A DNA stretch of 64,000 bases from Bacteroidota bacterium (GTDB taxonomy: Bacteria > Bacteroidota > Rhodothermia > Rhodothermales > JBCDJV01). The DNA is taken from positions 9,164 to 73,163 of the forward strand of contig JBCDJV010000007.1 of the NCBI GenBank assembly GCA_038747425.1. The letters run 5' to 3'. Shown piece after piece: positions 1-64,000 of this stretch. The notes under the pieces were generated by a model that saw only the letters and a program-made list of their open reading frames with translations, had not been told where the DNA came from and ran no database searches. A program made the translations under genes and the position numbers. Numbering within the stretch: position 1 is the stretch's first letter; each line of letters starts with the position of its first letter.

Positions 1-593
1 AAAGCATGATGCCACGGGAGCACCGAAAGCAACCGGGCCTGCTCGTCTAGCGCCAGCGCGGGCTCGTGGCTGTGCAGCACCGACATCACGTTGGCGTCGG
101 ACAGGGCCACCCACCGGGGGGCCTTCGTCGTGCCCGAGGTGTGGAGCAGGAACCGGACGTCTGGCTCCGGCGCGTGCTGCATGGTCCGTACGGCGATCGG
201 CTCGGTGCGGGGCCCCGCGCTGCCTTCCGGCACCACCGTGTGCGCGCCCGCACTCAAGGCGATGGCGCACCGGGCATCCACGAGGGTCAGGACGTCCTCG
301 GCGTCAGCCCGTGGGCTGGCCAGCGCCACCGTCAAGCCTTCCCAGAGCGAAGCCAGGAGGACCTGCAAAAACGCCGCTGACGGCGGCAGGGCCACGACCA
401 CCCGATCTCCAGGCTGCAGCCCCATAGCCCGGAACGCCTGGGTCCACCGCCGCATGCCGGTCCACACCGAGGCGGCCGGGATGATCCCATCGGCAAACAG
501 GGACAGCGGATGGGGCTGCCCGTTGAACCGGGGATAGATCCAGGCGCGCCAGGCGTCGCGCGGGTGAGCGGGTGAAGACACAGGCGAAGTCAT
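1..593 (-). CDS. AMP-dependent acyl-CoA ligase, N-terminal part (gene runs off the left window edge); candidate p-coumarate:CoA ligase (pcl-like) for the PYP chromophore
   Basis: Absent from the ORF track because the window edge truncates it. My own minus-strand translation from the ATG at 593 reads MTSPVSSPAHPRDAWRAWIYPRFNGQPHPLSLFADGIIPAASVWTGMRRWTQAFRAMGLQPGDR...DVRFLLHTSGTTKAPRWVALSDANVMSVLHSHE with no in-frame stop. LLHTSGTTKAPR matches the AMP-binding (T/S)SG(T/S)TGxPK motif of adenylate-forming enzymes. It lies about 200 nt downstream of pyp on the same strand. The pcl role is inferred from that adjacency. Confidence 0.75.
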   Translation of the reverse strand, partial: MTSPVSSPAHPRDAWRAWIYPRFNGQPHPLSLFADGIIPAASVWTGMRRWTQAFRAMGLQPGDRVVVALPPSAAFLQVLLASLWEGLTVALASPRADAEDVLTLVDARCAIALSAGAHTVVPEGSAGPRTEPIAVRTMQHAPEPDVRFLLHTSGTTKAPRWVALSDANVMSVLHSHEPALALDEQARLLSVLPWHHA

Positions 594-796
594 AGGGCGT
601 GGCACAGGGAAAAGCAGCACAGACGCTACCCGCCTGTTCAGAGGCCGGTAGCGTCTGTGGAAGAAGACCGGGGCTTGGCGTAGCCCCGTGCGAATCAGAG
701 CAGGTAGCCACCGAGGCGGCCTGACCGCAGGGAGACGCAGCGAGCCCGTGGACGCACGATGAGCGTGCGGGCTCAAGATGCTCCACGGTGCCTCAT

Positions 797-1165
797 CTAC
801 GCCTTCTTGACGAGCACGTAGTTGGACTGCGTGGCCGGGTCCCGGTACAGGTGCACCTGTACGTTGGTCGGCTTCATCTTGTAGGTGAAGGTGTAGCGGA
901 ACTGGTCGTTCATCGAACCACCGCTCACCCCGTTCTTGAAGCGACCCAGGAAGAGGCGGTTGTTCGTGCACGGAGCCACGTCCGTGAAGAAGTTCTTGCC
1001 GACACACTCGGCCGGGGAAAAGCCCGACATGTTGGACTCGTAGTGGTTGTAGAACTGAACAACCCCGTTGTCGTCAACTTTGACGACGCCAAAGTCCAAG
1101 GTATTCAGCTGCATTTCGGGCATGCGGCTCAGCCCTTCAAGCGTTCCAGGGGGTACGAAGCTCAT
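797..1165 (-). CDS. pyp: photoactive yellow protein (PYP), PAS-fold blue-light photoreceptor
   Basis: The 122-aa ORF aligns along its length with Halorhodospira PYP as I recall it. GKNFFTDVAPCTNN corresponds to GKNFFKDVAPCTDS and contains the chromophore Cys69. YTFTYKMKPTNVQVHL corresponds to YTFDYQMTPTKVKVHM. The Tyr42 and Glu46 equivalents are present (FYNHYES). Confidence 0.93.
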   Translation of the reverse strand: MSFVPPGTLEGLSRMPEMQLNTLDFGVVKVDDNGVVQFYNHYESNMSGFSPAECVGKNFFTDVAPCTNNRLFLGRFKNGVSGGSMNDQFRYTFTYKMKPTNVQVHLYRDPATQSNYVLVKKA

Positions 1166-1261
1166 GATGATCTCCTTATGGGTTGGTTACTGGTTTAAGA
1201 GGTTGTGCGGAGCGTCCGCAGGTGATTGGCGGTCTGTAGGGTAAGGACAGAGCAGGGCGTG

Positions 1262-3046
1262 CTAGGCACGGCTGTAGAGGTCGCGGAGTTGAAGCTCCAT
1301 GTTTTGCATCATCTCGACGGCATCGTCGACGGTCACGGCGCCGACCGTGGCCAGCCGTTCGCGTTCCGCGTAGACACTCACCAATTGTTGTTCCATATTC
1401 TTCAGCAGGGCGATGGCATCGTCCGCTCCGGGGATGCCGTGGTCGGCCAGCTTGCGCTGTTCGGCGCGCAGCGTGCCCAGCTCCACCTCCATGCTGAACA
1501 CCTTCTCCAGCATCTCGGCGTTGGGGAGGGCCCCATCTCCGTGCGGCTGATCGAACTGGCGCTCGCGGTACAGGTCAACGAGCTGGGCTTCCATGCCTTG
1601 GATCATGTCCACCGCCTCGCCGGGCGTAGCCACACCGACCTGCTGGAGATGGCTGAGCTGCTCGTACAAGTCAACCAGCTGCTCCTCCATGTTCTTGAGT
1701 TGATCGGCGGCGGCCTGGACCGAGCTGAGTCCAAGGGTGCCCAGGTTTCCAACGTCTTCGTAGAGGGCCACGAGCTGCTGCTCCATGCTCTCGATCTGCA
1801 GTACCGCATCGGCTGGGGAGGCCAGGCCGCGTTCCATCAGGGGCTTCTGCTCCTCGTAGAGCGCGATGAGCTGCTCCTCCATGCTGTCGAGCTGGGCGGC
1901 CACCTCTTCGGGGTTGGACAGGCCGCGCACCGCTAGGGCCGTTTGGTCTTCGTAGAGCGCGATGAGCTGCTGCTCCATGCTCTGAATCTGGTCGGCCAGG
2001 ACCTCGGCCCCCGGAAGTCCTTGCTCGGTGATGGACTGTTGTTCCTGGTACAGGGTCACGAGCTGCTGCTCCATGCTCTCGAGCTGTGCAGCGGCTTCAC
2101 TCATGGACGTGAGCCCGCGGCCCGTCAGCGCTTGCTTCTCCTCATACAGGTCGGCCAGTTGGGCCTCCAAGCTTTGTAGCTGCTCCAAGGCCTCTTCGGC
2201 CGAGAACAGCCCGCGCGTTGAGAGCAGGGCCTGCTGGGCGTACAGGTCGGACAGTTGGGCCTCCATGCTCTCCATGGCCAGCGCCTGCTCGTTGCCGGAG
2301 CTCTGCTGCTGCTGGTACAGTTCGATGAGCTGGCCTTCCATGCTGCTGACCATCTCCACGGCTTCAGCTACGGTGGCCACTCCCACCGTTCGCAGCTGCT
2401 GCTGCTGCGCGTACAAGTCGGCCAGCTGCTCGGCCATGCTGTCTACCTGCGCTTGTAGTGCGGCCGCCCGGTCGGCATCGGAAGCTCCTTCACTACGCTC
2501 CTGGTAGAGGGCCACGAGCTGCTGCTCCATGTTGGCCAGCGAGGTGTCCAGGTTTCGGATGTGCTCAATGGCATCCTCAAACGAAGCCAGCCCGTACGTG
2601 GTCAGCTTTCCTTGCTGCTCGTACAGGTCCTTCAGCTGCTCCTCCATGTTGGTGAGCGCGTCCTGAAGGGCCGCCTCGGAGCCCGGGTTCGATGAACGCT
2701 CCTCGAGGCGAGTTATCCGGTCACCGAGTCCTTCGAGCGACCGCTGGAGCGTGCGGAGTGCTCCTTCGATGGTCGACAGCGAATCCTGCAGATCTGCCCG
2801 CGTCAGTGCGGGCGTGGGGTGCGCTTGAGCATAATCCGTCATGTCCCTTGATGGCGAAGCGGGTTGCTGTAGCTGAGCCTCTAAGTCACGCACCCTCTTG
2901 ATGATGGAGGATGCCGAGGCAACCCCCAGTTCTCGAGCCAGCAACTGCCGCTCGCGCTCGACGGCGCGAAGAATCTGCTGGACGCGGCCGGCCTCGTTGG
3001 GCGTGCCGAATTCCGTCTCAGAGGTCGTGACTGGCTGAGTCTGCAT
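1262..3046 (-). CDS. 594-aa repeat protein with about 15 tandem copies of a ~32-residue helical repeat (G[LV]xSxxEAxxQLxSMEQQLxxLYxxQ); function unknown
   Basis: Long ORF with GC-rich third codon positions. The motif [SN]ME[EQ]QLxxLY recurs 15 times, mostly at exactly 32-residue spacing. It is acidic and Q/E/L-rich with predicted helical character. It lies directly upstream of pyp on the same strand. Confidence 0.85.
   Translation of the reverse strand: MQTQPVTTSETEFGTPNEAGRVQQILRAVERERQLLARELGVASASSIIKRVRDLEAQLQQPASPSRDMTDYAQAHPTPALTRADLQDSLSTIEGALRTLQRSLEGLGDRITRLEERSSNPGSEAALQDALTNMEEQLKDLYEQQGKLTTYGLASFEDAIEHIRNLDTSLANMEQQLVALYQERSEGASDADRAAALQAQVDSMAEQLADLYAQQQQLRTVGVATVAEAVEMVSSMEGQLIELYQQQQSSGNEQALAMESMEAQLSDLYAQQALLSTRGLFSAEEALEQLQSLEAQLADLYEEKQALTGRGLTSMSEAAAQLESMEQQLVTLYQEQQSITEQGLPGAEVLADQIQSMEQQLIALYEDQTALAVRGLSNPEEVAAQLDSMEEQLIALYEEQKPLMERGLASPADAVLQIESMEQQLVALYEDVGNLGTLGLSSVQAAADQLKNMEEQLVDLYEQLSHLQQVGVATPGEAVDMIQGMEAQLVDLYRERQFDQPHGDGALPNAEMLEKVFSMEVELGTLRAEQRKLADHGIPGADDAIALLKNMEQQLVSVYAERERLATVGAVTVDDAVEMMQNMELQLRDLYSRA
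1265..2660. repeat. tandem 96-bp-period coding repeat array inside the 594-aa ORF
   Basis: On the plus strand the string CCATGC(T) within GAGCTGCTGCTCCATGCTCTC-like units starts at 1783, 1879, 1975 and 2071, which is exactly 96 bp apart. The same unit continues with divergence across the array. Confidence 0.85.
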
Positions 3047-3520
3047 GTATGGCTATCTGCTACGCAACGATGTGTGGTAGAGCGCTCGGCGGTGTCTCGA
3101 GGAGCCCTGAGGCCCCGGTATTCCTTTCCGCTCGCTGCATCTGTTTCCGGTAGTATTTTCCTGCTCGGTGTCGCTCTGGGAAGGGAGGGCGGCGGCCACG
3201 TGCCTCGTGTGCACTCGGCGCCTTCATCCCCTCTGATCGTTGTCCGTTGGGCCAAGTAGCCCCGCTCTCCTCACTTGAAGGGTGTAGCGGAGTGCCCAGC
3301 GCGTGCGGACAGCCCATACCCTACAAAGAATCATGCCAAACTGAGGGCCATGTATATAGGCCCAGCCCGCTCACCTACCGCCCCCTCCTATCACGACGAG
3401 GAAACGTCGACATACATTCTGCTCCTTTTTTTCCGTTGGCACTGTTTCGGCTTGGAATTTGCCTTGCGCTGAGCAACCTACCGTTGAATCGATCACCGCG
3501 ACACATAACGCAACCTTTAA

Positions 3521-3527
3521 AAGGAGG
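3521..3527 (+). promoter_or_regulatory. Shine-Dalgarno-like AAGGAGG upstream of the ATG at 3537
   Basis: The sequence aaaAGGAGGatatctcccATG places the motif 9 nt from the ATG. Confidence 0.4.
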
Positions 3528-3536
3528 ATATCTCCC

Positions 3537-3938
3537 ATGCTACAGCAACTTGAAGACGCCCTGGTCAACGGGGACCTCGACGACCGGTGGACTAGCTCCC
3601 TGGAGACCTGGGACACGACCCCTGTGGAGCGCGCCCAGGCGCTGGCGCTGGTGGCGCAGCTACGCGACCAGTTCATCGAAGCGGCCCGCGACATTGAGGA
3701 CGAGGATGAGCTGCCCACCACGGCGGCGTTGGAGTACATCCAGCTGAAGTCCCGGTGGTACCGTCTCAACACCCAGATGAACTACCAGCTGTTCAAACAG
3801 GGTGAAGCGTCTCCGGACGTCCAGTACCAGGGCACGCTGGTGAGCCAGCTCCTGGCAGAGATCGAGCCGTTCATCGATCCCCAGGATGTGAGCCGGATCA
3901 CGCAATTCCTGACGGATCCGATCATCGTGCCTGTCTGA
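3537..3938 (+). CDS. hypothetical acidic protein (133 aa), divergent from the repeat-protein/pyp unit and upstream of gvpA
   Basis: Internal ATG of track ORF 3459..3938, preceded by AAGGAGG. The sequence begins MLQQLEDALVNGDLDDRWTSSLETWD. I recognise no family. Confidence 0.55.
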   Translation: MLQQLEDALVNGDLDDRWTSSLETWDTTPVERAQALALVAQLRDQFIEAARDIEDEDELPTTAALEYIQLKSRWYRLNTQMNYQLFKQGEASPDVQYQGTLVSQLLAEIEPFIDPQDVSRITQFLTDPIIVPV

Positions 3939-4861
3939 GTTTGGTGCCGCGCCCTGACTGAGGGGTGATGCACACCGCTGGGTATCCCCGTTCGGACTCG
4001 GCCTTCAGCACAGCCAAGGCTGTCCTGTTTGGCCGGGCCATGCCACGGGGCGCATCGACCGCTCATGACGAGCTGGGCCCAACGACGGGGACCCTCTGGC
4101 GTGCTAGCCCGCCGGGCGACGGAGACGAGCGCTCTGCTCAGCCCGTCCCGGTTGACACCTAGCCCTGCTACGCTCCGAGACCCTCGCGCCATGCAGGCGA
4201 GGTGGCGGCTTGGCCGTAGCTGCGGCGCACGCCACCCGACAGACTCGGCCTCTCCTGACTTCGACCGGAGTCAGCCTCCTTTTGAAGGATCCTACCCCAA
4301 GCGGGGCCCGGCGCTCTCCATGCGTCCGGGCCCCGCACTGCGTTGGAGCTTGGCCCGCGAACGCATTCGTCCGTCGCCGCTCTGCTCCGGTGATCAGAGG
4401 TGGCCTCTAGCGCCGGACCTGGGCGCATGGAGCAGACGGAGGCGGCACGCTGCTGGGCGGCTCAGCGGCCCCCGACCGACCACCCCGCACCCCCCCATGG
4501 GGCCGACTTGTGCCGGGCGTTACCGCATCCCTCTCAGGGCCCCAGCGTCCGTGGGCCCATGCGGCAAACCTGGGCGCCTCTCCGGAAACTATTGCCCTCC
4601 ACGGACAACCTCTCCGCCCCTTCAGCCAGGCCCTCAGCGCAGCGTCTGCTTAAGAAAGGTCCAGTCATAGCCGATATAGGAGGCGAGCATGCATCTGTAG
4701 GTGCCTTCTAGCACGTCCCGACCACTCGTTCTGACACCGTCAAGGGCCTCGTGTAGGTTGGCATCATCATTGAATATGCTTGCGTAACGCCCCCAATGGC
4801 ATCGCGCCCACACTGGGTGTTTATCTGTTCAACCTGTTTACCTATCACAGAGAGGGTCATC

Positions 4862-5065
4862 ATGGCTATCGAAAAGTCAGTCGCTTCCAGCAGCCTTGCT
4901 GAGGTCGTCGACCGCATCCTGGACAAAGGCATCGTGGTCGATGCCTACGCTCGCGTCTCCCTCGTGGGGATCGAGCTCATCGCCATCGAGGCGCGTGTCG
5001 TCGTCTCGGGCGTCGAGACGTACCTCAAGTACGCTGAGGCCATCGGCCTGACGGCCACGGCCTAA
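4862..5065 (+). CDS. gvpA: gas vesicle structural protein GvpA
   Basis: [63 protein letters not shown] is a canonical 67-aa GvpA. The ATG at 4862 lies inside track ORF 4796..5065. Confidence 0.97.
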
Positions 5066-5094
5066 GGCCTCGCGCCTACGCCATGGCGGAGGGA

Positions 5095-5124
5095 AGGCGC
5101 CCCGACTATCCGGTCGGGGCGCCT
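5095..5124 (+). terminator. perfect 12-bp GC-rich stem-loop 30 nt after the gvpA stop; possible attenuator/partial terminator or mRNA-stabilising hairpin
   Basis: AGGCGCCCCGAC (5095-5106), loop TATCCG, GTCGGGGCGCCT (5113-5124), an exact reverse complement. No U-tract follows, so it is not a classical intrinsic terminator. Confidence 0.45.
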
Positions 5125-5173
5125 CCACCCCCCGCGTCGGCGGTTGCCGCTCACTTTTGTCCTTTCCGGTCCT

Positions 5174-5740
5174 ATGTCACGTCCTTCTACTTCCTATCGC
5201 GAAGCCCTGCGTGCCGATGTAGCACGTCTGCTTGAGGACGTGGCCACGACTCGTAAGGCCCAGGCTGAGGCGCTACGCGCAGAGCGTACCGCGTTCACCG
5301 AAGCCCTGCGCACCTCGGTGTCCAGCGACCTGTCCTCCGAGCGCAGCCGCGTCAAAGACGAGGTCCAGTCGCTCCTGGAGGACATCCGAGCCGAACATGC
5401 GACCCGCCGGGACACCCTGCGCACCGCTCTGCGCACCTTCCGTACGGCGCTCCGCAACGAGCGCGGCAGCGCGTCGGCCTCGGCGCTGGAAGTGGCCTCG
5501 GAGATCGGACAGGCCGCGCCTGCTCCGGCCCCGCCGAGTCCGCCCGTCGAGGAAAACCTGCTTCGCATCAAAGGGATCGGGCCCAACACCCTGGAGCGCC
5601 TGCGTCAAGCGGGCATCCACTCCTTTGCTGACCTGGCGGCCAGCACCCCAGCCGACCTTCATCAGGCGCTAGGCGGCTACGCCAAGCTGATCAACGTGGA
5701 GGAGTGGCTCTCCGAAGCCCGCAGATACGCCCAATCCTAG
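5174..5740 (+). CDS. hypothetical protein with an internally duplicated helical N-terminal region and a C-terminal helix-hairpin-helix motif; sits in the position often held by gvpC
   Basis: ATG at 5174 within track ORF 5144..5740. It contains repeated EALRA/EALRT/TALRT motifs. DVARLLEDV...EALRT parallels EVQSLLEDI...TALRN about 47 residues later. The C-terminus LLRIKGIGPNTLERLRQAGIHSFADLA is a typical HhH (GIGP) motif. Confidence 0.7.
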   Translation: MSRPSTSYREALRADVARLLEDVATTRKAQAEALRAERTAFTEALRTSVSSDLSSERSRVKDEVQSLLEDIRAEHATRRDTLRTALRTFRTALRNERGSASASALEVASEIGQAAPAPAPPSPPVEENLLRIKGIGPNTLERLRQAGIHSFADLAASTPADLHQALGGYAKLINVEEWLSEARRYAQS

Positions 5741-5870
5741 GTCCCTCTGCCGATTCAGTCCGGCCGAAAAACAGCGTGATGACCCTCTCTCTTTTTTTGG
5801 CCCCCTGTATCTGCTAGACGAACCGCTAGCCTTCACTCCGCTCTTCCCGCTACGCACCCCGCTCGCCTCT

Positions 5871-6581
5871 ATGCACCTTGGTCAACGCAAGATTCGCTCG
5901 GCTGGCCGCTCCAGCGGCAGCATCGAGATCACCCTGCCCGTGCCTCTACAGGCCCTGGAGGGGGTGCCTTGTCGGATCAACCTACGGGACGGCGTCCGGC
6001 CGGAGGTGGTCCTCCAACCGGACCTCTCTGAGGCTCAGACCCTGTTCCAGACGCTCTGGTCGCACCTCCGCACGGGGCTGCGCTCCGTAGACGACATCGG
6101 CGACTTCGCGCTGAGCCAGTTCACGGTGGCCCTGCTGCCGGTGCGCTTCTGGCAGGAACGGCCGCCCCTCTTCTACACGGACGCCTTGCTGACCCTGCAT
6201 GGCACCGGCGATGAGCGCGCCGACGCCCTCACGCGCCTGTTGGCCGGTCTCGGCGTAGGGGCCGCTCAGGCCCTTGGCTTCAGCGGAGCCCTCGGCCTAG
6301 GCCTGGGCGATGCCCTGAGCTTCGTGGCCACAGGCCGCTCCGCCGGATGGGGCGCTGAGTTCGAACGCGGGTTGGCGCACCGTTTGTACTGGGGTGAGAC
6401 CGCACCCGCCTACACGCCCCTGGACGAGGCCTTCTGGCAGGAGGCGGCTCCGCGCCTGGTCCACCTGACCGACGTGTTCTGGTCCTGGCACACCGACCCC
6501 GATCGCTACGACACCGACCGTGAACGCTGGTACCGCGCCCTGACCGCCGAGATGCGCTACGCGCCCCTGCCGATTTCCTAA
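5871..6581 (+). CDS. hypothetical protein (236 aa), possible N-terminal AbrB/SpoVT-like swapped-hairpin domain
   Basis: The ORF lies in the operon orientation between gvpA and gvpN. The N-terminus RKIRSAGRSSGSIEITLPVPLQALEGVPCRINLRDGVRPEVVLQP resembles the AbrB/MazE pattern; this is a weak judgement by eye. Confidence 0.55.
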   Translation: MHLGQRKIRSAGRSSGSIEITLPVPLQALEGVPCRINLRDGVRPEVVLQPDLSEAQTLFQTLWSHLRTGLRSVDDIGDFALSQFTVALLPVRFWQERPPLFYTDALLTLHGTGDERADALTRLLAGLGVGAAQALGFSGALGLGLGDALSFVATGRSAGWGAEFERGLAHRLYWGETAPAYTPLDEAFWQEAAPRLVHLTDVFWSWHTDPDRYDTDRERWYRALTAEMRYAPLPIS

Positions 6582-6629
6582 CCCACGCGCCGCCTCTCGC
6601 GATGCCTTCAATCCCGCTGCCGTAACCCT

Positions 6630-7604
6630 ATGGATGTGCTAGACCCCGAAGCCCCCACTGCCGTGGCCGCCGCCGCCCCCGGCGCCATCCACGTCCAGCC
6701 GCGTCCCGACTTCGTCGAGACCCCGGCCGTGCAGGCGCTCACCGAGCGGTCCCTGACCTACCTGTGGGCGGGCTTTCCCATTCATTTTCGCGGACCCGCC
6801 GGGACCGGCAAGACCACGCTGGCTCTCCACGTGGCCGCACACATCGGCCGGCCCGTCATGTTCATGACAGGCGACGAAGAGCTGTCCTCGGCGGACCTCA
6901 TCGGGTCGGAGAGCGGGTACCGCTTCAAGCGGGTCGTGGACCGGTTCATCCACACCGTCACCAAGTACGAAGAAGATGCGACCCAGCGCTGGGTGGACCA
7001 ACGCCTCACCATTGCTTGTCGCCAAGGCTACACGCTCGTCTACGACGAGTTCACCCGCTCTCGGCCTGAGGCCAACAACCCGCTGCTGACGGTCCTGGAG
7101 GAACGCGTGCTGATCCTCCCCAAGACGAACCGGGAGGAGGCCTACATTCGGGTCCATCCTGAATTCCGGGCCATCTTTACCAGCAACCCGGAGGAATATG
7201 CCGGGGTGCACCGCTCCCAGGATGCCCTGTGCGACCGGATGGTGACCATCGACCTCGACTTCAGCGACCCGGACACCGAACGCTCGATCACCGTCTCGCG
7301 CTCGGGCATTACCGCCGATCGGGCCGAGCGCATCGTGCAGCTCGTGCGCGCCTTCCGAGACCAAGGCACCCCGATGCAACTGCCCACCCTGCGGGCCTGC
7401 ATCATGATCGCCCGGGTGGCCCACATGCAACAGATCGAGCCCGCCAGCACCGATGAGCGCTTCGTCCAGCTGTGCTACGACGTGCTGGCCTCCAAGACGA
7501 CCTCCACCATGGTCTCCGTCCCGGAGCGCCAGAAGGTCTACGACCAACTCCATCGCCTCATCCATCTACACTGCGACGCCCAGACGGCGCCCTCTAGCCT
7601 ATGA
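6630..7604 (+). CDS. gvpN: gas vesicle AAA+ ATPase GvpN
   Basis: Walker A FRGPAGTGKTTLALHVA and Walker B-like TLVYDEFTRSRPE. The length (324 aa) and overall pattern fit GvpN (AAA_5 type). It lies within the gvp cluster. Confidence 0.9.
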   Translation: MDVLDPEAPTAVAAAAPGAIHVQPRPDFVETPAVQALTERSLTYLWAGFPIHFRGPAGTGKTTLALHVAAHIGRPVMFMTGDEELSSADLIGSESGYRFKRVVDRFIHTVTKYEEDATQRWVDQRLTIACRQGYTLVYDEFTRSRPEANNPLLTVLEERVLILPKTNREEAYIRVHPEFRAIFTSNPEEYAGVHRSQDALCDRMVTIDLDFSDPDTERSITVSRSGITADRAERIVQLVRAFRDQGTPMQLPTLRACIMIARVAHMQQIEPASTDERFVQLCYDVLASKTTSTMVSVPERQKVYDQLHRLIHLHCDAQTAPSSL

Positions 7605-7960
7605 AACGTCCCCGTCCCCGCGGCATGCGCGACATCCGCACGGCGCAGAACCTGCTGAACCGATCCAAGCCTAGCGGCCGTGCGCAAGCCGTCACGCAAC
7701 TGGCCCGCCTCGAGCACGAGCGCATGCGCCTCGAACGCGAGATGAAGCTCTGGGCCCAGAAATACACCCAGACCAAGAACCGGCTGCACGGCGTCCTCAA
7801 ACAGCTGTCCGACCTGGAAAACCTGTCGGACGAGCTGGCCGCCCGCGAGGGCCTCACCCCGACCAACAAACAGCTGCGCAAGCTCGCCCAGAGCGGCCTG
7901 CCGTCACGCAAGCGGGCCAGCCACGATCCGTCCCCGGCCGACTTCACGTTCGAATACTAA
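7601..7960 (+). CDS. basic coiled-coil protein (119 aa), translationally coupled to gvpN; possibly GvpV-like
   Basis: Its start ATG overlaps the gvpN stop (ATGA at 7601-7604). The segment ARLEHERMRLEREMKLWAQKYTQTKNRLHGVLKQLSDLENL is heptad-like. The GvpV assignment rests only on my memory of a similar coiled-coil pattern. Confidence 0.6.
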   Translation: MKRPRPRGMRDIRTAQNLLNRSKPSGRAQAVTQLARLEHERMRLEREMKLWAQKYTQTKNRLHGVLKQLSDLENLSDELAAREGLTPTNKQLRKLAQSGLPSRKRASHDPSPADFTFEY

Positions 7961-7993
7961 CCCGGCGCTCCCGCGCCGCTACCCCGCACATCC

Positions 7994-8566
7994 ATGGCAG
8001 ACTCTGATAAGCAGAAGGACCCCCGCGACGGGATCCACGTCAACCTCGACCTCGGCTTCGGTGGCCTCTTCAAAGGCCTCACGGACATGGTAAACAACCT
8101 GACCGAGCTCTCCGAAAAGGCCGAACACCTCCAGCAAGAAGCCGGGGCTGACGGCGAGCGCACGTTCCGCTTCGACGGCCTCAACATCAACGGCCTGGGC
8201 AAAGACGCCGAAGGGGTGGTGGGCATCCGCATCCGCACCCTGGACGGCGGCCAGCCGGTCGTCGAGCGCTTCGGCAACATCCGGCCCACCGACGAAGGCC
8301 CCGAGGTGGCCGACGTGCGCGAGCCCCTCGTGGATGTGTTCGATGAGCCCACCGAGCTGCTGCTTGTGGCCGAGCTCCCCGGCGTCAGCGAATCCGACAT
8401 CAGCCTGCGCGTGGAGGACGACATCCTGATCCTCGAAACCGAAGGCGACCGCCGCTACGCCAAAGAGGTCTTGCTCCCGGCGGCCGTGGACGCCACCACG
8501 CTGCAGCACACCTACACCAACGGCATCCTGGAAGTCCGTCTCCAAAAAGCTACGCCAGACGCATGA
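7994..8566 (+). CDS. Hsp20/alpha-crystallin family small heat-shock protein (GvpH-like position)
   Basis: The C-terminal alpha-crystallin domain reads LLLVAELPGVSESDISLRVEDDILILETEGDRRYAKEVLLPAAVDATTLQHTYTNGILEVRLQK. Confidence 0.85.
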   Translation: MADSDKQKDPRDGIHVNLDLGFGGLFKGLTDMVNNLTELSEKAEHLQQEAGADGERTFRFDGLNINGLGKDAEGVVGIRIRTLDGGQPVVERFGNIRPTDEGPEVADVREPLVDVFDEPTELLLVAELPGVSESDISLRVEDDILILETEGDRRYAKEVLLPAAVDATTLQHTYTNGILEVRLQKATPDA

Positions 8567-9345
8567 GCACCCTCCCAGACCCCATGGCGGCTCCGGCCGT
8601 TGACACCGCTGGGCAGTACGTGTACTGCTTCATCCGCTCCTCCGAGCCCGTCACGTTCTCGTCGACTGGGATCGGCGAGCTGAAAGGCACGGTCCGCGCC
8701 ATCCCGTACCGCGACATCGCCGTGGTGGTGAGCGAATCGCCGGTGATGATCTACCCGAGCCGCCGCCGCAATATGATGCCGCACACGCGGGTCCTGGAGG
8801 AGGTGATGGCCACGCACACCATCCTGCCGGCCCGCTTTAGCACGGTGGTCCCCCCCGAGGACGACCTCGGCGAGGACATCATTGCACCCCGCTACGAGCA
8901 GCTCGACGGCCTCTTGCACGAGATGGACGGCAAGGTGGAGCTCGGCCTACGGGTGATGTGGCATGACGGCCTCGTCTTTCAGGAGATCGTGGAGGAGCAG
9001 GATGCCATCCGCGCCCTCCGCGATCAGCTGGTGGGCCGCTCGCCCGAGGAAACGCACTATGACCGCATGCGGCTCGGAGAGATGATCGAGGCCGCCATCG
9101 AGGGCAAGCGTGCCGCCGAGGCCGCCGCCTTGCTGGACCGCCTCCGTCCCTTCGCCGCCGATGTCCGGGAGAACGACGTCCTAGGGGATCGCATGGTGCT
9201 GAACACCGCCTTCCTCGTGGATCAAGCCCAGGTGCCGGCCTTCGACGCCGCCCTGGAGGCCATCGACGCTGAGCAGAGCCACCGGATGAGCTTCACCTAC
9301 GTCGGTCCCGTGCCCCCTTACAATTTCGTCAGCATTGTGCTGTGA
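8563..9345 (+). CDS. gvpF: gas vesicle protein GvpF/GvpL family (paralogue 1)
   Basis: The start overlaps the Hsp20 stop (ATGA). Family hallmarks are present: YVYCFIRS, DIAVVVSE, HTRVLEEVMATHTILPARFSTVV and a C-terminal GPVPPYNF. Confidence 0.88.
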   Translation: MSTLPDPMAAPAVDTAGQYVYCFIRSSEPVTFSSTGIGELKGTVRAIPYRDIAVVVSESPVMIYPSRRRNMMPHTRVLEEVMATHTILPARFSTVVPPEDDLGEDIIAPRYEQLDGLLHEMDGKVELGLRVMWHDGLVFQEIVEEQDAIRALRDQLVGRSPEETHYDRMRLGEMIEAAIEGKRAAEAAALLDRLRPFAADVRENDVLGDRMVLNTAFLVDQAQVPAFDAALEAIDAEQSHRMSFTYVGPVPPYNFVSIVL

Positions 9346-9349
9346 TGAC

Positions 9350-9601
9350 ATGGGCTTCTTCACCACGCTCCTGACCTTTCCCGTCTCCGGGCCACTGCAC
9401 GGGGTGCGATGGATCGCACAGCACATGGCCGAGCAGGCGGAGCAGGAGTTTTACGACCCCGCTGTCATCAAAGAGCAGCTCCGCGCCCTTGAATACAGCT
9501 ATGAGCTCGGCGAAGTCGACGACGACACCTTCGACGCCCTCGAAGACGCCCTCATGGAACGCCTTGAAGCCAGCCGCGCGCAGCCCAAGCGTACCCCCTG
9601 A
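9350..9601 (+). CDS. gvpG: gas vesicle protein GvpG
   Basis: MGFFTTLLTFPVSGPLHGVRWIAQHMAEQAEQEFYDPAVIKEQLRALEYSYELGEVDDDTFDALEDALMERL matches the GvpG pattern. The start could alternatively be 9335. Confidence 0.85.
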   Translation: MGFFTTLLTFPVSGPLHGVRWIAQHMAEQAEQEFYDPAVIKEQLRALEYSYELGEVDDDTFDALEDALMERLEASRAQPKRTP

Positions 9602-9631
9602 TCCAACCTTCTCGACCCAACCTCTGACGCC

Positions 9632-9892
9632 ATGATGAACGGACCCCAGGCCGCCCAGGCGGCCAAGCAGCAACTGATGGACCTCACCGGCCACCCCGCC
9701 GACAGCGTGTCGGCCATGCGCCGCGATGACGACGGCTGGGCCATCACGGTCGAGCTGGTCGAGCTCAAGCGGATCCCGGAGTCGTCTGATCTCCTGGCCA
9801 CCTACGAGGCCAGTGTCAACGACGAGGGCATCCTGATGACCTACCAACGCACCCGCCGCTACCAACGCCATCAGGTGATGGAAGCCGGCTGA
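9632..9892 (+). CDS. gvpO: gas vesicle protein GvpO
   Basis: LTGHPADSVSAMRRDDDGWAITVELVELKRIPESSDLLATYEASVNDEGILMTYQRTRRYQR matches the conserved GvpO core as I recall it. Confidence 0.82.
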   Translation: MMNGPQAAQAAKQQLMDLTGHPADSVSAMRRDDDGWAITVELVELKRIPESSDLLATYEASVNDEGILMTYQRTRRYQRHQVMEAG

Positions 9893-9979
9893 TGAATGGA
9901 GAATGGGACCTGGTGAGGGGCACGCCCCCCTTCACCAACCACCATTCATCGTTCACCACTCACCACTCTTTCCTTCTCC

Positions 9980-10336
9980 ATGCAGCATACCATCCAAGGC
10001 TCTAGCCTAGGCGACATCCTGGAGCGCGTGCTCGATAAGGGCATCGTGATCGCCGGGGATATCAGCATCTCAATCGCCGAGATCGAGCTGCTGCGTATCC
10101 GCGTGCGGTTGCTCGTAGCTTCGGTGGACAAAGCCATGGAGATCGGCATCAACTGGTGGGAGAGCGACCCCTTCCTGGCTCGGCGCGCCCGCACCCTGGA
10201 AGAGGAGAACAAAGAACTGATCGACCGGCTCCGGCGCCTAGAGACGGTGCTGCGTGACCGCTATCCCGAGACGGCCTCCCTGCTGGCCGCCACCACGCCT
10301 AACCCCGGTGCTCCCCGTGTCCCTGACCGACCCTAA
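9980..10336 (+). CDS. gvpJ: gas vesicle protein GvpJ (GvpA/J/M family)
   Basis: SLGDILERVLDKGIVIAGDISISIAEIELLRIRVRLLVASVDKAMEIGINWWESDP is a GvpA-like core with the longer C-terminal tail typical of GvpJ. Confidence 0.88.
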   Translation: MQHTIQGSSLGDILERVLDKGIVIAGDISISIAEIELLRIRVRLLVASVDKAMEIGINWWESDPFLARRARTLEEENKELIDRLRRLETVLRDRYPETASLLAATTPNPGAPRVPDRP

Positions 10337-10340
10337 CCCT

Positions 10341-12524
10341 ATGGCACCCACTGCGGACCCAGCAGACCCCGCGCCCGCCGCCGCCCCCGGCCCCTTGTCT
10401 CTGCGCGTAGCCGAGGCGCGTGCCAAAGACGTGGGCCGCGGCCTCGTGCGGGTGGATCCCGATGACCTGGCCCGCCTGGACGCCGCCATCGGCGACGTGG
10501 TCGAGATCACCGGCCAGACCACCACGGTGGCCCGCCTCATGCCGGCCTTCGCGGCGGAGCGCGGCCAAGCACTCGTCCAGATGGACGGCATCCTGCGCGG
10601 CAACGCCGACACCGGACTGGGCGAGACCGTGACCCTGCGCCGTGTGGAGGCGCCCGTGGCCCGCACCGTCACGCTCCAGGGCCCCGGCGCCGTCCGACGC
10701 GGCCAAGGCCGTCACTTGGCTCGGCTGCTGGATGGCCTCCCGGTGTGCCCAGGCGACCAGGTTCGCGTAGACCTCATCGGCACCCGCGCCGAGACTTTCC
10801 GCGTGACGCAGACCGCCCCGAGCGGCGCCGTCCGCATCGGCCCGACCACCACCGTGCGCGTTGAAAAACCCGCTCAGAAGGGACGCAAGACCCCCTCGGC
10901 CCCGCCGCCCGAGGCCATCACCTACGAAGACATCGGCGGGCTCGGCTCCGCGCTCCAGCGGATCCGCGAGATGATCGAGCTGCCGCTGCGCTACCCCGAA
11001 GTGTTTGACCACCTGGGCATCGACGCCCCGAAAGGGGTGCTGCTCTACGGCCCCCCCGGCACCGGCAAGACGCTGATCGCCCGGGCCGTGGCCCACGAAA
11101 CCAACGCCCACTTCATCGTGGTCAACGGCCCCGAGGTCATCGACAAGATGTACGGGGCCAGCGAGGCTCAGCTCCGCAAGCTGTTCGAAGAGGCGAGCCG
11201 CAAGGCCCCCTCCATCCTCTTCATCGACGAGCTAGACGCCATCGCCCCCAAGCGCGACGACCTCAGCGGCGACCGCCAGGTGGAGCGGCGGGTGGTGGCT
11301 CAGCTCTTGGCCCTCATGGACGGCCTCCAGAGCCGCGGCCACGTCATCGTGGTGGCCGCCACCAACCTCCCTGACAGCCTCGATCCCGCCCTCCGGCGTC
11401 CCGGTCGCTTCGACCGCGAGATCTCGATCGGGGTGCCGGACCGCGAAGGCCGGGCCCACATCCTGGAGATCCACAGCCGCGGCATGCCCCTGGCGGACGA
11501 CATCGACCTCGATCATCTGGCCGGGCGCACGCATGGCTACGTGGGCGCCGACCTGGAGGCCCTTTGCCGCGAGGCCGCCATGCGCGCCCTGCGCCGCCTG
11601 CTGCCCGACCTCGACCTGGCCAGCGCCTCCATTCCCTACGATCAGCTGGCCCAGCTCACCGTCACCGCCGCTGACTTCGAGACGGCTCTGGCTGAGATCG
11701 AACCGTCGGCCATCCGCGAGATCTTTACCGAGATCCCTAACGTCACCTGGGCGGACGTAGGCGGGCTCGACGCCGTGAAGGAGGTGCTGCAGGAGACCGT
11801 GCAGTGGCCCCTTCAGCACCCCGACCTGTTCGAGCGCGTGGGCACCACGCCGCCCCGGGGCATCTTGCTCCACGGCCCGCCCGGCACCGGCAAAACCCTG
11901 CTGGCCAAGGCAGCGGCCCGCGAGAGCGAGGTCAACTTCATCTCCGTGAAGGGCCCTGAGCTGCTCTCGCAGTGGGTGGGCGCCTCCGAGAAAGGCGTAC
12001 GCGAGGTGTTTCGCAAAGCCCGTCAGGCGGCGCCCTGCCTCATCTTCCTGGACGAGGCCGACGCGCTGATCCCGCGCCGGACGGGGCAGCACAACCCCGT
12101 GACCGAGCGCGTTGTCAACCAGTTCCTGGCGGAGATGGACGGCATCGAGGCACTGAACGGCGTGCTGGTGCTGGCCGCTACCAACCGGCCGGACCTCATC
12201 GACCCTGCGTTGCTGCGCCCGGGCCGCTTCGAGCTTCAGATCGGCCTCGAGGCCCCCGATGCGGTGGGGCGGCGCGCCATCCTGGAGGTGCACACCCGCC
12301 GGCAACCGCTGGCGGCCGATGTGGACCTGGAGGCCCTGGCCACCCGCACGGAGGGGCTGACCGGCGCTGAGCTGGCGGGCCTCTGCCGCGAGGCCGCCAT
12401 GCGCGCCCTGCGCGCCCACGTACATCGGGAGGCTAGCGCCGATGAGCCGCTGGCGGTGAGTGGTATGGATTTTGACGCCGCACTCGACACGCTCCGTGCA
12501 TCCTCTACGCCTTCATCCTCCTGA
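10341..12524 (+). CDS. Cdc48/p97/VCP-type double-ring AAA+ ATPase embedded in the gvp operon
   Basis: ATG at 10341 within track ORF 10254..12524, 5 nt after the gvpJ stop. It has a Cdc48 N-domain-like region ([26 protein letters not shown]...VEITG). D1 has [17 protein letters not shown] and [10 protein letters not shown]2 has [17 protein letters not shown] and LIFLDEADA. The GRFD arginine-finger regions occur in both modules. Confidence 0.92.
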
Positions 12525-12528
12525 CCCC

Positions 12529-13581
12529 ATGCCGCTCTACCTGCATGGCCTGACCCCCGTGGGCGGGCCCGCGCTGTACCGCGTCCCCGACGCCGACGGC
12601 CCCGTCTACACCATCGAGCACCAGGGCATGGCCGCCGTGGTGCGCCCCACGGCCCAGCGCACGTACCAGCACCTCGAACGCCGCGAGGCGCTGCTTCACC
12701 TGGTGCTGCACCAGCGGGTGGCCGAGGCCATCCAGGCCGAGACCCCCCTCCTGCCCGTCCAGTTCGGCACCGTGCTGGACAACGAAGAGCAGGTGCGCAT
12801 GCTGCTGAGCCTGGGAGCCGATCGTTTTGCAGAAGCACTCCGGCAGTTGGACGGCCTCGTGCAGATGGAGATCACCGTGCTCTGGGATCTGGAGCACGTG
12901 TTTGCCGAGATCCGCCATGAGCCCGCAGTGGCGGCCCTCCAGCACAACCTCACGACGTGGCCAGCGGACGAGCAAGAGGCCGGTCGCGTCCAGCTCGGCC
13001 AGATTGTAAAAGAGCGCCTGGAGTACCGCCGCGCCCGCCTCAAAGCGCCCATCGACCAAGCTCTTCAGGCCGTAGCCACGGCGTCGGAGGCGCTACCGAT
13101 CCTGGACGATCGGATGGTCACGGGTCTGACGCTGCTGCTCAACGATCACCAGGAAGACGAGCTCGATGACGCGCTGACCACCCTCGACGCCGCCCATGGG
13201 GATCTGCTGACGTTCAAGTGCGTGGGACCCATGGCGCCGCACCGCTTTGCCCAGGTTCGGGTGGAGATGGTGGACGGGGCTATCCTCAACCAAGCCCGGG
13301 CCTTGCTGCGCCTGCCAGCGGGCCCGACCACGCTGGCCGACGTCAAGCGCGCCTACCGCCTCCGAGCCGGCGAGCTGCACCCAGACCATAATCCGTCCAC
13401 AGACGAAGCCACGATGCAGGCCCTGCATGATGCCTTCACGCTCATCACCACCTTCGTGGAAGGTCGGCTGGGCGCGCCCGCGCCTGGTGAGGCGCCGCAC
13501 TGCTCACTCGATCTGGCGGCTCAGCCTCACCTCCTGTACCATCTGGACCTGTCGGTACGCCGCTCAGCCTTGGCGGCCTAG
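12529..13581 (+). CDS. GvpF/GvpL family protein (paralogue 2) fused to a C-terminal DnaJ J-domain
   Basis: ATG at 12529, 5 nt after the Cdc48 stop. The N-terminal part carries the GvpF/L pattern (LYLHGL, GMAAVVRP, HQRVAEAIQAETPLLPVQFGTVL, GPMAPHRF). The C-terminal part LADVKRAYRLRAGELHPDHNPSTDEATMQALHDAFTLI is a J-domain, with the HPD tripeptide at nt 13378-13386. Confidence 0.88.
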   Translation: MPLYLHGLTPVGGPALYRVPDADGPVYTIEHQGMAAVVRPTAQRTYQHLERREALLHLVLHQRVAEAIQAETPLLPVQFGTVLDNEEQVRMLLSLGADRFAEALRQLDGLVQMEITVLWDLEHVFAEIRHEPAVAALQHNLTTWPADEQEAGRVQLGQIVKERLEYRRARLKAPIDQALQAVATASEALPILDDRMVTGLTLLLNDHQEDELDDALTTLDAAHGDLLTFKCVGPMAPHRFAQVRVEMVDGAILNQARALLRLPAGPTTLADVKRAYRLRAGELHPDHNPSTDEATMQALHDAFTLITTFVEGRLGAPAPGEAPHCSLDLAAQPHLLYHLDLSVRRSALAA

Positions 13582-13634
13582 CCCAGGTCCAACGCTGTCT
13601 TTCTCTTTCGCCTGCTAGCCATCCGTTTGCCTCC

Positions 13635-13841
13635 ATGGAGACCCAGATTCAACACCTCATGGCCCAGCTTCGGGATCAACTGGTCACGCTGTCTCAGGAT
13701 GAGGTCCAGCAGATCGTCCAGGAAGCCCGTACCGAGGCCATGGCCGAAGCCAGAGAGATGCTGAAAGAGCACCTCTTGAAGTCGATCCTCGAGCAGGCCG
13801 TGGAGGCCTCTCAGCCTGCGCTGCATAGCGCCACGTCCTGA
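13635..13841 (+). CDS. small helical hypothetical protein (68 aa) inside the gvp operon
   Basis: The ORF is in the operon orientation with plausible codon usage. Its segment QQIVQEARTEAMAEAREMLKEHLLKSILEQAVE resembles the N-terminus of the next ORF. Confidence 0.5.
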   Translation: METQIQHLMAQLRDQLVTLSQDEVQQIVQEARTEAMAEAREMLKEHLLKSILEQAVEASQPALHSATS

Positions 13842-13850
13842 CCGGAAGCC

Positions 13851-14747
13851 ATGAACCACGACGTACAACGTATTCTCGAGACCGTGCTGAGCCAGCATGG
13901 CGGCGATATCGATGCGTTCATCGAATCGTGCCGTCAGGAGGTCCTGCGTGACCTCAAGGAACGCCTGAAGGGCGAGATGCGCGCCTCGATCTTTGCTCAG
14001 ATCCGGGCGGGTCTGGACGAGGGGGGCACGCCCCCGCCCCCAACGCCGCCGCCGTCTACGCGGCCCATCGCCCTGCCGCCCCCGGCTCCGTCCGCCTCGT
14101 TCCGTACCGAGTCCATGCGGGCAGCTCTTTCCGAGACCCCGGAAGAATCGTCCGCGCCCCCGCCTCCACCCGAGGCGCACGCCGAGACAGAGCACACCCA
14201 GGAGACACCCGACCACGGGTCTCACGACCATGCGCCGCCCGGCCATGTGCCGCCCGACCATGGGGCGCACGCCGAGGAGACCGCTCCCCCAGAGGGACCC
14301 GGCGACCGCGAGCCGTCCGTTGAGGACGTCCGTGTTGAGGCCGTCCACGCCCAGGGGGCTCAGCCAGGCTTGCCCGACTCCGAGGAGCCGCCTGCGGAGC
14401 TGATGGCCGCCGGCGAGCCTTCCACGGAAGGCGTCTACACCCAGGAGGTGTACACCGCGCCAGACCCGGCCCCTGAGGGCGTCCCAGCGGACCTGGATGC
14501 CGAGATCAGCGACCTGTACGCCGCCGAAACTCGTCCGCCTGCACACCCGTGGGTCCATGCGGCCACGCAGACGCCGGCTCCGAGCGATCCGCAGGAAGAC
14601 GTACCCGCTCACCCCACGGCCGACGACGAGCTCGACGACGACATTCTGCGGGAGATTGCCGCCATCCGGCAGCAGATCTCGAAGAATGAGCAGCTCCTGA
14701 GTCAGCTCAAGCCTTTCTTCGCGGAGGAACATCCGCCGAACTCCTGA
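13851..14747 (+). CDS. hypothetical acidic Pro/His/Glu-rich, probably disordered protein (298 aa) inside the gvp operon
   Basis: It has a structured-looking N-terminus (ILETVLSQHGGDIDAFIESCRQEVLRDLKERLKGEM) and C-terminus (DDILREIAAIRQQISKNEQLLSQLKPFF). These flank a low-complexity stretch (PPPPTPPPS...HTQETPDHGSHDHAPPGHVPPDHGAHAEE). The stop lies 5 nt before the next gene. Confidence 0.6.
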   Translation: MNHDVQRILETVLSQHGGDIDAFIESCRQEVLRDLKERLKGEMRASIFAQIRAGLDEGGTPPPPTPPPSTRPIALPPPAPSASFRTESMRAALSETPEESSAPPPPPEAHAETEHTQETPDHGSHDHAPPGHVPPDHGAHAEETAPPEGPGDREPSVEDVRVEAVHAQGAQPGLPDSEEPPAELMAAGEPSTEGVYTQEVYTAPDPAPEGVPADLDAEISDLYAAETRPPAHPWVHAATQTPAPSDPQEDVPAHPTADDELDDDILREIAAIRQQISKNEQLLSQLKPFFAEEHPPNS

Positions 14748-14751
14748 ACGC

Positions 14752-15852
14752 ATGACGAGGCCTGTGCGGGTGGACCGCCTACCGGACATCGAACGCTCCC
14801 CCGCCACCCCGGCCTCTCGCCTGCACAGCCAAGCTCTAAGCGGCGTGGACATGTACCCTGATCGATCCATCGACCAAGCCGCGCTCGTAGACGACGTGCT
14901 GTCGTTGCTTCGGCATCGGCTGCAGCCGCTTCTGATGGAGGGCTTCCTGCAGGCCGCGCTGGCGCACGTCCAGGCCGAGGCCGTACCGCCCAGCTCCCCG
15001 AGCGAGGCACCCGCCCTCCAGGGCGACGGGGCCGCCGCCATGGGGCTCTATGTGCTCGGCTTGGTACCTCGCGGTGCTCATCTGGTGCTGCCGGCCTCGG
15101 GTATGGAGCCTGGCCACCCCGTGACCACCAAGGCTTACCGGGGGCTGGAGGCCGTGGTGTGCCCCGTGACGCTGGAGGCCTTCGGACCCGATGCACAGCC
15201 CGCCCAGACTAACGACCTGACGTGGCTGGAGGCCATGGCCCAGCGCCACCAGCGCTTGCAGGAAGAGGTGCGCCGCGAGGGCACCACGCTGCTGCCCATG
15301 CGGTTTGGCACCATCTGCCACGACGAGCCGGGCCTGCTCACCTTTCTGGAGGCCCACCACGACGACTTCTTGCACACCTTGAGTGCCCTGCGCGGCATGC
15401 AGGAGTGGGGGCTCAAGGTGTTCTGCGATGACACCCGCTTCAACGAGCACGTCGAGCTCGCGCCTGACGTCCCTTCGCCGGATGGAGCCTCCGAGGGTAC
15501 CGCCTACTTCCTGCGCAAGAAGCACGCACAGGCCCGGGCCCAGGCGTACGCCCAACGCTTGGCGCTCTGCCTGGATGAGATCGACCATACCCTGCAGGCC
15601 CATGCTCAGGAAGCCGTGCGCAACGAGCCGCAGGAACCACGGTGGTCCGGCCATACGCTCCCCAACGTGCTGAATGCAGCCTACCTGGTGGGACGGGACG
15701 ACGAGCCGGCGTTCCTGCAGGCCGTCGACCGCTTGGTGGCCACCTATGCCCCGCTCGGACTCGAGGTGGTGCGCACAGGGCCTTGGCCGCCCTACCACTT
15801 TGCCCGGCTCGATGCGGACTCTTCCACCGACATTGTGCCCCCTTCGGCCTGA
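14752..15852 (+). CDS. GvpF/GvpL family protein (paralogue 3)
   Basis: GLYVLGLVPRG, GLEAVVCPV, HQRLQEEVRREGTTLLPMRFGTI and a C-terminal GPWPPYHF are present. The true start may be the ATG at 14851. Confidence 0.82.
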   Translation: MTRPVRVDRLPDIERSPATPASRLHSQALSGVDMYPDRSIDQAALVDDVLSLLRHRLQPLLMEGFLQAALAHVQAEAVPPSSPSEAPALQGDGAAAMGLYVLGLVPRGAHLVLPASGMEPGHPVTTKAYRGLEAVVCPVTLEAFGPDAQPAQTNDLTWLEAMAQRHQRLQEEVRREGTTLLPMRFGTICHDEPGLLTFLEAHHDDFLHTLSALRGMQEWGLKVFCDDTRFNEHVELAPDVPSPDGASEGTAYFLRKKHAQARAQAYAQRLALCLDEIDHTLQAHAQEAVRNEPQEPRWSGHTLPNVLNAAYLVGRDDEPAFLQAVDRLVATYAPLGLEVVRTGPWPPYHFARLDADSSTDIVPPSA

Positions 15853-15864
15853 CCTCGCTGCCCC

Positions 15865-16119
15865 ATGCCTACGCGCCCCCCCTCTGCCTTTTCGCTTGAG
15901 CAGGAAGTCACTCTGCTGGACCTGCTGGACCGGATCCTGGACAAAGGCATCGTGATCCAGGGCGACGTGACCATCTCCGTGGCCGACGTCGACCTCGTGT
16001 ACCTGGGCCTCAAGGCTGTCCTGGCTTCCGTGGACACGGTGGACCGGATGCGGGCCGTGTACCTGCCGCCTGAGAGCGCTCTGGCGCTCAAGCCCGCCGC
16101 CCTGCTGGACCTCGTCTAG
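15865..16119 (+). CDS. small GvpA/J/M/S-family gas vesicle protein (GvpS-like by position before gvpL/gvpK)
   Basis: [43 protein letters not shown] is a GvpA-like core in an 84-aa protein. Confidence 0.85.
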   Translation: MPTRPPSAFSLEQEVTLLDLLDRILDKGIVIQGDVTISVADVDLVYLGLKAVLASVDTVDRMRAVYLPPESALALKPAALLDLV

Positions 16120-16167
16120 CGCAGCCCCGTTTTCGTGCCCGGCCCGTGGGCGGACCGCCCCCGACGC

Positions 16168-16854
16168 ATGCTATATCTCTACGCCTTCTGCCGTCCACCG
16201 CTGCCGCCTGACGTGCCCGGGCTGCACAAGACGATGCTACGCGCCATCCCCGTGGGGGCCCTGGTGGCCGCCGTCAGCGACCTGGACACCCCGCCCTCTG
16301 CCGGCGCCCCCCATCTCTGGGCCCACGAGCACGCGGTGGAGACGCTCATGCAGACACGCCCAGTCCTCCCGGTGCGGTTCGGCACCATGCTGCACGATGC
16401 CGAGCACCTCCAGGCCGTGACGGCCCCACAGGAGGCGGCCATGCACGAGGCGTTGGCGCGCGTGGATGGACACGTCGAGCTCAGCGTGCGCGCCCTGGCG
16501 GCCGAGCCCCCCTTGCCGCCGGCGGAAGCGCCCCCGCGCACAGGCACAGACTACCTGCGCCAGCGTCAGGCCCAACTCAGCGCCGAACAGGCCGATCATC
16601 AGCAGGCCCAACAGCGAGCGGCCGCGTTGCATGCCCAGCTGGCCCCCCTGGCGGCCGACAGCACCTACGAGGCGCGCCGTACGGCCCGCATGGTGCTCAC
16701 CGGGGCGTACCTGGTCCCCGCTGACCAACAAGACGCCTTCCAAGACGCCGTGGCGGCGCTGCAGACCCAGCACCCTGACCTGGCATTCCTCTGCACAGGC
16801 CCATGGCCTCCGTACCACTTCACTCGCCTCGCCCTGACCACCCCTACGCCATGA
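16168..16854 (+). CDS. GvpF/GvpL family protein (paralogue 4)
   Basis: ATG at 16168 (the track starts at GTG 16135). MLYLYAFCRPP, GALVAAVSDL, HEHAVETLMQTRPVLPVRFGTML and a C-terminal GPWPPYHF are present. Confidence 0.82.
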   Translation: MLYLYAFCRPPLPPDVPGLHKTMLRAIPVGALVAAVSDLDTPPSAGAPHLWAHEHAVETLMQTRPVLPVRFGTMLHDAEHLQAVTAPQEAAMHEALARVDGHVELSVRALAAEPPLPPAEAPPRTGTDYLRQRQAQLSAEQADHQQAQQRAAALHAQLAPLAADSTYEARRTARMVLTGAYLVPADQQDAFQDAVAALQTQHPDLAFLCTGPWPPYHFTRLALTTPTP

Positions 16855-17222
16855 CCTCGACGAACCCGCCCTCCGCAGCCTCGCCCAAGATCCTCAGCGA
16901 GCAGGCCGACCTCCAGGCCTTCGTGGCCGAACTGGACCCGGTGCGCCAGGGGATCCTGCCCCCGCGCGTGGCCCTGGACCCCGACTCCGCCGATCAGGGG
17001 TTGGCCAAGCTCGTCCTCACCCTGATCGAACTGCTGCGCCAGCTGATGGAGCGTCAAGCGGTGCGCCGCATGGATGCGGGCAGCCTGACCGATGACGAAG
17101 TGGAGCGCCTGGGGCTCACCCTCATGAAGCTGGAAGGCCGGATTAAAGAGCTGCAGGCCCTTTTTGGTCTGGAAGAGGAAGAACTGAACCTGAGCCTGGG
17201 CCCCCTCGGCCGCTTGCTCTGA
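16851..17222 (+). CDS. gvpK: gas vesicle protein GvpK
   Basis: The start overlaps the preceding stop (ATGA at 16851-16854). LAKLVLTLIELLRQLMERQAVRRMDAGSLTDDEVERLGLTLMKLEGRIKEL is the conserved GvpK core. Confidence 0.9.
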   Translation: MTSTNPPSAASPKILSEQADLQAFVAELDPVRQGILPPRVALDPDSADQGLAKLVLTLIELLRQLMERQAVRRMDAGSLTDDEVERLGLTLMKLEGRIKELQALFGLEEEELNLSLGPLGRLL

Positions 17223-17345
17223 AACAATGCCCCCGGTACGGACACCCACATTCATGAAGAGGCGGTGGGGCCCTGCGGCAGCTCGCAACCAACCGAGGGC
17301 TCCATCGTTACAAGTTTCCCGATCGATACACGGACTTGTTGGCGC

Positions 17346-19733
17346 ATGGACATGGCTACGACGTTCCCGTTCACCCATCGACTGAGCCTGACGCCACTAG
17401 CGGCGTTCTGGCGCAGCAAGGCGGCCGACAAGGCCGATCCGCTCCACCAGTTTGCCCGCCAGATCGCCCGTGACCTGGACCGGGCCCCCGTCTTGGAGGG
17501 CCCCCTCGACGAGGTGTCGGTCCTCGATCCGCACTGGCCGCTCCTGGAGCGCATGATGATGGCCATCACCCCGCCCTCCTCCAAAGAGATCGCGGCGGTG
17601 GCCGTGAGCCAGCCCTTCTCGATGCGGCCGTTCTACACGACGCCGGCCTTCGACCGGCTGGGCATGAACCACACGTCTGAGGACGAGGTCGCCGCCGCGC
17701 TCAGCATGAGCACGGAGGCCCTGATGAGCCTGAAGGCCCTGCAAGCCTACTTCTGGGTACTCATCGAATGCTACGGCCTCGACCTGGACTTCGACCAGCA
17801 GTTCCCGCTCGTCTTGCCCATCACCGACGAAGAGACGGGCCTGCCGCGCTACTACAAGATCCGCATCAACCCCAGCTTCTGCGCCCTGCGCCACGAGGGC
17901 GACCTTCCGCCGCTCTCCCCAGCCGATCTGAACCGGCTCCTCGAAGAGCCCACCAACCTCGACGTTTGGAAAACGCTCCTGCCCCCAGACCAGTTTGTCT
18001 TCGAGGGCATCGTCATCTACGAGGGCATCGACATCACGGAGCAGCACCTGCTGTCCAAGCTCAAGGACGACCTGCTGAAGAAGGGGTCGATGACCACGCC
18101 TGGGCAGGTGAGCCATCTGCAGGAGCGCCTCCGCTCGCTGCTCCGCAAGCCGGACCTGGAGCTCGGCTTCATGGCCCTCACCTTTGGCGACCTGGAGATG
18201 GTGAGCGGAGCCACACCCATCGGGCGCAGCCTGCTGCTAGCCGATGGGCAGATGCCTGCCTGCCCGCTTCGCCATCAGTCCACGTATGCCAAAGCCCTCA
18301 AGGAAAGCAGAACGCAGCTCTTCCACGACCTGCAGACCTACGAGACCCAGAGTGGATTTGAGACCCTCTTGATGGAGCAGGGCTTCCGCAACCTGCTCCT
18401 GGCCCCCCTCTTCGATGGCGAACAGGTGATCGGCTTCCTGGAGCTGGCCTCGCCGAACCGGGGCGATATCAACGCCTTCAACGCGCGGCTGCTGGACGAT
18501 GTAGCGTCCGTCTTTGCCACGGCCATGTCACGGACGTTGGAGGACCGAGAAGACCGGGTGCAGGCCATCATCAAGGAAGAATACACGGCGCTCCACCCGG
18601 TGGTGGAGTGGCGCTTCCGCGAGGCCGCCCTGGCCCGTCTGGAGCGCATGGAGCGCGGCCACCGGGGCGAAGCCGAGTCCATCGTCTTCGAAGGGGTGCA
18701 CCCCCTCTACGGGCTGGCCGACATCCGTGGCTCCTCCACACGGCGCAATGCGGCCATTCAGGCGGACCTGGTGGAACAGGTGGGCTTGGCGCTCCTCGTC
18801 ATCGTGGAGGCCAGCACCCATCGCCACCTCCCCATCTTGGACGCGCTGGGCTACCGCCTGGGCCAGTACATCAGCGACATCGGGACCGGCCTCAGCTCCG
18901 GCGATGACCAGAGCGCGCTCGCCGTGCTGCGTCAAGAGCTGGAGCCGCTGTTCGACCACCTGGCCACCTTCGACCCCAGCGTCGAAGCTCGCATCCGGGC
19001 CTACAAAGACGCGCTGGACCCGGAGCTGGGGGTGGTCTACCGCCAGCGTAAGGCCTTCGAGGACAGCGTCATGCTGATCAACGACACGATCGGGCAGTTT
19101 ATCGATCAGCAGGAGGCCACCGCCCAGGGCATGTTCCCCCACTACTACGAGCGGTACAAGACCGACGGGGTGGACTACAACATCTACATTGGGCAGTCGC
19201 TCCTGCAACGGGGAGACTTTGACCCGATCTACTTGCGTAATCTGCGCCTCTGGCAGCTGATGATGACGTGCGGCGTGGCCTGGGAGATGGAGACGCTCAA
19301 GCCCTCCCTCCCCATGGAGCTGGACGTGGCGCACCTCATCCTCGTGCAGGACATCCCGCTCTCCATCCGCTTCCGCATGGACGAGAAGCAGTTCGATGTG
19401 GATGGCGCCTACAACATCCGCTACGAGATCGTCAAGAAGCGTATCGACAAGGCGCGCATCAAGGGCACCGGAGAGCGGCTCACGCAGCCTGGCTACCTGG
19501 CCATCGTGTATTCTCAGCCCGAGGAAGCCCGCGAGTATCTTCAGTACCTGGACTACCTGTCGGCCGCCAGCTACACGGAAGGCGAGATCGAGCACCTGGT
19601 CCTCGAAGACCTGCAGGGGGTGCAGGGCCTCCGCGCCCTCCGCGTCGCGATCGCGTCCACGAGCCCCGACGACTACTCGTCAATCGGCGCCGACCGGACG
19701 ATGCACATCGTGCAAACGCTGACAAACGCGTGA
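17346..19733 (+). CDS. large GAF-domain-containing protein (about 795 aa), last gene of the plus-strand gvp block; candidate sensor/regulator
   Basis: ATG at 17346 within track ORF 17265..19733. The central segment GFRNLLLAPLFDGEQVIGFLELASPNRGDINAFNARLLDDVASVFATAMSRT is GAF-like. I do not recognise the flanking N- and C-terminal regions. Confidence 0.75.
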   Translation: MDMATTFPFTHRLSLTPLAAFWRSKAADKADPLHQFARQIARDLDRAPVLEGPLDEVSVLDPHWPLLERMMMAITPPSSKEIAAVAVSQPFSMRPFYTTPAFDRLGMNHTSEDEVAAALSMSTEALMSLKALQAYFWVLIECYGLDLDFDQQFPLVLPITDEETGLPRYYKIRINPSFCALRHEGDLPPLSPADLNRLLEEPTNLDVWKTLLPPDQFVFEGIVIYEGIDITEQHLLSKLKDDLLKKGSMTTPGQVSHLQERLRSLLRKPDLELGFMALTFGDLEMVSGATPIGRSLLLADGQMPACPLRHQSTYAKALKESRTQLFHDLQTYETQSGFETLLMEQGFRNLLLAPLFDGEQVIGFLELASPNRGDINAFNARLLDDVASVFATAMSRTLEDREDRVQAIIKEEYTALHPVVEWRFREAALARLERMERGHRGEAESIVFEGVHPLYGLADIRGSSTRRNAAIQADLVEQVGLALLVIVEASTHRHLPILDALGYRLGQYISDIGTGLSSGDDQSALAVLRQELEPLFDHLATFDPSVEARIRAYKDALDPELGVVYRQRKAFEDSVMLINDTIGQFIDQQEATAQGMFPHYYERYKTDGVDYNIYIGQSLLQRGDFDPIYLRNLRLWQLMMTCGVAWEMETLKPSLPMELDVAHLILVQDIPLSIRFRMDEKQFDVDGAYNIRYEIVKKRIDKARIKGTGERLTQPGYLAIVYSQPEEAREYLQYLDYLSAASYTEGEIEHLVLEDLQGVQGLRALRVAIASTSPDDYSSIGADRTMHIVQTLTNA

Positions 19734-19785
19734 GTGCAGGCCGCGGCCTGGATGAGGGCGGAGACCTGAGTCCCCCGTTCTCGCT

Positions 19786-20607
19786 CTACAGCTCGATCGC
19801 CAAGCCTTCGTAGGCGGCTGTGCACGCGATGCCGTGGGGCGCCAGGTAGGCCCGCACCTCGGCCTGCAGGGCGTCTAGCTCGTCGTCGGTGCGCTCCGGG
19901 GCGTGATGGATGAGGACCAGGTGCTTGGCCTGAGCGGCCCTGGCCAGGTCAGCGGCCCGGCGGATGCGCGTGTGTCCCCAGCCGGCCTTGCCGGGCAAGT
20001 CCGACGCCACCAGGTGGGCATCGTGGGTGAGCACGTCGGCCCCTTGGCAAAAGGCCACGAAGGTCTCAAACGGGGCGCCGTCTGCGGCATCCAGTTCGTT
20101 GTCTGTGAGGTGAACCCACGTCTTCTCTGCGCAGGTGATCCGGTACCCGTAGGCGCCGCCAGGGTGATTGAGCGGCATCGTGCGCACGTGGAACCCACGC
20201 GGTGCCAGAAAGGCGGGCCCGTCCGCCACGCGATGGCAGGTGGCGGCCACCATGGACGGCGTCATGGGGTAGAGCACGCCATCTAGGAGATCGAGCGGAG
20301 ACCACACCTCGCCTTCGTGGGTGTAGTCCACGAGGTGGAGCGTGCGGCCGGGTTGCCAGAGCGGCCAGAAGAACGGAAAGCTGCTCACATGGTCCAGGTG
20401 CCGATGGCTGAACATGAGCACAAGGTCCAGGCCCCGCGGGGCCTCACGGAGCGCCTGCCCGAGGCGAAAGAGGCCAGTCCCCGCATCCAGGATCAACAGC
20501 GTTCCTTCGTGCTCCACGGTCACGCAGGTGGTGTTCCCCCCGTACCGAACCGTCTGTGGTCCTGGCGACGGGATAGAGCCTCGAACCCCCCAGAAACGAA
20601 TGGTCAT
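19786..20607 (-). CDS. MBL-fold metallo-hydrolase (PhnP/class-II phosphodiesterase-like)
   Basis: MTIRFWGVRGSIPSPG...TCVTVEHEGTLLILDAGTG...SHRHLDHV is the HxHxDH metal motif of the metallo-beta-lactamase fold. The ATG is at 20607. Confidence 0.8.
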   Translation of the reverse strand: MTIRFWGVRGSIPSPGPQTVRYGGNTTCVTVEHEGTLLILDAGTGLFRLGQALREAPRGLDLVLMFSHRHLDHVSSFPFFWPLWQPGRTLHLVDYTHEGEVWSPLDLLDGVLYPMTPSMVAATCHRVADGPAFLAPRGFHVRTMPLNHPGGAYGYRITCAEKTWVHLTDNELDAADGAPFETFVAFCQGADVLTHDAHLVASDLPGKAGWGHTRIRRAADLARAAQAKHLVLIHHAPERTDDELDALQAEVRAYLAPHGIACTAAYEGLAIEL

Positions 20608-20662
20608 GATCCCAGCAGGCGGACCCGCAGACAAACGGAGAGGTGAACGGTGCCGCGCCAGC

Positions 20663-21376
20663 TCATGTGTTCAACTGGTACTGGACCACCGCCAGGATCA
20701 GAAACGTGGCCACGCTCAGCGTCAGCCCCCACATAAAGATGGTGTACGACACCCGGAGCAGCTTGAACTTCAGCTTCAGCACACGCCCCAGGCCATAGAT
20801 ATCGCGCGACATGTTGTGGTAGATGCGCTCCGGCTCCAGCATCAGCTCCGTCATCCCCTCCACGTAGTCGGCCTCGGTCATGTTCGTGAAGTTGCCGAAG
20901 AAGAGGATGTTGGCGCGGTTGCCGCGCACGTCGTCCAGCGTGACGATCCGGCTGAGCACGCGGGGCCGCGCGCAGAGCACGGCGAAGATCATCGAGCACA
21001 GGCCGGTGAGCAGCAGCATGGTGGCCGGGATCAGCAGCCAGACGTCGCTGACGATGCGCGGGGCCACGGAGGCGATCACCACCGTGAGGATGATGCCGTT
21101 GATGCTGATCATGATGTTGGCCTTGTTGTCCGCCAGGCCACTCAGATCAATGTGCGTGCGGTACGACGTCCGGTACATCGTCTCGATACCGCGCGAAGAG
21201 CCAATGCTCCCCGCTTTATCCTTCCCCTTTTTCTTTTTCTTCGCTTTCTTCTTACCCGTCGCCTTGGCCTTCGTCGGCGCCTGGAGGGGCACGGCCTCCA
21301 CCGGATTCGCCGCAGGCCCCTCGCTCGGCGCGGGGGGCGTCGGGGCTTCTTCAGACGCTGACGCTTTACTGACCAT
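20663..21376 (-). CDS. membrane protein resembling the PycTM/DUF5706 (Pycsar effector-type) transmembrane domain, with a Lys-rich N-terminal tail
   Basis: LSGLADNKANIMISINGIILTVVIASV is followed by two more TM helices and NILFFGNF...MTEADY...SRDIYGLGRVLKLKFKLLR...TM. This resembles my recollection of DUF5706; it is not verified by an HMM. Confidence 0.5.
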   Translation of the reverse strand: MVSKASASEEAPTPPAPSEGPAANPVEAVPLQAPTKAKATGKKKAKKKKKGKDKAGSIGSSRGIETMYRTSYRTHIDLSGLADNKANIMISINGIILTVVIASVAPRIVSDVWLLIPATMLLLTGLCSMIFAVLCARPRVLSRIVTLDDVRGNRANILFFGNFTNMTEADYVEGMTELMLEPERIYHNMSRDIYGLGRVLKLKFKLLRVSYTIFMWGLTLSVATFLILAVVQYQLNT

Positions 21377-21384
21377 ATTCCTGC

Positions 21385-22344
21385 GTGTCTCTACGCTTTC
21401 GTACCCCCCTTCCGAGTGTCCACGGCGACGTGCCGAGGCCCCCGCTCAGCCTGGCGGACTGGTTCCGGCTTGGTGGCCTTGTGCTGGTCCTGCATCTGCT
21501 GTGCCCGGGGCTTGAGCACGCCGTCTGGGCCCAGGCGGCGGACGTGCCAACTTACGAACTGGATCGGCCGGACGCTACGGTGTCCCTGCCCAACACGCTC
21601 CGCGAGGCCTCCGGCCTGATCGTCCTCACTGACGACCTGGTGGGAACTATCGAAGATGAACGCGGCCTCTTGTACCTGGTGGAGACGGCCACGGGTCGCA
21701 TCGGGAGCGCCAAGCGCTTTGGCCCAGACGGGGACTACGAAGGCCTCACACACGTCGGGCCGCGCGTCTTCGTCTTGCGGAGCGACGGCACCCTGTTCGA
21801 CATAGCCGACTGGCGGGCCGACTCGCTGGTGGTCCGCATCCACGCCTCGCCCCTGAGCCGCCGCCACGACACCGAGGGGGTGGCCTATGACCCCGACACG
21901 CACCAGCTGCTGGTGGCGTGCAAGGAATACGCTGGGCCCGGCCGGGCCCGCCAGAAGGCGATCTTCGCCTTCGACCTCGCGACCGAGACCTGGCGCCCCG
22001 ACCCGGTGGCCACCGTCTCGCTGTCGGCCTTCAACCGCCTCGCCGAAGACTCGCAGCTGGACCGCATGCTGCGCCGGTTCCTGACGCCCTTCCTCGACGT
22101 CAGCGGCTTCAAGCCCTCCGGCTTGGCGCTCCACCCCACCACGGGGCATCGGTACGTGCTGTCGTCCGGGCGGTCGTCGCTCGTCATCCTCGCCCCGGAC
22201 GGGACCCTGCTGGACGTGCAGGCCCTCCCGCAAGATCTCCTCCCCCAACCCGAGGGCATCGCCTTTACCCCCGATGGCGATCTTCTGATCGCCACGGAAG
22301 GGGTGCTGGCCCAGAGCCACCTGCTTCGCTTCGGCGCACGGTGA
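21385..22344 (+). CDS. secreted beta-propeller-like protein (SdiA-regulated/YjiK-like family)
   Basis: It has a signal-like N-terminus and recurring xEG[LIV] blades: EASGLIVL, DYEGLTHV, DTEGVAYDP, KPSGLALHP, QPEGIAFTPDGDLLIATEG. The start is a GTG. Confidence 0.5.
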   Translation: MSLRFRTPLPSVHGDVPRPPLSLADWFRLGGLVLVLHLLCPGLEHAVWAQAADVPTYELDRPDATVSLPNTLREASGLIVLTDDLVGTIEDERGLLYLVETATGRIGSAKRFGPDGDYEGLTHVGPRVFVLRSDGTLFDIADWRADSLVVRIHASPLSRRHDTEGVAYDPDTHQLLVACKEYAGPGRARQKAIFAFDLATETWRPDPVATVSLSAFNRLAEDSQLDRMLRRFLTPFLDVSGFKPSGLALHPTTGHRYVLSSGRSSLVILAPDGTLLDVQALPQDLLPQPEGIAFTPDGDLLIATEGVLAQSHLLRFGAR

Positions 22345-22509
22345 GGGCAACGTGAGCCCGTGCACCTCATCATCGGTCCCTTCAAGGGCTTGGGGCACCT
22401 CGGTGGCACGTTTGACGGCCCAGCGGACCTGACCACCCAGCTCAAGGCTAGGCAAGGTCTGGAAGGGTGGGTGTGCGGAAGTCGGCAGCTTGGGAGGCTC
22501 CTGTGTGTC

Positions 22510-24615
22510 TCACCCGCTCACCCGCTCGGCTAGCCACGCGTAGTGGGCCTGCTGAGCATCCAGGACCGGTGCCTGTGGGGGGCGGTGGTAGGCGTTGCGA
22601 AGGTCAGCGTCGAGGACCCGGGCCTTGACGGTGTCGTGCCACTGGAGGTCCAGGACGTGGGTCAGCTCCTGGTGCACAGCGGGGTCGTAGATGGGGAAGG
22701 CCACCTCCACGCGGCGGTCCATGTTGCGCGTCATCCAGTCTGCCGAGGCCAGGTACAGGCGCTCCGCCCCGCTGTGGTGGAACCAGTAGAGGCGAGCATG
22801 CTCCAGGAACCGCCCCACCAGGCTGCGCACCTCGATCCCTGTGCTGATTCCCTCCACCCCCGGCACCAGGCGGCAGATGCCGCGCACGAGGAGCCGGATG
22901 GGCACACCGGCCTGGCTGGCCCGGTAGAGGTGCTCGATCAAAGTGGGATCCTCCAAGTTGTTCACCTTGAGGGTGAGGCCGGCCGGGCGCCCCGCCTGAG
23001 CCTCGGCGATCTCATGGTCCAGCAGCGCCGCTACACGGGGCCGTAAGGCGTGCGGCGCCACCAGCAGGTGCGTGAACGAGGGGCCCTGCTGGGCGGCCTC
23101 GGTTGAGCCGGGAGCGACCGAGCGGCCGGTCCGCTTCCGCAGCGTCTCCAGGAGTTCAAAGACGCGGCCCACCTCCTCGGCCAATCGAGGGTCGGCGGTG
23201 AGCAGGCCAAAGTCGGTGTAGATGCGGGCCGTCTTCTCGTTGAAGTTGCCCGTGCCGAGGTAGGCGTAATGGCGGAGCATGCCGTCCTCGCGGCGCGTCA
23301 CGTGAGCCAGTTTGGTGTGCACCTTCAGGTGGGGCAGGCTGTAGAGCACGCGGACCCCAGCGTGCGTCATCTGCTCCGCCCAGTACAGGTTGCCGGCTTC
23401 GTCGAACCGAGCCTTGACCTCCACGAACGCCGTCACGGTCTTGCCCTGCCGGGCGGCCTCCATGAGCGCCCGCGTCACCCCGGAGTCCTTGGCCACCCGG
23501 TAGAGGGTCACGAAGATGGACTCTACCGCCGGGTCCGCCGCCGCCTCGTCGAAAAAGCGCAGCACCTCGTCGTAGCGCTGGTAGGGCAGGTGGAGCAGCT
23601 GATCCTGATCGCGGATGGCGTCGAAGAGCACCTCGGCCGACGCCAGAGCCGGGTGTGGCGTCGGCGGCAGGGGCGGGAAGCGGAGGCCAGGGGCGTCCAG
23701 TGCGGGAAAGCTGAACAGGTCCCGGAAGTTGTGGTAGCGTCCGCCCATCACCAGATCTTCGTGCTCCAGGTCGAAGCAGCGCTTGACGTGGTCCACGAGC
23801 AGGTAGGGCGTACGCTGGTCGTAGAGCAGCCGCGACGGTACGCCGGTGGATCGCTTGGCCAGGCTGGCGCGCACCTTGTCCACGAGGTCTCCCTGAAACT
23901 CGTCGTCCAGGTAGAGATCCGCATCGCGGGAGAGCTTGAAGGCATAGGCGGGCCCCAGATCTTCGCCGGGGAACACCCGCCCGAGGTTGTAGCGGATGAG
24001 GTCGTCCAGCGGGATGACCGCCTGCCGTCCCTCGGTGGCCGGGAGGGGCACGAAGCGCGGGCTCTGCTCGGTGGGCACGCGCAGCAGGGTGATGGCCGAA
24101 GCATCGGCCCCGAAGTCGACATCGCCAGCCCCTAGGCGTTCCAGCACCAGGTAGAGGGCGTGGTTGACCAGAAAGGGCGGCTCGGCGCCGGGCAGCAAGT
24201 CGCACGGCTCCAGGTGGGCGCGCACGTGCTCGTCGAAGTACCGCTCCAGGAACGGGCCATGGGCGGGCGCGACGGTCTGCTCGTTCACAAGCACCACGCC
24301 AGCCTCGGCCAGCGCAGGGAGCAGTTCCTCGCGAAACACCCGCCCGAAGCGCTCTTGCTGCTGGTCCACCGTGCGATGGATCTGCTTGAGCAGCTTGCCG
24401 GGGCGAACGCCCCGCTTCTTTCGCTTCTTGAGCCGCTTCAGGTGGCGCAGCCACGCCACGCGCACGCGGAAGAACTCGTCCAGATTCGACGAGAAGATAG
24501 CCAGGAAGGTGAGCCGCTCCAGCAGCGGCACGGCCGGGTCTTCGGCCTCTTGCAAGACGCGGGCGTTGAAGGAGAGCCAGCTGAGGTCACGGTCGAAGAA
24601 CGGTAGGGTAGCCAT
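22510..24615 (-). CDS. ppk: polyphosphate kinase 1
   Basis: FFDRDLSWLSFNARVLQEAEDPAVPLLERLTFLAIFSSNLDEFFRVRV and the C-terminal PLD-like HTKLAHV and GSADWMTRNMDRRVEV are present. The likely start is the ATG at 24615. Confidence 0.93.
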   Translation of the reverse strand: MATLPFFDRDLSWLSFNARVLQEAEDPAVPLLERLTFLAIFSSNLDEFFRVRVAWLRHLKRLKKRKKRGVRPGKLLKQIHRTVDQQQERFGRVFREELLPALAEAGVVLVNEQTVAPAHGPFLERYFDEHVRAHLEPCDLLPGAEPPFLVNHALYLVLERLGAGDVDFGADASAITLLRVPTEQSPRFVPLPATEGRQAVIPLDDLIRYNLGRVFPGEDLGPAYAFKLSRDADLYLDDEFQGDLVDKVRASLAKRSTGVPSRLLYDQRTPYLLVDHVKRCFDLEHEDLVMGGRYHNFRDLFSFPALDAPGLRFPPLPPTPHPALASAEVLFDAIRDQDQLLHLPYQRYDEVLRFFDEAAADPAVESIFVTLYRVAKDSGVTRALMEAARQGKTVTAFVEVKARFDEAGNLYWAEQMTHAGVRVLYSLPHLKVHTKLAHVTRREDGMLRHYAYLGTGNFNEKTARIYTDFGLLTADPRLAEEVGRVFELLETLRKRTGRSVAPGSTEAAQQGPSFTHLLVAPHALRPRVAALLDHEIAEAQAGRPAGLTLKVNNLEDPTLIEHLYRASQAGVPIRLLVRGICRLVPGVEGISTGIEVRSLVGRFLEHARLYWFHHSGAERLYLASADWMTRNMDRRVEVAFPIYDPAVHQELTHVLDLQWHDTVKARVLDADLRNAYHRPPQAPVLDAQQAHYAWLAERVSG

Positions 24616-24748
24616 GCGAAGGGGGAAGCGAACGTAGCGAAGCAGTCGGTGTAGTTCGTCATCAGCACCGGTAGGAGTCCAACGCCACACGCTAATGTTG
24701 TGTTAAATCCCGCCCCTCTCCCCCATCACCACGGGTACCCATCCAGGC

Positions 24749-24808
24749 TCGAGGACCCCGTGGGGGCTGAGGCCAGGCCTGGTGGCTCGTACAGATCCCT
24801 CGCCGACG
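24749..24808 (+). repeat. copy A of a ~60-nt dispersed intergenic repeat
   Basis: TCGAGGACCCCG...GGGCTGA...CAGGCC...CTCG.ACAGAT.CCTCG is shared with 44353..44412. Confidence 0.6.
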
Positions 24809-24903
24809 CTCGGGATGATAAGGAGGAACCGTTTCGACCTATCATCCTGACCACCGGTCTTTGGAGATGGGGCGACGATCTACCGCTTTGAGCACCGTGT
24901 CGT

Positions 24904-25809
24904 TCACCGTCCTTCCGGGACGGGCCAGCGCCCACTTACGATCCGGGGGTGCCCGGCCAGGTCCTCGTGGAGCACCACCCCCTGGTAGCCCTCGGCACCC
25001 AGGTGGTCCGCCACGGCCTCCGCGTAGTCCGCATGCCCCTCGAACACGAGCCAGCCGCCCGGCCGGAGGAGGACCTGGGCGTGGGCCGCGATGGCTCGGT
25101 AGAACCGCAGCGGATCATCTCCGCTGAAGAGGGCAAGGGCGGGCTCATGGTCGCGCACCTCCACCTGGAGTGTGTCTCGCTCGGCGTCGGGGATGTAGGG
25201 GGGGTTGGACACTACGAGGTCGAACGGCCCACCGCCTACGCGACCGGGAAAGCCTGGCGCCAGCGCATCCGCTTCCACAAACCGGACCGGCAGGTGATGG
25301 GCAGCGGCGTTGGCCTGGGCGATGGCCAAGGCGTCGGTGCTGACATCGCAGGCCACCACGTGGGCGTCGGGGCGGCGGTGCTGCAGGGCCAGCGCCAAGG
25401 CCCCGCTCCCTGTGCCGATGTCCAGCACCGTCGGCGTGAGGACCGTCTCCAGCACAGCCAGCGCGTGGACGGCCACCTCTTCGGTCTCGGGGCGCGGAAT
25501 GAGCACAGCGGGCGACACCTGGAGGCGTAGCCCCAGGAAGTCGGCGTGGCCCAGCAGGTATTGGAGCGGCTCACCCTGGAGGCGCCGCGTCACCCACGCG
25601 GCCACCTGCCGGGCCACTTCGGCAGGCACCGGGACGTCTGGGTAGGCCACGAGCTGGGCCTGGGTGCAGCCGAGGAGTTCCTCCAGCATCCAGGCCGCGT
25701 GGCGCTGGGGCGCCTCTACGCTGCCGGCGGCCAGGGCCTGGGCCGCAGCGCGGAGCAGCGGGCCGCGGGTGGCGGCTCGGTCGATGGCATCGGTGTTCAC
25801 CGTCCTCAC
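24904..25809 (-). CDS. prmC: peptide chain release factor N5-glutamine methyltransferase PrmC/HemK
   Basis: It has the LDIGTGSGALALAL SAM motif and the VSNPPYI catalytic NPPY motif. The start overlaps the glmS stop. Confidence 0.9.
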   Translation of the reverse strand: MRTVNTDAIDRAATRGPLLRAAAQALAAGSVEAPQRHAAWMLEELLGCTQAQLVAYPDVPVPAEVARQVAAWVTRRLQGEPLQYLLGHADFLGLRLQVSPAVLIPRPETEEVAVHALAVLETVLTPTVLDIGTGSGALALALQHRRPDAHVVACDVSTDALAIAQANAAAHHLPVRFVEADALAPGFPGRVGGGPFDLVVSNPPYIPDAERDTLQVEVRDHEPALALFSGDDPLRFYRAIAAHAQVLLRPGGWLVFEGHADYAEAVADHLGAEGYQGVVLHEDLAGHPRIVSGRWPVPEGR

Positions 25810-27638
25810 TCGACCGTCACGCTCTTGGCCAGGTTGCGCGGCTTGTCCACATCGTGGCCGCGGATCAGGGCCGCGTAGTAGGCAATGAGCTGGAGCGGGA
25901 TCGTGGTGAGGAACGGCGAGAGGAGCGGCAGCGTCCGCGGCACGGTCAGCACATCGTCCGCGATGGCCGCGATCTCGTGGTCGCCTTCGGTGGCAATGGC
26001 CACCACGCGGCCCCGGCGGCTACGGATCTCCTCTATGTTGGAGCGCACCTTGTCCGTCAGGTGGTCCTGCGGGGCCACCACCACCACCGGCATCCCGGCG
26101 TCGATGAGGGCGATGGGGCCGTGCTTCATCTCAGCGGCTGGCAGGCCCTCGGCGTGGATGTAGCTGATCTCCTTCAGCTTGAGGGCCCCCTCCAGCGCCA
26201 CCGGGTAGTTGACGCCCCGGCCCAGGTAGAGCCAGTTGTCGCGCTCGACGAGCTGTTCCACCAGCGCGCGGACCTGGTCCTTGAGCTGCAAGGCGACCTC
26301 CACCTGATCCGGGATGGCTCGGAGTGCGTCCAGCAACACGGCGGTGCGGGCGGGCGAGAGGTGGCGCCGCCGCCCCATGTCCACCGCCAGCAGCGTGAGC
26401 ACGGCCAGCTGCGCCGTGAACGCCTTCGTGCTGGCCACCCCGATCTCGGGGCCCACGCGGAGGTACACCCCGGCGTCGGTCTCCCGGGCGATGGTGGAGC
26501 CCACCACGTTGACGATGCCCAGGGCCGTGGCACCCTTGGTCTGGATTTCCTCCAGGGCCGCCAGCGTGTCGGCCGTCTCGCCGGACTGGCTGATGACGAG
26601 GCCGAGCGTGCCCTCCTCGATGATGGGGTTGCGATAGCGGAGCTCGCTCGCGTACTCGACCTCGGTGGGGACGCGGACCAGCTCCTCGAACAGGTACTCG
26701 CCCACGAGGGCCGCGTGCCAGGCGGTGCCGCAGCCGGTGAGCAGGAGACGGCGGCACCGCGCCAGCTCGGACTCCAGGCCGACCAGCCCGCCGAGGTGCA
26801 CCCGCCCTTTGCGCAGGTCGATCCGCCCGCGCAGCGTGGTGCGGAGTGCCTCCGGCTGCTCGTCGATCTCCTTGAGCATGTGATGCTCGTACCCCGCCAA
26901 CTCGATCTGCTCCAGCGTCGTCTCCAGCTCCTCCACGGCCGGGGCCACGGGCTCCGCATCGATCGTGGACAGCGTCATGCCGTCCGGCCCGAGGCGTACG
27001 ATCTCGTGGTCTTTGAGGTAGATCACCTGCCGGGTATGCTCCACCAGCGCGTTGCCGTCGGACGCGATCAGAAACTCGTCCTCGCCCAGCCCCACGATCA
27101 GGGGGCTGCCTCGACGAGCGGCCACGAGCGTGCCGGGCTCGTCGGCACTCACCACGGCCACGCCATAGGTGCCGACGACCTCGCGCAGGGCGTTACGGAC
27201 GGCCTCCAAGAGATCGCCCAGGTCGTGGTAGAGCAAGCCCACGAGGTGCACCAGCACCTCGGTGTCGGTCTCACTGTGGAACACGACGCCCTGCTCCTCT
27301 AGGTAGGTGCGCAGGGCCGCATGGTTCTCAATGATGCCGTTGTGCACGAGCGCAATCCGCCCGCTGGCGTCGAGGTGGGGGTGGGCGTTGCGCTCCGTGG
27401 GCGGCCCGTGGGTGGCCCACCGCGTGTGGGCGATGCCCGTGGCGCCGGGCGCCGGCTGGGCCTCCAGGGCGGCTTCCAGCTCCGCCACGCGGCCGGCTAC
27501 GCGGCGCGTCTGGAGCCCGTGGCCGTTGAGCACCGCCACCCCGGCGGAGTCGTAGCCCCGGTATTCGAGGCGCTTGAGGCCGTTGACCAAGATGTCAGCC
27601 GCCTGTTTGGCGCCCACGTAACCGATGATGCCACACAT
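25806..27638 (-). CDS. glmS: glutamine--fructose-6-phosphate aminotransferase
   Basis: It has the MCGIIGYVG N-terminal Cys nucleophile (ATG at 27638), two SIS domains, and the C-terminal DVDKPRNLAKSVTVE. Confidence 0.96.
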   Translation of the reverse strand: MCGIIGYVGAKQAADILVNGLKRLEYRGYDSAGVAVLNGHGLQTRRVAGRVAELEAALEAQPAPGATGIAHTRWATHGPPTERNAHPHLDASGRIALVHNGIIENHAALRTYLEEQGVVFHSETDTEVLVHLVGLLYHDLGDLLEAVRNALREVVGTYGVAVVSADEPGTLVAARRGSPLIVGLGEDEFLIASDGNALVEHTRQVIYLKDHEIVRLGPDGMTLSTIDAEPVAPAVEELETTLEQIELAGYEHHMLKEIDEQPEALRTTLRGRIDLRKGRVHLGGLVGLESELARCRRLLLTGCGTAWHAALVGEYLFEELVRVPTEVEYASELRYRNPIIEEGTLGLVISQSGETADTLAALEEIQTKGATALGIVNVVGSTIARETDAGVYLRVGPEIGVASTKAFTAQLAVLTLLAVDMGRRRHLSPARTAVLLDALRAIPDQVEVALQLKDQVRALVEQLVERDNWLYLGRGVNYPVALEGALKLKEISYIHAEGLPAAEMKHGPIALIDAGMPVVVVAPQDHLTDKVRSNIEEIRSRRGRVVAIATEGDHEIAAIADDVLTVPRTLPLLSPFLTTIPLQLIAYYAALIRGHDVDKPRNLAKSVTVE

Positions 27639-27916
27639 AGAGATGCAGAATGGGGAGAGGGAAGGTCTTCCACATACGCGGCCATCCGTCCTGGTTCCGG
27701 CGCGGTGGCGTGAAGCCAACGATTTCCTGGGTCCACCCACCGAAAGGGTGGTCTCGCTGGAGAAGAGCACAACGAGGCCCACGCAACAACGCCCTCACCG
27801 TAACCTAGCCAGAGATGGTCCGTCTGAGAAACCATCGTCTGCCAGCCACTCCCCGAGGCCGCACCGCCACGTAGGCCGCAGGCGTTCCCCTCCCCCTCAA
27901 CACCCTCGTTGACACC

Positions 27917-29761
27917 ATGACGCACTCCAGGCGCTGCACGTCCCTGCTCGTTCTCCTGAGCCTATGTTGCACGTCCACCGGCCTCAGCCAAGACCGATCG
28001 GAGGGGCTGATTCAGCGGCTTGAACAGTACCTCGATGATCATCAGATCCCAGGCCTCATGGTCAGTGTGGTCCAGGCCGACACCGTGGTGTATGCGGGCG
28101 GCGTCGGGTACGCCGACCTCGAGACCTGTGAGCGGGTTACCGCCCAGCACCTCTTCCGTCAGGGATCGATCTCGAAATCCTTCACCGCGCTGGGGCTGTA
28201 TGCCTTGCTCAAGGATACCCCGTACGGCTTGGACAGCCCCCTCAGCGAGATCGACCCAACCCTCCCCTTCACCAATGCCTGGGAGGACACGGATCCGGTC
28301 CGGGTGGTGCATCTCTTGGAACACACCTCAGGCTTCGAGGACTTCCACCTTCATGCCATGTACAACACCAGCGACAGCACGATGCCGCCCACCGCCCACA
28401 TGGTGGCCGACCACCGTCAGTCGCTGACGTCCCGGTGGCTGCCCGGTACGAGGAAGGCCTATTCGAACCCAAACTACGTGGTGGCCGGGCATGTGATCGA
28501 GCACCTGGCGGGCGCTCCTTTTCATCACGCGGTCAGCGCCTACGTCCTTGCGCCCTTGGGCATGGAGACCGCGGGCTTCTACTTCAAAGAACCGACGGAT
28601 CGGCCGTTCGCCACCGGGTATCAGCGTCGGGATGGGGCGCTGCACGCGATTCCGTTTGCGACGATCAACGGCAGTCCGGCCGGGGACTTCAGTGCCAATG
28701 CAAATGACATGGCCGCCTTCCTCCAGCGTATGTTGAGGAAAGACCACCCCCTGTTCGACGAGGCCGATTATGATCGAATTGAGACACCTCAGACCAGCCT
28801 AGCGGCCGCGCAGGGCCTGTCCTATGGATACGGGCTGGGCCTCTACGCCATCTGGAAGCAGGGCTACCTGTTCCATGGACACGGGGGCCAGATCGATGGG
28901 TTTGCCGCCCGGTACGTCTATTCGAGAGAAGCGGACCTGGGGATCGCCCTCGCGATGAACCGCAACGGGGATGCCAATGCCGTCCTCGACGAAATCCTGG
29001 ATCATCTGATCCCCTCCCCCATGCAAGCCAGCGGGGCGAGAGCCACCTTCCCCATTCCAGACGCTATCCAGGCCGCCTTCGCTGGCTTCTACGAGTTCAA
29101 AAGCCCCAAGAGCAATTTGCTGGCTTTCTCAGATCGGATGCTGGCTGGCCTGACGCTCGACTTTGCCGGTGACGCCGTGGTTACCCGCACCCTGCTGGGG
29201 AAGGCCAAAGACACCTTGCACTATGCTGGAGAGGGACAGTTTTACCTGAATAACGAGGGCGTGCCCTCGGTGGCCCTGATCGAATCGGTAACGGGTCCAC
29301 CGGTCCTCTGGATCAACGATCAGTACACCGAGCGGGCGTCGCGGGCGCGGCGCCTAGCCATCTTCTTTGGACTGCTCGGTTCGTTTCTGCTCTTGTTCTC
29401 GTTTGGTGTCTACAGCGTGGGGTGGCTGCTTGTCAATAGGGTGCGAGCTGCACAAACCAACCCCGTCAATCACCTGGTGCTGCTGGGCTTTGGTGTTTGC
29501 CTGGTCCTGATGTTCGTGGGGTTCGGGTTTACGATGAGTGCGCCGGCCACCTCAAAGGAGCTCACCCTCTCCGCTGGCGTCATGTACGGAAGCTCCTATG
29601 CGCTCATCGTACTGTCCCTGCTCTCCGTTCAGCGGTGGTTCAACCTCCCCGCTCGTCTTGGCTTCAGGGCCTTCTACGTGCTGACCTCAATGGGGACGCT
29701 GGCCATCACCGTGTACCTCTGGCAAATCGGGTTCATCGGCCTGAAGCTGTGGAGCTACTGA
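27917..29761 (+). CDS. serine hydrolase (beta-lactamase/PBP4-type family) with C-terminal multi-TM region
   Basis: It has a signal peptide, the SxxK motif (GSISKSF), a YxN motif (AYSNPNY), and four hydrophobic C-terminal helices. Confidence 0.8.
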   Translation: MTHSRRCTSLLVLLSLCCTSTGLSQDRSEGLIQRLEQYLDDHQIPGLMVSVVQADTVVYAGGVGYADLETCERVTAQHLFRQGSISKSFTALGLYALLKDTPYGLDSPLSEIDPTLPFTNAWEDTDPVRVVHLLEHTSGFEDFHLHAMYNTSDSTMPPTAHMVADHRQSLTSRWLPGTRKAYSNPNYVVAGHVIEHLAGAPFHHAVSAYVLAPLGMETAGFYFKEPTDRPFATGYQRRDGALHAIPFATINGSPAGDFSANANDMAAFLQRMLRKDHPLFDEADYDRIETPQTSLAAAQGLSYGYGLGLYAIWKQGYLFHGHGGQIDGFAARYVYSREADLGIALAMNRNGDANAVLDEILDHLIPSPMQASGARATFPIPDAIQAAFAGFYEFKSPKSNLLAFSDRMLAGLTLDFAGDAVVTRTLLGKAKDTLHYAGEGQFYLNNEGVPSVALIESVTGPPVLWINDQYTERASRARRLAIFFGLLGSFLLLFSFGVYSVGWLLVNRVRAAQTNPVNHLVLLGFGVCLVLMFVGFGFTMSAPATSKELTLSAGVMYGSSYALIVLSLLSVQRWFNLPARLGFRAFYVLTSMGTLAITVYLWQIGFIGLKLWSY

Positions 29762-29771
29762 GCATGCGGTC

Positions 29772-30488
29772 CTAGGGGCGGCAGGGGAGGTTGGGCTGCG
29801 GGCAGAACGTGCCCGTGGGGTCGATGCGTACGTCGAAGGCGTTGGACACCGCGAGCGAGTCCGGCAACCGGCAGTTGGCACTCCCCCGGCACTGCTGTAG
29901 CTCGAAGCGGATCTGCATGCGCCCCTCCCGCACGCCGAAGGCCTCGCCCGTCCGTCCGTCGAACGCGTTAGGACCCGAGAGGAGCATGGTATCGACCCGC
30001 GTGGCGCCAGGAGCTAGCGCTAGCTGCCGGTTGTGCCCCACGCAGGCCCAGCCCGGGTCGTAGGCGGCCCCCTCGGAGACCTCCGCGCCCTCCGAGGCCG
30101 AGACGAGCCGCACGGCGTAGATGGGGTGCCGGTTGTTCGGGCGGCAGTTGTCTAGGTACAGCGTGTCCGGGTACGGGTTGGTGAGCTGCGTGACGAGCTC
30201 GAAGGCATAGCCGCGCTCGTCTTGGCGGGTCCAGACCCAGTAGGCGTCGTACGCCGTCTCGTCCGTCTGGATCAGGGCCGACAGATCGCGCTCGGGCTCG
30301 CGGGGTTGCTCTTCAAAGTCGAAGAGGGCGCAGCCACTCAGCAGCGTCGGCCCCAGCAGGATAGTGGCCACCAAGGGACCCCAAAAGGCCCGGAACGTGC
30401 GGGGACCCGTCATCGAATCCAAGGGGAGGAGAAAGAGGAACATCGTAAGATACGGGCTGGCCATGACGGCTTCGAGGGCCTTCCGCAT
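29772..30488 (-). CDS. hypothetical lipoprotein
   Basis: The lipobox is LLSGC after a hydrophobic leader. The probable start is the ATG at 30488 or 30464 rather than the track start at 30647. Confidence 0.55.
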   Translation of the reverse strand: MRKALEAVMASPYLTMFLFLLPLDSMTGPRTFRAFWGPLVATILLGPTLLSGCALFDFEEQPREPERDLSALIQTDETAYDAYWVWTRQDERGYAFELVTQLTNPYPDTLYLDNCRPNNRHPIYAVRLVSASEGAEVSEGAAYDPGWACVGHNRQLALAPGATRVDTMLLSGPNAFDGRTGEAFGVREGRMQIRFELQQCRGSANCRLPDSLAVSNAFDVRIDPTGTFCPQPNLPCRP

Positions 30489-30630
30489 GGACCCGGACGT
30501 GGCACTCCCTCCCCGTGAAGCGCCTACATCTTCACACGTTCTCACAGAGATAGCATGCACCCTCAGGCCCGACTGCGCGTTGGTTGTCCGTTTGACCTCA
30601 TTGCTCCGCCTTCGATTCCCCGGTGCCTTC

Positions 30631-32286
30631 ATGCCCACCTCTTTCACAGCGCTCCCCCTTCACCCCGCCCTCCAGCAGGCCATCGCCGACCAGGGCTACA
30701 CGGCCCCGACCCCCATCCAGGAGGCCCTGATTCCGCTCTTGTTGGAAGGCCGCGACGTGGTAGGCCGGGCGCAGACCGGCACGGGGAAGACGGCAGCCTT
30801 TGCGTTGCCCCTCCTCCACCAGCTGAACGTGGGGGCCGGCGTGGTCCAAGGCCTCGTCCTCACCCCCACCCGTGAGCTGGCGCTCCAGGTGACCCGCGCC
30901 CTCCACACCTACGGCGCCCACCTGCGCGCCCGCACCGTGACGGTCTACGGCGGCCAGCCCTATGGCCCGCAGATCAAGCAGCTCCGGCGCGGCACGGACG
31001 TGGTCGTGGGCACCCCAGGCCGTCTCATCGACCTCATGGAGCGCGGCGTGCTGGACCTGGGCCATGTGCAGACGGTAGTGCTGGACGAGGCGGACGAGAT
31101 GCTCAGCATGGGCTTCGTGGACGACATCGAGACCCTCCTGCAAGCCACGCCTTCCACCCGCCAGACGGCCTTCCTCTCGGCCACGCTGCCCAAGGCCATC
31201 CGGCAGCTGTGCACCCGCTATCAGCAGGACCCCGTGGTGTGCGAAATGAAGCACGTGCAGGCCACCGCGGATCAGATCGAGCACCGGCACCACCTGGTCC
31301 ACCAGCACGACAAGATAGCGGCCCTGACGCGCCTCTTCGAGGCCGAGCCCATCGAGAGCGCCCTCGTCTTCGCCCACACACGGGACCGGACGGACGCCGT
31401 GGCCCTGGCCCTGACCGAGCGTGGCTACCCCGCCGAGTCCCTGCACGGCGGCATGAGCCAGCAGGCCCGCGAGCGCGTGCTCCGGCGCTTCCGCGACGGT
31501 CAGCTGTCCGTGCTGGTCGGCACCGATGTGGCCGCGCGGGGCCTGGACATCGACGACATCACGCACGTCTTCAACCACGACCTGCCGCGCGACCCCGAGG
31601 TGTACGTCCACCGCGTAGGCCGCACGGGCCGAGCCGGCCGTACGGGGACGGCCATCTCGCTGGTGGCCCCGCACGACAAAAGCCGCCTGCGCCGGATTGA
31701 GCGGTTCATCAAGCAATCCATCCCCGGGCGTCCGCTTCCTACGGCCGAAGACCTAGAGGCCCGCCGCACCCAGGCCCTCGTGGACCGCGTAGGCGTCTGG
31801 CTCCGTCGGGGCCGGTGTACCGCCGAGCGCACGCTGATCGATGGCCTGGTGGCCGAGGGTCATGACGTGGCCGCCGTCGCAGCGGCGGCGCTGAAGGTAG
31901 CCCGCGAGGCCACAGAGCCCAAGCAACCCGTGGCGCCTGTGCAACCCGTCGAGGCCCGCCCAGCCCGGGGCGGCGGCAAGCGCCCACCCGCTCGACGTGC
32001 GTCCGCGCCTGGACGCCCCGACCGCCGGGACCGGAATCACCGGGACCGGGATCACGACATGGTGACGCTGAAGCTGAACACGGGCCATGCCCACGGCATC
32101 CACCCCAAGCACATCGTGCGGAGCCTCGCCGAGAATGGCGGCATCCCGGGCCGCGTCATCGGCCGGATCGACATCCAGCAGCACCACACGCACGTGGACG
32201 TGCCCGCCTCGTACGTGGACCGGGTGCTCGCCCAGCCGAAGCCCTACCCGATGAACGCCCGCCAGGTGACGGTAGACCGCGCCTGA
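30631..32286 (+). CDS. DEAD-box ATP-dependent RNA helicase (DeaD/CsdA-like with DbpA-type C-terminal RNA-binding domain)
   Basis: It has the Q motif (GYTAPTPIQ), AQTGTGKT, DEAD (VLDEADEM), SAT and HRVGRTGRAG. The ATG is at 30631. Confidence 0.93.
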   Translation: MPTSFTALPLHPALQQAIADQGYTAPTPIQEALIPLLLEGRDVVGRAQTGTGKTAAFALPLLHQLNVGAGVVQGLVLTPTRELALQVTRALHTYGAHLRARTVTVYGGQPYGPQIKQLRRGTDVVVGTPGRLIDLMERGVLDLGHVQTVVLDEADEMLSMGFVDDIETLLQATPSTRQTAFLSATLPKAIRQLCTRYQQDPVVCEMKHVQATADQIEHRHHLVHQHDKIAALTRLFEAEPIESALVFAHTRDRTDAVALALTERGYPAESLHGGMSQQARERVLRRFRDGQLSVLVGTDVAARGLDIDDITHVFNHDLPRDPEVYVHRVGRTGRAGRTGTAISLVAPHDKSRLRRIERFIKQSIPGRPLPTAEDLEARRTQALVDRVGVWLRRGRCTAERTLIDGLVAEGHDVAAVAAAALKVAREATEPKQPVAPVQPVEARPARGGGKRPPARRASAPGRPDRRDRNHRDRDHDMVTLKLNTGHAHGIHPKHIVRSLAENGGIPGRVIGRIDIQQHHTHVDVPASYVDRVLAQPKPYPMNARQVTVDRA

Positions 32287-32347
32287 CGGACGGCCCGTCA
32301 GCCCACGGCCAGAGGCGCCCGTACGCGCCATGGCCCACCGTTCCTCG

Positions 32348-34996
32348 TCAATCTCGCCGCAGGACCTCCGCCGGATTCGTCCGTACGAGGTGACCCAGCT
32401 GCGTCGCTAACGTCAGCAGGGCGGTGATCAAGATGACACCGCAGGCCAGCAAGAAGGGTCCGACGCCCAGCGGCGGACGGTAGGCGTAGACCTCGTTCAG
32501 CAGCGTGTGGAGGGCTACGTATGCCAGTGGAAGCGCAAGACCGGCAGCCACCAAAAGGAGGATCAGGAACCCTCGGTTGACGCGGATGGCCACCTGCGGG
32601 ATCGAGGCGCCCAACACCTTGCGGATACCGATTTCCTGCATACGCTGAGCGATGTTCTGCGAGGCCAGGCCAAAGAGGCCCATGCACGAGATCAGAAGCG
32701 CCATCGCCGCGATGAAGGCAAAGAACGTGGCCATCCCTGCCATCTCCCGATCAACCTCGGCGAACACCTCGCGCTGCAGAAAGATATCGGACGGTAGCGC
32801 CGGGTGACGGTCTGCCCACAGCGCCTGGAACGCGTCTACGGTGGCCAGGTCCGTGCCGGGGTCAACGCGGGCGGTCAGGTACCGCGCTTGCTCGTCCTCG
32901 GCTTGCCGGAACAGGGTGGGCTCAATGGCGGATTCGAAATCTTCGTAGTGAAAGTCCGCCACCACGCCAATCACCGTGTAGGTGGTGCTGTCGTAGCGCA
33001 CCTGTTGGCCCAGCGCGCCCTCGGCCGTCCAGTCCTGCGCCCGGGCGAAGGTCTCGTTGACCAGGGCCGTTGCGGCCTCCCCACCACGCTCCGCCTCGAA
33101 CGCCCGCCCAGCCTGCAGGGGGATCCCGAGCACCGAGAAGAACCCCGTCCCCACCTCGAACAGGCTGGCCTCGACTTTAGCGCCAGCCACGTCGACGACC
33201 CCGAACCCATCGCGGCGGCCCGGATGATGCACGCCACCCGTCACCGCCTGCACCGACGGCATCTGGCGGATCTCTTGGGCGAGGGGGCCGAAGTGGCCGT
33301 CTTCCCGAAGCACCATCACGACCAGGTTCTCCCGTTCGTAGCCCCACGGCTGCGACGTCTGGTAGGACGCGTTCTGGAAGAACAGAAACCCGGCCACGGC
33401 GGTGATGAAGGTGAGGACAAACTGGAACGTCAGGAGCGAGCGGGTGAACCAACGTTTGCGGCCGCTGATCGGCTCGTGGCGGAGGATGGCCGTGGGCTGA
33501 AAGCGTGAAATGTACAGGGCCGGATACGCGCCAGAGAGCAGGCCAATCAGCGTGAGTAGCCCCGCCAGAAAGACCCACGAACGCACGTTCCCGCCCAGGT
33601 CTAGCGTCATGGGGGTGCCGCCGTCATTGAACAGCGCAAAGAAGCCGGGCAGAAACAAGGTGGCCGCCAGGCCAATCCCCAGCACGAGGGCCAACAGGCA
33701 TAGCAGGACGTTCTCACACAGAAACTGAAGCACCAGCTGCGAACGCTTGCCCCCCACGACCTTGCGCACGCCGATCTCCTTAAGCCGCCGCTGGACTGTA
33801 GCGATGGCGATGTTGATGTAGTTGGTACAGGCCAGCGCCAACAGAAAGGCCGCGATCAGGACGAGCAGGAGATAGCCCGTCAGGGACTCCCCTCCCGAAA
33901 TGTCCGCCCGCACGTTGGACGAGTTTCGTGACAGGCTGTAGAGGTCGTCGAATACAAACGCCTCGATCGCCCAGTCTTCGCTGGCCGCGTTCTGCAGGGT
34001 GCGGTACCGCTCCATGTTCTCGGCGATGGCCGGCAACGCCTCTGCGTCGCGCAGTTTGATGAACGTGGCCGTCGTGAATGCGCCCCAGTCATCGGGCTTG
34101 GGGCCAGGATGATCGTAGAGGTGCTCGTACGGGATGAGCAGGCGGAAGGCAAAGCTCGCTGCCTGCGGAAAGGGCTCGGCCACGCCCCGGACGGTGTAGA
34201 CCTCCTGCCGGTCGCCGAAGGTGAGCAGCACCGTGGCGCCCATCGGGTTCTCGTCCCCGAAGTACTTCCTGGCGATGCGATCGCTGAGGATCACGGCATC
34301 CGATTCCTGCAGGGCCGTGGTCTCGCCGTAGCGCAGCGGGAAGTGGAACACGTCCAGGAACGCCGGATCGGCGTACCGCACGTGCTCGAAGAACACCTTG
34401 CCGTTGGCCTGCATCGTGGTGCGCCCGGTTTCGACGCGCACGGCCTGCTCAATCTGCGGAAAGTCTGCGGCCAGCGCGGGGCCCAGGGGATAGGGGGACC
34501 GCCCCCACGTCTGCGACCGCCCCTCGCGGTCGATCACGTGCTCGACCAAGAAGATCCGCTCCCCATCGGGGTGAAACCGATCGCTCTGCAGGCCGAGATC
34601 GATGTACGTGTAGACGACCAGCGTACACCCCACGGCCATGGCCAGCCCCACGATGTTGATCACGGACGAGGCCTTGTTGCGGAGCAACGTGCGATAGGCG
34701 AGCCGCACATAGCTCGTGGCCATGGCCCGCCAGATGTCCAGTTCCTCCTTGATGGACCCGCGCTGCCGCACCTTCTGCCAGTGCACCTTCCCGTATTCGT
34801 GCTCCGCCTCAGCCAGGCCACCCATCTCGGCCGCGGCTTCTCGGAACGCCGCCTCCGGGGTGTGGCCCGCGGCCACCAGATCCTCCACCTGATCGCGTAG
34901 GTGGCGCTCCATCTCATCGAGATCGGCGTCAGAGAAGGTGCGGGTATGCGTGAACTGATGGCGCCACGTGGCCAGCGCTGTGTCGAGGTTGAACAT
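32348..34996 (-). CDS. duplicated FtsX/MacB-type ABC transporter permease with N-terminal 'permease prefix' helix
   Basis: This 882-aa protein has two MacB-like periplasmic regions, each followed by an FtsX 4-TM module (IGIRKVLGAS, IGVRKVVGGKR). Confidence 0.85.
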   Translation of the reverse strand: MFNLDTALATWRHQFTHTRTFSDADLDEMERHLRDQVEDLVAAGHTPEAAFREAAAEMGGLAEAEHEYGKVHWQKVRQRGSIKEELDIWRAMATSYVRLAYRTLLRNKASSVINIVGLAMAVGCTLVVYTYIDLGLQSDRFHPDGERIFLVEHVIDREGRSQTWGRSPYPLGPALAADFPQIEQAVRVETGRTTMQANGKVFFEHVRYADPAFLDVFHFPLRYGETTALQESDAVILSDRIARKYFGDENPMGATVLLTFGDRQEVYTVRGVAEPFPQAASFAFRLLIPYEHLYDHPGPKPDDWGAFTTATFIKLRDAEALPAIAENMERYRTLQNAASEDWAIEAFVFDDLYSLSRNSSNVRADISGGESLTGYLLLVLIAAFLLALACTNYINIAIATVQRRLKEIGVRKVVGGKRSQLVLQFLCENVLLCLLALVLGIGLAATLFLPGFFALFNDGGTPMTLDLGGNVRSWVFLAGLLTLIGLLSGAYPALYISRFQPTAILRHEPISGRKRWFTRSLLTFQFVLTFITAVAGFLFFQNASYQTSQPWGYERENLVVMVLREDGHFGPLAQEIRQMPSVQAVTGGVHHPGRRDGFGVVDVAGAKVEASLFEVGTGFFSVLGIPLQAGRAFEAERGGEAATALVNETFARAQDWTAEGALGQQVRYDSTTYTVIGVVADFHYEDFESAIEPTLFRQAEDEQARYLTARVDPGTDLATVDAFQALWADRHPALPSDIFLQREVFAEVDREMAGMATFFAFIAAMALLISCMGLFGLASQNIAQRMQEIGIRKVLGASIPQVAIRVNRGFLILLLVAAGLALPLAYVALHTLLNEVYAYRPPLGVGPFLLACGVILITALLTLATQLGHLVRTNPAEVLRRD

Positions 34997-35206
34997 GAAA
35001 TCCTGGTCTGGAGAGGGGCCTAGGTCTGATCCCGACCTAGTTGTAGGTCCAATTACGACATAGAGCGGAGATGGTTACGTATTCGTCGAAAAGAGTGGGC
35101 TCTCCGTGGGACCGTCCTCACGGGCCCTGGCGCCCTCCTTCAACAAAAAGAGGCCGCCCAAGCATTGGGCGGCCTCTCTCGTTGGTGCGCGGGACCCTCT
35201 ACGGGT

Positions 35207-37978
35207 TTACCGAGCCGGCAGGACCAGCGGCGCCTCCAGGGCCTGCGTGATGCGGGCGTGGGTGTCCAGCAAGTGGGCCTTGGTGTCCCGGTTGATGGAG
35301 CCGCTGTCCACCACCTGCTCGATGTTCGTCTGCAGCTCGGACAGCTCCAGGCGGGCCAGCGAGCGGGCCTGCTCCGGCGTGGGCGGGTTCATGCGGGCCC
35401 GCTCTGGGGCATTCCAGTACAACTCACCCAGAGCCAGGCCGATCAGCTGGTCGGCGTACATGGCCTGCAGGTTGCGGCGGAACGAGTTCACGTTGGTCCC
35501 AGCCTCCAGCTCGCTGAAGACGGCGCCCGTGAGCGTCTGCAGCATCTCGCTGATGGTGTAGGCCTCGCCCGTGACGCGCGCCTCGTTGTCGATCATGCGC
35601 TGCAAGCGGACCGGGTGGAGCAAGTCCGTCATGAGCATGCCTTGGCCTTGCTTGACCAGATTGTGGATCGGGAAGTCCACGGGGAGTGGCATGGACTGGC
35701 CCCAGTGGTTGTAGCGGTTCGGCGCCATCTTGTTGAGCATCTCCGCATCCACGTCGATGGCATCCTGTGCGAAGGCCTGGTCCACGATCAGCGCCACGGC
35801 CTCGCGCTGCTGCGCGGCGGCGACAGGCGTGAACGGCATCCGCTGGTTGGGATCGCCCTTGTGGTCACGGGCGAAGTAGAGCCCGCCCACGTAGCGCACA
35901 GCCGGGGCCAGAGAGGACATCCGGTTGTACAACAGCGAGGCGGTGGCGCCCCGAAGCTGCTGGTAACCTTCCCCCTCTTCGATCAGCCGCTCCTCGATGA
36001 CGGGCTCGACCCGCTTCATGAGAGCCGCCTGGTTGCGCGCGAAAGCCAGGGCGTCCGAGCCGAGATCCCAGGCGTTGGTCATGGGGTCGACGGCGTAGGG
36101 GCCGATCCAGTTGTCCTCGTCGGTGTTGTAGGCGAGAAGCGGGCTGGCCGCTTGGCTCGCCATCGCCTGCAAGGCCTCAAGCTCTTGCTCCGGCGTCGTG
36201 GCGAGCGCTGGCCGTTCGTCCTTGCCGCCTTCGCCCTCGATCAAGGCCATGCTGGGCTCGACGAAGACCGGCGTGTAGGCGTACTGCGTGGCCCACACAT
36301 CGTAGGCGCCCAGCTCCACATTGTAGTAGTGCCCCTGCTCATCGGGATCGACGGCTACGTTGACCGGGGCGTACTCCATCACGGAGAGGCTGACGCCGTT
36401 CTGGCGCGTGAAGGACTCGTCGTGCAGCTTGTCCGTGGGAATGGCGGCAGAGCCCTTGAAGTTGTGCCGCATGCCCAGCGTGTGCCCCACCTCGTGCATG
36501 ATGAGGTCGCGGATGGCATCGCCCAGGAACTCCTCCGTCATCTCGGCCGGCGCGGGGAGCGTGCCCAGGCCCATCATGTAGAGGTACTGGAGAGCCATCT
36601 GCTGCCCCTTGCCGGACTCGGCCAGGCACATCCGGTCCCGCATGTGGGCCGGTGCGTTCTCGTAGAGCTCCTGCATCCGCTGGTGCTCCACGAAGAGCGC
36701 GTTCGGATCCGCCGCGAGGCGCTGGAACGTGCTGCGCCAGCCCGTGACGAAGGTCGACGAGATGAGGATGTCTGCGTTCAGGATCTCACCGGTGCGCGGG
36801 TCGGTCTGGGACGGGCCGATGGCGTAGCCCATGCTCTGGGCAGCGGTCCAGCGGACGGTTGAGAAGCGGGCATCCTCGGCGCTCCAGGTGGAATCGTCCG
36901 GCGCCTCGAGGGCCACGATCGCGTTCTTGAAGCCGGCGGCCTCGAAGCCCTTGTTCCAGCCTTCGATGCCCTCCTTCACATACGGACGGTACTCATGGGG
37001 CACGCTGTGGTCGATGTAGAACACAATCGGCTCGACCGGCTCGGAGAGCTCGCCGCGCGCGATGGCCGCCGGGTCCTGGGGCTCCAGGCGCCAGCGCTCC
37101 ACATAGCGCAAGTAGGGCGTGTCCGCCTGGTCCCGCGAGAAGTCTCGGCGAGCCGTGATGAAGTTACCCACGCGGTCGTCCGCATAGCGCGGCATCATGG
37201 GATCATCCGGCAGCTTGACGAACGAGTAGCGCACCCCAATCGGGATGGAGCGGCCGTCCGTGACCGTGGGTCGGTAGACCGGACGAGACGGCGTGTAGGC
37301 CAGCGCGGCGTCGATCTCTACGTTCTCCGGGAAGCCCATCAGGTTTTCCACGTAGCTCTTCGACTTGTCGAAGCGCGGGGGCTGGTTGTTGAAGTAGAAG
37401 CGCAGCCCCTGGGCCACGTTGGCATAGTCCGAAACGATGAACGGCGTGACGTCGATCAGCAGATTGTTCGACTCTTTGTGCTGACTTTCGATCTTGAAGA
37501 CGCCCGCCACCGAGTGGCCCATGTTGTCCGCCAGCGAGTTGGCCATGGGGCTGCCTTCGTCGGCGATGAAGCGTGGGTTGCGGTGCACGAGGTGGATGTT
37601 ATCCCCCACGCGGGTCAGCCGCATCATCTGCATGTCCGTGAGCGGGAGCCCGTCGTGCAGGTTGAAGTCCCCTACGCCGCGGCTGTAGTGCATCACCAAG
37701 CCGAAGTCTTGATCAAGCTGGTCTTGCGCGACTTCGAGAAAAAGGGTGTTGTCCCGCTTCAGGTGGAAGGTGAATAGGCCCTCGATCGGCTTCGTGTCTT
37801 CGAGGGTTTTCGCCCAGGGCTTGAACGGATCCTTGGGGGCGGGGGGCGCAGCCGGGGTGGCGGCCGACGCGGTGGGTGTGGCCGGTTGCTCAGCGGTCGT
37901 CGGTGGATACACATGGGTCGTAGTGCACCCAGACACGGCGACTGCGGCCAGCAACAAGCTGGTCAACAGCGATCGCAT
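35207..37978 (-). CDS. secreted zinc-dependent metalloprotease (DUF5117/DUF4953-type)
   Basis: It has a lipoprotein-type leader (LLLAAVAVSGC) and the HEVGHTLGMRHNF zinc motif. The ATG is at 37978. Confidence 0.85.
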   Translation of the reverse strand: MRSLLTSLLLAAVAVSGCTTTHVYPPTTAEQPATPTASAATPAAPPAPKDPFKPWAKTLEDTKPIEGLFTFHLKRDNTLFLEVAQDQLDQDFGLVMHYSRGVGDFNLHDGLPLTDMQMMRLTRVGDNIHLVHRNPRFIADEGSPMANSLADNMGHSVAGVFKIESQHKESNNLLIDVTPFIVSDYANVAQGLRFYFNNQPPRFDKSKSYVENLMGFPENVEIDAALAYTPSRPVYRPTVTDGRSIPIGVRYSFVKLPDDPMMPRYADDRVGNFITARRDFSRDQADTPYLRYVERWRLEPQDPAAIARGELSEPVEPIVFYIDHSVPHEYRPYVKEGIEGWNKGFEAAGFKNAIVALEAPDDSTWSAEDARFSTVRWTAAQSMGYAIGPSQTDPRTGEILNADILISSTFVTGWRSTFQRLAADPNALFVEHQRMQELYENAPAHMRDRMCLAESGKGQQMALQYLYMMGLGTLPAPAEMTEEFLGDAIRDLIMHEVGHTLGMRHNFKGSAAIPTDKLHDESFTRQNGVSLSVMEYAPVNVAVDPDEQGHYYNVELGAYDVWATQYAYTPVFVEPSMALIEGEGGKDERPALATTPEQELEALQAMASQAASPLLAYNTDEDNWIGPYAVDPMTNAWDLGSDALAFARNQAALMKRVEPVIEERLIEEGEGYQQLRGATASLLYNRMSSLAPAVRYVGGLYFARDHKGDPNQRMPFTPVAAAQQREAVALIVDQAFAQDAIDVDAEMLNKMAPNRYNHWGQSMPLPVDFPIHNLVKQGQGMLMTDLLHPVRLQRMIDNEARVTGEAYTISEMLQTLTGAVFSELEAGTNVNSFRRNLQAMYADQLIGLALGELYWNAPERARMNPPTPEQARSLARLELSELQTNIEQVVDSGSINRDTKAHLLDTHARITQALEAPLVLPAR

Positions 37979-38136
37979 AAGACATAAAAACAGATGGGGA
38001 TAAGAATGGGCGAAAGGCGCACACGCGGTGTGCACCCCCGTGGAGGTGTTTCAAAAGTAGGCTGAGGCGCAGAGAGGCGGGAGGTAAAAAGGAAGGGCCC
38101 ATCCCCACCCTGCAGTAGAAATGAAACGGGGGCGCT

Positions 38137-38364
38137 CTATCCCCAGACAAGCGAGCCGGTGAACAGTACCGCAAAGCCCGACACAAAGACCAGGAACGGC
38201 TGCTTCGCGTCGTCCCAGTGCCGAAATGCAAACACGACGATCGCGAAGGGGAGCAGCAGGCCAGCAAGGCCCCACAACACATGTTCACGGAAGGCGGCCA
38301 CGAGCAACAGAACGGTGCCCATGAGAAGAAGCAGAACGCCAGCGCCCATGACGGCGATATCCAT
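38137..38364 (-). CDS. small membrane protein (75 aa)
   Basis: MDIAVMGAGVLLLLMGTVLLLVAAF...GLAGLLLPFAIVVFAF...FLVFVSGFAVLFTGSLVWG contains three hydrophobic helices. Confidence 0.5.
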   Translation of the reverse strand: MDIAVMGAGVLLLLMGTVLLLVAAFREHVLWGLAGLLLPFAIVVFAFRHWDDAKQPFLVFVSGFAVLFTGSLVWG

Positions 38365-38621
38365 GGCGATTATATGGATAGGTGGGTGATAACAGACTTC
38401 TTCAATTGGTTCAAGAACCATGCCTGCCTGGGTTAAGGACCTTCCCCTTCTGGAGCATGGCCCCGCTCACGCATCGGTCCGTCCCCCCCTGATCACAGGC
38501 GGTTTCAGCCGCGCATCGCCTGGAGGTGGCCCCTGGCCCGGACGCCGGGCCAGCACCCGGGTAACCGGGCTGTCTGTTTTGCGTAGCCCGGCCTTTCCCT
38601 CCCACCACAGCCTCCCTCGAC

Positions 38622-40043
38622 ATGCGTCACCCCCGCCGGGCCTGCCCGCTCCTCTTCTTCCTCATTCTGATCCTGAGCGGGTACCGCGTGGCCGCACAAA
38701 CACCCGCCCCGCTCCCTGATATCCCGCTCCCTGATATCAAGGAGCAGATCGAAACGATGATGAAGGCCTACGCCGTTGAAGGGCTCGCCGTGGTCGTGGT
38801 TCGGGATCAGGAGACCCTCCTGTCCAGTGGGTTGGGGGTCCAGGCAGACGGCACCCCTTACACCTCGGACACGCCCAATGGCGCGTATTCGGCCACGAAA
38901 GCGCTCTCCTCGTTCGTCTACGCCTCCCTCGTTGAAGAGGGCCTGCTCGACCTGGACGCCCCAATCGGCCAGCTCCTCGACGACGCACCAGCCGCTTGGG
39001 CCGACATTCCGTTCTGGCGCTTGCTCAACCACACGTCCGGGATCACGATGATCGTGAACCGGCCCGAGTTCGAGCACCTCGAGGCGGATCCAACCACTGG
39101 CAACGCAGAGATCTACCGGATCCTCCGCCCACATCCTCTCGACTATGCCCCCGGCAAGGCCTCGCGGTACCGGCAGAGCGGGTATGCCGTGGCTGAGATG
39201 ATCCTCGAACAGCAGCTCGGGCAGACGTGGCCAGCCTTGGTCGAGGACCACCTGACCGGTCCAGCTGGCGCAACGGCCACGGTCCATGCCCAGCTTGCCT
39301 CCGGAGCGCGCACCACACCGCTCATCGCATCAGCCGGCGGGTACCAGACCACCGCTGACGACATGGCCGCTCTCTTCCGCGCCCTGAACGCCGGACAGGT
39401 GGTGGCTCCGGCGTTCCTGGAAGACCTCCTCTACCGGGACGCGTACACCGTCAACGGCTACAGCCTGGGCAGCATCCTGGACGTCATCGACGGCGTTCGG
39501 ACCCTGGGCCACCAAGGCGGCGGCGCGCGGGCGACGGTCCGGTACGTGCCGAGCCGACGCGTCGGAGTGGCGGTGTTCACCCACGAGACGGCCAACTACG
39601 GCCTGGCCCTTCATGTGGCCGACCTGCTTGTCCGAGCCTTTGCGCTTGGTCAACAGCCCAAGCTCCCGATCTCGGCTCCCCTGCTGGAGATGCGGACCGC
39701 CCCGGCCAGCGACATCGTCGCGTTCTACGAGGCCGCCTCCGCCCAGCCGGACCCCGCGTATGACTTCACGCAGGCCGAGTGGATCCTCAACCAGCTCGGC
39801 TACCTGGCCCTGAGTGACGGTCGGATTGACGACGCCATCACGGTGTTCTCGTTGAACGTTCGCGCGCATCCTGGGTCGGCGAACGTACACGACAGCCTCG
39901 GCGAGGCTTATTTCGAACAGGGGGACCTGGACCGCGCCCATTCGAGCTACCGCCGCGCCCTCGAGCTGGACCCATCGAGCGTGCATGCCCAAACGATGAT
40001 CGAGCGCATCAACAAGCAGCGCCAAGAGGGCGGTGGACCGTGA
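38622..40043 (+). CDS. serine hydrolase (beta-lactamase family) with C-terminal TPR repeats
   Basis: It has a signal peptide, the SxxK motif (YSATKAL), and a TPR-like C-terminus (HDSLGEAYFEQGDLDRAHSSYRRALELDP). Confidence 0.8.
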   Translation: MRHPRRACPLLFFLILILSGYRVAAQTPAPLPDIPLPDIKEQIETMMKAYAVEGLAVVVVRDQETLLSSGLGVQADGTPYTSDTPNGAYSATKALSSFVYASLVEEGLLDLDAPIGQLLDDAPAAWADIPFWRLLNHTSGITMIVNRPEFEHLEADPTTGNAEIYRILRPHPLDYAPGKASRYRQSGYAVAEMILEQQLGQTWPALVEDHLTGPAGATATVHAQLASGARTTPLIASAGGYQTTADDMAALFRALNAGQVVAPAFLEDLLYRDAYTVNGYSLGSILDVIDGVRTLGHQGGGARATVRYVPSRRVGVAVFTHETANYGLALHVADLLVRAFALGQQPKLPISAPLLEMRTAPASDIVAFYEAASAQPDPAYDFTQAEWILNQLGYLALSDGRIDDAITVFSLNVRAHPGSANVHDSLGEAYFEQGDLDRAHSSYRRALELDPSSVHAQTMIERINKQRQEGGGP

Positions 40044-40109
40044 CGATGGACCCGTTCTGAGCCCGGGTGGGCGACGGGGCCGTGACAAGGTATGCCCAGA
40101 AGGCAGGCT

Positions 40110-40122
40110 GTACCGGGAGCGG
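40110..40122 (+). repeat. distal direct repeat (att-like) GTACCGGGAGCGG
   Basis: Exact 13-nt match to 41846-41858. Confidence 0.7.
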
Positions 40123-40717
40123 ATTCGGGGGCATCACGGCAGATCGGTACACCACCGCTCGGCATTGGCCGCATAGGTTGGCAGGGGGCGAGCACACACC
40201 ACGGCACACACTCACAAGCGAGACAAGACCATGACCATACCCGAGCTGATCGCCCACGCTGGCGACGACACCATCATGATCCAGAACCTTGACGAATCGG
40301 CATCCTCGATTCGCCTGTCTGGCGGAGTTGGCAAGATCACATTCAATACCGCGCCGTCGCATGTCTCAGAAAGAGCCATCGGTGAGGGGCAACCCTCGCA
40401 CATCGGGCTCCTGCTGTGGCTTCCGGCGCACCTCGTGCCAGATGTGACCACCTGACCCCACCCCTCCGCTCACCCTGGATACGCTGGTGCGATGACGCTG
40501 TCCTACCAATACTCCTGGTCGCCGCCTGGGCCTGCGGCGCCATGCTGGCGGTGTACGCGCTTCAGCTAGCGCTGCGCCTAGATGCTGCCAACCGGCGCGC
40601 TGACTGCCTAGCAGTCAAGCTTGACGAAGAGCGCCGTCACGCTGACGTGCAGCAGCCACTCATCGACTGGTACCGGCAGACGTACGAAGATGTGACGAGC
40701 GTGGATGGGAGGCGGAA

Positions 40718-40936
40718 CTAGGCGCTGAACCCCTCGCGCTCCGCTAGCACGTCCAGGAGCCGAGCCGTCGGCCCCGACACGCCCCCGGTGCCTCGCTCTA
40801 GCTGCGAGACCTTGACCTGAGCACCGGCCCCGTAGCCAAGCCAGCGCCCATAGTCGCTCTGTGTCATTTCCATGTGCTTCCTGAAGGCACGTATGCGCTC
40901 TTTCGGCCAATCGGTTGGGGGGTCTAGCTTGGGCAT
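40718..40936 (-). CDS. XRE-family helix-turn-helix transcriptional regulator (72 aa)
   Basis: IRAFRKHMEMTQSDYGRWLGYGAGAQVKVSQLERG is a typical Cro/C1-type HTH. Confidence 0.75.
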   Translation of the reverse strand: MPKLDPPTDWPKERIRAFRKHMEMTQSDYGRWLGYGAGAQVKVSQLERGTGGVSGPTARLLDVLAEREGFSA

Positions 40937-40987
40937 ATAAAGATACCAAAAAGATATAAAAGGTAGCTCTACCTACTTGGATAATAG

Positions 40988-41002
40988 ATACCTTTTGGGT
41001 AT
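40988..41002. promoter_or_regulatory. palindrome ATACC-N5-GGTAT in the AT-rich divergent intergenic region; candidate operator
   Basis: The sequence is ATACCttttgGGTAT. AGATACC also occurs at 40941-40947 and 40986-40992. Confidence 0.35.
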
Positions 41003-41050
41003 ATTTCAAGTGTTTGAGCAGCGCATCCAGACAGCCCGCCGAAGGTCACG

Positions 41051-41269
41051 ATGAAGCACCCCAGCAAAGAGATCCGCAAGGCGCTGAAGGAGGCCGAGGC
41101 GGCGGGCTGGACCGTGAAGAAGGCGTCAGCGCGCAGTCATGCTTGGGGGCGCATCTACTGCCCATACGGTCACAGCCAGTGCCAGATGAGCATATGGAGC
41201 ACGCCCCGCGTCCCCGAGCATCATGCACGCCTGATTCGGGCCTACATCAGGAAGTGCCCTGGCCCGTAG
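41051..41269 (+). CDS. small basic hypothetical protein (72 aa), loosely HicA-like
   Basis: EIRKALKEAEAAGWTVKKASARSHAWGRIYCP...STPRVPEHHARLIRAYIRK resembles the small mRNA-interferase-like pattern (xGW...GSH...P) only weakly. Confidence 0.45.
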   Translation: MKHPSKEIRKALKEAEAAGWTVKKASARSHAWGRIYCPYGHSQCQMSIWSTPRVPEHHARLIRAYIRKCPGP

Positions 41270-41356
41270 AGGCCTCGGTTGCGGGGCGTGCTGCTCAGCT
41301 AGCCCACGAACCCCACCCGGCCTGCTCACGTATAGATCCGCCATAGCTACGCTACC

Positions 41357-41674
41357 ATGTACGCCCCACACGCCATACACCCGGCCGAGACACCTGCCAT
41401 GCCTGCGTTCGAGTTTGACATCTTCGTGGGACGTGCACCGAGCACGCCTCATACCAGCGCCGATGCGTTTGCGGACCTTGTTGAGGGCCCGCTCTTTGAA
41501 GCGTTCCAGGGCGACGTGACGCCCGGAGCGCGAGGCGGCCGCCTGCTGATCTCCTGCCACCTGGAGGCGGGTACGCTCGGCGAGGCGATCGACAGCGTCT
41601 TAACCGTGATCACTCCGCTGGGCTTCTATGCAAGCGTAGTTGAGGTGGAGGACTCTGCTGAGGTGGCCGCCTGA
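41357..41674 (+). CDS. hypothetical protein (start may be ATG 41399)
   Basis: The ORF follows the 41051 gene on the same strand. I recognise no family. Confidence 0.4.
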   Translation: MYAPHAIHPAETPAMPAFEFDIFVGRAPSTPHTSADAFADLVEGPLFEAFQGDVTPGARGGRLLISCHLEAGTLGEAIDSVLTVITPLGFYASVVEVEDSAEVAA

Positions 41675-41846
41675 GTCCCCACCATGGCCGCCCCCATCGA
41701 GGCGGAGATGCTTGGAAGGCGCTGACCCATGTTTTCAGGCCTCGGTCTCTCATGCGAGTACACAATGCCCCAACCCGACAATACAACGAACTCCGCACCT
41801 CCTTGGGCTGCAACGGATTTGGGTAAGAGGTCTTGCCTAGGTCTAG

Positions 41847-41932
41847 TACCGGGAGCGGGGCTCGAACCCGCACGATCCTTGCGGATCAACGGATTTTAAG
41901 TCCGTTGTGTCTACCAATTCCACCATCCCGGC
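41847..41932 (-). tRNA. tRNA-Leu (anticodon UAA)
   Basis: The minus strand reads GCCGGGA-TG-GTGGAATTGGTAGACAC-A-ACGGA-CTTAAAA-TCCGT-TGATCCGCAAGGATCGT-GCGGG-TTCGAGC-CCCGC-TCCCGGT-A. This gives a cloverleaf with a long variable arm and anticodon TAA. It is 86 nt long and CCA is not encoded. Confidence 0.9.
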
Positions 41933-42062
41933 TGGGTAGCAAATGAAGGTAGTGGCGCCATAGGCCGTCTGCAACCCACCAGGCGGGGGCCGATAGCCCG
42001 CCTGCGCGCATGTTCTCTGACACCCGTCGCATGCTCTGTCGTATCTATGGACACCACCAGCC

Positions 42063-42284
42063 TTGTCCATGACCTCCTGGCCTATGCCCAGCCCGCCCCA
42101 CTCTGCTCCGCTCCCGGCCTGGGCTCAGAAGACCCTCCGGCGCACCTGGGGGGTACTCTTTGGCATCTTTGCCGCGGTGGGCCTGATCATTGGGGGCGGC
42201 GCCTGGCTGGCGCAGGCCTACCCGGCCGAGGGGTATGTTGTGATCGGGTTTGGAATCCTCCTGCCCGTGATAGCGCCCGTCTGA
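42063..42284 (+). CDS. possible small membrane protein (73 aa)
   Basis: It has two hydrophobic segments (VLFGIFAAVGLIIGGGAWLA; YVVIGFGILLPVIAPV). There is no other support. Confidence 0.3.
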   Translation: MSMTSWPMPSPPHSAPLPAWAQKTLRRTWGVLFGIFAAVGLIIGGGAWLAQAYPAEGYVVIGFGILLPVIAPV

Positions 42285-42452
42285 CCCGGTCTGGCGATCA
42301 ACGGGGATCACGAGCCCTCGATGCGCATCAGCATGTGAAGTTGCTGGCGCGATGGGCCGTCTGCAGCCCAGCACGCGGCTTGGAGGCGAACTTTGGAGGC
42401 GGACGGGCCGTACCGCTTGCGTCTTTTTCGTGGCCGCCCGTCTTCTGTACCC

Positions 42453-43247
42453 ATGCCCGCTCCGCCTGATCTCTATCAGCAGGCTGCCCTGGATGCCGCT
42501 GCCCGCGCCTATGCCCCCTACTCCGGACGGCAGGTGGGCACGGTGCTCGTCCTGGCCGATGGCACCTGGGTCCCCGGCGTGCGCGTAGAGAATGCGTCGT
42601 TCGGCCTCACCATCTCGGCCCTGCTCAACGCCTACACCACACTTCGCACCGCCCAGCGCAACGACCTGGTGGGCGTGGTCCACAGCCACCCGCTGCAGCC
42701 CGACGAGGAGGCCTTCCTCCAAGCCACCCCGCCGGGCTCCTGGACCGCAGACACGCTCCGTGCTTGGCGCAGCCGTGACCACCCGTGGCCGACCCCCACC
42801 AGCCCGTTAAACCCCTTTCTGCCAGGCCCCCTCCCCAAGGAGCCCGAGGCAGGCCTGGCCCGAGCCCGGCGCGTGGCCGAGGGCGCTTTCATCCCAGAGT
42901 CTGACTTTCCTGTCGGGTGCCTGATCGCGACCGACGAGGGGCCGCTCGTACCAGGCGTCAATGTGGAACACGCGGACTGGTCGCGGATTCTGTGCGCGGA
43001 GCGTACAGCACTCAGCACGGCCGTCACTTACGGCGTTACGCCGCGTACCGTCTACGTGTCTTGCCCCCTCGACCCCACCGGCTCACCTTGTGGAGCCTGC
43101 CGCCAGGTGCTGGTCGAGCAGGCCGCAGGGACGATCGTCTGGCAAGACCGCGGCCCCGCTCCAGCGCTTCGCACCTCGCCCGAGGCGTTACTGCCCCACT
43201 CCTTCCAAGGCCAGCCGCTGCGCACCCACCCCACGTCCACCCGCTGA
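42453..43247 (+). CDS. cdd: two-domain cytidine deaminase (degenerate N-terminal half, catalytic C-terminal half)
   Basis: The C-terminal half has the CAERTALS and PCGACRQVLVE zinc motifs. The N-terminal half (YAPYSGRQVGTVLVLADGTWVPGVRVENASF) is CDA-like but lacks CAE/PCxxC. The ATG is at 42453. Confidence 0.8.
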   Translation: MPAPPDLYQQAALDAAARAYAPYSGRQVGTVLVLADGTWVPGVRVENASFGLTISALLNAYTTLRTAQRNDLVGVVHSHPLQPDEEAFLQATPPGSWTADTLRAWRSRDHPWPTPTSPLNPFLPGPLPKEPEAGLARARRVAEGAFIPESDFPVGCLIATDEGPLVPGVNVEHADWSRILCAERTALSTAVTYGVTPRTVYVSCPLDPTGSPCGACRQVLVEQAAGTIVWQDRGPAPALRTSPEALLPHSFQGQPLRTHPTSTR

Positions 43248-43280
43248 CCCAACCAGGCCGCTCGTTCTGATTCTCCCCGT

Positions 43281-44297
43281 ATGCTGTTCGATCTGCTGAT
43301 CTTTCTGGCCGGCCTGGCCGTCCTCTATCTCGGGGCCGAATGGCTGGTCAAGGGCGCGGCCCTCCTGGCGCTCCAGTATGGCATCCGCCCCATCGTGGTC
43401 GGCCTCACCGTGGTGGCCCTCGGTACGTCGATGCCAGAGTTCATCCTCAACTTCATCGCGGCCTTCTCCGGCGAGGACAGCCTGGCGCTGGGCAATATCG
43501 TGGGCTCCAACATCTGCAACATCGCGCTCATCCTGGGCACCAGTGCGGTGGTCCTGCCCCTGGCCGTCAAGCCCGGCACCTTGCGCAAGGAGTACCCCAT
43601 CATGATGGCCGTCATGGTCCTGTTCTACGTCCTGGCCCTGGACGGCCTCATCAGCCAGACCGACGGCGTCATCCTGGTGGCAGGCCTGCTCGCGTTCATG
43701 GCCTTTGTGGTAATCGACAGCCGCCGCCAGACACGTCTGGAAGAGGAAGCCGCCGCCAACGCCCCGGCTCCACCGGCCGCACAGGGCGCCGCCACTGAGT
43801 CAGCCGGAGGGGGCCGCGATGCCCAGGAGGCCCCCGCTGAACTTCCTCGATGGAAAAAGATCGGGCTGCTGGCCGGCGGCATGGCCTTCCTGGGCGGCGG
43901 CGCCCAGCTCATGGTGTACGCTGCCGTCAACGTGGCCGAGTCCTTGGGCATCGACCCGATCATCGTGGGGCTGACCGTCCTGGCCATCGGCACGAGCCTG
44001 CCGGAGCTGGCCGCCTCGGTGGTGAGTGCGATGAAGCAGGAGGCCGACCTCTCGCTGGGGAATGTGCTGGGCAGCAATCTCCTCAACGTGCTCTTTGTGG
44101 TGGGTATGCTGTCTCTGTTTCGCCCATTGGCCGTGGACAGCGAGTCGATCGCGATCCATTTCCCGGTGATGCTGGCCTTTGCGGCCATCCTGCTGCCTGT
44201 AGCCTGGACCGGCTACCAGATCAGCCGCGTCGAGGGCGGCGTCCTCCTCGCCGGGTTCACCGGCTACCTCGTCTACTTGGTCCTGCCCTACATGTAA
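43281..44297 (+). CDS. calcium/sodium:cation antiporter (CaCA/YrbG family)
   Basis: It has two alpha-repeat motifs (GTSMPEF; GTSLPELAAS) in a multi-TM protein with a central acidic loop. Confidence 0.88.
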   Translation: MLFDLLIFLAGLAVLYLGAEWLVKGAALLALQYGIRPIVVGLTVVALGTSMPEFILNFIAAFSGEDSLALGNIVGSNICNIALILGTSAVVLPLAVKPGTLRKEYPIMMAVMVLFYVLALDGLISQTDGVILVAGLLAFMAFVVIDSRRQTRLEEEAAANAPAPPAAQGAATESAGGGRDAQEAPAELPRWKKIGLLAGGMAFLGGGAQLMVYAAVNVAESLGIDPIIVGLTVLAIGTSLPELAASVVSAMKQEADLSLGNVLGSNLLNVLFVVGMLSLFRPLAVDSESIAIHFPVMLAFAAILLPVAWTGYQISRVEGGVLLAGFTGYLVYLVLPYM

Positions 44298-44352
44298 ACC
44301 TGGGCCGGCCCCGCGCACCATTCATCCTTCACCCCTCATGCGAGTCAAGGGT

Positions 44353-44412
44353 TCGAGGACCCCGCCAGGGCTGATTTCAGGCCGGATGCCTCGCACAGAT
44401 TCCTCGACGGCC
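44353..44412 (+). repeat. copy B of the ~60-nt dispersed intergenic repeat
   Basis: See 24749..24808. The 12-nt core TCGAGGACCCCG is identical, and roughly three quarters of the following positions match by eye. Confidence 0.6.
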
Positions 44413-44578
44413 AACCGGTAGCCCTAGCACGACGAGTCACCGGGTACGTCAGCCTGGGGGACTGGGCTCAACCCTTGATGCACATCACTCACCAGGCCCC
44501 TAGGCCTCAGGGGAACCGAGCACCGTCTGCTGGCTACGACCTATTTCGTCCGCCGGACCCGCCTCGCCTCGCCTCTTC

Positions 44579-46729
44579 ATGTCCCTGTCGTTCGGGCTCA
44601 ACCCCTGGCTGCTCGCCCTCTGCGTCCTGCTGGCCGCCGGGCTGACAGCCTGGATGTACCGCACCACCGTCCCCCCGCTGCCGCTGGGCCGCCGCGCCCT
44701 GCTCATGGGGCTGCGCACGGCCGCCCTGACGCTGGTCCTCTTCCTGCTCTTTGAGCCCCTCCTGACCCGCATCACCACGCAAACCCAGCCCGCCGTGCTG
44801 GCCGTGCTGGTGGATGACAGCCAGAGCCTCACCCTCCGCACGGGCGACGACAGCCTGGCCACCGCCCACACAGAAACCGTACAGGCACTCCTGGCCGATG
44901 TGCAGCAGCGCCAGTCCCCAGAGGCTGTGCAGCTCTTCCGCTTCGGCGCAAACACAGCCCCCCTCCCCACTCCAGACTCGTTGGGGTTTGACGACGTCCG
45001 GACCGACATCGGGGCCGCCCTCGCCTTCGTGCAAGACGCCCTGCGCAACGACAACCTAGGCGGGGTCCTCCTGATTTCGGACGGACGCTACAACACGGGC
45101 CGCAACCCCCTGTACGTAGCCGAGCGCTTCCCCGTACCCATCTACACGGCCACCGTGGGCGACACCACCAGCCGCCGCGATCTGCTCATCCAACGCATCA
45201 CCTCAAACGATCTCGCCTACGTCAACACAGAGGTGCCGGTGGAAGTCACGCTCCGCGCGGTGGAGGGCGCCGGCGAATCCGTGACGCTCTCGCTCCTGGA
45301 CGAAGGCACCATCCTAGGCACTGCCAACGCCCAATTGCCCACCGGCACGGGCGAGGTGACCATCCCGCTCACGTTTGTCCCGGACGCCGAGGGCCTGCAA
45401 CGCCTCACCGTCAGCGCCACCCGCCTGGACGGCGAAGCCACCTACCGCAACAACGCCTCGGCCTTCACCGTCCGCGTGCTCGAGAGCAAGCGACGCCTGC
45501 TCCTGCTGGCCGCCGCTCCCAGCCCCGATGTAGCCGCCCTGCGGCGCCTCCTCCAAACCGACCCCAACACCGAGGTCACCGCCCGGGTGCAGCGCAGCAG
45601 CGGGCAGTTCTACGAGGGCACCTTCCCAGATCCGTCCACCTTCGACGCTATCATCCTGGCTGGCTACCCAGGGCGCACCGCCGAGGCCTCCCAGATCCGC
45701 CAGGTGGCGGAGGCCGCGGCCGAGGGGACCCCGCTCCTGTTTGTCCTCAACCAACAAACCGACCTCCGCCTCACGAGCGAGTACCTGGCCGACGTGCTGC
45801 CCGCCACCCCAGACCGCGTGCGATCTAGCTTCCTCGAAGCTTCGTTCGTGCCCACCAGCGCCGGGACCCGCCATCCCGTCTTGGACCTGCCAGACGTCCG
45901 CACCACCGACCTCCGGCGCCTGCCCCCGCTCCTCTACAATGAGAGCCGATGGATCGTCTCGCCCGATGCCCGGGTGCTCGCGCAGGTTCAGATCCGGGGC
46001 GTTCAGCTCGATGACCCCCTCCTGGTGATCCGCCGCCGAGGCACCGCTCGCTCGGCCGCCCTGCTCGGGGCGGGCACCTGGCGCTGGCAGAACCTGCCGG
46101 ACGACCTCTCCAGCGTCGGCTCGTTCTGGCCGGTCACACTGGCCAACATGGTGCAATGGATCACCACGCCCGAGGACACACGCCGCGTCCGCGTGGACCC
46201 CACCACCGACCTCTTCCCCGGAGGCACCCCCGTGGAACTGACCGGCCAGGTCTACGACGAGAGCCTCAACCCCATCTCGGACGCCGTGCTGGACGTCACC
46301 GTCACCGCCCCCGATGGCGCGCAGTACGCCTACCAGATGGACGGCCAGGGCACCGGCCGCTACCGCCTCGATGCCGGCGTTCTCCCTGAAGGCACCTACC
46401 AGTACCGCGCCCAGGCCCAACGCGATGGGGAATCTCTGGGCACTGACCAAGGCCGATTTGCGGTTGGCGCTCTCAACATCGAGTTTCGGGAGACCCGGGC
46501 GGATGCTGCTCTGATGCGGCAGATCGCTCAGCGGTCCGCCGGACAGCCAGTGGCCCTGACCGAGATCGCGACGCTCTCTGATGAACTGGCGAGCAGCGGG
46601 AACTTTGACCCCCTCGTGCTCGAAGACACCCGGGAGGTGCCCTTGTGGCACCGATACGGGTTTTTGATCGCTATCTTGGTGCTACTCACACTCGAGTGGT
46701 TCTTCCGCAAGCGCAGCGGGATGGCCTAG
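44579..46729 (+). CDS. membrane protein with BatA-like N-terminal double-TM domain and VWA/DUF-type extracytoplasmic region
   Basis: The N-terminus NPWLLALCVLLAAGLTAWMYRTT...RRALLMGLRTAALTLVLFLLFEP is followed by VLVDDSQS, and there is a C-terminal TM anchor. The family assignment is from memory. Confidence 0.55.
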   Translation: MSLSFGLNPWLLALCVLLAAGLTAWMYRTTVPPLPLGRRALLMGLRTAALTLVLFLLFEPLLTRITTQTQPAVLAVLVDDSQSLTLRTGDDSLATAHTETVQALLADVQQRQSPEAVQLFRFGANTAPLPTPDSLGFDDVRTDIGAALAFVQDALRNDNLGGVLLISDGRYNTGRNPLYVAERFPVPIYTATVGDTTSRRDLLIQRITSNDLAYVNTEVPVEVTLRAVEGAGESVTLSLLDEGTILGTANAQLPTGTGEVTIPLTFVPDAEGLQRLTVSATRLDGEATYRNNASAFTVRVLESKRRLLLLAAAPSPDVAALRRLLQTDPNTEVTARVQRSSGQFYEGTFPDPSTFDAIILAGYPGRTAEASQIRQVAEAAAEGTPLLFVLNQQTDLRLTSEYLADVLPATPDRVRSSFLEASFVPTSAGTRHPVLDLPDVRTTDLRRLPPLLYNESRWIVSPDARVLAQVQIRGVQLDDPLLVIRRRGTARSAALLGAGTWRWQNLPDDLSSVGSFWPVTLANMVQWITTPEDTRRVRVDPTTDLFPGGTPVELTGQVYDESLNPISDAVLDVTVTAPDGAQYAYQMDGQGTGRYRLDAGVLPEGTYQYRAQAQRDGESLGTDQGRFAVGALNIEFRETRADAALMRQIAQRSAGQPVALTEIATLSDELASSGNFDPLVLEDTREVPLWHRYGFLIAILVLLTLEWFFRKRSGMA

Positions 46730-46862
46730 CCCACGGCCCGGGAAGGCTCCGCTCCGTAGCCGCTCTGCCCAGCCGTACTCACCCGCATCTGTACCTCCCC
46801 GCATGCATGCTGTAGATCTCCTGGATCCACCCGACCCCGTGCGACTCAGCGACGCCCGGCCG

Positions 46863-48059
46863 ATGTCCGAGTCGTTCTCGCAGTACCTGGTCGCGCTGCG
46901 CCGCCATCTCCACCAACACCCCGAGCTCGGCATGGAGGAGCGCGAGACGTCCCGCCTCCTCACACAGATCCTCTCAGAAGCAGGCCTGACCGTTCAAGGA
47001 GGCCTCGCCGGTGGCACCGGCCTGTACGTGGACATCGAGGGCGATCCAGACGGCCCCCGGGTCGGCTACCGGGCCGACATCGATGCCCTGCCGATTCAGG
47101 ATGCCAAGACCGTCCCCTATGCGTCGCAGAACCCAGGGCGTGCCCACCTCTGTGGCCACGATGCGCACACCACCATCGCCGTGGGGATTGCCCTGGCCCT
47201 GCACCAGCAACGTGACCAGCTGGCGGGCACCGTGCGCGTCTTCTTCCAACCCAACGAGGAAGGCATCCCCAGTGGCGCCCCGCTCATGGTGCGGGATGGC
47301 GTCCTGGATGGACTCGATGCGGCCTATGCCATCCACGTAGACCCGACCCTGGAGGTCGGCCGCTTCGGCATTCACACCGGAGCCGCCACCGCCGCCGCCA
47401 CCCGCTTCAGCATTGCGGTGCATGGCCATGGCACCGGCCACTCCGCGCGGCCTCACGAGGCCGTGGACACGGTGTGGGTAGCCACGCAGTTGGCCCAAAC
47501 CCTCTATCAGATCACGGATCGCCTTACCGACGCACGCGAGCCCGCCGTCCTCACGCTCTGCCGGTTCCAAGCGGGCGAGGCGTTTAACGTGATCCCAGAG
47601 ACCGTCACGTTCGGCGGTACCCTGCGCACGGTCTCGCTGCGCGACATGGACCACCTCCTTGACCACATCCGGCGCCTCTGCACCCACTACGCCGCCGTCT
47701 ACGAAGCCCACGTGGTGCCGGACCTCGACCCTGGGGCCCCCCCTGTCCTCAACGATGGCCGCCTGGGCAGCCACCTCATGCACACCATCGAGACTACCTA
47801 CGGCCAAAAAGCCATCCATCTCATGCCTAAACCCAGCATGGGCACGGAGGACTTTGCGTTCTACCTCCAGCATGTCCCCGGCTTCCTCCTGCGGGTGGGC
47901 ACGGCCTCTGGACATGACACGGCTTATCCCCTCCACGACCACCGGTTCGACATCGACGAGCGGGCCCTGGCCCCCACCGTTCGGCTCATGGCCCAGACGC
48001 TGATGGATCACCTCAACCTGAACCCCCTGGGCCTCCCCCAGAGCTCAGCGCTGGCCTAG
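46863..48059 (+). CDS. M20-family amidohydrolase (N-acyl-amino-acid/hippurate hydrolase type)
   Basis: LRRHLHQHPELGMEERETS, HLCGHDAHT, FQPNEEG and HNHRFD-like (LHDHRFDIDE) motifs are present. Confidence 0.85.
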   Translation: MSESFSQYLVALRRHLHQHPELGMEERETSRLLTQILSEAGLTVQGGLAGGTGLYVDIEGDPDGPRVGYRADIDALPIQDAKTVPYASQNPGRAHLCGHDAHTTIAVGIALALHQQRDQLAGTVRVFFQPNEEGIPSGAPLMVRDGVLDGLDAAYAIHVDPTLEVGRFGIHTGAATAAATRFSIAVHGHGTGHSARPHEAVDTVWVATQLAQTLYQITDRLTDAREPAVLTLCRFQAGEAFNVIPETVTFGGTLRTVSLRDMDHLLDHIRRLCTHYAAVYEAHVVPDLDPGAPPVLNDGRLGSHLMHTIETTYGQKAIHLMPKPSMGTEDFAFYLQHVPGFLLRVGTASGHDTAYPLHDHRFDIDERALAPTVRLMAQTLMDHLNLNPLGLPQSSALA

Positions 48060-48130
48060 AGGCGTACGAGTTACGACGGCACGGGGGCGGGGTCTGGAGA
48101 GGCTCTCTCCACCTGCTTCTGTGCCACTCG

Positions 48131-49858
48131 ATGTACCCCTTCGCCTCACTCGGCCTCCTGTTCCTGGTGGCCAGTTCACCGCTTGCAGCCCCCCGCTCGG
48201 CAGATCCGGCGGTGGTGATCAATGAGATCCACTACGCTCCATCACCCGCCACCCTGGAGTTCGTTGAGCTCTACAACCGGGGGCCGGCCCCCGTGGACCT
48301 GGCCACGCTGACCCTGGCTGACCGCCGCGACGTGCCCGTTGCGCTCGCCCCCGGGCCCACCACCTTGGCGCCCGGTGGCTATGCCGTAGCCGTGCAGGAC
48401 CCCGCCGCCTTCGAGGCCGCCTTCGGGCCTCTGCCACCGGGCACCCTGGTCCTGACGCCAACCCCTTGGCCCACCCTCAACAACAGCGGCGATGTGGTGC
48501 ACCTGGCCGGTCCCAACGGCACCTGGGAAACCCTCACCTACGACGGCGACGACGCGCCTCGGGGCCGCTCCTTGGAACGACGCCACCCCGAGGTGCCGAC
48601 CTTGGCCCCCTCCAACTTCGTCCCCTCGACGGCTCCGCTGGGCGCTACACCTGGTGCCATCAACAGCCAGTACGCCCCAGACACGGAGCCGCCCGCTCTG
48701 CTCAACACCTGGCAGGACGGCGCCGAACGAGTGTGCGTGCGCTTCGATGAGGCCCTGCCTCCCGCCACGGTGCCACCCGCCGAATCCTGGCGCGTAGGTT
48801 CCCACGTGGCCCGGCACCGGACCGTGGACGAGGCCACGGTGTGCCTCGAGGTGGACGGCCTCCCACGCGGCACGGCCCTCCAGCTCCCCGCACTGCAAGA
48901 CTGGCTGGGGCAGGTGCGCCCCCCGTCCACCGCGCCCATCGCCTGGTGGCCACAGACCGGCGAGGTCGTCCTCAACGAGCTCCTGTTTGCCCCTCGCACA
49001 GACGCCTTCGACGAGCACCCAGACCAGGTAGAGTACATCGAAATCCACAACACCGCCCCGTTGGCCCTCTCGCTGCGCGGACTGGTGCTCGCAGGCCCCG
49101 TGCGCGACGATGGGCGCACAGACAGCCTCCACCTCACCCCTGACCCGCTGTTCGATGTGCTGGAGGCCGGATCCTACGCGCTCCTGATGGCCGCAGCCAG
49201 CCGCGCTGATGCCCTGTCGACCCTCACCGGCGCCTACCCGCAGATCCCAGCGGAGTCCGTGCCCGTGCTCCGGACGACCCAGGCCACGCTTGGCCTCCGC
49301 AACGACGGCGACACCGTGCGCCTCTTCTCGGCACAAGGGCTCCGGCTCGACGGCGTGGTCTACGAGGCCGCGTGGCACCACCCGGCTCTGCACGACCCCC
49401 GAGGCGTGGCCCTGGAGCGACGGCGCTCGGACCGGCCCACGCAGGATCCCCAGAACTGGTCGAGCGCTCTCCACCCCACTGGCGGGACGCCCGGTCTCGT
49501 CAACAGCCTGCCTATCCAAACGGCAGGGTCCACCCCCGTCTCCTCCCTGCGCGTTCACCCCTCCCCGTTCAGCCCCGATGGGGACGGCCTGGACGAAACC
49601 ACCGAGATTCGGTATCACCTGGCGCTCAGTACGGCCCTCGTCCGGGTCCGGCTCTACGACCGATGGGGGCGTCTGGTGCGGACGCTGACGCCGACGCACC
49701 TGACCGGGCCAGTTGGCCGGGTATGGTGGGATGGATTCGACGAGGCCGGTCGGCGGCTTCCGCTAGGCGTCTACGTGGTCCTCCTAGATGCCGAAGATGC
49801 CGCGACCGGGCAGCGCCAGGTCCTCCGAGGTACCGTGGTCGTGGCCGAGCCGCTGTGA
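48131..49858 (+). CDS. secreted lamin-tail-domain (LTD) protein with C-terminal FlgD-Ig/T9SS-like sorting domain
   Basis: It has a signal peptide and two LTD-like modules (VVINEIHYAPSP...EFVELYN; VVLNELLFAP...EYIEIHN). The C-terminus reads HPSPFSPDGDGLDETTEIRYHL...GVYVVLLDA. Confidence 0.7.
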   Translation: MYPFASLGLLFLVASSPLAAPRSADPAVVINEIHYAPSPATLEFVELYNRGPAPVDLATLTLADRRDVPVALAPGPTTLAPGGYAVAVQDPAAFEAAFGPLPPGTLVLTPTPWPTLNNSGDVVHLAGPNGTWETLTYDGDDAPRGRSLERRHPEVPTLAPSNFVPSTAPLGATPGAINSQYAPDTEPPALLNTWQDGAERVCVRFDEALPPATVPPAESWRVGSHVARHRTVDEATVCLEVDGLPRGTALQLPALQDWLGQVRPPSTAPIAWWPQTGEVVLNELLFAPRTDAFDEHPDQVEYIEIHNTAPLALSLRGLVLAGPVRDDGRTDSLHLTPDPLFDVLEAGSYALLMAAASRADALSTLTGAYPQIPAESVPVLRTTQATLGLRNDGDTVRLFSAQGLRLDGVVYEAAWHHPALHDPRGVALERRRSDRPTQDPQNWSSALHPTGGTPGLVNSLPIQTAGSTPVSSLRVHPSPFSPDGDGLDETTEIRYHLALSTALVRVRLYDRWGRLVRTLTPTHLTGPVGRVWWDGFDEAGRRLPLGVYVVLLDAEDAATGQRQVLRGTVVVAEPL

Positions 49859-50006
49859 GACCCGATCTGTCCTGCTCCCTGCGAAACCTCATCCGCCTGC
49901 CGTCGTTACGACCCACGTCCTACTGGCCGGCTGACTTCCCCTCAGTTCCGATGCAGCGGGGCCTTTTCTGCCGCCAGGCATTTTCCCTCCTTGCAGGTTA
50001 CCCACT

Positions 50007-50348
50007 ATGATTGCGACCCAGGCTCCGATCACGCTCAGCGACCGGGCAGGTGCCGAGATCCGCAAGATCATGCAAACCAAGAGCATTCCCGAAGGCTACG
50101 GACTCCGCATCGGCGTCCGCGGCGGTGGCTGCTCGGGCATGAGCTACATCCTCGGCTTCGACAAAAAGCGTGAGCACGACGTCGCCTTCGACATCGACCA
50201 AATCCCCGTCTACATCGACAAGCGCCACGGCTTGTACCTCATGGGTACCGTGGTGGACTACCACGACGGCCTCAATGCGCGCGGGTTCACGTTCGAGAAT
50301 CCTAACGCGACCCAAACGTGCGGCTGCGGAAGCAGCTTTGCGGCGTAG
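50007..50348 (+). CDS. iron-sulfur cluster insertion protein (IscA/ErpA/HesB family)
   Basis: LRIGVRGGGCSGMSY and the C-terminal CGCGSSF are present. Confidence 0.9.
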   Translation: MIATQAPITLSDRAGAEIRKIMQTKSIPEGYGLRIGVRGGGCSGMSYILGFDKKREHDVAFDIDQIPVYIDKRHGLYLMGTVVDYHDGLNARGFTFENPNATQTCGCGSSFAA

Positions 50349-50513
50349 CGCCGGAGGATCGGTGTGTCAGGAGCCGGCTTGACACATTCAGGTTACAGAG
50401 GAACTGAGTGTAGCGTGGCCCGGTACCAATTCAGAGAGTGATCCCACGGCGTGGTGGGCACGACCCTTTGTCCCCAGCGTCAGACCTCGGACCGAGTCTG
50501 GCACCTGGCAGGC

Positions 50514-50549
50514 AGGCCACGGGCGTAAGTGTACCGCTGGCCTTTTTTT
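50514..50549 (+). terminator. rho-independent terminator between the iscA-like gene and clpC
   Basis: AGGCCACGG...CCGcTGGCCT forms a stem (one bulge) followed by TTTTTTT. Confidence 0.6.
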
Positions 50550-50635
50550 GTTCGTCGACTTCCCAGGCTTGGGCACGGCCGATATTCCACCCGCGAACGC
50601 ATCCCGCCTTGCGCAGGGTGCTCAACAGAGAAGGT

Positions 50636-53245
50636 ATGGAAGGCAATTTTTCGAATCGAGTACGAGACGTCATTTCTTACAGCCGCGAAGAAGCGATTCG
50701 TCTTGGACATGACTACATCGGGACTGAGCACCTGCTCCTAGGCATCATCCGAGAGGGCGAAGGCATCGCGATCAAGATCCTACGCAACCTCGGCTGTGAC
50801 CTATTCAAGCTGAAGAAGGCCATCGAAGATACGGTCCGCTCCACCGGCGGCTCGCTGACGGTGGGCAACATTCCGCTGACCAAGCAGGCCGAAAAGGTGC
50901 TCAAGATCACGTACCTAGAAGCCAAGCTGTACAAGAGCGACGTCATCGGGACCGAGCACCTCTTGCTGAGCCTCCTGCGCGACGACGAGAATATTGCCGC
51001 GCAAATCTTGCAACAGGGGTTCTCCATCACCTATGATGCCGTTCGTACGGAGTTGGACTCCATCATCAGCGGCCGGGCATCCGCTTCGTCCTCGCGCAGT
51101 GGCGGGGGCGGTAGTACAGGCGGACGCTCTTCCTCGAGTTACGGAAAAGAGCGCAGCAAAATGGAAAAGAGCAAAACGCCTGTCCTGGACAACTTCGGCC
51201 GTGACCTGACCAAGCTCGCCGAAGAAAACAAGCTGGACCCCATCGTGGGCCGCGAGCGCGAGATCGAGCGCGTGGCGCAGGTGCTCTCGCGCCGCAAGAA
51301 GAACAACCCGGTCCTTATCGGCGAGCCGGGCGTCGGCAAGACGGCCATCGCCGAGGGCTTGGCCATGCGCATCATCTCGCGCAAGGTCAGCCGCGTCCTC
51401 TACGACAAGCGCATCGTCACGCTGGACCTGGCCGCCCTGGTGGCTGGCACCAAGTACCGTGGCCAGTTCGAGGAGCGCATGAAGGCTGTCATGAACGAGC
51501 TTGAGAAGAGCCCGGACGTGATCCTGTTCATCGACGAGCTCCACACGATCGTGGGCGCTGGCGGAGCCTCAGGCAGCCTGGACGCCTCCAACATGTTCAA
51601 GCCGGCGCTGGCCCGCGGCGAGATCCAGTGCATCGGCGCCACCACACTGGACGAATACCGCCAGTTCATCGAGAAGGACGGCGCCCTGGACCGACGCTTC
51701 CAGAAGATCATCGTGGACCCCTCCACCCCCGAGGAGACCGTCCAGATCCTGGTCAACATCAAGGACAAATATGAGGAGCACCACAACGTGCTCTACTCGG
51801 AGGAAGGCATCGAACTGGCCGTCCAGCTCTCGGACCGCTACATCACGGACCGCTTCCTCCCAGACAAGGCCATCGATGTGATGGACGAGGCCGGCGCACG
51901 CGTCCACCTCAACAACATCCGCGTGCCCAAGGAGATTGTGGACTTCGAAGAGCAAATCGAAGGCGTCCGCGAGGAGAAAAACCGCGTCGTCAAGAGCCAG
52001 CGCTTCGAGGAAGCCGCCCGCCTGCGCGACAAAGAGAAGAAGCTGCAGGAGCAGCTCGAGGAAGCCAAGAAGGACTGGGAGCGCAAAGCCGAGACCGAAA
52101 TCCACGATGTCACCGCCATCGACATCGCCGAGGTGGTGGCCATGATGACGGGCATCCCGGTCGACAAGATCTCGCAGCCTGAGCAGCGCAAGCTCCTCGA
52201 GATGGAGACGGCCCTCAAAGGCCGCGTCATCGGGCAGGACGATGCCATCGTCAAGCTCTCGAAGGCCATCCGCCGCACGCGGGCCGGTCTCAAAGACCCG
52301 AAGCGGCCCATCGGCTCCTTCATCTTCCTCGGCCCCACGGGCGTGGGCAAGACGGAGCTGGCCAAGGTGCTCACCGAGTACCTGTTCGACAACCAGGACT
52401 CGCTCATCCGCATCGACATGAGTGAGTACATGGAGAAATTCTCTGTGAGCCGCCTCGTGGGGGCCCCTCCTGGGTACGTCGGCTACGAGGAAGGCGGCCA
52501 GCTCACCGAGAAGGTGCGCCGCAAGCCCTACTCGGTGGTGCTCCTGGATGAGATCGAGAAGGCCCACCCGGATGTGTTCAACATCCTCCTGCAGGTGCTC
52601 GATGACGGGATCCTGACCGACGGCCTCGGCCGCCGCGTGGACTTCCGCAACACGATCATCATCATGACCTCGAACATCGGGGCGCGGGACATCAAGAACC
52701 TGGGCAAAGGCCTCGGCTTCAGCCAAGGCACGCAGGACTTCAACTACCAGAACATGAAGTCCACCGTGGAGGACGCCCTCAAGCGGGTGTTCAACCCGGA
52801 GTTCCTCAACCGTATCGACGACGTCATCGTCTTCCACCCGCTGGAGAAGAGCCACATCTTCGAGATCATCGAGATTATGGCCAAGGATCTCTTCCAGCGC
52901 GCCGAAGGCCTCGGCATCCAGGTGGAGCTGGTCAAGTCCGCCAAGGAGTTTCTCTCCGAGAAAGGCTACGACCCGCAGTTTGGCGCCCGCCCCTTGCGCC
53001 GCGCCATCCAGAAGTACATCGAGGACCCGATGGCCGAGGCTATCCTGGGCAACAGCCTGTCCGAAGGAGACAAGATCAAGATCTCGTTCGACCAGAAGAA
53101 GAACGAGAACGAACTCCAGTTCGACACCAAGAAAGCCAAGAAGACGAAGGCCAAAGCCAAAGCGGCCCCTCCCGAGGACGCGGCCGAGGACCAGTCCGAT
53201 GCCCCAGACGTGGAATCTCCCGCCGAAGAGGGCGCCAGCGACTAA
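50636..53245 (+). CDS. clpC: ATP-dependent Clp protease ATP-binding subunit ClpC
   Basis: ATG at 50636. It has Clp_N repeats (GTEHLLLGI; GTEHLLLSL), two AAA modules ([15 protein letters not shown]; [12 protein letters not shown]), and a UVR linker ([19 protein letters not shown]). Confidence 0.95.
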
Positions 53246-53271
53246 CACCGTCCACCGTCTTCCCTATCTTG

Positions 53272-53303
53272 AGCCCCGGTAGCATCTGCTGCCGGGGCTT
53301 TTT
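53272..53303 (+). terminator. rho-independent terminator downstream of clpC
   Basis: AGCCCCGG, a 12-nt loop, CCGGGGCT, then TTTTT. Confidence 0.75.
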
Positions 53304-53340
53304 GGTGTGGCCTCCCCCCTCTCTCTCTTGGTGCCCCCCC

Positions 53341-54642
53341 ATGCTTCGCTATCTACCCAGCCTCCTCTTGCTGGTGGCGATGAGCGCCCAGGCTCAACCT
53401 GCAGCCCCGCCTTCTCTGACTCCACGCGCCCATCCTGAGGCCCCCTCCACCGCCTATGTGAACGGGCGTTGGTTCAACGGCACCACGTTCGCCGCCGATA
53501 CGTTGTTCAGCGTGGAGGGCGTCTTCACCCGCACGCGCCCAGCCGAGGTGGCGCATACCATCGACCTCGCGGGGCGCTACCTCGTCCCGCCCTACGGTGA
53601 TGCCCACACCCACACCCTGTCCGATGCGTACTCCGTAGCTATGGCTGAGCCCTACCAGGAACAGGGCATCTTCTACGTGCTGGTACTCACCAACTCGCAC
53701 AGCGGCGCGGCAGAGGTGCACGCTCAGTTCGAGCCGCCCACCACCATCGATGTAGCGTACGTTCATGGCGGCCTCACCTCTACCCAGAGTCATCCTCACG
53801 GCATCTATGAACGCCTGGCCTTGGGCGTCTTCACCTCGGCCCAGCGGGAGGAGCGGCGGGATGAGATCCTAGCCAGCCGGCTGCGCCTGAACGATGCGTA
53901 CTGGTTCATCGACACCGAGGCTGATCTAGAGGCTGTCTGGCCCCAGTTTCTCGCCCAGGGGCCGGATGCCGTCAAGATCTACCTGCTCGATGCCGCCCGC
54001 GGTGCCGCCGAGGGCAACATGATGGGGCGGGGCCTGCATCCAGCCCTGATTGCCCCTATCGTGGAACAGGTTCATGCCGCTGGGCTGCGCGCCTTTGCCC
54101 ACGTGGAAACAGCGGACGACGTGCGGCTGGCCCTGGAGGCCGGCGTGGATGGTTTCGCGCACCTCCCCGGCTATGGCTACAAGGCCGACGACGTGACGAT
54201 CTACCACCTGAGTGACGAGATCATCCAGCTAGCCGGCGAACGGCAGACCATCTTCACCCCCACCATGGCCGTCACCACCCTCTTCCACGCCCCTGGAGCT
54301 GAGCGGTTGGAGGCCGCCCGCGCGTACCAGCGAGACGTGCTGCAACGGCTGCACGAGGCCGGCGCCCGCATCGCCCTGGGGGCTGACATGTGGGGCGAGA
54401 CCTCGACGCTGGAAGCACAGACTATGCAGGAGCACGAGGTGTTCGAGCCGGCCACCCTGCTGGACCTGTGGACGCGCACCACGCCGCAGGTCGTCTTCCC
54501 GGGGCGCGCCATCGGCCGGCTGGCGCCAGGCTACGAGGCCAGCTTCCTCGCCTTGGCCTGCAATCCGCTGGAGGACTTTTCGTGCACCGCGCAGATTGAG
54601 GTGGCCGTGAAGCAGGGAGCCGTGCTGCAACCCACACCTTGA
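53341..54642 (+). CDS. secreted amidohydrolase-family metallo-hydrolase
   Basis: It has a signal peptide (MLRYLPSLLLLVAMSAQAQ), a metal motif YGDAHTH, and a later AHV...GVDGFAHL. The ATG is at 53341. Confidence 0.75.
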   Translation: MLRYLPSLLLLVAMSAQAQPAAPPSLTPRAHPEAPSTAYVNGRWFNGTTFAADTLFSVEGVFTRTRPAEVAHTIDLAGRYLVPPYGDAHTHTLSDAYSVAMAEPYQEQGIFYVLVLTNSHSGAAEVHAQFEPPTTIDVAYVHGGLTSTQSHPHGIYERLALGVFTSAQREERRDEILASRLRLNDAYWFIDTEADLEAVWPQFLAQGPDAVKIYLLDAARGAAEGNMMGRGLHPALIAPIVEQVHAAGLRAFAHVETADDVRLALEAGVDGFAHLPGYGYKADDVTIYHLSDEIIQLAGERQTIFTPTMAVTTLFHAPGAERLEAARAYQRDVLQRLHEAGARIALGADMWGETSTLEAQTMQEHEVFEPATLLDLWTRTTPQVVFPGRAIGRLAPGYEASFLALACNPLEDFSCTAQIEVAVKQGAVLQPTP

Positions 54643-55018
54643 GGCGAAGCGCAGCCCTCCTTCCCAGGCTCGCGCGTCCTGGCTCGTGGTGTGGAGCTCC
54701 CTCGGCGGCCCTCCAAAGAGGGCACGGCGGGTCAGGCACAGACCCACCGAACGGGGATCCCGAGGCGAGCTTAAACGACCGAGCGCAGACCACTCGTTTC
54801 AAGGAATCGTATCAGCGCTTCTGAGAACCCGGCAGGGGGAGAAGCAGAAGCGGGGGCCTCAATCCAGACGCTGAAGCCCCCGCGAGGGTGGGGCTCGGGG
54901 GGCTTCGTCAGCGCAAAGGGCGACGCCGCGAAGGCAGACTCGATGGCCTGACGCTGATCGGCTGGTCCGGCCAGAGCTTGATCGGGGATCAGGCGCAGAT
55001 AAAGCGGCATGGCGCCCG

Positions 55019-58000
55019 TCAGTTCGGGCTGGTGGTGTCTTGCAGCAGTTCGAAGTAGCGCTTGATCAGCTCCTCGTAGTCGGGGGCGTAGCCGCTTTCG
55101 AGCGCACGGATGAGCGCGCGGCGCAGCTGCTCGGCCTCCTCGGAGGCGGGCAGGTCGGGGGGGCTATCCCGGTTGAACAGGTCGCGGAACTCGCGGCCTT
55201 CGCGTTGGCGCTCCTCGCCCCGCTGCTGGAGCGACTTTTGGGCGTCCAACATCCGCGTCAGGATCTGCTGCTGGCGCTGGAGGGTCTGGCGGTTGACCTG
55301 CCGCTGCTGGAGCTCGCGGATGGTCTCCTCCATCTGCTCAGCGATACGGTTGAGATCGCCCAGCATCTGGCCGCGAGCCTCGCGGTTGCGGCTCAGCTCG
55401 CGGATCTGGCGACGGATCTGCTCTTGCTGAGCGGCCATCTGCCGGAGGCGGGCCTCCATGTCGCCGGTGAGGCGATTGCCCTGCATGTCGTTGAGCATCT
55501 GCTGGATTTGTTGGTTCAGCATCTGCTGCTGCTGGCTCATCTGCTGCATCTGCTGCTGCATCTGCTGCATCGACATGCCGCCACCGCTCTGCCCATTGGA
55601 CATTTGGTCGAGCAGCTCGGAAAGCAACAGGGCCAGCTCGTTCATGTGCATCATCGAGCCCTTCTGGTACCCACTGGCCAGGCTCGCCGAGCGATCGGCC
55701 AGTGACGTGGTAGCGTTGCTCATCTCGCGCAGGGCATCGCCGGCCTGCTTCTGCACCTCAGACGACATCTGGGGGATGTCCCGCGCGAGCGTCTGCAGTG
55801 AATCCGTCACCACGGTCAGGTCCTCGCTCATCTCCACCTGCCGCTGGGCCATTTCGCGTAGCACCGGGCTGTCTGAGGCCAAGCCTCGGACCGTCTGCCG
55901 CAGGCCCTCTTGTTGCTGCGAGAGCGTCAGGATATCCTCCAGAACTCGGCGCAGGCCGGCCATATTGACCTGCTGCTGCTGGCCGGCCATGCTTTGCTGC
56001 ATCTCCTGGAGTTGCTGGCTCATCTGCTGCATCTGCTGTTGCATCTGCTGCTGGCCTTGCTGGGCCGGCTGAAACTGCTGATCGCGCAGCTGCTCCGAGT
56101 TCTGCTCCATCTGCTGCGGGAGCCGCTCCATCTGCTGTTGCAGGCCATCCATTTCGCGCTCGGGCGCCCGCTGCACCTCCTCCATCTGCTGACGCAGCTC
56201 CTGCGCCTGCTCCAAGAGCTGTTGCATCTCCTCTTGGTTCATCTCCTGCTCCCGCGCCAGGGCTTCAGCACCCTCTGGCGGCGACTCTCCGGAGGTCTGC
56301 TCGCCCTCTTGGCCCTCGCTGGCCTCTTGCTCTCCGGCCTGCTGTTCGCCCTCCTGCCCCTCGCCAGCCTGCGCTTCGCCCTCGCCTTCTTGCTGCTCGC
56401 TGGCTTCTTGGGCCCCCTCTCCTTCCTGGCCCTCGCCGGATTCCTGCTGGCCTTCCTGCTCCTCGCCGGACTGCGCTTCACCCTCGCCGTCCTGCTCTTC
56501 GCCGGCCTGCTCCTCCCCTTGGGGTGCGTCCTCGGCTTCCTGTTCTTCCTGGGCTGTTTTTTCGGCGAGTTGCTCTTGGCGCTGGGCCATATCGTCGAGG
56601 CGGCGGGCCAGGGCCTCCATTTCTTGCTGCACGCGAATCTGCTTGAACAGCTCCAGGGTGCGTTCCAGGCGCTGCTGATACTGCTCCTCGCTGAACTCAA
56701 AATCCTGGATGGCCTCCTGCATCTGCTGCAGGTCCATGTTCTGCATAGCGTCCTGGAGCTTCTGGAGCGCTTCTTGGAGTTCAGGGGTGGTGATCTCCTC
56801 CATCACCTTTTGCAATTCCTGGTACTTCTCCAGGGTCTCCTCGCTGACCAGATCGTTCTGCTGCATCTGCTGAGACAGCTCCTGCATCTGCTGCACCATC
56901 TCGTCGACGCGCTGCTCCATAGCCTCCTGACGCTCCTGGAGCTGCTCCAGCTGTCGCTCGTCCTCCCAGTCAGCCTCTTGCTTCCGTCGCAACTCATCGC
57001 GCAGCTCCTGGAACTGCTCCCGGGTGCGCTCGGTGTCTCGCAGCAGGTCCTCCAGGTCGTCTTTCGTCTCGTCCTGCTGGCGATCCATGGCCTCGTACTG
57101 CTCCGCGATGGAGGGCAGACGGAGCCGCTGCACCGCGCTTTGGCTGGTCTTGTAGCCAGACACACGGTCGTTGTCCCACACCTGGACGTAGTACTCGATC
57201 ACGTCGCCCGGGACGGGGTCCAGGGGGGTGGACTCGCGCAGGAGCCAGGCGTGCAGCACCTCCTGGTCCAGCTGGCGGGGGGCCTCCAAGGGCAGGCGGA
57301 TCTCGGTAAAGTCCGTCTGGGGCTCCCCGAAGCGGCTCTCCGCGAGGCGGTAGAACAGCGAGAGGCGCGCGAAGCCAAAGTCATCGTTGAGGCGCATCCG
57401 AAGGCCCGCCTGCAGCTGATCATCGAGATCGGCAGATGGCGCGGGGGCCAGCAGCACCACTGAGGGAGCCGCGTCTGAGAGGAGGCGCAGCGTGTAGTCG
57501 ATGGGCCGGGTGTTGCGGAGGCCGCCCTCGGTTTCGAGGCGGATCTGGTAGGTCCCCTCGCGGGTGAGGGTGAAGGTGCCCAGGGCTGTGCTGCCGTCTA
57601 CCGTCAGCGAGTCCGTCTGGCCGTTATCCTGCACCACCAGCGCCTGCGCCACCGCGGGCCCGCCGAGGCCGACCTGCACCGTCACCTGAGTGCCCGGCAG
57701 CGCGGTGACATCGCCCACATTGGGGGCCAAGCGCTGAGGCGGGATGCGGGTGTAGCTCGGGAACGCCAGGTCCACCCGCACCGCCTGCACGATGGGCTGC
57801 TCCACGACCTCTACCTGATACCAGGCCGTCGTCACCGGCCCAGCGGAGACCCGGTAGCGAAGCGACTGGCGCACGTTGATCAGTGCATGCGCAAACTGGC
57901 CGTCGGCCTCGGCCGGTACGGGAATGGTCTCAATGACCTCCTCGCCCTCGTTGTTGAGGGCCAGCGTTACCACGGGCGGGAGGTCCGTTCCCTCGGCGCG

Positions 58001-58669
58001 GACCGCAATGACCAGCGAGTCCCCCCGGACGAGGCTGGTTGAGCCGGGCTCCACAGACAGGCTGAATGGGGCGGGCCGCTCGAAGGTTACGCCGGGCGTG
58101 AACACCCGCTGGGCCGCGCCCAGAAACACCTGCGGCGCCGCCACCACGAAGACCAACAAGCCCACCAGCGGCAACGAGGCCAAACGCCCCACTCGCTTGG
58201 CCCGGTCGAAGTTCTCGACGCGCTCGAAGGGCACCTCGCGCACGGACTCGCCCAGCATGCGCACGGCCCCATCGAGCAAGGCGTCGGGCGCCTCCGTGCG
58301 GCGCCCCTCGGCCAGTTGCAAGAGGTTGACCAAGCGGTCAGAGACTTCTGGATAGGTGCGCCCGATGCGCCGAGCCGCTACCTCCTCGGTGACGCCCGGG
58401 AGCACCCCGAGCAGCTTCAAGGCGGGAATGAGCACCCAGTACCCGAGGGCCCCCACCGTCAGCGCCGTGAGGCCCCAGAAGAGCACCGTGCGCGGCGTGA
58501 CGTCTAACCATAGCCCCGCTTCCACCGCGATCACCACCAGCAGCAGGGCCCCGAGCCCTCCCAGCACCACCAGCGCACCCACCAGCAGATCAGCCAGGGT
58601 CATGCGGCGCGTGGTGGCCTGCAGCCGGGCGCGCAGGATCTGGAGCAGGGAGGCAGTCTGTTCACTCAT
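55019..58669 (-). CDS. 1216-aa membrane-anchored protein with Q/E-rich coiled-coil C-terminal half (DUF4175-like)
   Basis: It has N-terminal TM helices, beta-rich middle domains, then long QQMQ/EGEG low-complexity and coiled-coil stretches. The family name is from memory. Confidence 0.7.
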   Translation of the reverse strand: MSEQTASLLQILRARLQATTRRMTLADLLVGALVVLGGLGALLLVVIAVEAGLWLDVTPRTVLFWGLTALTVGALGYWVLIPALKLLGVLPGVTEEVAARRIGRTYPEVSDRLVNLLQLAEGRRTEAPDALLDGAVRMLGESVREVPFERVENFDRAKRVGRLASLPLVGLLVFVVAAPQVFLGAAQRVFTPGVTFERPAPFSLSVEPGSTSLVRGDSLVIAVRAEGTDLPPVVTLALNNEGEEVIETIPVPAEADGQFAHALINVRQSLRYRVSAGPVTTAWYQVEVVEQPIVQAVRVDLAFPSYTRIPPQRLAPNVGDVTALPGTQVTVQVGLGGPAVAQALVVQDNGQTDSLTVDGSTALGTFTLTREGTYQIRLETEGGLRNTRPIDYTLRLLSDAAPSVVLLAPAPSADLDDQLQAGLRMRLNDDFGFARLSLFYRLAESRFGEPQTDFTEIRLPLEAPRQLDQEVLHAWLLRESTPLDPVPGDVIEYYVQVWDNDRVSGYKTSQSAVQRLRLPSIAEQYEAMDRQQDETKDDLEDLLRDTERTREQFQELRDELRRKQEADWEDERQLEQLQERQEAMEQRVDEMVQQMQELSQQMQQNDLVSEETLEKYQELQKVMEEITTPELQEALQKLQDAMQNMDLQQMQEAIQDFEFSEEQYQQRLERTLELFKQIRVQQEMEALARRLDDMAQRQEQLAEKTAQEEQEAEDAPQGEEQAGEEQDGEGEAQSGEEQEGQQESGEGQEGEGAQEASEQQEGEGEAQAGEGQEGEQQAGEQEASEGQEGEQTSGESPPEGAEALAREQEMNQEEMQQLLEQAQELRQQMEEVQRAPEREMDGLQQQMERLPQQMEQNSEQLRDQQFQPAQQGQQQMQQQMQQMSQQLQEMQQSMAGQQQQVNMAGLRRVLEDILTLSQQQEGLRQTVRGLASDSPVLREMAQRQVEMSEDLTVVTDSLQTLARDIPQMSSEVQKQAGDALREMSNATTSLADRSASLASGYQKGSMMHMNELALLLSELLDQMSNGQSGGGMSMQQMQQQMQQMSQQQQMLNQQIQQMLNDMQGNRLTGDMEARLRQMAAQQEQIRRQIRELSRNREARGQMLGDLNRIAEQMEETIRELQQRQVNRQTLQRQQQILTRMLDAQKSLQQRGEERQREGREFRDLFNRDSPPDLPASEEAEQLRRALIRALESGYAPDYEELIKRYFELLQDTTSPN

Positions 58670-59065
58670 GGGAGGCAGCTAGGCTTTCAAACAGAACGGA
58701 GGAGCAAGCGGGGGTCGTATCCGGGCGGCGTTTCTTTCTCACGATATGGGTAGGTGCATGTTTCGCCGGCACCTCCACGTCGCTGGCCTCGCGCGATCCG
58801 TCCTACCCGGAGCGCCCGCCTCCCTGGCCGAGAGCGGACCAGCGCCGCGCGAGTGCAGAAGCCCTGAATAGGTCTGCAAAGCCCTTTTTTCCGGATTGTT
58901 AACACCATTTGCAGTCCTGGGTTTGTATGTTCACGGTGCTCTCTCTTGTCTGATGCGGGGCCGTTCAACGGCGAGGCCTGGCCAGATTCGATGGTCTCGA
59001 CGGGCTGACGAACTCATCGGCTCCCGCTCCCCACGTCTTCCCCCACTGTCTCCGACCCCTGCGTT

Positions 59066-60340
59066 ATGGGTATCGATCAAATGATTGCCGTCATCCTTGG
59101 CGGCGGCGCTGGTACACGGCTGTACCCTCTCACCTCTCATCGGTCCAAGCCTGCCGTGCCACTGGCGGGCAAATACCGGCTCATCGATGTACCCATCTCC
59201 AACTGCATCAACTCAGGCATCAACCGCATGTTTGTGCTGACGCAGTACAACTCCGCCAGCCTGAACAGGCATATTACGCGGACCTACCAGTTCGACCGGT
59301 TCCGGTCCGGCTTCGTCACCATCATCGCCGCCGAGCAGACCCCCTCCTCCACGGAGTGGTTTCAGGGCACGGCGGACGCGGTCCGGCGGAGCATGCCTCA
59401 CCTGCGGGTCTACCGCCACTCGCACGTGCTCATTCTGTCCGGGGACCAGCTCTACCAGATGAACTACCGCCGGATGCTGGCGCACCACAAAGAGAGCGGC
59501 GCCGACATCACGATTGGGACGGTGCCCGTCCATGCCATGCATGCCCCCGCCTTCGGCATCATGAAGACCGACGCCGACGGGGTGATCACCGAGTTCCACG
59601 AGAAGCCGAGCGAAGAGGAGCTGGCCGGCAAGGAGAGCGTCGTCAGCGACGAGATGTACCGGCAGGGCCGCGTGTACCTCGCCTCGATGGGGATCTACAT
59701 CTTCAACCAGGATCTGCTCAAGGGGATGCTGGACCGCAACCCGGATTACCACGACTTCGGGAAGCAGATCATCCCGGAAGCCATCGATGACTTCCACGTG
59801 GTCAGCTACCCGTACACCGACTACTGGAGTGACATCGGGACGATCAAGTCCTTCTTCGAGGCCAACCTGATGCTGGCCCAGCGCAATCCGCCGTTCGATA
59901 TGTACGATCCGAAGCGGATGCTCTACACCAACGCCCGCCTCCTGCCTCCGGCCAAAGTGCAAAGCTCCTACATCCAGGACTCGGTCATCGCGGAGGGGAG
60001 CCTGGTGGTCAACAGCCAGATCTCCAACTCGGTCATCGGCATCCGCTCGTTTGTGGGCAACAACACCACGATCAAGAACGCCGTCCTGATGGGGGCCGAT
60101 TATTACCCCTGGCAGGACGACGAAGACCGAGACCCGGTGGATGGCCCCGAGCGGCCTGGCGTGGGCGAGGAATCGTACATCGAGGGCGCCATCGTGGATA
60201 AGAATGTGAGCATTGGCAAGCGCTGCATCATCAAGAACCGGGACTCCATCGAAGAGGGTGAAGGCGAAAACTTCTACATCCGTGATCGTATCGTGGTCAT
60301 CCCGAAGAACGCCGTCATCCCCGACGACACGATCATCTAG
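59066..60340 (+). CDS. glgC: glucose-1-phosphate adenylyltransferase
   Basis: It has [42 protein letters not shown] and FHEKP, plus a left-handed beta-helix C-terminus. Confidence 0.93.
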
Positions 60341-60895
60341 CGGGCAGAACGCCCGCGCCCGGGCCCCCAGGGCCTGATCTGCCAGAGAGCCCTCCTCCGG
60401 GCGCCCCGATGCGTGGCACCCAGGCATCCAGTCTAGGCGTCCAGGCGTGCGGCTACACCGGCGCAGGGCCACCACCAGCCCGTCCCGCGTGGCGGCCCCC
60501 GATGATCTCTGGGCTCGGGCCCAGGGGCTCAGCATGCTGGGGGGGCATCCTCTCCCACCGTGCCAGGGCGGGTCTCGCCCGGAGGACCCCACACACGGAG
60601 ACGGCATGCCGTCGATATGGCGGCAGGACCAGCCCCCCGCTACACCACGCGAATCGGTTTTTGAGACCCAGCTACATCTTGTGTGAACCCTTAAATTTTC
60701 TTATTTTGGGGATTGTGCACCACGTAGTTTCGGTTCCGTTCTGATGCCGTACGCGGCCCCCTGTCCCCGTCCTGCACTGCGTTTGTTGCGGCTGCGTGCC
60801 TGCCCATCTCTGCCCGGCCCAGCGCCTATGATGCGCCCTGTGATGCTGGGTGAGGAATGCGTCCACCACCTCCATCCCTGACTCCCCTTACCTGT

Positions 60896-61663
60896 ATGGC
60901 AAGCGCTACAAGAATCCTGTTCCTGTCCGGCGATGTGGTCCCCTTCACGAAGGCCACGGACCTCGCGTCGCTCGTGCGCCGTCTCCCTGAGCAGATACAG
61001 GAAGCAGGCGACTACGAGACCCGTATCATGATGCCCCGCTACGGTACGGTCAGCGAACGCCGCAACCGCCTCCACGAGGTGATTCGGCTCTCCGGCTCCG
61101 ACATCCCCATGGGTGAGGACGTGGAAACGCTCAAGGTCAAGGTGGCGTCGATACCCGGCGTTCGGCTACAGGTCTACTTCATGGACAACCGGACGTACTT
61201 CAAGCGCAAAGGGCTCTGGAGCGACAAAAAAGGCGTTGTCTACGAGGACAACCCCGCCCGCGCCCTCTTCTTTGGCCGGGCCGTGATGGCCACCCTCTCC
61301 AAGCTTGGCTGGAGCCCAGACATCGTGCACACCTTTGGATGGGCCAGCGGCTTGGTGCCCGCCCTCCTGCGCACCGAGTTCAAAGCGGACCCGCTCTTTG
61401 CCAAAGCGAAGATCGTCCACACCCCGGACGGCATCCTCACCGACGCCTCCCCGCTCCCCGCGGAGCTGGTCGAGCGCCTGGGGCTCCCCGCTGACCTCAC
61501 CGGGCAGGCTCTCAACGAGGCCGCTCTGGCCTACGCCGATGCGGCCCTCTACCCGCCACACCTGGACGCACCGGACGGTCAAGCTGCCTTCTCCGGGGAC
61601 GCCGAGACGGCCCCTCAGGAAGCCATGGCGTTCTACGATCAACTCGTTGGCGTCCCCGCCTGA
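60896..61663 (+). CDS. short glycogen/starch synthase-like protein (GT5 N-terminal domain only)
   Basis: ILFLSGDVVPFTKATDLASLVRRLPEQIQEAGDYETRIMMPRYG is present. The short form followed by DUF4270 is the arrangement I recall from Bacteroidota. Confidence 0.7.
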   Translation: MASATRILFLSGDVVPFTKATDLASLVRRLPEQIQEAGDYETRIMMPRYGTVSERRNRLHEVIRLSGSDIPMGEDVETLKVKVASIPGVRLQVYFMDNRTYFKRKGLWSDKKGVVYEDNPARALFFGRAVMATLSKLGWSPDIVHTFGWASGLVPALLRTEFKADPLFAKAKIVHTPDGILTDASPLPAELVERLGLPADLTGQALNEAALAYADAALYPPHLDAPDGQAAFSGDAETAPQEAMAFYDQLVGVPA

Positions 61664-61804
61664 CCGGAAACTTACGCTTTGGCTCGGGCATTGGTACGCC
61701 CTCCCACACTAAAACCCCATCGGTGTTCGTCATCGGGTGGGGTTTTACGTTGACGGTGCCCCTCCCCGCCGTCGCTCAGCGCCACTGGCCGGGCCCACAG
61801 CTTT

Positions 61805-63046
61805 ATGGTCCGGGTGGCCTCCCGTATTCTTTTGCTCTCCGGTACGTGCTCTGTGGAATCTGTCCGCGCCCTGCGCCTCCCTCTGCTCTTCAGCCTGATG
61901 GCCACCTTGGTGCTGGCCGCCTGCGAAGACCCCTCCAACGTGGGTCTCGGCCTCGTCGATGAACAAGGCGGCACCCCCCTCGTCCGTACCGTGGCTCCCA
62001 CCGAGACCGCCGCCTCTGAACTGGGCGACCTCACGGGCAACGCCGAGCAGGTACTGGTCGGCACCGTCGAAGACCCCGTCACCGGCACCGTCACCACCGA
62101 AGCGTACATCGACTTCGTGGCTCCCGGCGGCCTGGACATCGAATTCCGTGAGTCGCCCATCCAGGACGTCTCTCTGATTCTCACCCGCAGCTACGTCTAC
62201 GGCGACACCACCGCCCAACTCAACCTGGCCGTCTATGACCTGCTGGAGAGTTGGAGCGGCCTCAACGCGCCCGCCGATACCACCATCGACTCGGCCGAGA
62301 CGCCCATCGTGGAGGCGCCATTCTCGGCTTCGGATAGTACGGTGACCGTGACAATGCCCGCCGACTGGATCGCGGCCAACGCGGACACGCTCCGCAGTGA
62401 GACCTTCGCGAGTGGCTTCCTGGGGCTGCGGCTCACCGCAACCGGTGGCAACGCCGTGGTTGGCTTCGCCGATGGCACCAACAGCCGCAGCGTCCTCCGC
62501 ATTGCCACCCAGTCCGACACGCTGGACTACGCCCTCTCCCAGAACATCACGCGCGTCGAACGCCTCGCCGACCCACAACCGCCTCCGGGCTACCTACTGT
62601 TGCAGGACGGCGCCGGCCCCGGCGTCCGGCTCAACTTCGACTTCGTGGGCTCCATCACGCCCAACGACGTGCTCAACCGGGGGGTGATCCGCATCAAAGC
62701 GGACACGCTAGCGTTCCCCGCGCCGCCCACCCCGACCTACGTGCGCCCTCCGCTGCGGTCGCTGGAGCTGCTGGTCGTGGATACGCTGGGCATCCGGGTG
62801 CCCCTGGCCGCCGCCACGCTGAACACGGAGGGCTTCTTTCAATTTGACACCATCCAGCTACGTACCATCCTGACCGAAATTCTGGATGGCGAGCGCACCA
62901 ACATCGATCACTTCCGGGTGGTCCCAACCATCCGTCCCGGCGAGAATGCGCCGCTCACCAACACCGTCAGCGCCCTCCTCTTCTTCGATGGCACCGACCT
63001 CGATGGCCCCGAAGCCATCCTCACGGTCACGCCCCTCGACGACTAA
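61805..63046 (+). CDS. DUF4270-like lipoprotein
   Basis: It has a lipobox (LVLAAC). Its position after the short glycogen-synthase-like gene fits that family. There is no motif-level confirmation. Confidence 0.55.
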   Translation: MVRVASRILLLSGTCSVESVRALRLPLLFSLMATLVLAACEDPSNVGLGLVDEQGGTPLVRTVAPTETAASELGDLTGNAEQVLVGTVEDPVTGTVTTEAYIDFVAPGGLDIEFRESPIQDVSLILTRSYVYGDTTAQLNLAVYDLLESWSGLNAPADTTIDSAETPIVEAPFSASDSTVTVTMPADWIAANADTLRSETFASGFLGLRLTATGGNAVVGFADGTNSRSVLRIATQSDTLDYALSQNITRVERLADPQPPPGYLLLQDGAGPGVRLNFDFVGSITPNDVLNRGVIRIKADTLAFPAPPTPTYVRPPLRSLELLVVDTLGIRVPLAAATLNTEGFFQFDTIQLRTILTEILDGERTNIDHFRVVPTIRPGENAPLTNTVSALLFFDGTDLDGPEAILTVTPLDD

Positions 63047-63089
63047 CGCCTCCCTCGCCGCTGTGCTCGCACTCGACTCCCATTCTGCT

Positions 63090-64000
63090 ATGCGCCTCTC
63101 CCGCTGCTTCTTGGTGTTCCTCCTGATGAGCCTCCCCGCAGGCCTCGCTCAGGCTCAAAACACCAACGATGGCTCCATCTACTCCCGCTTCGGGCTGGGC
63201 GACCTGCACACGCCGGGCACCTCGCAGGCCCAAGCCATGGGCCTGACCGGGACGGCCCTGTTCTCCTATAACTATGGCAGCCTGGCCAACCCAGCCCTGT
63301 GGAGCGACCAGGTGTTCACGCGGGCCTCCGTGGGCTTCGCGTACCGGGGCGTGGAGTCCACCGACGCCACCGACGCCACCAGCCGCCTCACCTCGGGCGC
63401 CTTGGGCGCTGTCCAGTTCAGCTTTCCCATCCTGGACCGGCGCCTGGGTGCCAGCTTCGGCTTCCGGCCCTACTCCCGCGTGAACTACCGCGTGCAGACC
63501 GCCGGCGACCTCAACGACCCCACGTTGTCTAATCCCATCCCCTTCACGGTCGACTACGAGGGCAGCGGTGGCCTCCAGGAGATCACCGGGGGCCTGGGCT
63601 ATCGGTTCAGCCCACGGCTGAGCGTGGGGCTCAGCGGAGCCTTCACGTTCGGCATCGTGGAGGACGTACAGCGTACACGTTTTGCTACAGCACTGTATGA
63701 TCCAGCCGTCGCTACCACGTCCACCCGCCTGTACGGCCTGACAGCCACCGGGGGCGCCATGCTGAGCTTCCCGAACCTGCTGAGCGAAGAGGATGTCCTC
63801 CATGTGGGCGCCACGCTGACCCTTCCCACCCTGCTGGACGGCGAGCGCCTCATCACCCGAGGCGAGAGCCTGGACCGCGACACCCTCTCCACGGTGGACA
63901 GCGGGAGCATGCGCCTGCCGCTACGCGCCAACCTGGGGCTCACCTACCGGCTCGACAACCGCTGGCAGATCGGGGTCGAGGGTCTTTTTGAGCCGTGGAG
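63090..64000 (+). CDS. outer-membrane beta-barrel protein, N-terminal part (runs off the right window edge)
   Basis: Absent from the track because it is truncated. My translation from ATG 63090 reads MRLSRCFLVFLLMSLPAGLAQAQNTNDGSIYSRFGLGDLHTPGTSQAQAMGLTGTALFSYNYGSLANPALW..., which shows a signal peptide and alternating aromatic/Gly beta-strand patterns. Confidence 0.6.
   Translation, partial: MRLSRCFLVFLLMSLPAGLAQAQNTNDGSIYSRFGLGDLHTPGTSQAQAMGLTGTALFSYNYGSLANPALWSDQVFTRASVGFAYRGVESTDATDATSRLTSGALGAVQFSFPILDRRLGASFGFRPYSRVNYRVQTAGDLNDPTLSNPIPFTVDYEGSGGLQEITGGLGYRFSPRLSVGLSGAFTFGIVEDVQRTRFATALYDPAVATTSTRLYGLTATGGAMLSFPNLLSEEDVLHVGATLTLPTLLDGERLITRGESLDRDTLSTVDSGSMRLPLRANLGLTYRLDNRWQIGVEGLFEPW

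What the first reader, a model, noticed from the sequence alone, without database searches (positions are those of the whole stretch)
1..19733. Photoactive yellow protein and a chromophore-ligase candidate sit directly beside a ~15 kb gas-vesicle operon: candidate light-controlled buoyancy module
The sequence shows a bona fide PYP (797-1165, minus) followed on the same strand by an adenylate-forming ligase (593-1). These are the two parts needed to sense blue light and to activate p-coumarate. They lie about 3.7 kb from gvpA, and the gvp operon (4862-19733) is transcribed divergently. The operon ends in a GAF-domain protein. No histidine kinase, chemotaxis or c-di-GMP output gene lies nearby, so the gvp genes are the obvious candidate output. 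To my recollection a pyp/gvp neighbourhood has been noted before in Rhodobacter capsulatus and was never mechanistically resolved. Seeing it again in what looks like a Bacteroidota/Rhodothermota-type genome would argue for a real functional link rather than chance.
Basis: partly seen in the sequence, partly recalled or inferred. Interest (0 to 1): 0.85.

Follow-up and report, generated by a model that had tools for sequence, protein, structure and literature searches.

The report
Yellow-protein light sensor beside gas-vesicle genes
A complete blue-light sensor gene set (photoactive yellow protein plus the enzymes that make its pigment) sits just upstream of a gas-vesicle operon, in the position where related operons carry a sensor kinase and regulator; light-controlled buoyancy is therefore plausible but unproven, and the sensor's two conserved neighbour genes are better candidates for its long-sought signalling partners.

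Summary
Window 797-1165(-) encodes a genuine PYP with the Tyr42, Glu46 and Cys69 equivalents. Window 1-593(-) is the start of a 472-aa adenylate-forming ligase, and on the longer public contig a 517-aa aromatic ammonia-lyase follows it. Window 4862-19733(+) is a gvp operon ending in a GAF protein.

Of 84 other PYP lineages examined, two have gvp genes within 10 kb (a Planctomycetota MAG and a Rhodothermales MAG), each with a different geometry. None of 27 metagenome loci with the same gvp cluster type has PYP.

One is an acidic 32-aa-repeat protein (1262-3046, -), found in 44-51 of 79 loci. The other is a 133-aa helical protein (3537-3938, +), found in 56 of 79 loci. Elsewhere this second protein is fused to CheA-type kinases, and in one lineage to the repeat motif.

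Six related gvp clusters carry a PAS/GAF histidine kinase and an OmpR-type regulator directly upstream of gvpA. This window has neither, and the PYP cassette occupies that position.

I put about 0.4 on light control of gas vesicles here. The adjacency itself is already published for Rhodobacter capsulatus. The two PYP-linked families are absent from both surveys I read.

The parts
1..593 (-). N-terminal 197 aa of the p-coumarate-activating ligase candidate (pCL). The full protein is 472 aa on contig L001, and the ammonia-lyase gene lies beyond the window start.
   Evidence: Pfam AMP-binding at E 1.2e-12 for the fragment and 6.7e-37 for the full length. Homologues at 35% identity or more flank PYP in 35 of 79 loci.
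797..1165 (-). Photoactive yellow protein, 122 aa.
   Evidence: TIGR02373 gives 121.9 bits (cut-off 143.05), PDB PYP chains match at E 8e-30, and C66, E43 and Y39 are conserved.
669..688 (-). Terminator-like hairpin in the 203-nt gap between pyp and pcl. It may act as an attenuator.
   Evidence: Consensus scan only; weak evidence.
1262..3046 (-). REP594: an acidic protein with about 16 copies of a 32-aa repeat carrying the motif [LM]ExQLxxLY. It lies directly upstream of pyp on the same strand, 97 nt away.
   Evidence: describe the repeats. Relatives lie directly beside PYP on the same strand, upstream in nearly all (51 of 79 loci by tblastn). The motif is present in 44 of 79 loci against a background of 1e-5 per aa. 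Minimal forms are 58-59 aa. A single-sequence structure model shows 27-residue helices broken every 32 aa.
3537..3938 (+). orf3537: a 133-aa all-helical protein of an unannotated family linked to PYP. It is divergent from REP594 and points towards gvpA.
   Evidence: A strong ribosome-binding site precedes it. An HMM of the family hits 56 of 79 PYP loci and none of 27 gvp-only loci. The family has 332 representatives among 1.84 billion proteins. AlphaFold2 gives pLDDT 91.3 with six helices. No PDB fold match was found. No Pfam or NCBIfam match was found.
3939..4861 (.). A 923-nt G+C-rich gap with no convincing gene, between orf3537 and gvpA. Related clusters carry a histidine kinase and an OmpR regulator in the position upstream of gvpA.
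   Evidence: No ORF passes the codon-position G+C test. No Rfam match. No remnant of a kinase or regulator by tblastn.
4862..5065 (+). gvpA, the major gas-vesicle protein, 67 aa.
   Evidence: Pfam Gas_vesicle at E 4.3e-15. It is 75-83% identical to gvpA in related clusters.
5174..5740 (+). Helix-hairpin-helix/DUF4332 protein, conserved in this cluster type.
5871..6581 (+). Cluster-specific protein of unknown function, 236 aa.
   Evidence: No Pfam match. It is 46-54% identical in 18 related loci.
6630..7604 (+). gvpN, an AAA+ protein.
   Evidence: TIGR02640 gives 370.6 bits against a cut-off of 266.8. Pfam AAA_5 also matches.
7601..7960 (+). Cluster-specific protein of 119 aa.
   Evidence: Conserved in related loci. 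No family match.
7994..8566 (+). gvpH/Hsp20-like gene.
8563..9345 (+). gvpF/L.
   Evidence: Pfam GvpL_GvpF at E 3.9e-68.
9350..9601 (+). gvpG.
   Evidence: Pfam GvpG at E 1.3e-23.
9632..9892 (+). gvpO.
9980..10336 (+). gvpJ-like gene of the GvpA family.
10254..12524 (+). CDC48-type double AAA+ ATPase of the gvp cluster. The start codon is uncertain.
   Evidence: TIGR01243 gives 895.9 bits against a cut-off of 802.65.
12460..13581 (+). gvpF/L paralogue with a weak DnaJ-like stretch.
13851..14747 (+). Uncertain ORF of 298 aa.
   Evidence: No family match and no relatives in other clusters.
14752..15852 (+). gvpF/L paralogue.
15865..16119 (+). Small GvpA/J-family protein.
16135..16854 (+). gvpF/L paralogue.
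16803..17222 (+). gvpK.
17265..19733 (+). An 822-aa protein with a single GAF domain and no recognised output domain. It is the last gene of the operon.
   Evidence: No homologue was detected at the sequenced 3' ends of the gvp clusters in L072 or L112.

Best explanation
The left end of the window is a portable blue-light receptor cassette. Its genes are orf3537 (+), and on the opposite strand REP594, pyp, pcl and tal; tal lies just off the window.

From established knowledge of the H. halophila pyp-pcl-tal operon, the lyase makes p-coumarate from tyrosine, the ligase activates it, and it is attached to PYP Cys66. Blue light then changes the PYP conformation.

I infer that PYP signals by protein contact to the two conserved partner proteins. 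One is the acidic repeat protein encoded directly upstream. The other is the helical orf3537 domain, which in other lineages is built into CheA-type kinases.

In this genome the cassette occupies the position directly upstream of gvpA where related gvp operons carry a PAS/GAF histidine kinase and an OmpR-type regulator. The most likely local output is therefore light modulation of gas-vesicle formation. This would be a use specific to this lineage, not the conserved function of this PYP group.

Sub-claim probabilities: cassette composition 0.9; REP and orf3537 as PYP partners 0.7; gvp as the output here about 0.4.
For: Cassette. The order PYP, pCL, TAL is confirmed on L001.

Conservation of the two neighbours. 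REP relatives lie directly beside PYP on the same strand, upstream in nearly all, in 51 of 79 loci by tblastn. The motif is found in 44 of 79 loci against a background of 1e-5 per aa. The orf3537 domain is found in 56 of 79 loci. These loci span Rhodothermales, Ignavibacteria, Planctomycetota, Armatimonadota, Gemmatimonadota, Myxococcota, Bdellovibrionota, Leptospirales and Alphaproteobacteria.

Fusions. The orf3537 domain is fused to Hpt, HATPase_c and CheW-like domains. REP and orf3537 are fused in one 336-aa protein in L112.

Link to gvp. A kinase and an OmpR regulator lie directly upstream of gvpA in six related clusters, and both are absent from the whole window. The pyp/gvp adjacency recurs in L072 and L112/L113 with different geometries and in Rhodobacterales. 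Two of 84 lineages compares with a rough chance expectation of 0.04-0.22.
Against: Only 2 of 84 other PYP lineages have gvp genes within 10 kb. None of 27 same-type gvp loci has any part of the cassette.

The cassette contains no DNA-binding or other recognised output domain.

The fusions of the orf3537 domain point to a Che-type phosphorelay, which could be encoded anywhere in the genome.

The chance estimate depends on an assumed fraction of PYP genomes that carry gvp, and it assumes random gene placement. Accessory genes tend to cluster in flexible regions.

This window was chosen because of the adjacency, so the adjacency here cannot itself count as evidence.

No transcription data or protein-contact data exist.
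Confidence: 0.45

Rival explanations
1. The two modules are independent neighbours. The PYP cassette signals to a target encoded elsewhere, such as a chemotaxis-like kinase or receptor as in most relatives. The gvp operon is controlled by something else. The two lie together because both are mobile accessory genes of bacteria living in lit water, and such genes gather in flexible genome regions.
For: The cassette occurs without gvp in 82 of 84 other lineages. The gvp cluster type occurs without the cassette in 27 of 27 loci. In relatives PYP lies beside MCP genes or CheA-like genes (PMC9664959). The geometry differs in each case of adjacency. The cassette has no DNA-binding protein.
Against: The adjacency is seen more often than random placement predicts. 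The usual kinase/regulator pair is missing from exactly the position the cassette occupies. No Che, kinase or regulator gene lies in the 64 kb.
Confidence: 0.4
2. REP594 is a GvpC-like outer gas-vesicle protein (GvpC has 33-aa repeats). On this reading pyp is co-transcribed with a gas-vesicle structural gene.
For: REP594 has about 16 tandem 32-aa helical repeats, is acidic and lies next to a gvp cluster.
Against: There is no match to the Pfam GvpC repeat model or to any other model. Relatives as short as 58 aa lie directly upstream of PYP in 44-51 of 79 genomes that have no gvp genes nearby. None occurs in the 27 gvp-only loci.
Confidence: 0.03
3. The PYP homologue is not a p-coumarate photoreceptor. 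It would instead be a redox or other PAS sensor, as proposed for some PYP-like proteins.
For: The score is below the TIGR02373 cut-off, and T50 and R52 are replaced.
Against: Cys69, Glu46 and Tyr42 are all kept. A ligase and an aromatic ammonia-lyase lie immediately downstream. The nearest relatives include the Salinibacter group, where a PYP has been characterised (PMC9664959).
Confidence: 0.05

Closest known systems
Rhodobacter capsulatus SB1003 pyp locus next to a gvp cluster (Kyndt et al. 2004, Biochemistry 43:1809; also Loktanella sp. SE-62, PMC3646047)
   Same: A single-domain PYP lies close to a gas-vesicle gene cluster, and the link has never been tested functionally.
   Different: The phylum differs (a Bacteroidota/Rhodothermota-type MAG against Alphaproteobacteria). 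This PYP is closest to the Salinibacter/Leptospira group, not to Rc-PYP. I could not obtain the R. capsulatus sequence, so neither the gene order nor the presence of REP or orf3537 homologues there was compared.
Halorhodospira halophila pyp-pcl-tal operon
   Same: The same three genes in the same order, with the chromophore enzymes downstream of pyp.
   Different: Here a repeat-protein gene precedes pyp and a divergent orf3537 gene accompanies it. Identity to H. halophila PYP is only 40%.
Rc-PYP and its PYP-binding protein PBP (RCAP_rcc01067; Kim et al., bioRxiv 10.1101/2021.06.01.446672)
   Same: A small protein of unknown family, encoded next to pyp, binds PYP in a light-dependent way. REP and orf3537 are likewise small conserved neighbours of pyp. 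Several short REP relatives have N-terminal helices followed by strand-like segments, which matches the description of PBP.
   Different: The PBP sequence is given only as an image, so homology could not be tested. orf3537 is all-helical, which does not match the description of PBP.
Clade B PYPs next to chemoreceptors that lack sensor domains (Xing, Gumerov and Zhulin 2022, PMC9664959)
   Same: These are the nearest PYP relatives. Chemotaxis-type neighbours are seen in my loci too: MCP genes in L112 and L117, and CheA-like genes in L040, L048 and L119.
   Different: This window has no chemotaxis gene. The REP and orf3537 families are not mentioned in that survey or in Dohmen et al. 2025 (PMC12826048).
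gvp clusters of the same gene order preceded by a PAS/GAF histidine kinase and an OmpR regulator (metagenome loci L087, L089, L094, L095, L103, L108)
   Same: The same order from gvpA through the CDC48 gene and beyond, with 57-70% GvpN identity.
   Different: The two-component pair upstream of gvpA is absent here, and the PYP cassette lies in its position.
GvpC
   Same: Tandem helical repeats of about 32-33 residues, encoded next to gvp genes.
   Different: There is no sequence match, and the REP family follows PYP rather than gvp.

Membership tests
Photoactive yellow protein (PYP) | Cys69 for the thioester link to p-coumarate | tested here: met
   C66 aligns with Cys69 and is invariant across 18 sequences.
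Photoactive yellow protein (PYP) | Tyr42 and Glu46, which hydrogen-bond to the chromophore | tested here: met
   Y39 and E43 align with them.
Photoactive yellow protein (PYP) | Score above the curated cut-off of TIGR02373 | tested here: not met
   The score is 121.9 bits against a cut-off of 143.05, although this is by far the best model at E 1.6e-35. The cut-off was set on proteobacterial PYPs. The PAS_PYP model of Xing et al. was not available.
Photoactive yellow protein (PYP) | Full-length similarity to solved PYP structures | tested here: met
   E 8e-30 over residues 11-121 against chain 1otd_A, and 33 PYP chains matched in all.
Photoactive yellow protein (PYP) | Binds p-coumarate, absorbs near 446 nm and has a photocycle | not testable with these tools
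   This needs expression together with the ligase and lyase, followed by spectroscopy.
pyp-pcl-tal chromophore operon | An adenylate-forming ligase and an aromatic ammonia-lyase encoded next to pyp | tested here: met
   L001 has PYP, then a 472-aa AMP-binding protein, then a 517-aa Lyase_aromatic protein, all on one strand.
pyp-pcl-tal chromophore operon | Substrate specificity: tyrosine for the lyase and p-coumarate for the ligase | tested here: inconclusive
   The lyase matches histidine ammonia-lyase family models best but below their cut-offs, and the ligase matches only generic models. The assignment rests on context: orthologues flank PYP in 23-35 of 79 loci.
Gas-vesicle gene cluster | gvpA together with gvpN, F/L, G, J, K and O | tested here: met
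   GvpN is above the equivalog cut-off.
Dedicated light-to-buoyancy module (PYP functionally coupled to gvp) | Conserved co-location of pyp and gvp across genomes | tested here: not met
   Two of 84 other PYP lineages have the adjacency, and none of 27 same-type gvp loci does. The adjacency recurs but is not conserved.
Dedicated light-to-buoyancy module (PYP functionally coupled to gvp) | Occupies the regulatory position of the gvp operon | tested here: met
   A kinase and an OmpR regulator lie upstream of gvpA in six relatives. Both are absent here, and the cassette is in that position. This is positional evidence only.
Dedicated light-to-buoyancy module (PYP functionally coupled to gvp) | Gas-vesicle formation depends on light and on pyp | not testable with these tools
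   This needs a culture or a heterologous reconstruction.
GvpC (tested for REP594) | Matches the GvpC repeat model and occurs together with gvp clusters | tested here: not met
   No Pfam match. The family follows PYP rather than gvp.
Rc PYP-binding protein PBP (tested for REP594 and orf3537) | Sequence homology to RCAP_rcc01067 | not testable with these tools

The most novel reading that the evidence does not exclude
REP (the [LM]ExQLxxLY repeat protein) and the orf3537 helical domain are the missing signal transducers of single-domain PYPs. In most lineages they connect PYP to CheA-type kinases. In this bacterium the same trio has replaced the kinase/regulator pair of a gvp operon, so that blue light sets buoyancy. 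This would be a form of phototaxis without flagella.
Probability: 0.2. Interest if true: 0.85.

Novelty: new variant of a known kind. Interest (0 to 1): 0.6.

Why it matters
The protein that receives the PYP signal has remained largely unknown despite decades of work on PYP as a model photoreceptor. Two recent genome surveys looked only at neighbours with Pfam annotation.

This locus led to two unannotated families that accompany PYP in most of the 79 genomes examined. They are fused to each other in one lineage and to CheA-type kinases in others. That gives concrete, clonable candidates for binding tests.

The pyp-gvp adjacency now appears in at least four lineages, and here it coincides with loss of the operon's usual two-component regulator. 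This turns a twenty-year-old anecdote from R. capsulatus into a specific hypothesis that can be tested.

Tried and rejected
- **REP594 as GvpC.** Rejected, because the family follows PYP and not gvp.
- **orf3537 as a CheW or Hpt domain.** Single members match no Pfam model. In the fusion proteins the CheW and Hpt matches lie outside the orf3537 domain. The family has no conserved histidine.
- **Word-indexed homologue search with orf3537 alone.** It found only the query itself. The profile search found 41 proteins, none with an informative annotation and none from R. capsulatus.
- **PBP sequence.** Not retrievable. Kyndt 2004 is not in the paper library.
- **Shared operator-like repeats** between the REP/orf3537 and gvpA upstream regions. 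Only short matches at chance level.
- **Promoter and terminator scan.** Uninformative for this phylum.
- **Rfam on 1-22000.** No match.
- **Remnant of a kinase or regulator** in the 923-nt gap or elsewhere in the window. None found.
- **ORF 4029-4670 called on one public contig.** Its composition is Arg/Pro-rich and atypical, it fails the codon-position G+C test, and it has no relatives. I treat it as non-coding.
- **Pseudo-alignment of shifted repeats for structure prediction.** The aligner restored the true overlaps, so a single sequence was used instead.

Full report
**Source and gene map**

The window matches a MAG labelled 'Bacteroidota bacterium' (GCA_039197235.1, contig JBCCUG010000034.1 = L001) and two Logan assemblies. 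G+C is 61-70% throughout, with no compositional island. A codon-position G+C screen and Pfam/NCBIfam scans give the following gene map for 1-19733.

- Minus strand: pcl (593-1, running off the window), pyp (1165-797), and a 594-aa repeat protein, here called REP594 (3046-1262).
- Plus strand: a 133-aa gene, here called orf3537 (3537-3938), followed by a 923-nt gene-free gap.
- Plus strand, gvp operon: gvpA (4862-5065), an HhH protein, an unknown, gvpN, an unknown, a gvpH-like gene, gvpF/L, gvpG, gvpO, a gvpJ-like gene, a CDC48-type AAA gene, gvpF/L, an uncertain ORF, gvpF/L, a small GvpA/J-family gene, gvpF/L, gvpK, and an 822-aa GAF protein ending at 19733.

- **PYP.** It is 40% identical to the H. 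halophila protein and keeps the equivalents of Tyr42, Glu46 and Cys69. It matches solved PYP structures at E 8e-30. It hits TIGR02373 at E 1.6e-35, although below that model's curated cut-off.
- **Ligase and lyase.** The ligase fragment is the start of a 472-aa AMP-binding protein. On L001 a 517-aa aromatic ammonia-lyase follows it directly.
- **gvp genes.** GvpN and the CDC48 ATPase exceed their curated cut-offs.
- **Rest of the window.** It holds housekeeping genes: polyphosphate kinase, GlmS, DeaD, a MacB/FtsX protein, a ClpB/ClpC-type (Clp/Hsp100) ATPase, GlgC and others. No kinase, response regulator, chemotaxis gene or c-di-GMP gene is present.

**Is the pyp/gvp adjacency conserved?**

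PMC3646047, citing Kyndt et al. 2004, states that the gvp clusters of R. capsulatus SB1003 and Loktanella SE-62 lie close to a PYP gene. Two recent PYP surveys do not mention gas vesicles (PMC9664959; PMC12826048).

I scanned one genome per species with a PYP profile and kept 79 loci with up to 10 kb on each side. Median locus length is 19.7 kb, and 67 loci are at least 10 kb. tblastn with all the window proteins found gvp genes in only one of them. That locus is L072, a Planctomycetota MAG, where orf3537-REP-PYP-pCL-TAL is followed by a convergent gvp cluster whose CDC48 gene is 55% identical to the one here.

Look-ups of six of the closest PYP homologues gave one more case. The fifth (P0004, L115) lies on a 3.3-kb contig that is too short to judge.

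- **Positive.** P0006 is 61% identical and comes from a Rhodothermales MAG and a microbial-mat metagenome (L112/L113). There, TAL is followed on the opposite strand by an MCP gene, a REP-orf3537 fusion gene, gvpF/L and the CDC48 gene.
- **Negative.** P0005, P0015, P0017 and P0024 have no gvp genes nearby.

The tally is two of 84 other lineages. A rough chance expectation is 0.04-0.22. It assumes that 5-30% of PYP genomes carry gvp, genomes of 4 Mb, and random gene placement. The adjacency is therefore rare, but probably more frequent than chance, and it has a different geometry each time.

In the reverse direction, a GvpN-based scan of metagenomes returned 27 loci. Those long enough to show it have the same gene order as here. 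None contains PYP, REP, orf3537, the ligase or the lyase. Five of these loci have 5-8 kb of sequence upstream of gvpA.

**What is conserved beside PYP**

*REP594.* It has about 16 copies of a 32-residue unit with the motif [LM]ExQLxxLY, and it is strongly acidic (101 Asp/Glu against 39 Lys/Arg). A single-sequence model gives 27-residue helices broken every 32 residues, with pLDDT 75.6.

- Relatives range from 58 to 1225 aa. They lie directly beside PYP on the same strand, upstream in nearly all, in 51 of 79 loci by tblastn.
- The strict motif occurs in such an upstream ORF in 44 of 79 loci. Elsewhere in the loci it occurs 12 times in 1.18 million residues.
- Because the family follows PYP in genomes without gvp, and is absent from the gvp-only loci, the resemblance to GvpC repeats is superficial.

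*orf3537.* It has a strong ribosome-binding site and no Pfam or NCBIfam match.

- An HMM built from 31 relatives finds the domain in 56 of 79 PYP loci and in none of the 27 gvp-only loci.
- A profile search of 1.84 billion representative proteins finds only 332 members. That is a family about as small as PYP itself.
- AlphaFold2 with 41 sequences gives a confident bundle of six helices (pLDDT 91.3). It has no significant PDB fold match.
- In 23 loci the domain lies in an ORF of at least 400 residues. Of 20 multidomain members scanned, 9 carried Hpt, HATPase_c, H-kinase_dim or CheW-like domains, i.e. CheA-type architecture, with the orf3537 domain at either end; the other 11 had no Pfam match outside the domain.
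- In L112 a REP motif and the orf3537 domain are fused in one 336-aa protein. Such a fusion argues that the two work together.

Ligase orthologues (35 of 79 loci) and lyase orthologues (23 of 79 loci) complete the cassette.

**The regulatory position upstream of gvpA**

In six related gvp clusters (L087, L089, L094, L095, L103, L108), the genes directly upstream of gvpA, read in the same direction, are a (GAF-)PAS-HisKA-HATPase_c kinase and/or an OmpR-type response regulator. Both were identified in L087, L089, L094 and L108; in L095 and L103 only the regulator was seen. tblastn with these proteins finds nothing in the 64-kb window, not even a remnant in the 923-nt gap. Here orf3537 and the rest of the PYP cassette occupy that position.

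It is positional evidence only. The cassette has no DNA-binding protein, and the GAF protein at the end of the operon has no recognisable output domain. No GAF-protein homologue was detected at the sequenced 3' ends of the L072 and L112 clusters.

**Mechanism**

*Shown by sequence.* The locus holds a complete chromophore-synthesis and photoreceptor set, two partner families conserved with PYP, and a gvp operon that lacks its usual two-component input.

*Inferred.*
- PYP signals by light-dependent contact with REP and/or orf3537.
- In many relatives that signal enters a CheA-type kinase.
- In this genome the trio may act on the adjacent gvp operon.

I put 0.9 on the cassette assignment, about 0.7 on REP and orf3537 being PYP partners, and about 0.4 on gvp being the output here. 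The main rival (0.4) is that the two modules are independent accessory neighbours and the real output lies elsewhere in the genome.

**Comparison with what is known**

The closest precedent for the adjacency is R. capsulatus. The closest for the operon is H. halophila pyp-pcl-tal. The closest PYP relatives are the Salinibacter/Leptospira group, which Xing et al. place in clade B and find next to chemoreceptors that lack sensor domains.

The only experimentally supported PYP partner is R. capsulatus PBP. It is a 142-aa protein encoded next to pyp, predicted to have N-terminal helices followed by strands. Several short REP relatives have that layout, and orf3537 does not. The PBP sequence was not obtainable, so homology remains untested.

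**Verdict**

The adjacency is real but already known in kind, and it is not a conserved feature of either module. The reading as a light-controlled buoyancy module is plausible and now better motivated, but it is unproven. The more general result is a conserved five-gene PYP cassette with two undescribed partner families. Interest 0.6; new variant of a known kind.

Noticed in passing
window 20663-21376 (-) and 19786-20634 (-): A PycTM-type (Pycsar) two-transmembrane effector gene lies next to a metallo-beta-lactamase-fold gene, convergent with the end of the gvp operon. No pyrimidine cyclase gene was recognised nearby.
   Followed up: partly
L045 8708-10333; L047 9283-10955 and 18043-19007; L053 6159-7836 and 14921-15552 onward: Salinivenus- and Longibacter-type genomes carry tandem arrays of 3-5 PYP paralogues next to very long REP proteins of up to 1225 aa. 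In all, 14 of 79 loci have more than one PYP gene.
   Followed up: partly
L045 11373-11969 (-); L047 11999-12535 (-); L049 10641-11243 (-); L053 8871-9407 (-): An OmpR-type response regulator, 36-39% identical to those upstream of gvpA in gvp-only clusters, lies just downstream of the PYP arrays in halophilic Rhodothermales.
   Followed up: no
L112 10338-11348 (-); L113 10183-11229 (-): A single protein fuses a REP motif to an orf3537 domain. It lies between gvpF/L and a Cache-HAMP-MCP chemoreceptor gene.
   Followed up: yes
L087 3679-6431; L089 4197-7512; L094 1916-5101; L108 3818-7113: Related gvp clusters carry a (GAF-)PAS histidine kinase and an OmpR regulator directly upstream of gvpA. 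This appears to be a dedicated two-component control of gas-vesicle genes.
   Followed up: yes
window 12460-13581 (+): One GvpF/L paralogue has a C-terminal stretch with a weak DnaJ-domain match (E 3.4e-4, below the cut-off).
   Followed up: no
window 669-688 (-): A G+C-rich hairpin followed by a T-rich tail lies in the 203-nt gap between pyp and pcl. It could lower ligase and lyase expression relative to PYP.
   Followed up: no
window 47918-49858 (+): A lamin-tail-domain protein carries a CHU_C type IX secretion signal, consistent with a Bacteroidota/Rhodothermota-type host.
   Followed up: no
window 55019-58678 (-): A 1219-aa protein has only a partial DUF4175 match. A long ORF on the opposite strand, with similar third-position G+C, overlaps it.
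   Followed up: no

What the first reader, a model, noticed from the sequence alone, without database searches (positions are those of the whole stretch)
1262..3046. 594-aa protein built from ~15 tandem 32-residue repeats, co-oriented immediately upstream of pyp: GvpC-type scaffold analogue or PYP partner?
The motif [SN]ME[EQ]QLxxLY recurs 15 times. For about 10 consecutive units the spacing is exactly 32 residues (96 bp; anchors at 1783, 1879, 1975 and 2071). The consensus is roughly G[LV]xSxxEAxxQLxSMEQQLxxLYxxQxxLxxx. The operon has no recognisable gvpC. Classical GvpC proteins are also built from tandem ~33-residue helical repeats that bind periodically to the GvpA shell. The architecture therefore parallels GvpC, although I see no sequence similarity to cyanobacterial GvpC as I remember it. 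Alternatively, its position directly before pyp suggests a signalling partner or scaffold for PYP. I do not recognise the repeat family.
Basis: partly seen in the sequence, partly recalled or inferred. Interest (0 to 1): 0.8.

Follow-up and report, generated by a model that had tools for sequence, protein, structure and literature searches.

The report
Helical-repeat protein partnered with PYP photoreceptor
The 594-residue repeat protein is real and belongs to a rare, undescribed family that is almost always fused to a dead copy of the blue-light sensor PYP and sits just upstream of a working PYP gene, so it is a candidate for PYP's long-sought partner rather than a GvpC-like gas-vesicle shell protein.

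Summary
ORF 1262-3046(-) encodes a 594-aa acidic, all-helical protein with 15 copies of an [SNG]ME.QL..LY unit. Its period is 32 residues (autocorrelation 1.19; best of 500 shuffles -0.15).

It is not GvpC. There is no PF01304 hit, no BLASTP or hhalign similarity to Nostoc or Halobacterium GvpC, and none of GvpC's conserved Phe/Arg pattern. It also lies in a divergent operon with pyp, pCL and TAL.

The family is rare: 110 hits among 1.84 billion representative proteins. It has no Pfam, NCBIfam or PDB relative. All 37 first-search homologues, and nearly all full-length later ones, end in a PYP-like domain that has lost Tyr42, Glu46 and Cys69. In 22 of 23 gene modules a true, Cys69-bearing pyp follows directly. 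A conserved 133-aa helical protein (3537-3938) is usually encoded divergently.

The window protein is the exception: it has no PYP-like domain, and the true pyp starts 96 nt after its stop codon.

Most homologue loci show no gvp gene within 10 kb. However, a Salinivenus MAG, two syntenic contigs (one a Longibacter sp. MAG) and, as a lone GvpL/F gene, Longibacter salinarum again place this module beside gvp genes.

Best reading: a PYP-associated scaffold or transducer, probably with buoyancy as the output here. No interaction has been shown.

The parts
1262..3046 (-). Gene for the 594-aa acidic (pI 4.2) all-helical tandem-repeat protein
   Evidence: ORF and translation. GC3 of 0.80 is typical of coding sequence in this genome. 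The identical protein is called on Logan contig L001. 37 and 110 homologues were found in the two searches. pI and charge.
1265..2692 (-). Repeat array, residues 119-594: 15 units with window consensus xRGLxSxxEAxxQLxSMEQQLxxLYxEQxxLx
   Evidence: Motif positions and unit listing. Position-by-position profile of window units and of 728 family units.
1544..2311 (-). Most regular block: eight units spaced exactly 32 residues (96 nt) apart, residues 246-501
   Evidence: Spacings. TRF 96-nt period. Unit-to-unit identities.
2693..3046 (-). N-terminal 118 residues: helices with a degenerate copy of the unit (LARELGVASASSIIKRVRDLEAQL), matching the conserved N-terminus of homologues (ELGTSDPNEVLARVQTLKRQ)
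   Evidence: Sequences. AF2 helices 16-40, 45-60 and 83-118.
1166..1261 (-). 96-nt spacer between the repeat gene and pyp. It holds a second in-frame stop (TAA 1187-1189) and a Shine-Dalgarno sequence AAGGAGA (1171-1177), and no terminator on the coding strand
   Evidence: Sequence and in-frame translation. Terminator scan. Together with the TAG stop at 1262-1264, these show two separate genes rather than a broken fusion.
797..1165 (-). pyp: 122-aa photoactive yellow protein with Tyr42, Glu46 and Cys69 retained. It is 50-58% identical to the true PYPs that follow the homologues
   Evidence: TIGR02373 E=1.6e-35. Key-residue alignment. tblastn identities.
1..593 (-). 5' part of the p-coumarate-CoA ligase gene (pCL), running off the window. 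TAL follows on the longer contig
   Evidence: L001 gene calls AMP-binding and Lyase_aromatic. tblastn with the L003 pCL gives 50% identity over window 3-593.
3047..3536 (.). 490-bp divergent intergenic region between the repeat gene and the 133-aa gene
   Evidence: Sequence. No sigma-70-type promoter match was found there. Not analysed further.
3537..3938 (+). Conserved divergent partner gene: a 133-aa helical protein of unknown function ('orf159' in my notes; the true start is ATG 3537, preceded by AAAGGAGGA)
   Evidence: A homologue lies in the same divergent position upstream of the repeat gene in 14 further loci. The family has 213 members, all hypothetical, with no Pfam or PDB match. AF2 gives pLDDT 94.8 and six helices. 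No fold match in PDB.
4863..17222 (+). Adjacent gas-vesicle cluster (context and probable output): gvpA, HHH/apolipoprotein-like 198-aa gene, gvpN, Hsp20, gvpF/L x4, gvpG, gvpO, gvpJ, CDC48-type AAA, gvpA/J-like, gvpK
   Evidence: Pfam and NCBIfam hits. gvpA start codon.

Best explanation
The ORF encodes a cytoplasmic, strongly acidic rod or ribbon built from about 18 amphipathic helices. There is one ~27-residue helix per 32-residue unit, with heptad-spaced hydrophobic residues and a conserved face M-E-x-Q-L-x-x-L-Y, and the helices are joined by short Gly-Leu-x-Ser loops. It belongs to an undescribed family whose defining property is genetic coupling to photoactive yellow protein (PYP). I propose that it is a PYP-associated scaffold or signal transducer. 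It is made together with PYP from one transcript and holds PYP in a complex. In most relatives the contact would be PAS-PAS pairing with their own C-terminal chromophore-less PYP-like domain. In this organism that domain is missing, so the contact would be direct. The light-induced change in PYP would then alter what the helical array binds. The conserved small helical protein encoded divergently is a likely third component. In this genome the probable output is formation or control of the neighbouring gas vesicles, that is, light-dependent buoyancy. Shown: the repeat architecture, the family, the fusion, the gene order and the recurrent gvp neighbourhood. Inferred: physical binding to PYP, the role of the 133-aa protein and the output.
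For: (1) Fusion evidence. All 37 word-search homologues, and 78 of the 139 proteins collected over both searches (nearly all of those >=340 aa), end in a domain that matches TIGR02373 (E 1e-14 to 1e-22) but lacks Tyr42, Glu46 and Cys69. (2) Gene order. In 22 of 23 modules with downstream sequence, one or two true Cys69-bearing pyp genes follow directly. The window pyp is 50-58% identical to those true PYPs and only 33-44% to the fused domains. (3) Operon. The order is repeat gene, pyp, pCL, TAL in the window, L003/L109 and L006. The spacer is 96 nt with no terminator on the coding strand. (4) The 133-aa gene is in the same divergent position in 14 further loci, although the repeat proteins are only ~27% identical. 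(5) The conserved residues are polar as well as hydrophobic and lie on one helix face, which suggests a repeated binding surface. (6) Output. A gvp cluster whose GvpA is 78% identical to the window's lies next to the module in a Salinivenus MAG, with the same layout. GvpG, ArsA and HHH-protein genes flank it in L005 and L014. A lone GvpL/F gene lies next to the partner gene in Longibacter salinarum. pyp next to gvp genes is also reported for Rhodobacter capsulatus and Loktanella (PMC3646047). (7) PYP's downstream partner is an acknowledged gap (PMC12826048, PMC9664959).
Against: There is no direct evidence of any protein-protein contact; the case rests on association. The window protein lacks the very domain (pseudo-PYP) that makes the link obvious in its relatives. 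Most contexts come from one family, Salinibacteraceae, so the loci are not independent. One locus (L007) has the fused gene but no true pyp, and one (L108) keeps the 133-aa gene without the module. The AF2 model is only moderately confident (pLDDT 74, pTM 0.30), so the overall shape is unknown. No output domain (kinase, DNA-binding, GGDEF, MCP) is present.
Confidence: 0.6

Rival explanations
1. GvpC-type analogue: the helical repeats bind periodically along GvpA ribs on the outside of the gas vesicle and stiffen it.
For: It has tandem ~32-residue helical units next to a gvp cluster that lacks a recognisable gvpC. A fully helical 32-residue stretch would span about 48 A at the 1.5 A per residue used by Huber et al., close to the ~50 A covered by four GvpA monomers (PMC9994262). 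The module recurs beside gvp genes in Salinivenus and Longibacter.
Against: No PF01304 hit even at E<=10. BLASTP best E=1.2 and hhalign probability 0.12% against Nostoc and Halobacterium GvpC. GvpC's conserved Phe11, Phe33 and Arg19 are absent; the whole protein has only 5 Phe. Each helix is only ~27 residues and is broken by a Gly loop. The gene is in the pyp operon on the opposite strand. 17 of 23 homologue modules show no gvp gene in the fetched flanks. A better-placed candidate follows gvpA directly: the 198-aa apolipoprotein-like/HHH protein at 5144-5740, which is conserved in the Salinivenus gvp cluster. Many gvp clusters work without GvpC, for example Bacillus megaterium.
Confidence: 0.08
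2. Gas-vesicle adaptor: the repeat array docks on vesicles or on Gvp assembly proteins and carries PYP (or the pseudo-PYP domain) there, so that light acts directly on vesicle assembly, clustering or stability.
For: It combines the two robust associations, with PYP and with gvp clusters in two lineages whose repeat proteins are only ~27% identical. The layout 'PYP <- repeat | -> 133-aa gene ... -> gvp' is the same in both.
Against: Modules persist, with well-conserved repeats, at loci where no gvp gene lies within 10 kb (L002, L004, L008-L012, L015, L016). Genomes with two modules have only one next to gvp genes (L011 versus L017). There is no similarity to any Gvp protein.
Confidence: 0.15
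3. PYP maturation factor: a scaffold or chaperone that holds apo-PYP for attachment of p-coumaroyl-CoA made by the co-transcribed pCL and TAL.
For: The gene is in the same operon as pyp, pCL and TAL in the window, L003/L109 and L006. A chromophore-less PYP-like domain could mimic apo-PYP.
Against: Most modules have no pCL or TAL nearby. In the pathway as summarised in PMC12826048, p-coumaryl-CoA reacts with apoPYP without any further factor being named. A protein of 600-1300 residues with variable repeat number is an odd chaperone for a 14-kDa client.
Confidence: 0.07
4. Generic structural coiled-coil or cytoskeletal protein whose position beside pyp is inherited synteny with no shared function.
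For: Only weak, sub-threshold matches to SMC, Rad50 and MukB coiled-coil regions. Most loci come from one bacterial family.
Against: A covalent fusion to a PYP-derived domain in ~80 proteins is not explained by synteny. Gene order is kept between lineages whose repeat proteins share only ~27% identity. The family was found only where PYP is.
Confidence: 0.05

Closest known systems
GvpC (gas vesicle protein C; Pfam PF01304 Gas_vesicle_C)
   Same: A tandem array of ~32-33-residue alpha-helical units, hydrophilic and acidic, encoded near gvpA. One face of each helix is conserved.
   Different: No sequence or profile similarity. The conserved residues differ: M, E, Q, L, L, Y here against L4, F11, L12, R19, Q26, L30, F33 in GvpC. 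Helices are interrupted by Gly loops every unit. The gene belongs to the pyp operon. The family tracks pyp, not gvp.
Multidomain PYP proteins with a C-terminal PYP domain (e.g. MCP-PYP fusions) and Ppr/Ppd (PYP-phytochrome-kinase or GGDEF)
   Same: Most family members are long helical proteins that end in a PYP-type PAS domain. That placement matches the MCP-PYP fusions described in PMC12826048.
   Different: The fused domain has lost Tyr42, Glu46 and Cys69, so it cannot carry the chromophore in the known way. No MCP, HAMP, kinase, phytochrome or GGDEF domain is present. The published PYP surveys I could read do not mention this family, and PMC12826048 analysed only Cys69-containing proteins. 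The window protein has no PAS domain at all.
Photoreceptor-transducer pairs such as sensory rhodopsin with Htr, or Leptospira PYP with an adjacent sensor-less chemoreceptor
   Same: A small photoreceptor is encoded next to a long helical protein that lacks its own sensor, which suggests signal relay through a complex (PMC9664959).
   Different: No transmembrane segments and no methyl-accepting signalling domain, so the output chemistry is unknown.
Amphipathic-helix repeat proteins (spectrin repeats, apolipoproteins/apolipophorin III, phasins)
   Same: Heptad-patterned amphipathic helices of ~25-30 residues joined by short turns.
   Different: No significant Pfam or Foldseek match to any of them. 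The polar motif S-M-E-x-Q-L-x-x-L-Y is conserved at 25-30% overall identity, which is unusual for purely structural repeats.

Membership tests
GvpC (PF01304, Gas_vesicle_C) | Match to the Pfam GvpC repeat model | tested here: not met
   No PF01304 hit among the 14 families listed at E<=10; the best hit was a sub-threshold MerR coiled-coil match at E=0.0036. HMMER's filters drop many matches above E~0.1.
GvpC (PF01304, Gas_vesicle_C) | 33-residue repeat with conserved Leu4/12/30, Phe11/33, Arg19 and Gln26 (Huber et al. 2023, PMC9994262) | tested here: not met
   The period is 32. The conserved positions are G3, S16, M17, E18, Q20, L21, L24, Y25. No Phe or Arg column is conserved, and the protein has 5 Phe in total. 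hhalign of unit profiles gives probability 0.12%. BLASTP against Nostoc and Halobacterium GvpC gives a best E of 1.2.
GvpC (PF01304, Gas_vesicle_C) | Gene inside the gvp operon, typically directly after gvpA | tested here: not met
   The gene is on the opposite strand, 1.8 kb from gvpA, and co-transcribed with pyp-pCL-TAL. In Nostoc and Halobacterium gvpC follows gvpA directly. Here that position holds the 198-aa HHH protein.
GvpC (PF01304, Gas_vesicle_C) | Homologues restricted to gvp-containing loci or genomes | tested here: not met
   gvp-family genes were found in the flanks of 5 of 23 modules (window, L005, L014, L017/L104, and GvpL/F only in L023), and are inferred by synteny for a sixth, L013. 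The other 17 show none. Whole genomes could not be checked.
GvpC (PF01304, Gas_vesicle_C) | Binds the outside of the GvpA shell and raises critical collapse pressure | not testable with these tools
   Requires vesicle purification, proteomics and pressure-collapse assays.
Unnamed PYP-associated 'SME.QL..LY' repeat family (defined here) | Tandem units with the conserved S-M-E-x-Q-L-x-x-L-Y face | tested here: met
   15 units in the window protein. 728 units across 139 family proteins give the same profile. E-values to homologues reach 3.7e-48.
Unnamed PYP-associated 'SME.QL..LY' repeat family (defined here) | C-terminal PYP-like PAS domain lacking Tyr42, Glu46 and Cys69 | tested here: not met
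   The window protein ends ...NMELQLRDLYSRA. Two in-frame stops and only 96 nt separate it from the true pyp. No second PYP-like sequence exists in the 64-kb window. The window protein is therefore an atypical, unfused member.
Unnamed PYP-associated 'SME.QL..LY' repeat family (defined here) | True (Cys69) pyp immediately downstream; conserved ~140-aa helical gene divergently upstream | tested here: met
   pyp is at 797-1165 with Y42, E46 and C69. The 133-aa gene is at 3537-3938. The same arrangement is seen in L002-L005, L008-L010, L012-L015, L017, L020 and L023.
Photoactive yellow protein / PAS (TIGR02373, PF00989) | PAS fold with p-coumaric acid site (Tyr42, Glu46, Cys69) | tested here: not met
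   The 594-aa protein has no PAS or PYP match. It is a neighbour of PYP, not a PYP.
SMC/Rad50/MukB-type coiled-coil proteins | Score above family cut-off, with ATPase head domains | tested here: not met
   Only 19-23 bits against cut-offs of 300-700, covering coiled-coil segments. The JetC/MukB-like hit is 16.8 bits. No P-loop is present.

The most novel reading that the evidence does not exclude
The repeat protein is the physical bridge between a blue-light receptor and a buoyancy organelle. Its periodic helices would dock on the gas-vesicle shell or its assembly machinery, while it holds PYP (or, in relatives, a pseudo-PYP that pairs with PYP). Vesicle formation, clustering or stability would then be switched by light at the protein level. 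The module in Salinibacter-type loci without neighbouring gvp genes would be a re-wired remnant of that ancestral supercluster.
Probability: 0.12. Interest if true: 0.9.

Novelty: categorically new. Interest (0 to 1): 0.66.

Why it matters
PYP has been a model photoreceptor for decades, yet recent surveys still list its downstream signalling chain as a gap (PMC12826048, PMC9664959). Here a compact three-gene module (a small helical protein, the repeat protein with or without a dead PYP domain, and true PYP) is conserved across halophilic Bacteroidota. That group includes relatives of Salinibacter ruber, whose PYP has already been characterised. This turns 'what does PYP talk to?' into a direct experiment in that clade. 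A PYP-derived domain that has lost all three chromophore residues yet stays fused to the repeats suggests a receptor/pseudo-receptor pairing not described for PYP. The module also lies beside gas-vesicle clusters in two lineages whose repeat proteins share only about 27% identity. That adds support to the older suggestion, from Rhodobacter capsulatus, that PYP controls buoyancy. It could interest groups engineering gas vesicles as light-switchable reporters.

Tried and rejected
(1) Pfam, NCBIfam and PADLOC scans of the repeat protein gave only sub-threshold coiled-coil noise.

(2) phmmer against PDB sequences gave nothing below E=0.02.

(3) AF2 with a 38-sequence alignment gave pLDDT 74 and pTM 0.30. 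Foldseek against PDB gave no hit below E=0.2 and TM scores around 0.1, so the overall fold is undefined.

(5) The search for related loci with the full-length alignment failed because no stretch was conserved enough. I replaced it with a pseudo-PYP-domain alignment. Its single pattern, [ML][DN][AT][RA]FPYTF, biases the genome scan towards fused, Salinibacteraceae-type members and cannot find unfused ones.

(6) I spent the one metagenome scan on the Salinivenus-type GvpG, hoping to extend L005. It returned generic GvpG loci instead. The extension came from looking up the 133-aa homologue P0242.

(7) The broken-fusion idea (repeat ORF and pyp share a reading frame) is rejected: there are two stops, pyp has its own Shine-Dalgarno sequence, and the window pyp groups with true PYPs.

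(8) The 133-aa partner has no Pfam, NCBIfam or PDB sequence hit, and its confident AF2 model matches only generic helical bundles.

(9) Rfam found nothing in the regions flanking the module.

(10) The literature search found no description of the family. The original S. ruber PYP paper (Memmi 2008) is not in the library, so I could not check whether it mentions the upstream ORF.
Full report

The minus-strand ORF 1262-3046 encodes 594 residues. An independent Logan assembly carries the identical protein. A relaxed motif, [SNGT][MLI][EA].[QE]L..[LV][YR], occurs 15 times. Eight consecutive units (residues 260-484) are spaced exactly 32 residues apart.

BLOSUM62 autocorrelation peaks at lags 32, 64 and 96 (1.19, 0.79, 0.41). 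The best value over all lags in 500 shuffles was -0.15. TRF reports the 96-nt period. The regular units are about 42% identical as protein and about 54% as DNA, so the array is old and not an assembly artefact.

The protein is acidic (pI 4.2) and rich in L, A, Q and E. I saw no signal peptide or hydrophobic segment in the sequence by eye; no predictor was run.

The window has 65.9% G+C. Its proteins are deposited by NCBI as 'MAG: Bacteroidota bacterium'.

**Anatomy of the unit**

AF2 with a 38-sequence alignment gave pLDDT 74 and pTM 0.30. It predicts 18 helices, essentially one ~27-residue helix per 32-residue unit, separated by 2-5-residue breaks at the 'RGLxS' position.

A profile of 13 window units and 728 family units shows heptad-spaced hydrophobic positions. 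It also shows an S/D-x-x-E pattern at the predicted helix start, which I read as an N-cap. The nearly invariant residues S16, M17, E18, Q20, L21, L24 and Y25, followed by E-(R/K)-E, lie on one helix face. Conserved polar residues at only 25-30% overall identity suggest a repeated interaction surface rather than plain packing.

The overall shape is unknown. Foldseek against PDB gave nothing better than E=0.2 and TM about 0.1.

**Gene context in the window**

The order on the minus strand is repeat gene, a 96-nt spacer, pyp (797-1165), then pCL (starting at 593 and running off the window). TAL follows on the longer contig.

The repeat ORF and pyp share a reading frame, but they are separate genes. 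Two in-frame stops lie between them (TAG 1262-1264 and TAA 1187-1189), and pyp has its own AAGGAGA ribosome-binding site. No terminator was found on the coding strand between them. Terminator-like hairpins lie after pyp.

The window PYP retains Tyr42, Glu46 and Cys69.

A 133-aa gene (3537-3938) is encoded divergently, preceded by AAAGGAGGA. After a 920-bp non-coding gap comes a full gvp cluster on the plus strand: gvpA, a 198-aa HHH protein, gvpN, Hsp20, four gvpF/L genes, gvpG, gvpO, gvpJ, a CDC48-type AAA protein and gvpK.

**The family**

No Pfam, NCBIfam, PADLOC or PDB-sequence relative exists above noise. The family is rare. The word-indexed search found 37 homologues. An exhaustive HMMER scan found 110 among 1.84 billion cluster representatives.

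- Every one of the 37 homologues, and 78 of the 139 proteins collected in total, ends in a ~120-residue PYP-like domain. The 78 include nearly all proteins of 340 residues or more; most of the rest are short contig fragments, and two of the longer ones (P0054, P0059) show a divergent PYP-like C-terminus by eye.
- That domain matches TIGR02373 at E 1e-14 to 1e-22. JGI labels many of these proteins 'photoactive yellow protein'.
- In an alignment with Halorhodospira PYP (sequence supplied from memory, used only for residue numbering), none of the 78 domains keeps Tyr42 or Cys69, and only 2 keep Glu46. Position 69 is Ser, Gly or Ala.
- These are therefore chromophore-less pseudo-PYP domains.
- The window protein is the exception. 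It ends directly after its last repeat, and no second PYP-like sequence lies in the 64-kb window.

**Conserved gene order**

I examined 23 modules that have downstream sequence. They come from Salinibacter sp. 10B, Salinivenus, Longibacter and unnamed hypersaline Bacteroidota MAGs, and include two high-GC contigs that carry the window's closest relatives.

- In 22 of the 23, one or two true pyp genes follow the repeat gene directly. Those checked carry Tyr42, Glu46 and Cys69, and all are 50-58% identical to the window PYP.
- The exception is L007, where the gene after the fusion is missing.
- pCL and TAL follow in L003/L109 and L006, as in the window.
- The 133-aa gene has homologues (30-34% identity) in the same divergent position in 14 further loci.
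- That family has 213 members, all 'hypothetical'. Its AF2 model is confident (pLDDT 95, six helices) but matches only generic helical bundles.

The window pyp is orthologous to the true PYPs (55% identity to the Salinibacter sp. 10B gene). It is only 33-44% identical to the fused domains. The window lineage therefore lost, or never acquired, the pseudo-PYP domain.

**Is it GvpC?**

No.

- No PF01304 match, even at E<=10.
- BLASTP against annotated GvpC from Nostoc sphaeroides and Halobacterium salinarum gives a best E of 1.2.
- hhalign of repeat-unit profiles gives probability 0.12%.
- The residues that define the GvpC repeat (Leu4/12/30, Phe11/33, Arg19, Gln26; Huber et al. 2023) have no counterpart here.
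- In both reference organisms gvpC follows gvpA directly. Here that position holds a 198-aa protein with apolipoprotein-like helices and an HHH/DUF4332 C-terminus. A homologue of that protein opens the gvp cluster in Salinivenus, making it the better positional candidate for a shell-associated protein.
- Lacking gvpC is not unusual; Bacillus megaterium lacks it.

**A gas-vesicle link does exist at module level**

Seventeen of the 23 modules show no gvp-family gene in the fetched flanks. However:

- In Salinivenus MAG contig CAZTDC010000016.1 the layout mirrors the window. It reads PYP <- repeat-pseudoPYP | -> 133-aa homologue | two unknown genes | -> HHH protein, GvpG, ArsA-type ATPase, GvpA/J, GvpK, GvpJ, GvpA (78% identical to the window GvpA), GvpN.
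- The syntenic loci L005 and L014 (Longibacter sp.) show the ArsA, GvpG and HHH part at their edge. L013 shows only the two unknown genes of that block.
- In Longibacter salinarum a lone GvpL/F gene sits between the 133-aa homologue and TerC. In Salinibacter sp. 10B the 133-aa homologue abuts TerC directly. This pattern is what decay of an ancestral gvp cluster at that position would leave.
- An ArsA-family ATPase also ends the Nostoc gvp cluster.
- pyp next to gvp genes has been noted in Rhodobacter capsulatus and Loktanella (PMC3646047, citing Kyndt 2004).

**Interpretation**

The strongest inference is functional coupling to PYP. It rests on fusion to a PYP-derived domain, on invariant gene order, and on co-transcription with pyp and its chromophore enzymes.

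I propose an elongated helical scaffold or transducer that holds PYP. In relatives the contact would be pseudo-PYP/PYP pairing; here it would be direct. The scaffold would relay PYP's light-induced change, with the small helical protein as a probable third component and gas-vesicle formation as the probable output in this genome.

None of the contacts is shown. That the modules persist where no gvp gene is nearby argues against a purely vesicle-structural role. A vesicle-docking adaptor remains possible at about 12-15%.

**Novelty**

The two recent PYP surveys I could read do not mention this repeat family or gas vesicles. The 2025 survey restricted its analyses to Cys69-containing proteins. 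The 2022 survey noted Cys69 substitutions in the Salinibacter/Leptospira clade but not this architecture. Both name the missing downstream partner of PYP as an open question.

The paper library is incomplete; the original S. ruber PYP paper is not held. The claim is therefore 'not found', not 'never described'.

Noticed in passing
window 3537-3938 (+): A 133-aa helical protein encoded divergently from the repeat gene. Homologues (213, all 'hypothetical') hold the same position in 14 other loci. AF2 gives pLDDT 95 with six helices and no informative fold match. One contig (L108) keeps it beside TerC without the repeat/PYP genes, and a Sericytochromatia MAG contig (L019) has a weak partial match to it between two true pyp genes with no repeat gene in the fetched stretch.
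   Followed up: yes
window 5144-5740 (+): A 198-aa protein directly after gvpA. It has helical, weakly apolipoprotein/phasin-like N-terminal two-thirds and a C-terminal HHH_5/DUF4332 domain. A 355-361-aa homologue opens the gvp cluster next to the PYP module in Salinivenus, L005 and L014. It is a better positional candidate than the 594-aa protein for a GvpC-like shell protein.
   Followed up: partly
L104 13120-18566 (Salinivenus MAG CAZTDC010000016.1); L023 11263-11985 (Longibacter salinarum): Salinibacteraceae genomes carry gvp genes beside the PYP module. Salinivenus has a real cluster: GvpG, ArsA-type ATPase, GvpA/J, GvpK, GvpJ, GvpA (78% identical to the window GvpA) and GvpN. L. salinarum has only a lone GvpL/F gene between the 133-aa homologue and TerC, which looks like a remnant.
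   Followed up: partly
window 3939-4862: A 920-bp stretch upstream of gvpA with no convincing ORF (the 213-aa ORF at 4029-4670 fails the GC3 test) and no Rfam match. It contains a terminator-like hairpin at 4255-4274 and may be a long regulatory leader for the gvp operon.
   Followed up: partly
window 10254-12524, 12460-13581, 7994-8566 and 17265-19733 (+): The gvp cluster includes a CDC48-type double-AAA ATPase, a GvpL/F protein with a sub-threshold DnaJ-like C-terminal match, and an Hsp20. It ends with an 822-aa GAF-domain protein of otherwise unknown function, a possible cluster regulator.
   Followed up: no
window 20663-21376 (-): A 237-aa protein with a PycTM (Pycsar effector, 2TM) domain: Pfam E=1.5e-27, PADLOC E=1.2e-20. 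No recognisable cyclase lies next to it; the neighbours at 19786-20634 (MBL fold) and 21385-22344 have no PADLOC hit.
   Followed up: partly
L107 5591-9181 (-); L007 4241-4616: In L107 the 1196-aa gene call is a frameshift merge of a P0003-like repeat/pseudo-PYP gene with the downstream true pyp, probably an assembly error. In L007 the true pyp is absent: only 375 bp separate the fused gene from the response-regulator gene.
   Followed up: yes
L013 and L014 (two modules each); L011 plus L017 and L009 plus L018 (same MAGs): Several Salinibacteraceae genomes carry two or three paralogous repeat/pseudo-PYP + PYP modules of different sizes. Roughly 850-1000-aa forms lie next to TerC and a response regulator, or next to gvp genes. 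A ~547-aa form lies next to a ~1200-aa PAS/GAF protein and a response regulator, followed by pCL and TAL.
   Followed up: partly

Follow-up and report, generated by a model that had tools for sequence, protein, structure and literature searches.

Gas-vesicle (gvp) clusters encode the ATPase GvpN, which is needed for vesicle enlargement. That such clusters can conserve a further ATPase besides GvpN, together with Hsp20, has a precedent in the ArsA-like ATPases (Castillo and Saier 2010, PMC2963123). The shell proteins of the GvpA/J/M family aggregate without chaperones and are bound by GvpF/L proteins (PMC9501494, PMC10903477). A 2024 structural review lists among its open questions the solubility of the extremely hydrophobic GvpA and its guidance to the wall, as well as the existence of a specific degradation mechanism for gas vesicles (PMC10903477).

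The p97/VCP/Cdc48 segregases extract proteins from stable assemblies, with N-domain adaptors choosing the clients. In Cdc48-type enzymes the N domain binds substrates or adaptors, and archaeal Cdc48 docks onto the 20S proteasome through a C-terminal HbYX (hydrophobic-Tyr-X) motif. An aromatic residue in the D1 pore loop is present in VAT and absent from p97. To our knowledge, the roles of bacterial Cdc48 proteins are largely unknown; Ziemski et al. are said to have described, in eLife in 2018, an interaction of the actinobacterial Cdc48-like Cpa with the bacterial 20S proteasome. A full-text literature search returned no link between gvp clusters and either Cdc48-type ATPases or a J-domain GvpL, and the sole mention of CDC48 found in a gas-vesicle paper concerned Cdc48d as a Ni-NTA contaminant. 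Here we describe a CDC48 gene inside the gvp operon of a bacterial contig, of which a 64,000-nt stretch (the window) was analysed as a whole.

A CDC48-family ATPase in a gas-vesicle operon

The gvp cluster of the window contains the following genes:

4796–5065 (+), gvpA, major shell protein (PF00741, 55.1 bits, residues 33–71)
6630–7604 (+), gvpN, canonical single-module MoxR-type AAA+ (TIGR02640, 370.6 bits against a cut-off of 266.8)
7994–8566 (+), small heat-shock protein (sHsp), GvpH/Hsp20-like (Pfam GvpH, HSP20 and ArsA_HSP20; NCBIfam Hsp20, 133 bits)
8563–9345 (+), gvpF/L paralogue 1 (PF06386, 230.6 bits)
9335–9601 (+), gvpG (PF05120, 83.1 bits)
9632–9892 (+), gvpO (PF05800, 94.6 bits)
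9980–10336 (+), gvpJ, GvpA/J/M family (PF00741, 59.5 bits; best NCBIfam model halo_gas_GvpJ)
10341–12524 (+), CDC48/VAT-family double-ring AAA+ ATPase, 727 aa (TIGR01243 and Pfam; closest structure VAT 5g4f)
12529–13581 (+), gvpL/F paralogue with a fused C-terminal J domain (GvpL_GvpF, 158.8 bits)
14752–15852 (+), gvpL/F paralogue 3 (PF06386, 185.2 bits)
15865–16119 (+), small GvpA-family protein, GvpS/M-like (PF00741, 66.2 bits)
16135–16854 (+), gvpF/L paralogue 4 (PF06386, 173.6 bits)
16803–17222 (+), gvpK, final gene of the cluster (PF05121, 118.1 bits, residues 55–139)

The real gvpA start probably lies inside its ORF. CDC48 follows gvpJ after 4 nt and precedes gvpL/F by 4 nt; the original prediction had given both spacers as 5 nt and so needs correcting, the downstream gene beginning at 12529 and not at 12530. 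A terminator scan gave no convincing hit between gvpJ, CDC48 and gvpL, and a promoter scan returned zero sigma-70-like sites, as expected for a Bacteroidota-type genome. The base composition of the CDC48 gene resembles that of the rest of the cluster, which is flanked by a GAF protein (17265–19733). No second CDC48 is encoded by the other ORFs of similar size in the window: that at 22510–24690 (minus strand) is a polyphosphate kinase, and that at 44579–46729 matches no family.

The product of the ORF (ATG start, TGA stop at 12522–12524) is identical to NCBI MEM1125597.1, which is annotated as 'CDC48 family AAA ATPase'. Residues 20–697 exceed the cut-off of the NCBIfam CDC48 model TIGR01243 (802.65) with a score of 896.1 bits, and the HMM E-value of 1.7e-269 excludes a chance match. 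Pfam places CDC48_N at residues 21–103 (E 1.8e-22, 79.8 bits) and CDC48_2 at residues 124–177 (E 2.4e-10, 40.3 bits), both above the gathering scores, followed by two AAA modules (9.7e-94) and two AAA_lid_3 domains. Thermoplasma VAT (5g4f) is the nearest solved structure, with 733 bits over the full length, and human p97 scores about 640 bits; matches to solved structures of this kind make the family assignment decisive without structure prediction. The protein is thus confirmed as a member of the CDC48/VAT/p97 family. Models for the anti-phage IetAS/IteA system were considered and rejected, as the PADLOC IetA score (256 bits) reflects generic, module-level AAA matches compared with 896 for CDC48, and the NCBIfam IteA score (253.9 bits) lies below its cut-off of 510; no IetS-like protease partner was detected among the CDC48 neighbours scanned.

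A Cdc48-type double-ring ATPase in addition to GvpN had been predicted, and TIGR01243 and Pfam bear this out, with GvpN encoded separately at 6630–7604. Both are ATPases of gvp clusters, but GvpN is a single MoxR/AAA_5-type module of 324 aa, whereas CDC48 is an unfoldase of the classic clade that combines an N domain with two modules, and homology between them is limited to the AAA+ core. No GvpN model occurs among the best 25 of the 63 NCBIfam families matching CDC48. ArsA-like ATPases are likewise distinct, as they belong to another P-loop superfamily (SIMIBI/GET3-like) and are not AAA+ unfoldases. ArsA is absent from the window and accompanies CDC48 in three related loci (L084, L085 and L086).

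Conservation and phylogeny of the CDC48 lineage

This CDC48 lineage lies within gvp clusters in about 19 independent loci from Chloroflexota, Alphaproteobacteria and Bacteroidota metagenome-assembled genomes and from unbinned metagenome contigs. All of its closest relatives in the genome collection are gvp-clustered (L001, L002/L003, L004, L006 and L045), and the remaining archaeal or bacterial loci of the same scan had no gvp match. The order gvpJ, zero to three small genes, CDC48 and the J-domain gvpL (gvpL::J) was found in all seven sampled metagenome homologues, and each of the six GvpN-anchored contigs that reach past gvpJ carries CDC48. In the related loci gvpJ (65–75% identical) lies immediately or almost immediately upstream of CDC48, the GvpL::J orthologue starts 1–23 nt downstream of it in the loci read, and gvpA is 64–85% identical. 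In this cluster family GvpN is encoded in addition to CDC48 in every locus that covers the gvpN position, and the sHsp (GvpH) gene occurs in all related clusters. L083 and L084 also encode, upstream, a zinc-finger protein of the DnaJ type. In the alphaproteobacterial L002, CDC48 has moved to the operon end after gvpK and GvpL::J is kept.

CDC48 is therefore not a chance neighbour, since the lineage is found in gvp clusters at about 19 loci and survives changes in gene order. Its status as an operon member, first proposed from tight packing in the window, thus holds across at least three phyla, including rearranged clusters. By an operational definition of a gas-vesicle accessory gene (conserved inside gvp clusters across taxa and gene orders) CDC48 is one, and it is a component belonging to one widespread gas-vesicle operon family, present in every related operon inspected. 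No protease gene was conserved among the loci read, and gvpD/E were absent from the bacterial gvp clusters with CDC48. The related loci are flanked by PAS/GAF kinases with response regulators.

A phylogeny against archaeal and bacterial homologues and a count of such genes inside gvp clusters had been suggested as checks; besides the loci counted above, neighbour-joining (NJ) analysis recovered the Chloroflexota/Bacteroidota-type gvp CDC48s as a monophyletic subclade in 100 of 100 bootstraps. A wider clade, which adds the alphaproteobacterial CDC48s and one Ktedonobacterales sequence, was recovered in 99 of 100. Monophyly of the gvp-linked CDC48s alone is unsupported (24/100), because the Ktedonobacterales member L011, which is not gvp-linked, branches among the alphaproteobacterial sequences.

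Domain architecture and partner proteins

Three domains were delimited in CDC48:

10401–10871 (+), N domain, residues 21–177 (Pfam CDC48_N and CDC48_2)
11037–11606 (+), D1 AAA module with lid (Pfam, motif reading and clade alignment)
11859–12431 (+), D2 AAA module with lid (motif reading, NCBIfam and clade alignment)

At the sequence level, the N domain has the expected two-part form, a double-psi barrel plus a beta-clam. Its identity is 67% inside the gvp clade versus 33% to other CDC48s, the greatest clade-specific gain among the three domains, which suggests a fixed client or adaptor. Both rings have the Walker A sequence GPPGTGKT and the sensor-1 sequence AATN. In D1, Walker A K243, Walker B E297 (IDELD) and the arginine fingers R352/R353/R356 (RRPGRFDRE) are present; D2 has Walker A K518, Walker B E572 (LDEAD) and the arginine-finger region LRPGRF (LRPGRFE). 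The Walker A and B, sensor-1 and arginine-finger motifs are kept, with minor variation, in all 48 clade members. A two-residue insertion after the D1 Walker B motif (D311-R312) is specific to the clade.

The pore loops of the gvp clade are aromatic in both rings (K[WFYM]YG in D1 and xWVG in D2; K269-M-Y271-G and Q544-W545-V-G, respectively, in the window protein), and the same holds for the other, mostly archaeal, CDC48s of the alignment. The C-terminus, which ends in RASSTPSSS, extends 27 residues past the D2 module. An HbYX motif was found in none of the 48 aligned gvp-clade sequences, whereas most archaeal CDC48s in the alignment do end in one (SYM, MYG, GYL, AYG, LYR or FYG).

The gvp CDC48 thus shares with Thermoplasma acidophilum VAT and archaeal Cdc48 (PDB 5g4f, 5g4g) the N-D1-D2 architecture, in an end-to-end alignment of 733 bits, and the aromatic residues of both pore loops. 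It differs in being bacterial, in lacking the acidic tail and HbYX that most of the aligned archaeal sequences carry for 20S docking, and in its clade-specific N domain, D1 insertion and gas-vesicle operon location. Relative to p97, a member of the same family, its D1 pore loop is aromatic, the C-terminal HbYX motif is missing, and its setting has no ubiquitin system and no recognizable UBX or SHP adaptors. Cpa, compared here by description only, is likewise a bacterial Cdc48 homologue with poorly defined physiological clients; unlike Cpa, the gvp CDC48 lacks a docking motif, and its genomic partner system is defined.

The GvpL encoded next to CDC48 carries one further feature:

13291–13458 (+), J-domain segment of GvpL, about residues 255–310 (HPD at residues 284–286, nt 13378–13386)

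The segment reads KRAYRLRAGELHPDHNP. Its Pfam DnaJ match is weak (E 3.2e-4, 21.2 bits against a threshold of 27.8), yet the HPD tripeptide is intact and appears to lie between helices II and III, as in a J domain. Among GvpL::J orthologues the DnaJ match reaches E ≤ 1e-5, and all 12 aligned sequences share H284, P285 and D286 without variation. Searches of a large protein database gave three GvpL::J homologues with the single sequence and five with alignment A1. In L114 and L116, GvpL::J belongs to another cluster type, on 9-kb contig stretches that end early and show no visible CDC48. We regard the J-domain fusion on the CDC48-adjacent GvpL, absent from the original prediction, as the most informative mechanistic clue.

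The operon would thereby co-encode the same three roles as the ClpB/Hsp104–DnaK/DnaJ–sHsp system, namely an sHsp as holdase, a J-domain protein to recruit Hsp70 and a threading AAA+ motor with two rings, but here the motor is Cdc48 and not Clp/Hsp100. Clp_N, the M domain and ClpB_D2-small were not among the best 25 of the 43 Pfam families matching CDC48, and its AAA_2 match is weak (37 bits), whereas a ClpC-type protein in the window (50438–53245) does show all three domains. Any Hsp70 coupling of CDC48 would therefore be indirect or of a new kind.

Proposed mechanism and alternatives

We give about even credence to the reading in which CDC48 is a dedicated, cluster-specific unfoldase that powers, in vesicle biogenesis, a proteostasis module encoded by the operon. 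Its position beside a GvpL with a putative Hsp70-recruiting J domain makes a dedicated chaperone motor for the sticky shell proteins probable. By analogy with the structures of VAT and p97, CDC48 would form a hexameric stacked double ring, in which ATP in both rings would drive the threading of polypeptide through the aromatic pore loops. Proteins of the GvpA/J/S family, which are prone to aggregate, would be held by the sHsp (GvpH) and, in the manner of GvpL/F proteins, bound by GvpL::J, whose HPD motif would bring in DnaK. CDC48 could then resolve off-pathway aggregates by unfolding or extraction, or remove GvpF/L chaperones from their clients, so that subunits would remain competent for insertion. 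With the proteasome-docking tail missing and no conserved protease gene in the clusters, CDC48 most likely releases its substrates instead of degrading them. Which substrates it handles, that it cooperates with sHsp and DnaK and that it acts on the assembly side are what we infer from this arrangement. We know of no Hsp70-binding element in Cdc48-type enzymes like the ClpB M domain, so that the coupling of CDC48 to the J-domain protein is conjectured from adjacency. As Halobacterium, Anabaena, Bacillus megaterium and Serratia form gas vesicles without any Cdc48 (PMC9501494), the function of CDC48 would be accessory or lineage-specific.

The main rival to this biogenesis reading, which we rate as unlikely, is that CDC48 disassembles vesicles, extracting GvpA from collapsed or surplus ones for clearance or reuse. 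As a processive unfoldase of the VAT kind, with both pore loops aromatic, CDC48 is suited to pulling subunits from a polymer of high stability; its conserved N domain could recognize a feature of the shell, and a dedicated mechanism of gas-vesicle degradation is named as an open question in the 2024 review (PMC10903477). However, CDC48 is translationally packed in the middle of a biogenesis operon, and the 4-nt spacers argue for joint production with the structural and assembly proteins instead of separate control; its conserved partners (sHsp, J-domain GvpL and GvpJ) point to the handling of unassembled subunits, and no protease is conserved nearby. The lack of a protease bears equally on the quite improbable reading of CDC48 as a regulatory unfoldase that feeds a Gvp regulator, or an accessory protein that limits stoichiometry, to a cellular protease. 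The balance among accessory Gvp proteins matters, and in haloarchaea the activator GvpE is removed by the NTP-binding GvpD (PMC9501494); this GvpD-dependent loss of GvpE would be a functional analogue. In the clusters, gvpD/E are absent, and sensor and regulator genes lie on the flanks (the GAF protein in the window, PAS/GAF kinases and response regulators elsewhere). But CDC48 has neither HbYX nor another recognizable protease-docking element, and its gene sits among structural and chaperone genes, not beside regulators.

A passenger gene in the operon, be it a general housekeeping Cdc48, a mobile insertion or an AAA ATPase of the defence type, is a disfavoured and in our view very improbable reading. 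CDC48-family proteins do occur in many bacteria outside gvp clusters (L011 and L027–L035, for example), and the PADLOC IetA and TRIP13 models match the AAA modules; against this, the linkage is kept in about 19 loci of three phyla despite rearrangement, the clade is marked by a conserved N domain of its own, and the gene shares the base composition of the cluster. The original prediction put forward several functions, namely shell-protein extraction, remodelling or quality control and the disassembly of vesicles. All are plausible, and the VAT-like aromatic pore loops, the absence of a docking tail and the presence of an sHsp and a J-domain GvpL in the same operon fit them. A more specific proposal, which we hold only tentatively, is that a dedicated machine for the amyloid-like shell, linked to Hsp70, consists of CDC48, GvpL::J and the GvpH-type sHsp and works either by unfolding and delivery or by extraction and disassembly.

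Discussion

An operon-encoded Cdc48 with an sHsp and a J-domain GvpL offers a concrete and genetically testable candidate for both questions posed by the structural review, the solubility and wall guidance of GvpA and the degradation of gas vesicles. If the disassembly reading were true, CDC48 would be the missing degradation machinery. For the engineering of acoustic reporters, heterologous expression of such gvp clusters may need the CDC48 module, which might also raise the yield of aggregation-prone shell proteins. For the AAA+ field, the locus presents a bacterial Cdc48 lineage with an obvious set of candidate clients, a rarity because so little is known of what bacterial Cdc48 proteins do. 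A machine for unfolding and delivery, or for disassembly, would, if true, be the first defined physiological client system of a bacterial Cdc48, and the first dedicated means of solubilizing, inserting or removing subunits of the GvpA family.

A CDC48 ATPase in the gas-vesicle operon

The CDC48 gene (10341–12524, plus strand; ATG at 10341, TGA at 12522–12524) encodes a 727-aa protein identical to MEM1125597.1, a 'CDC48 family AAA ATPase' from an 87,849-bp 'Bacteroidota bacterium' MAG contig. Pfam placed CDC48_N at residues 21–103, CDC48_2 at 124–177 and two copies each of AAA and AAA_lid_3, and NCBIfam TIGR01243 (CDC48) matched residues 20–697 with 896 bits (cut-off 802.65). The nearest solved structure was Thermoplasma VAT (5g4f; 733 bits, end-to-end alignment), followed by p97 and Cdc48. 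These matches bear out the original prediction of a real ORF for a Cdc48-type double-ring AAA+ protein, and by sequence it is unremarkable within its known family, to which NCBI already assigns it. The surrounding DNA is high in G+C (0.61–0.70 in the window), and the genes from 4796 to 17222, assigned by Pfam and NCBIfam profile matches, all lie on the plus strand with short gaps.

Gas-vesicle genes of the window (coordinates, strand, assignment)
4796–5065, +, gvpA
5144–5740, +, protein with C-terminal HHH_5/DUF4332 domain, directly after gvpA
5871–6581, +, conserved protein without a family, 5′ of gvpN
6630–7604, +, gvpN
7601–7960, +, conserved protein without a family, 3′ of gvpN
7994–8566, +, small heat-shock protein (sHsp), GvpH/Hsp20 type
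8563–9345, +, gvpF/L
9335–9601, +, gvpG
9632–9892, +, gvpO
9980–10336, +, gvpJ
10341–12524, +, CDC48 gene
12529–13581, +, gvpL/F with J domain (gvpL::J)
13635–13841, +, 68-aa ORF, no family match
13851–14747, +, 298-aa Pro/Glu-rich low-complexity ORF, no family match
14752–15852, +, gvpL/F
15865–16119, +, GvpS/M-like protein
16135–16854, +, gvpF/L
16803–17222, +, gvpK
17265–19733, 822-aa GAF-domain protein, immediately 3′ of gvpK

CDC48 thus sits between gvpJ and a gvpL paralogue, as predicted, with spacers of 4 nt on each side and not the 5 nt first reported, and the canonical GvpN is indeed a separate gene (TIGR02640, 370.6 bits; cut-off 266.8). The proteins flanking gvpN matched no Pfam or NCBIfam family; they are found at 41–55% identity in most Chloroflexota/Bacteroidota-type related clusters inspected and are likely to be undescribed Gvp accessory proteins. 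The position after gvpA is usually occupied by gvpC; the HHH_5/DUF4332 protein found there has larger versions (284–437 aa) in related loci. In place of the GAF-domain protein, related loci have histidine kinases with PAS/GAF domains and response regulators, located 5′ of gvpA; all of these are possible cluster regulators.

CDC48 is linked to gvp clusters across lineages

The best 120 database homologues of the CDC48 protein share 60–69% identity with it, and the named ones are Chloroflexota. Scanning one genome per species with this protein, followed by tblastn with the Gvp proteins of the window, placed all of the closest bacterial relatives within gvp clusters, in Anaerolineales (L001), Thermoflexales (L004), Hyphomicrobiales/Alphaproteobacteria (L002/L003), Rhizobiales (L006) and Alphaproteobacteria (L045); the remaining archaeal and bacterial CDC48 loci of this sample gave zero gvp matches. 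The CDC48 of L045 (about 10001–12106, alphaproteobacterial MAG) looks split, a single ORF covering residues 219–535 only, pointing to a frameshift or an error in the assembly.

All seven metagenome homologues inspected (P0014, P0003, P0089, P0102, P0036, P0060 and P0078) were likewise in gvp clusters, with the common order gvpA, two unknowns, gvpN, an unknown, hsp20, gvpF, gvpG, gvpO, gvpJ, zero to three small genes, CDC48, gvpL::DnaJ, sometimes ArsA, gvpL, gvpS, gvpF and gvpK. With GvpN as the anchor, metagenome contigs encoding its close relatives had CDC48 beyond gvpJ in 6/6 cases that reached that far (L090, L098, L099, L102, L103 and L105). These three independent samples of genomic context are concordant. 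The alphaproteobacterial locus L002 is rearranged (gvpJ, gvpL::J, gvpL, gvpS, gvpF, gvpK, CDC48) and keeps CDC48 at the operon end. The association persists despite rearrangement and under three phylum-level labels; this speaks for a functional link and upholds the view of CDC48 as an operon member and not a neighbour. What is new here is that CDC48 is conserved, together with a J-domain GvpL, as part of a large gas-vesicle operon family; a full-text literature search found no description of this pair in gvp operons, and the sole precedent for an additional ATPase in gvp clusters is an ArsA homologue (PMC2963123).

In a neighbour-joining tree (75 CDC48 sequences, 100 bootstraps), the Chloroflexota/Bacteroidota-type gvp CDC48s formed one clade (100/100), and a wider clade added the alphaproteobacterial proteins and a Ktedonobacterales member, L011 (99/100); strict monophyly of the gvp-linked proteins alone was recovered in 24/100. 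The 11-kb L011 contig is free of gvp genes, and its CDC48 has genes for an acyl-CoA dehydrogenase and a MerR regulator as neighbours. The gvp lineage probably descended from a free-standing bacterial CDC48. The MAG of the window is labelled Bacteroidota. Genes for DUF4953 and DUF5117 proteins occur in the window, and a Por_Secre_tail protein is encoded in its sister locus L081 (17585–20923), yet the gvp/CDC48 genes of the window are nearest to Chloroflexota versions, a mismatch that points either to horizontal transfer of the cluster as a whole or to mis-binning.

An intact motor with a clade-specific N domain

Each of the 48 gvp-clade members examined retains intact Walker A and B motifs, sensor-1 and arginine fingers in both rings. 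The pore-loop-1 aromatics read K[W/F/Y/M]YG in D1 (KMYG in the window protein, Y271) and xWVG in D2 (QWVG, W545), in agreement with the other, mostly archaeal, CDC48s aligned; the D1 aromatic is present in VAT and missing from p97 D1. Clade-specific conservation is strongest in the N domain, the client/adaptor-binding domain of the family (identity 0.67 within the clade versus 0.33 to other CDC48s), compared with 0.83 versus 0.64 for D1 and 0.69 versus 0.55 for D2. A two-residue insertion after the D1 Walker B (D311-R312), in what we take to be D1 pore-loop 2 by homology, occurs in at least 90% of gvp-clade proteins and in 0/27 other CDC48s aligned. The gvp-clade proteins stop a few residues past the D2 lid, and none of the 48 aligned C termini has the proteasome-docking HbYX motif, whereas most archaeal CDC48s in the same alignment carry it. 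No conserved protease gene was found across the seven metagenome clusters.

Elsewhere, the window encodes a polyphosphate kinase 1 (22510–24690, minus strand) and a ClpC-type Hsp100 (50438–53245; Clp_N, UVR, AAA_2 and ClpB_D2-small), so the genome has a conventional double-ring Clp ATPase besides the gvp-linked CDC48.

Chaperone-type partner genes

The GvpL/F protein directly 3′ of CDC48 bears a C-terminal J domain (about 13291–13458; HPD at 13378–13386). Pfam DnaJ matched its orthologues at E ≤ 1e-5 and the window protein at a sub-threshold 3.2e-4, with the sequence KRAYRLRAGELHPDHNP intact; the HPD is invariant in 12/12 aligned orthologues, the gap to CDC48 is 1–23 nt among the loci read, and the literature searched did not mention such fusions. 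Two Chloroflexota-type clusters encode, directly 5′ of CDC48, a small protein with faint matches to DnaJ-type CXXCXGXG zinc fingers (L083 9598–10008, overlapping the CDC48 start; L084 9184–9597), a gene absent from the window. A two-domain ArsA-type ATPase lies just 3′ of gvpL::J in L084 (13285–15273), L085 (10849–12885) and L086 (13961–15991), giving these operons three ATPases each (GvpN, CDC48 and ArsA); the window has no ArsA gene, and the 68-aa and 298-aa ORFs occupy that position. In another type of gvp cluster (L114 2803–3882, L116 2076–3161), GvpL::J directly follows a 170-aa GvpA-family gene, with neither GvpN nor CDC48 within the 6–9-kb contigs, which end just past gvpJ.

Proposed role of CDC48

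GvpA/J/M-family proteins aggregate without chaperones and are bound by GvpF/L proteins (PMC9501494; PMC10903477). The cluster can thus be read as supplying a holdase in the sHsp, a protein that binds clients and recruits Hsp70 in GvpL::J, and a threading motor in CDC48, the same three roles as in a disaggregase system, in which ClpB is the usual motor in place of Cdc48. We infer, with about an even chance of being right, that CDC48 would act during biogenesis, unfolding or extracting off-pathway Gvp assemblies or stripping GvpF/L from clients, and that its substrates would be released, not degraded. We know of no Hsp70-binding element in Cdc48 enzymes. Model gas-vesicle systems function without any Cdc48 (PMC9501494).

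A machine that disassembles or recycles collapsed or surplus vesicles would suit this type of motor, but the gene sits inside a biogenesis operon, and we consider such a role unlikely. By analogy with GvpD acting on GvpE, CDC48 might be a regulatory unfoldase, which seems distinctly improbable. That it is a passenger, a housekeeping or defence ATPase, is contradicted by the conserved gvp linkage and by sub-threshold IetA/IteA scores, and we give this very little credence.

Among the open questions in a 2024 review of gas vesicles are how GvpA stays soluble and is delivered, and whether a degradation mechanism exists (PMC10903477); the gvp-linked CDC48 provides concrete candidates for both.
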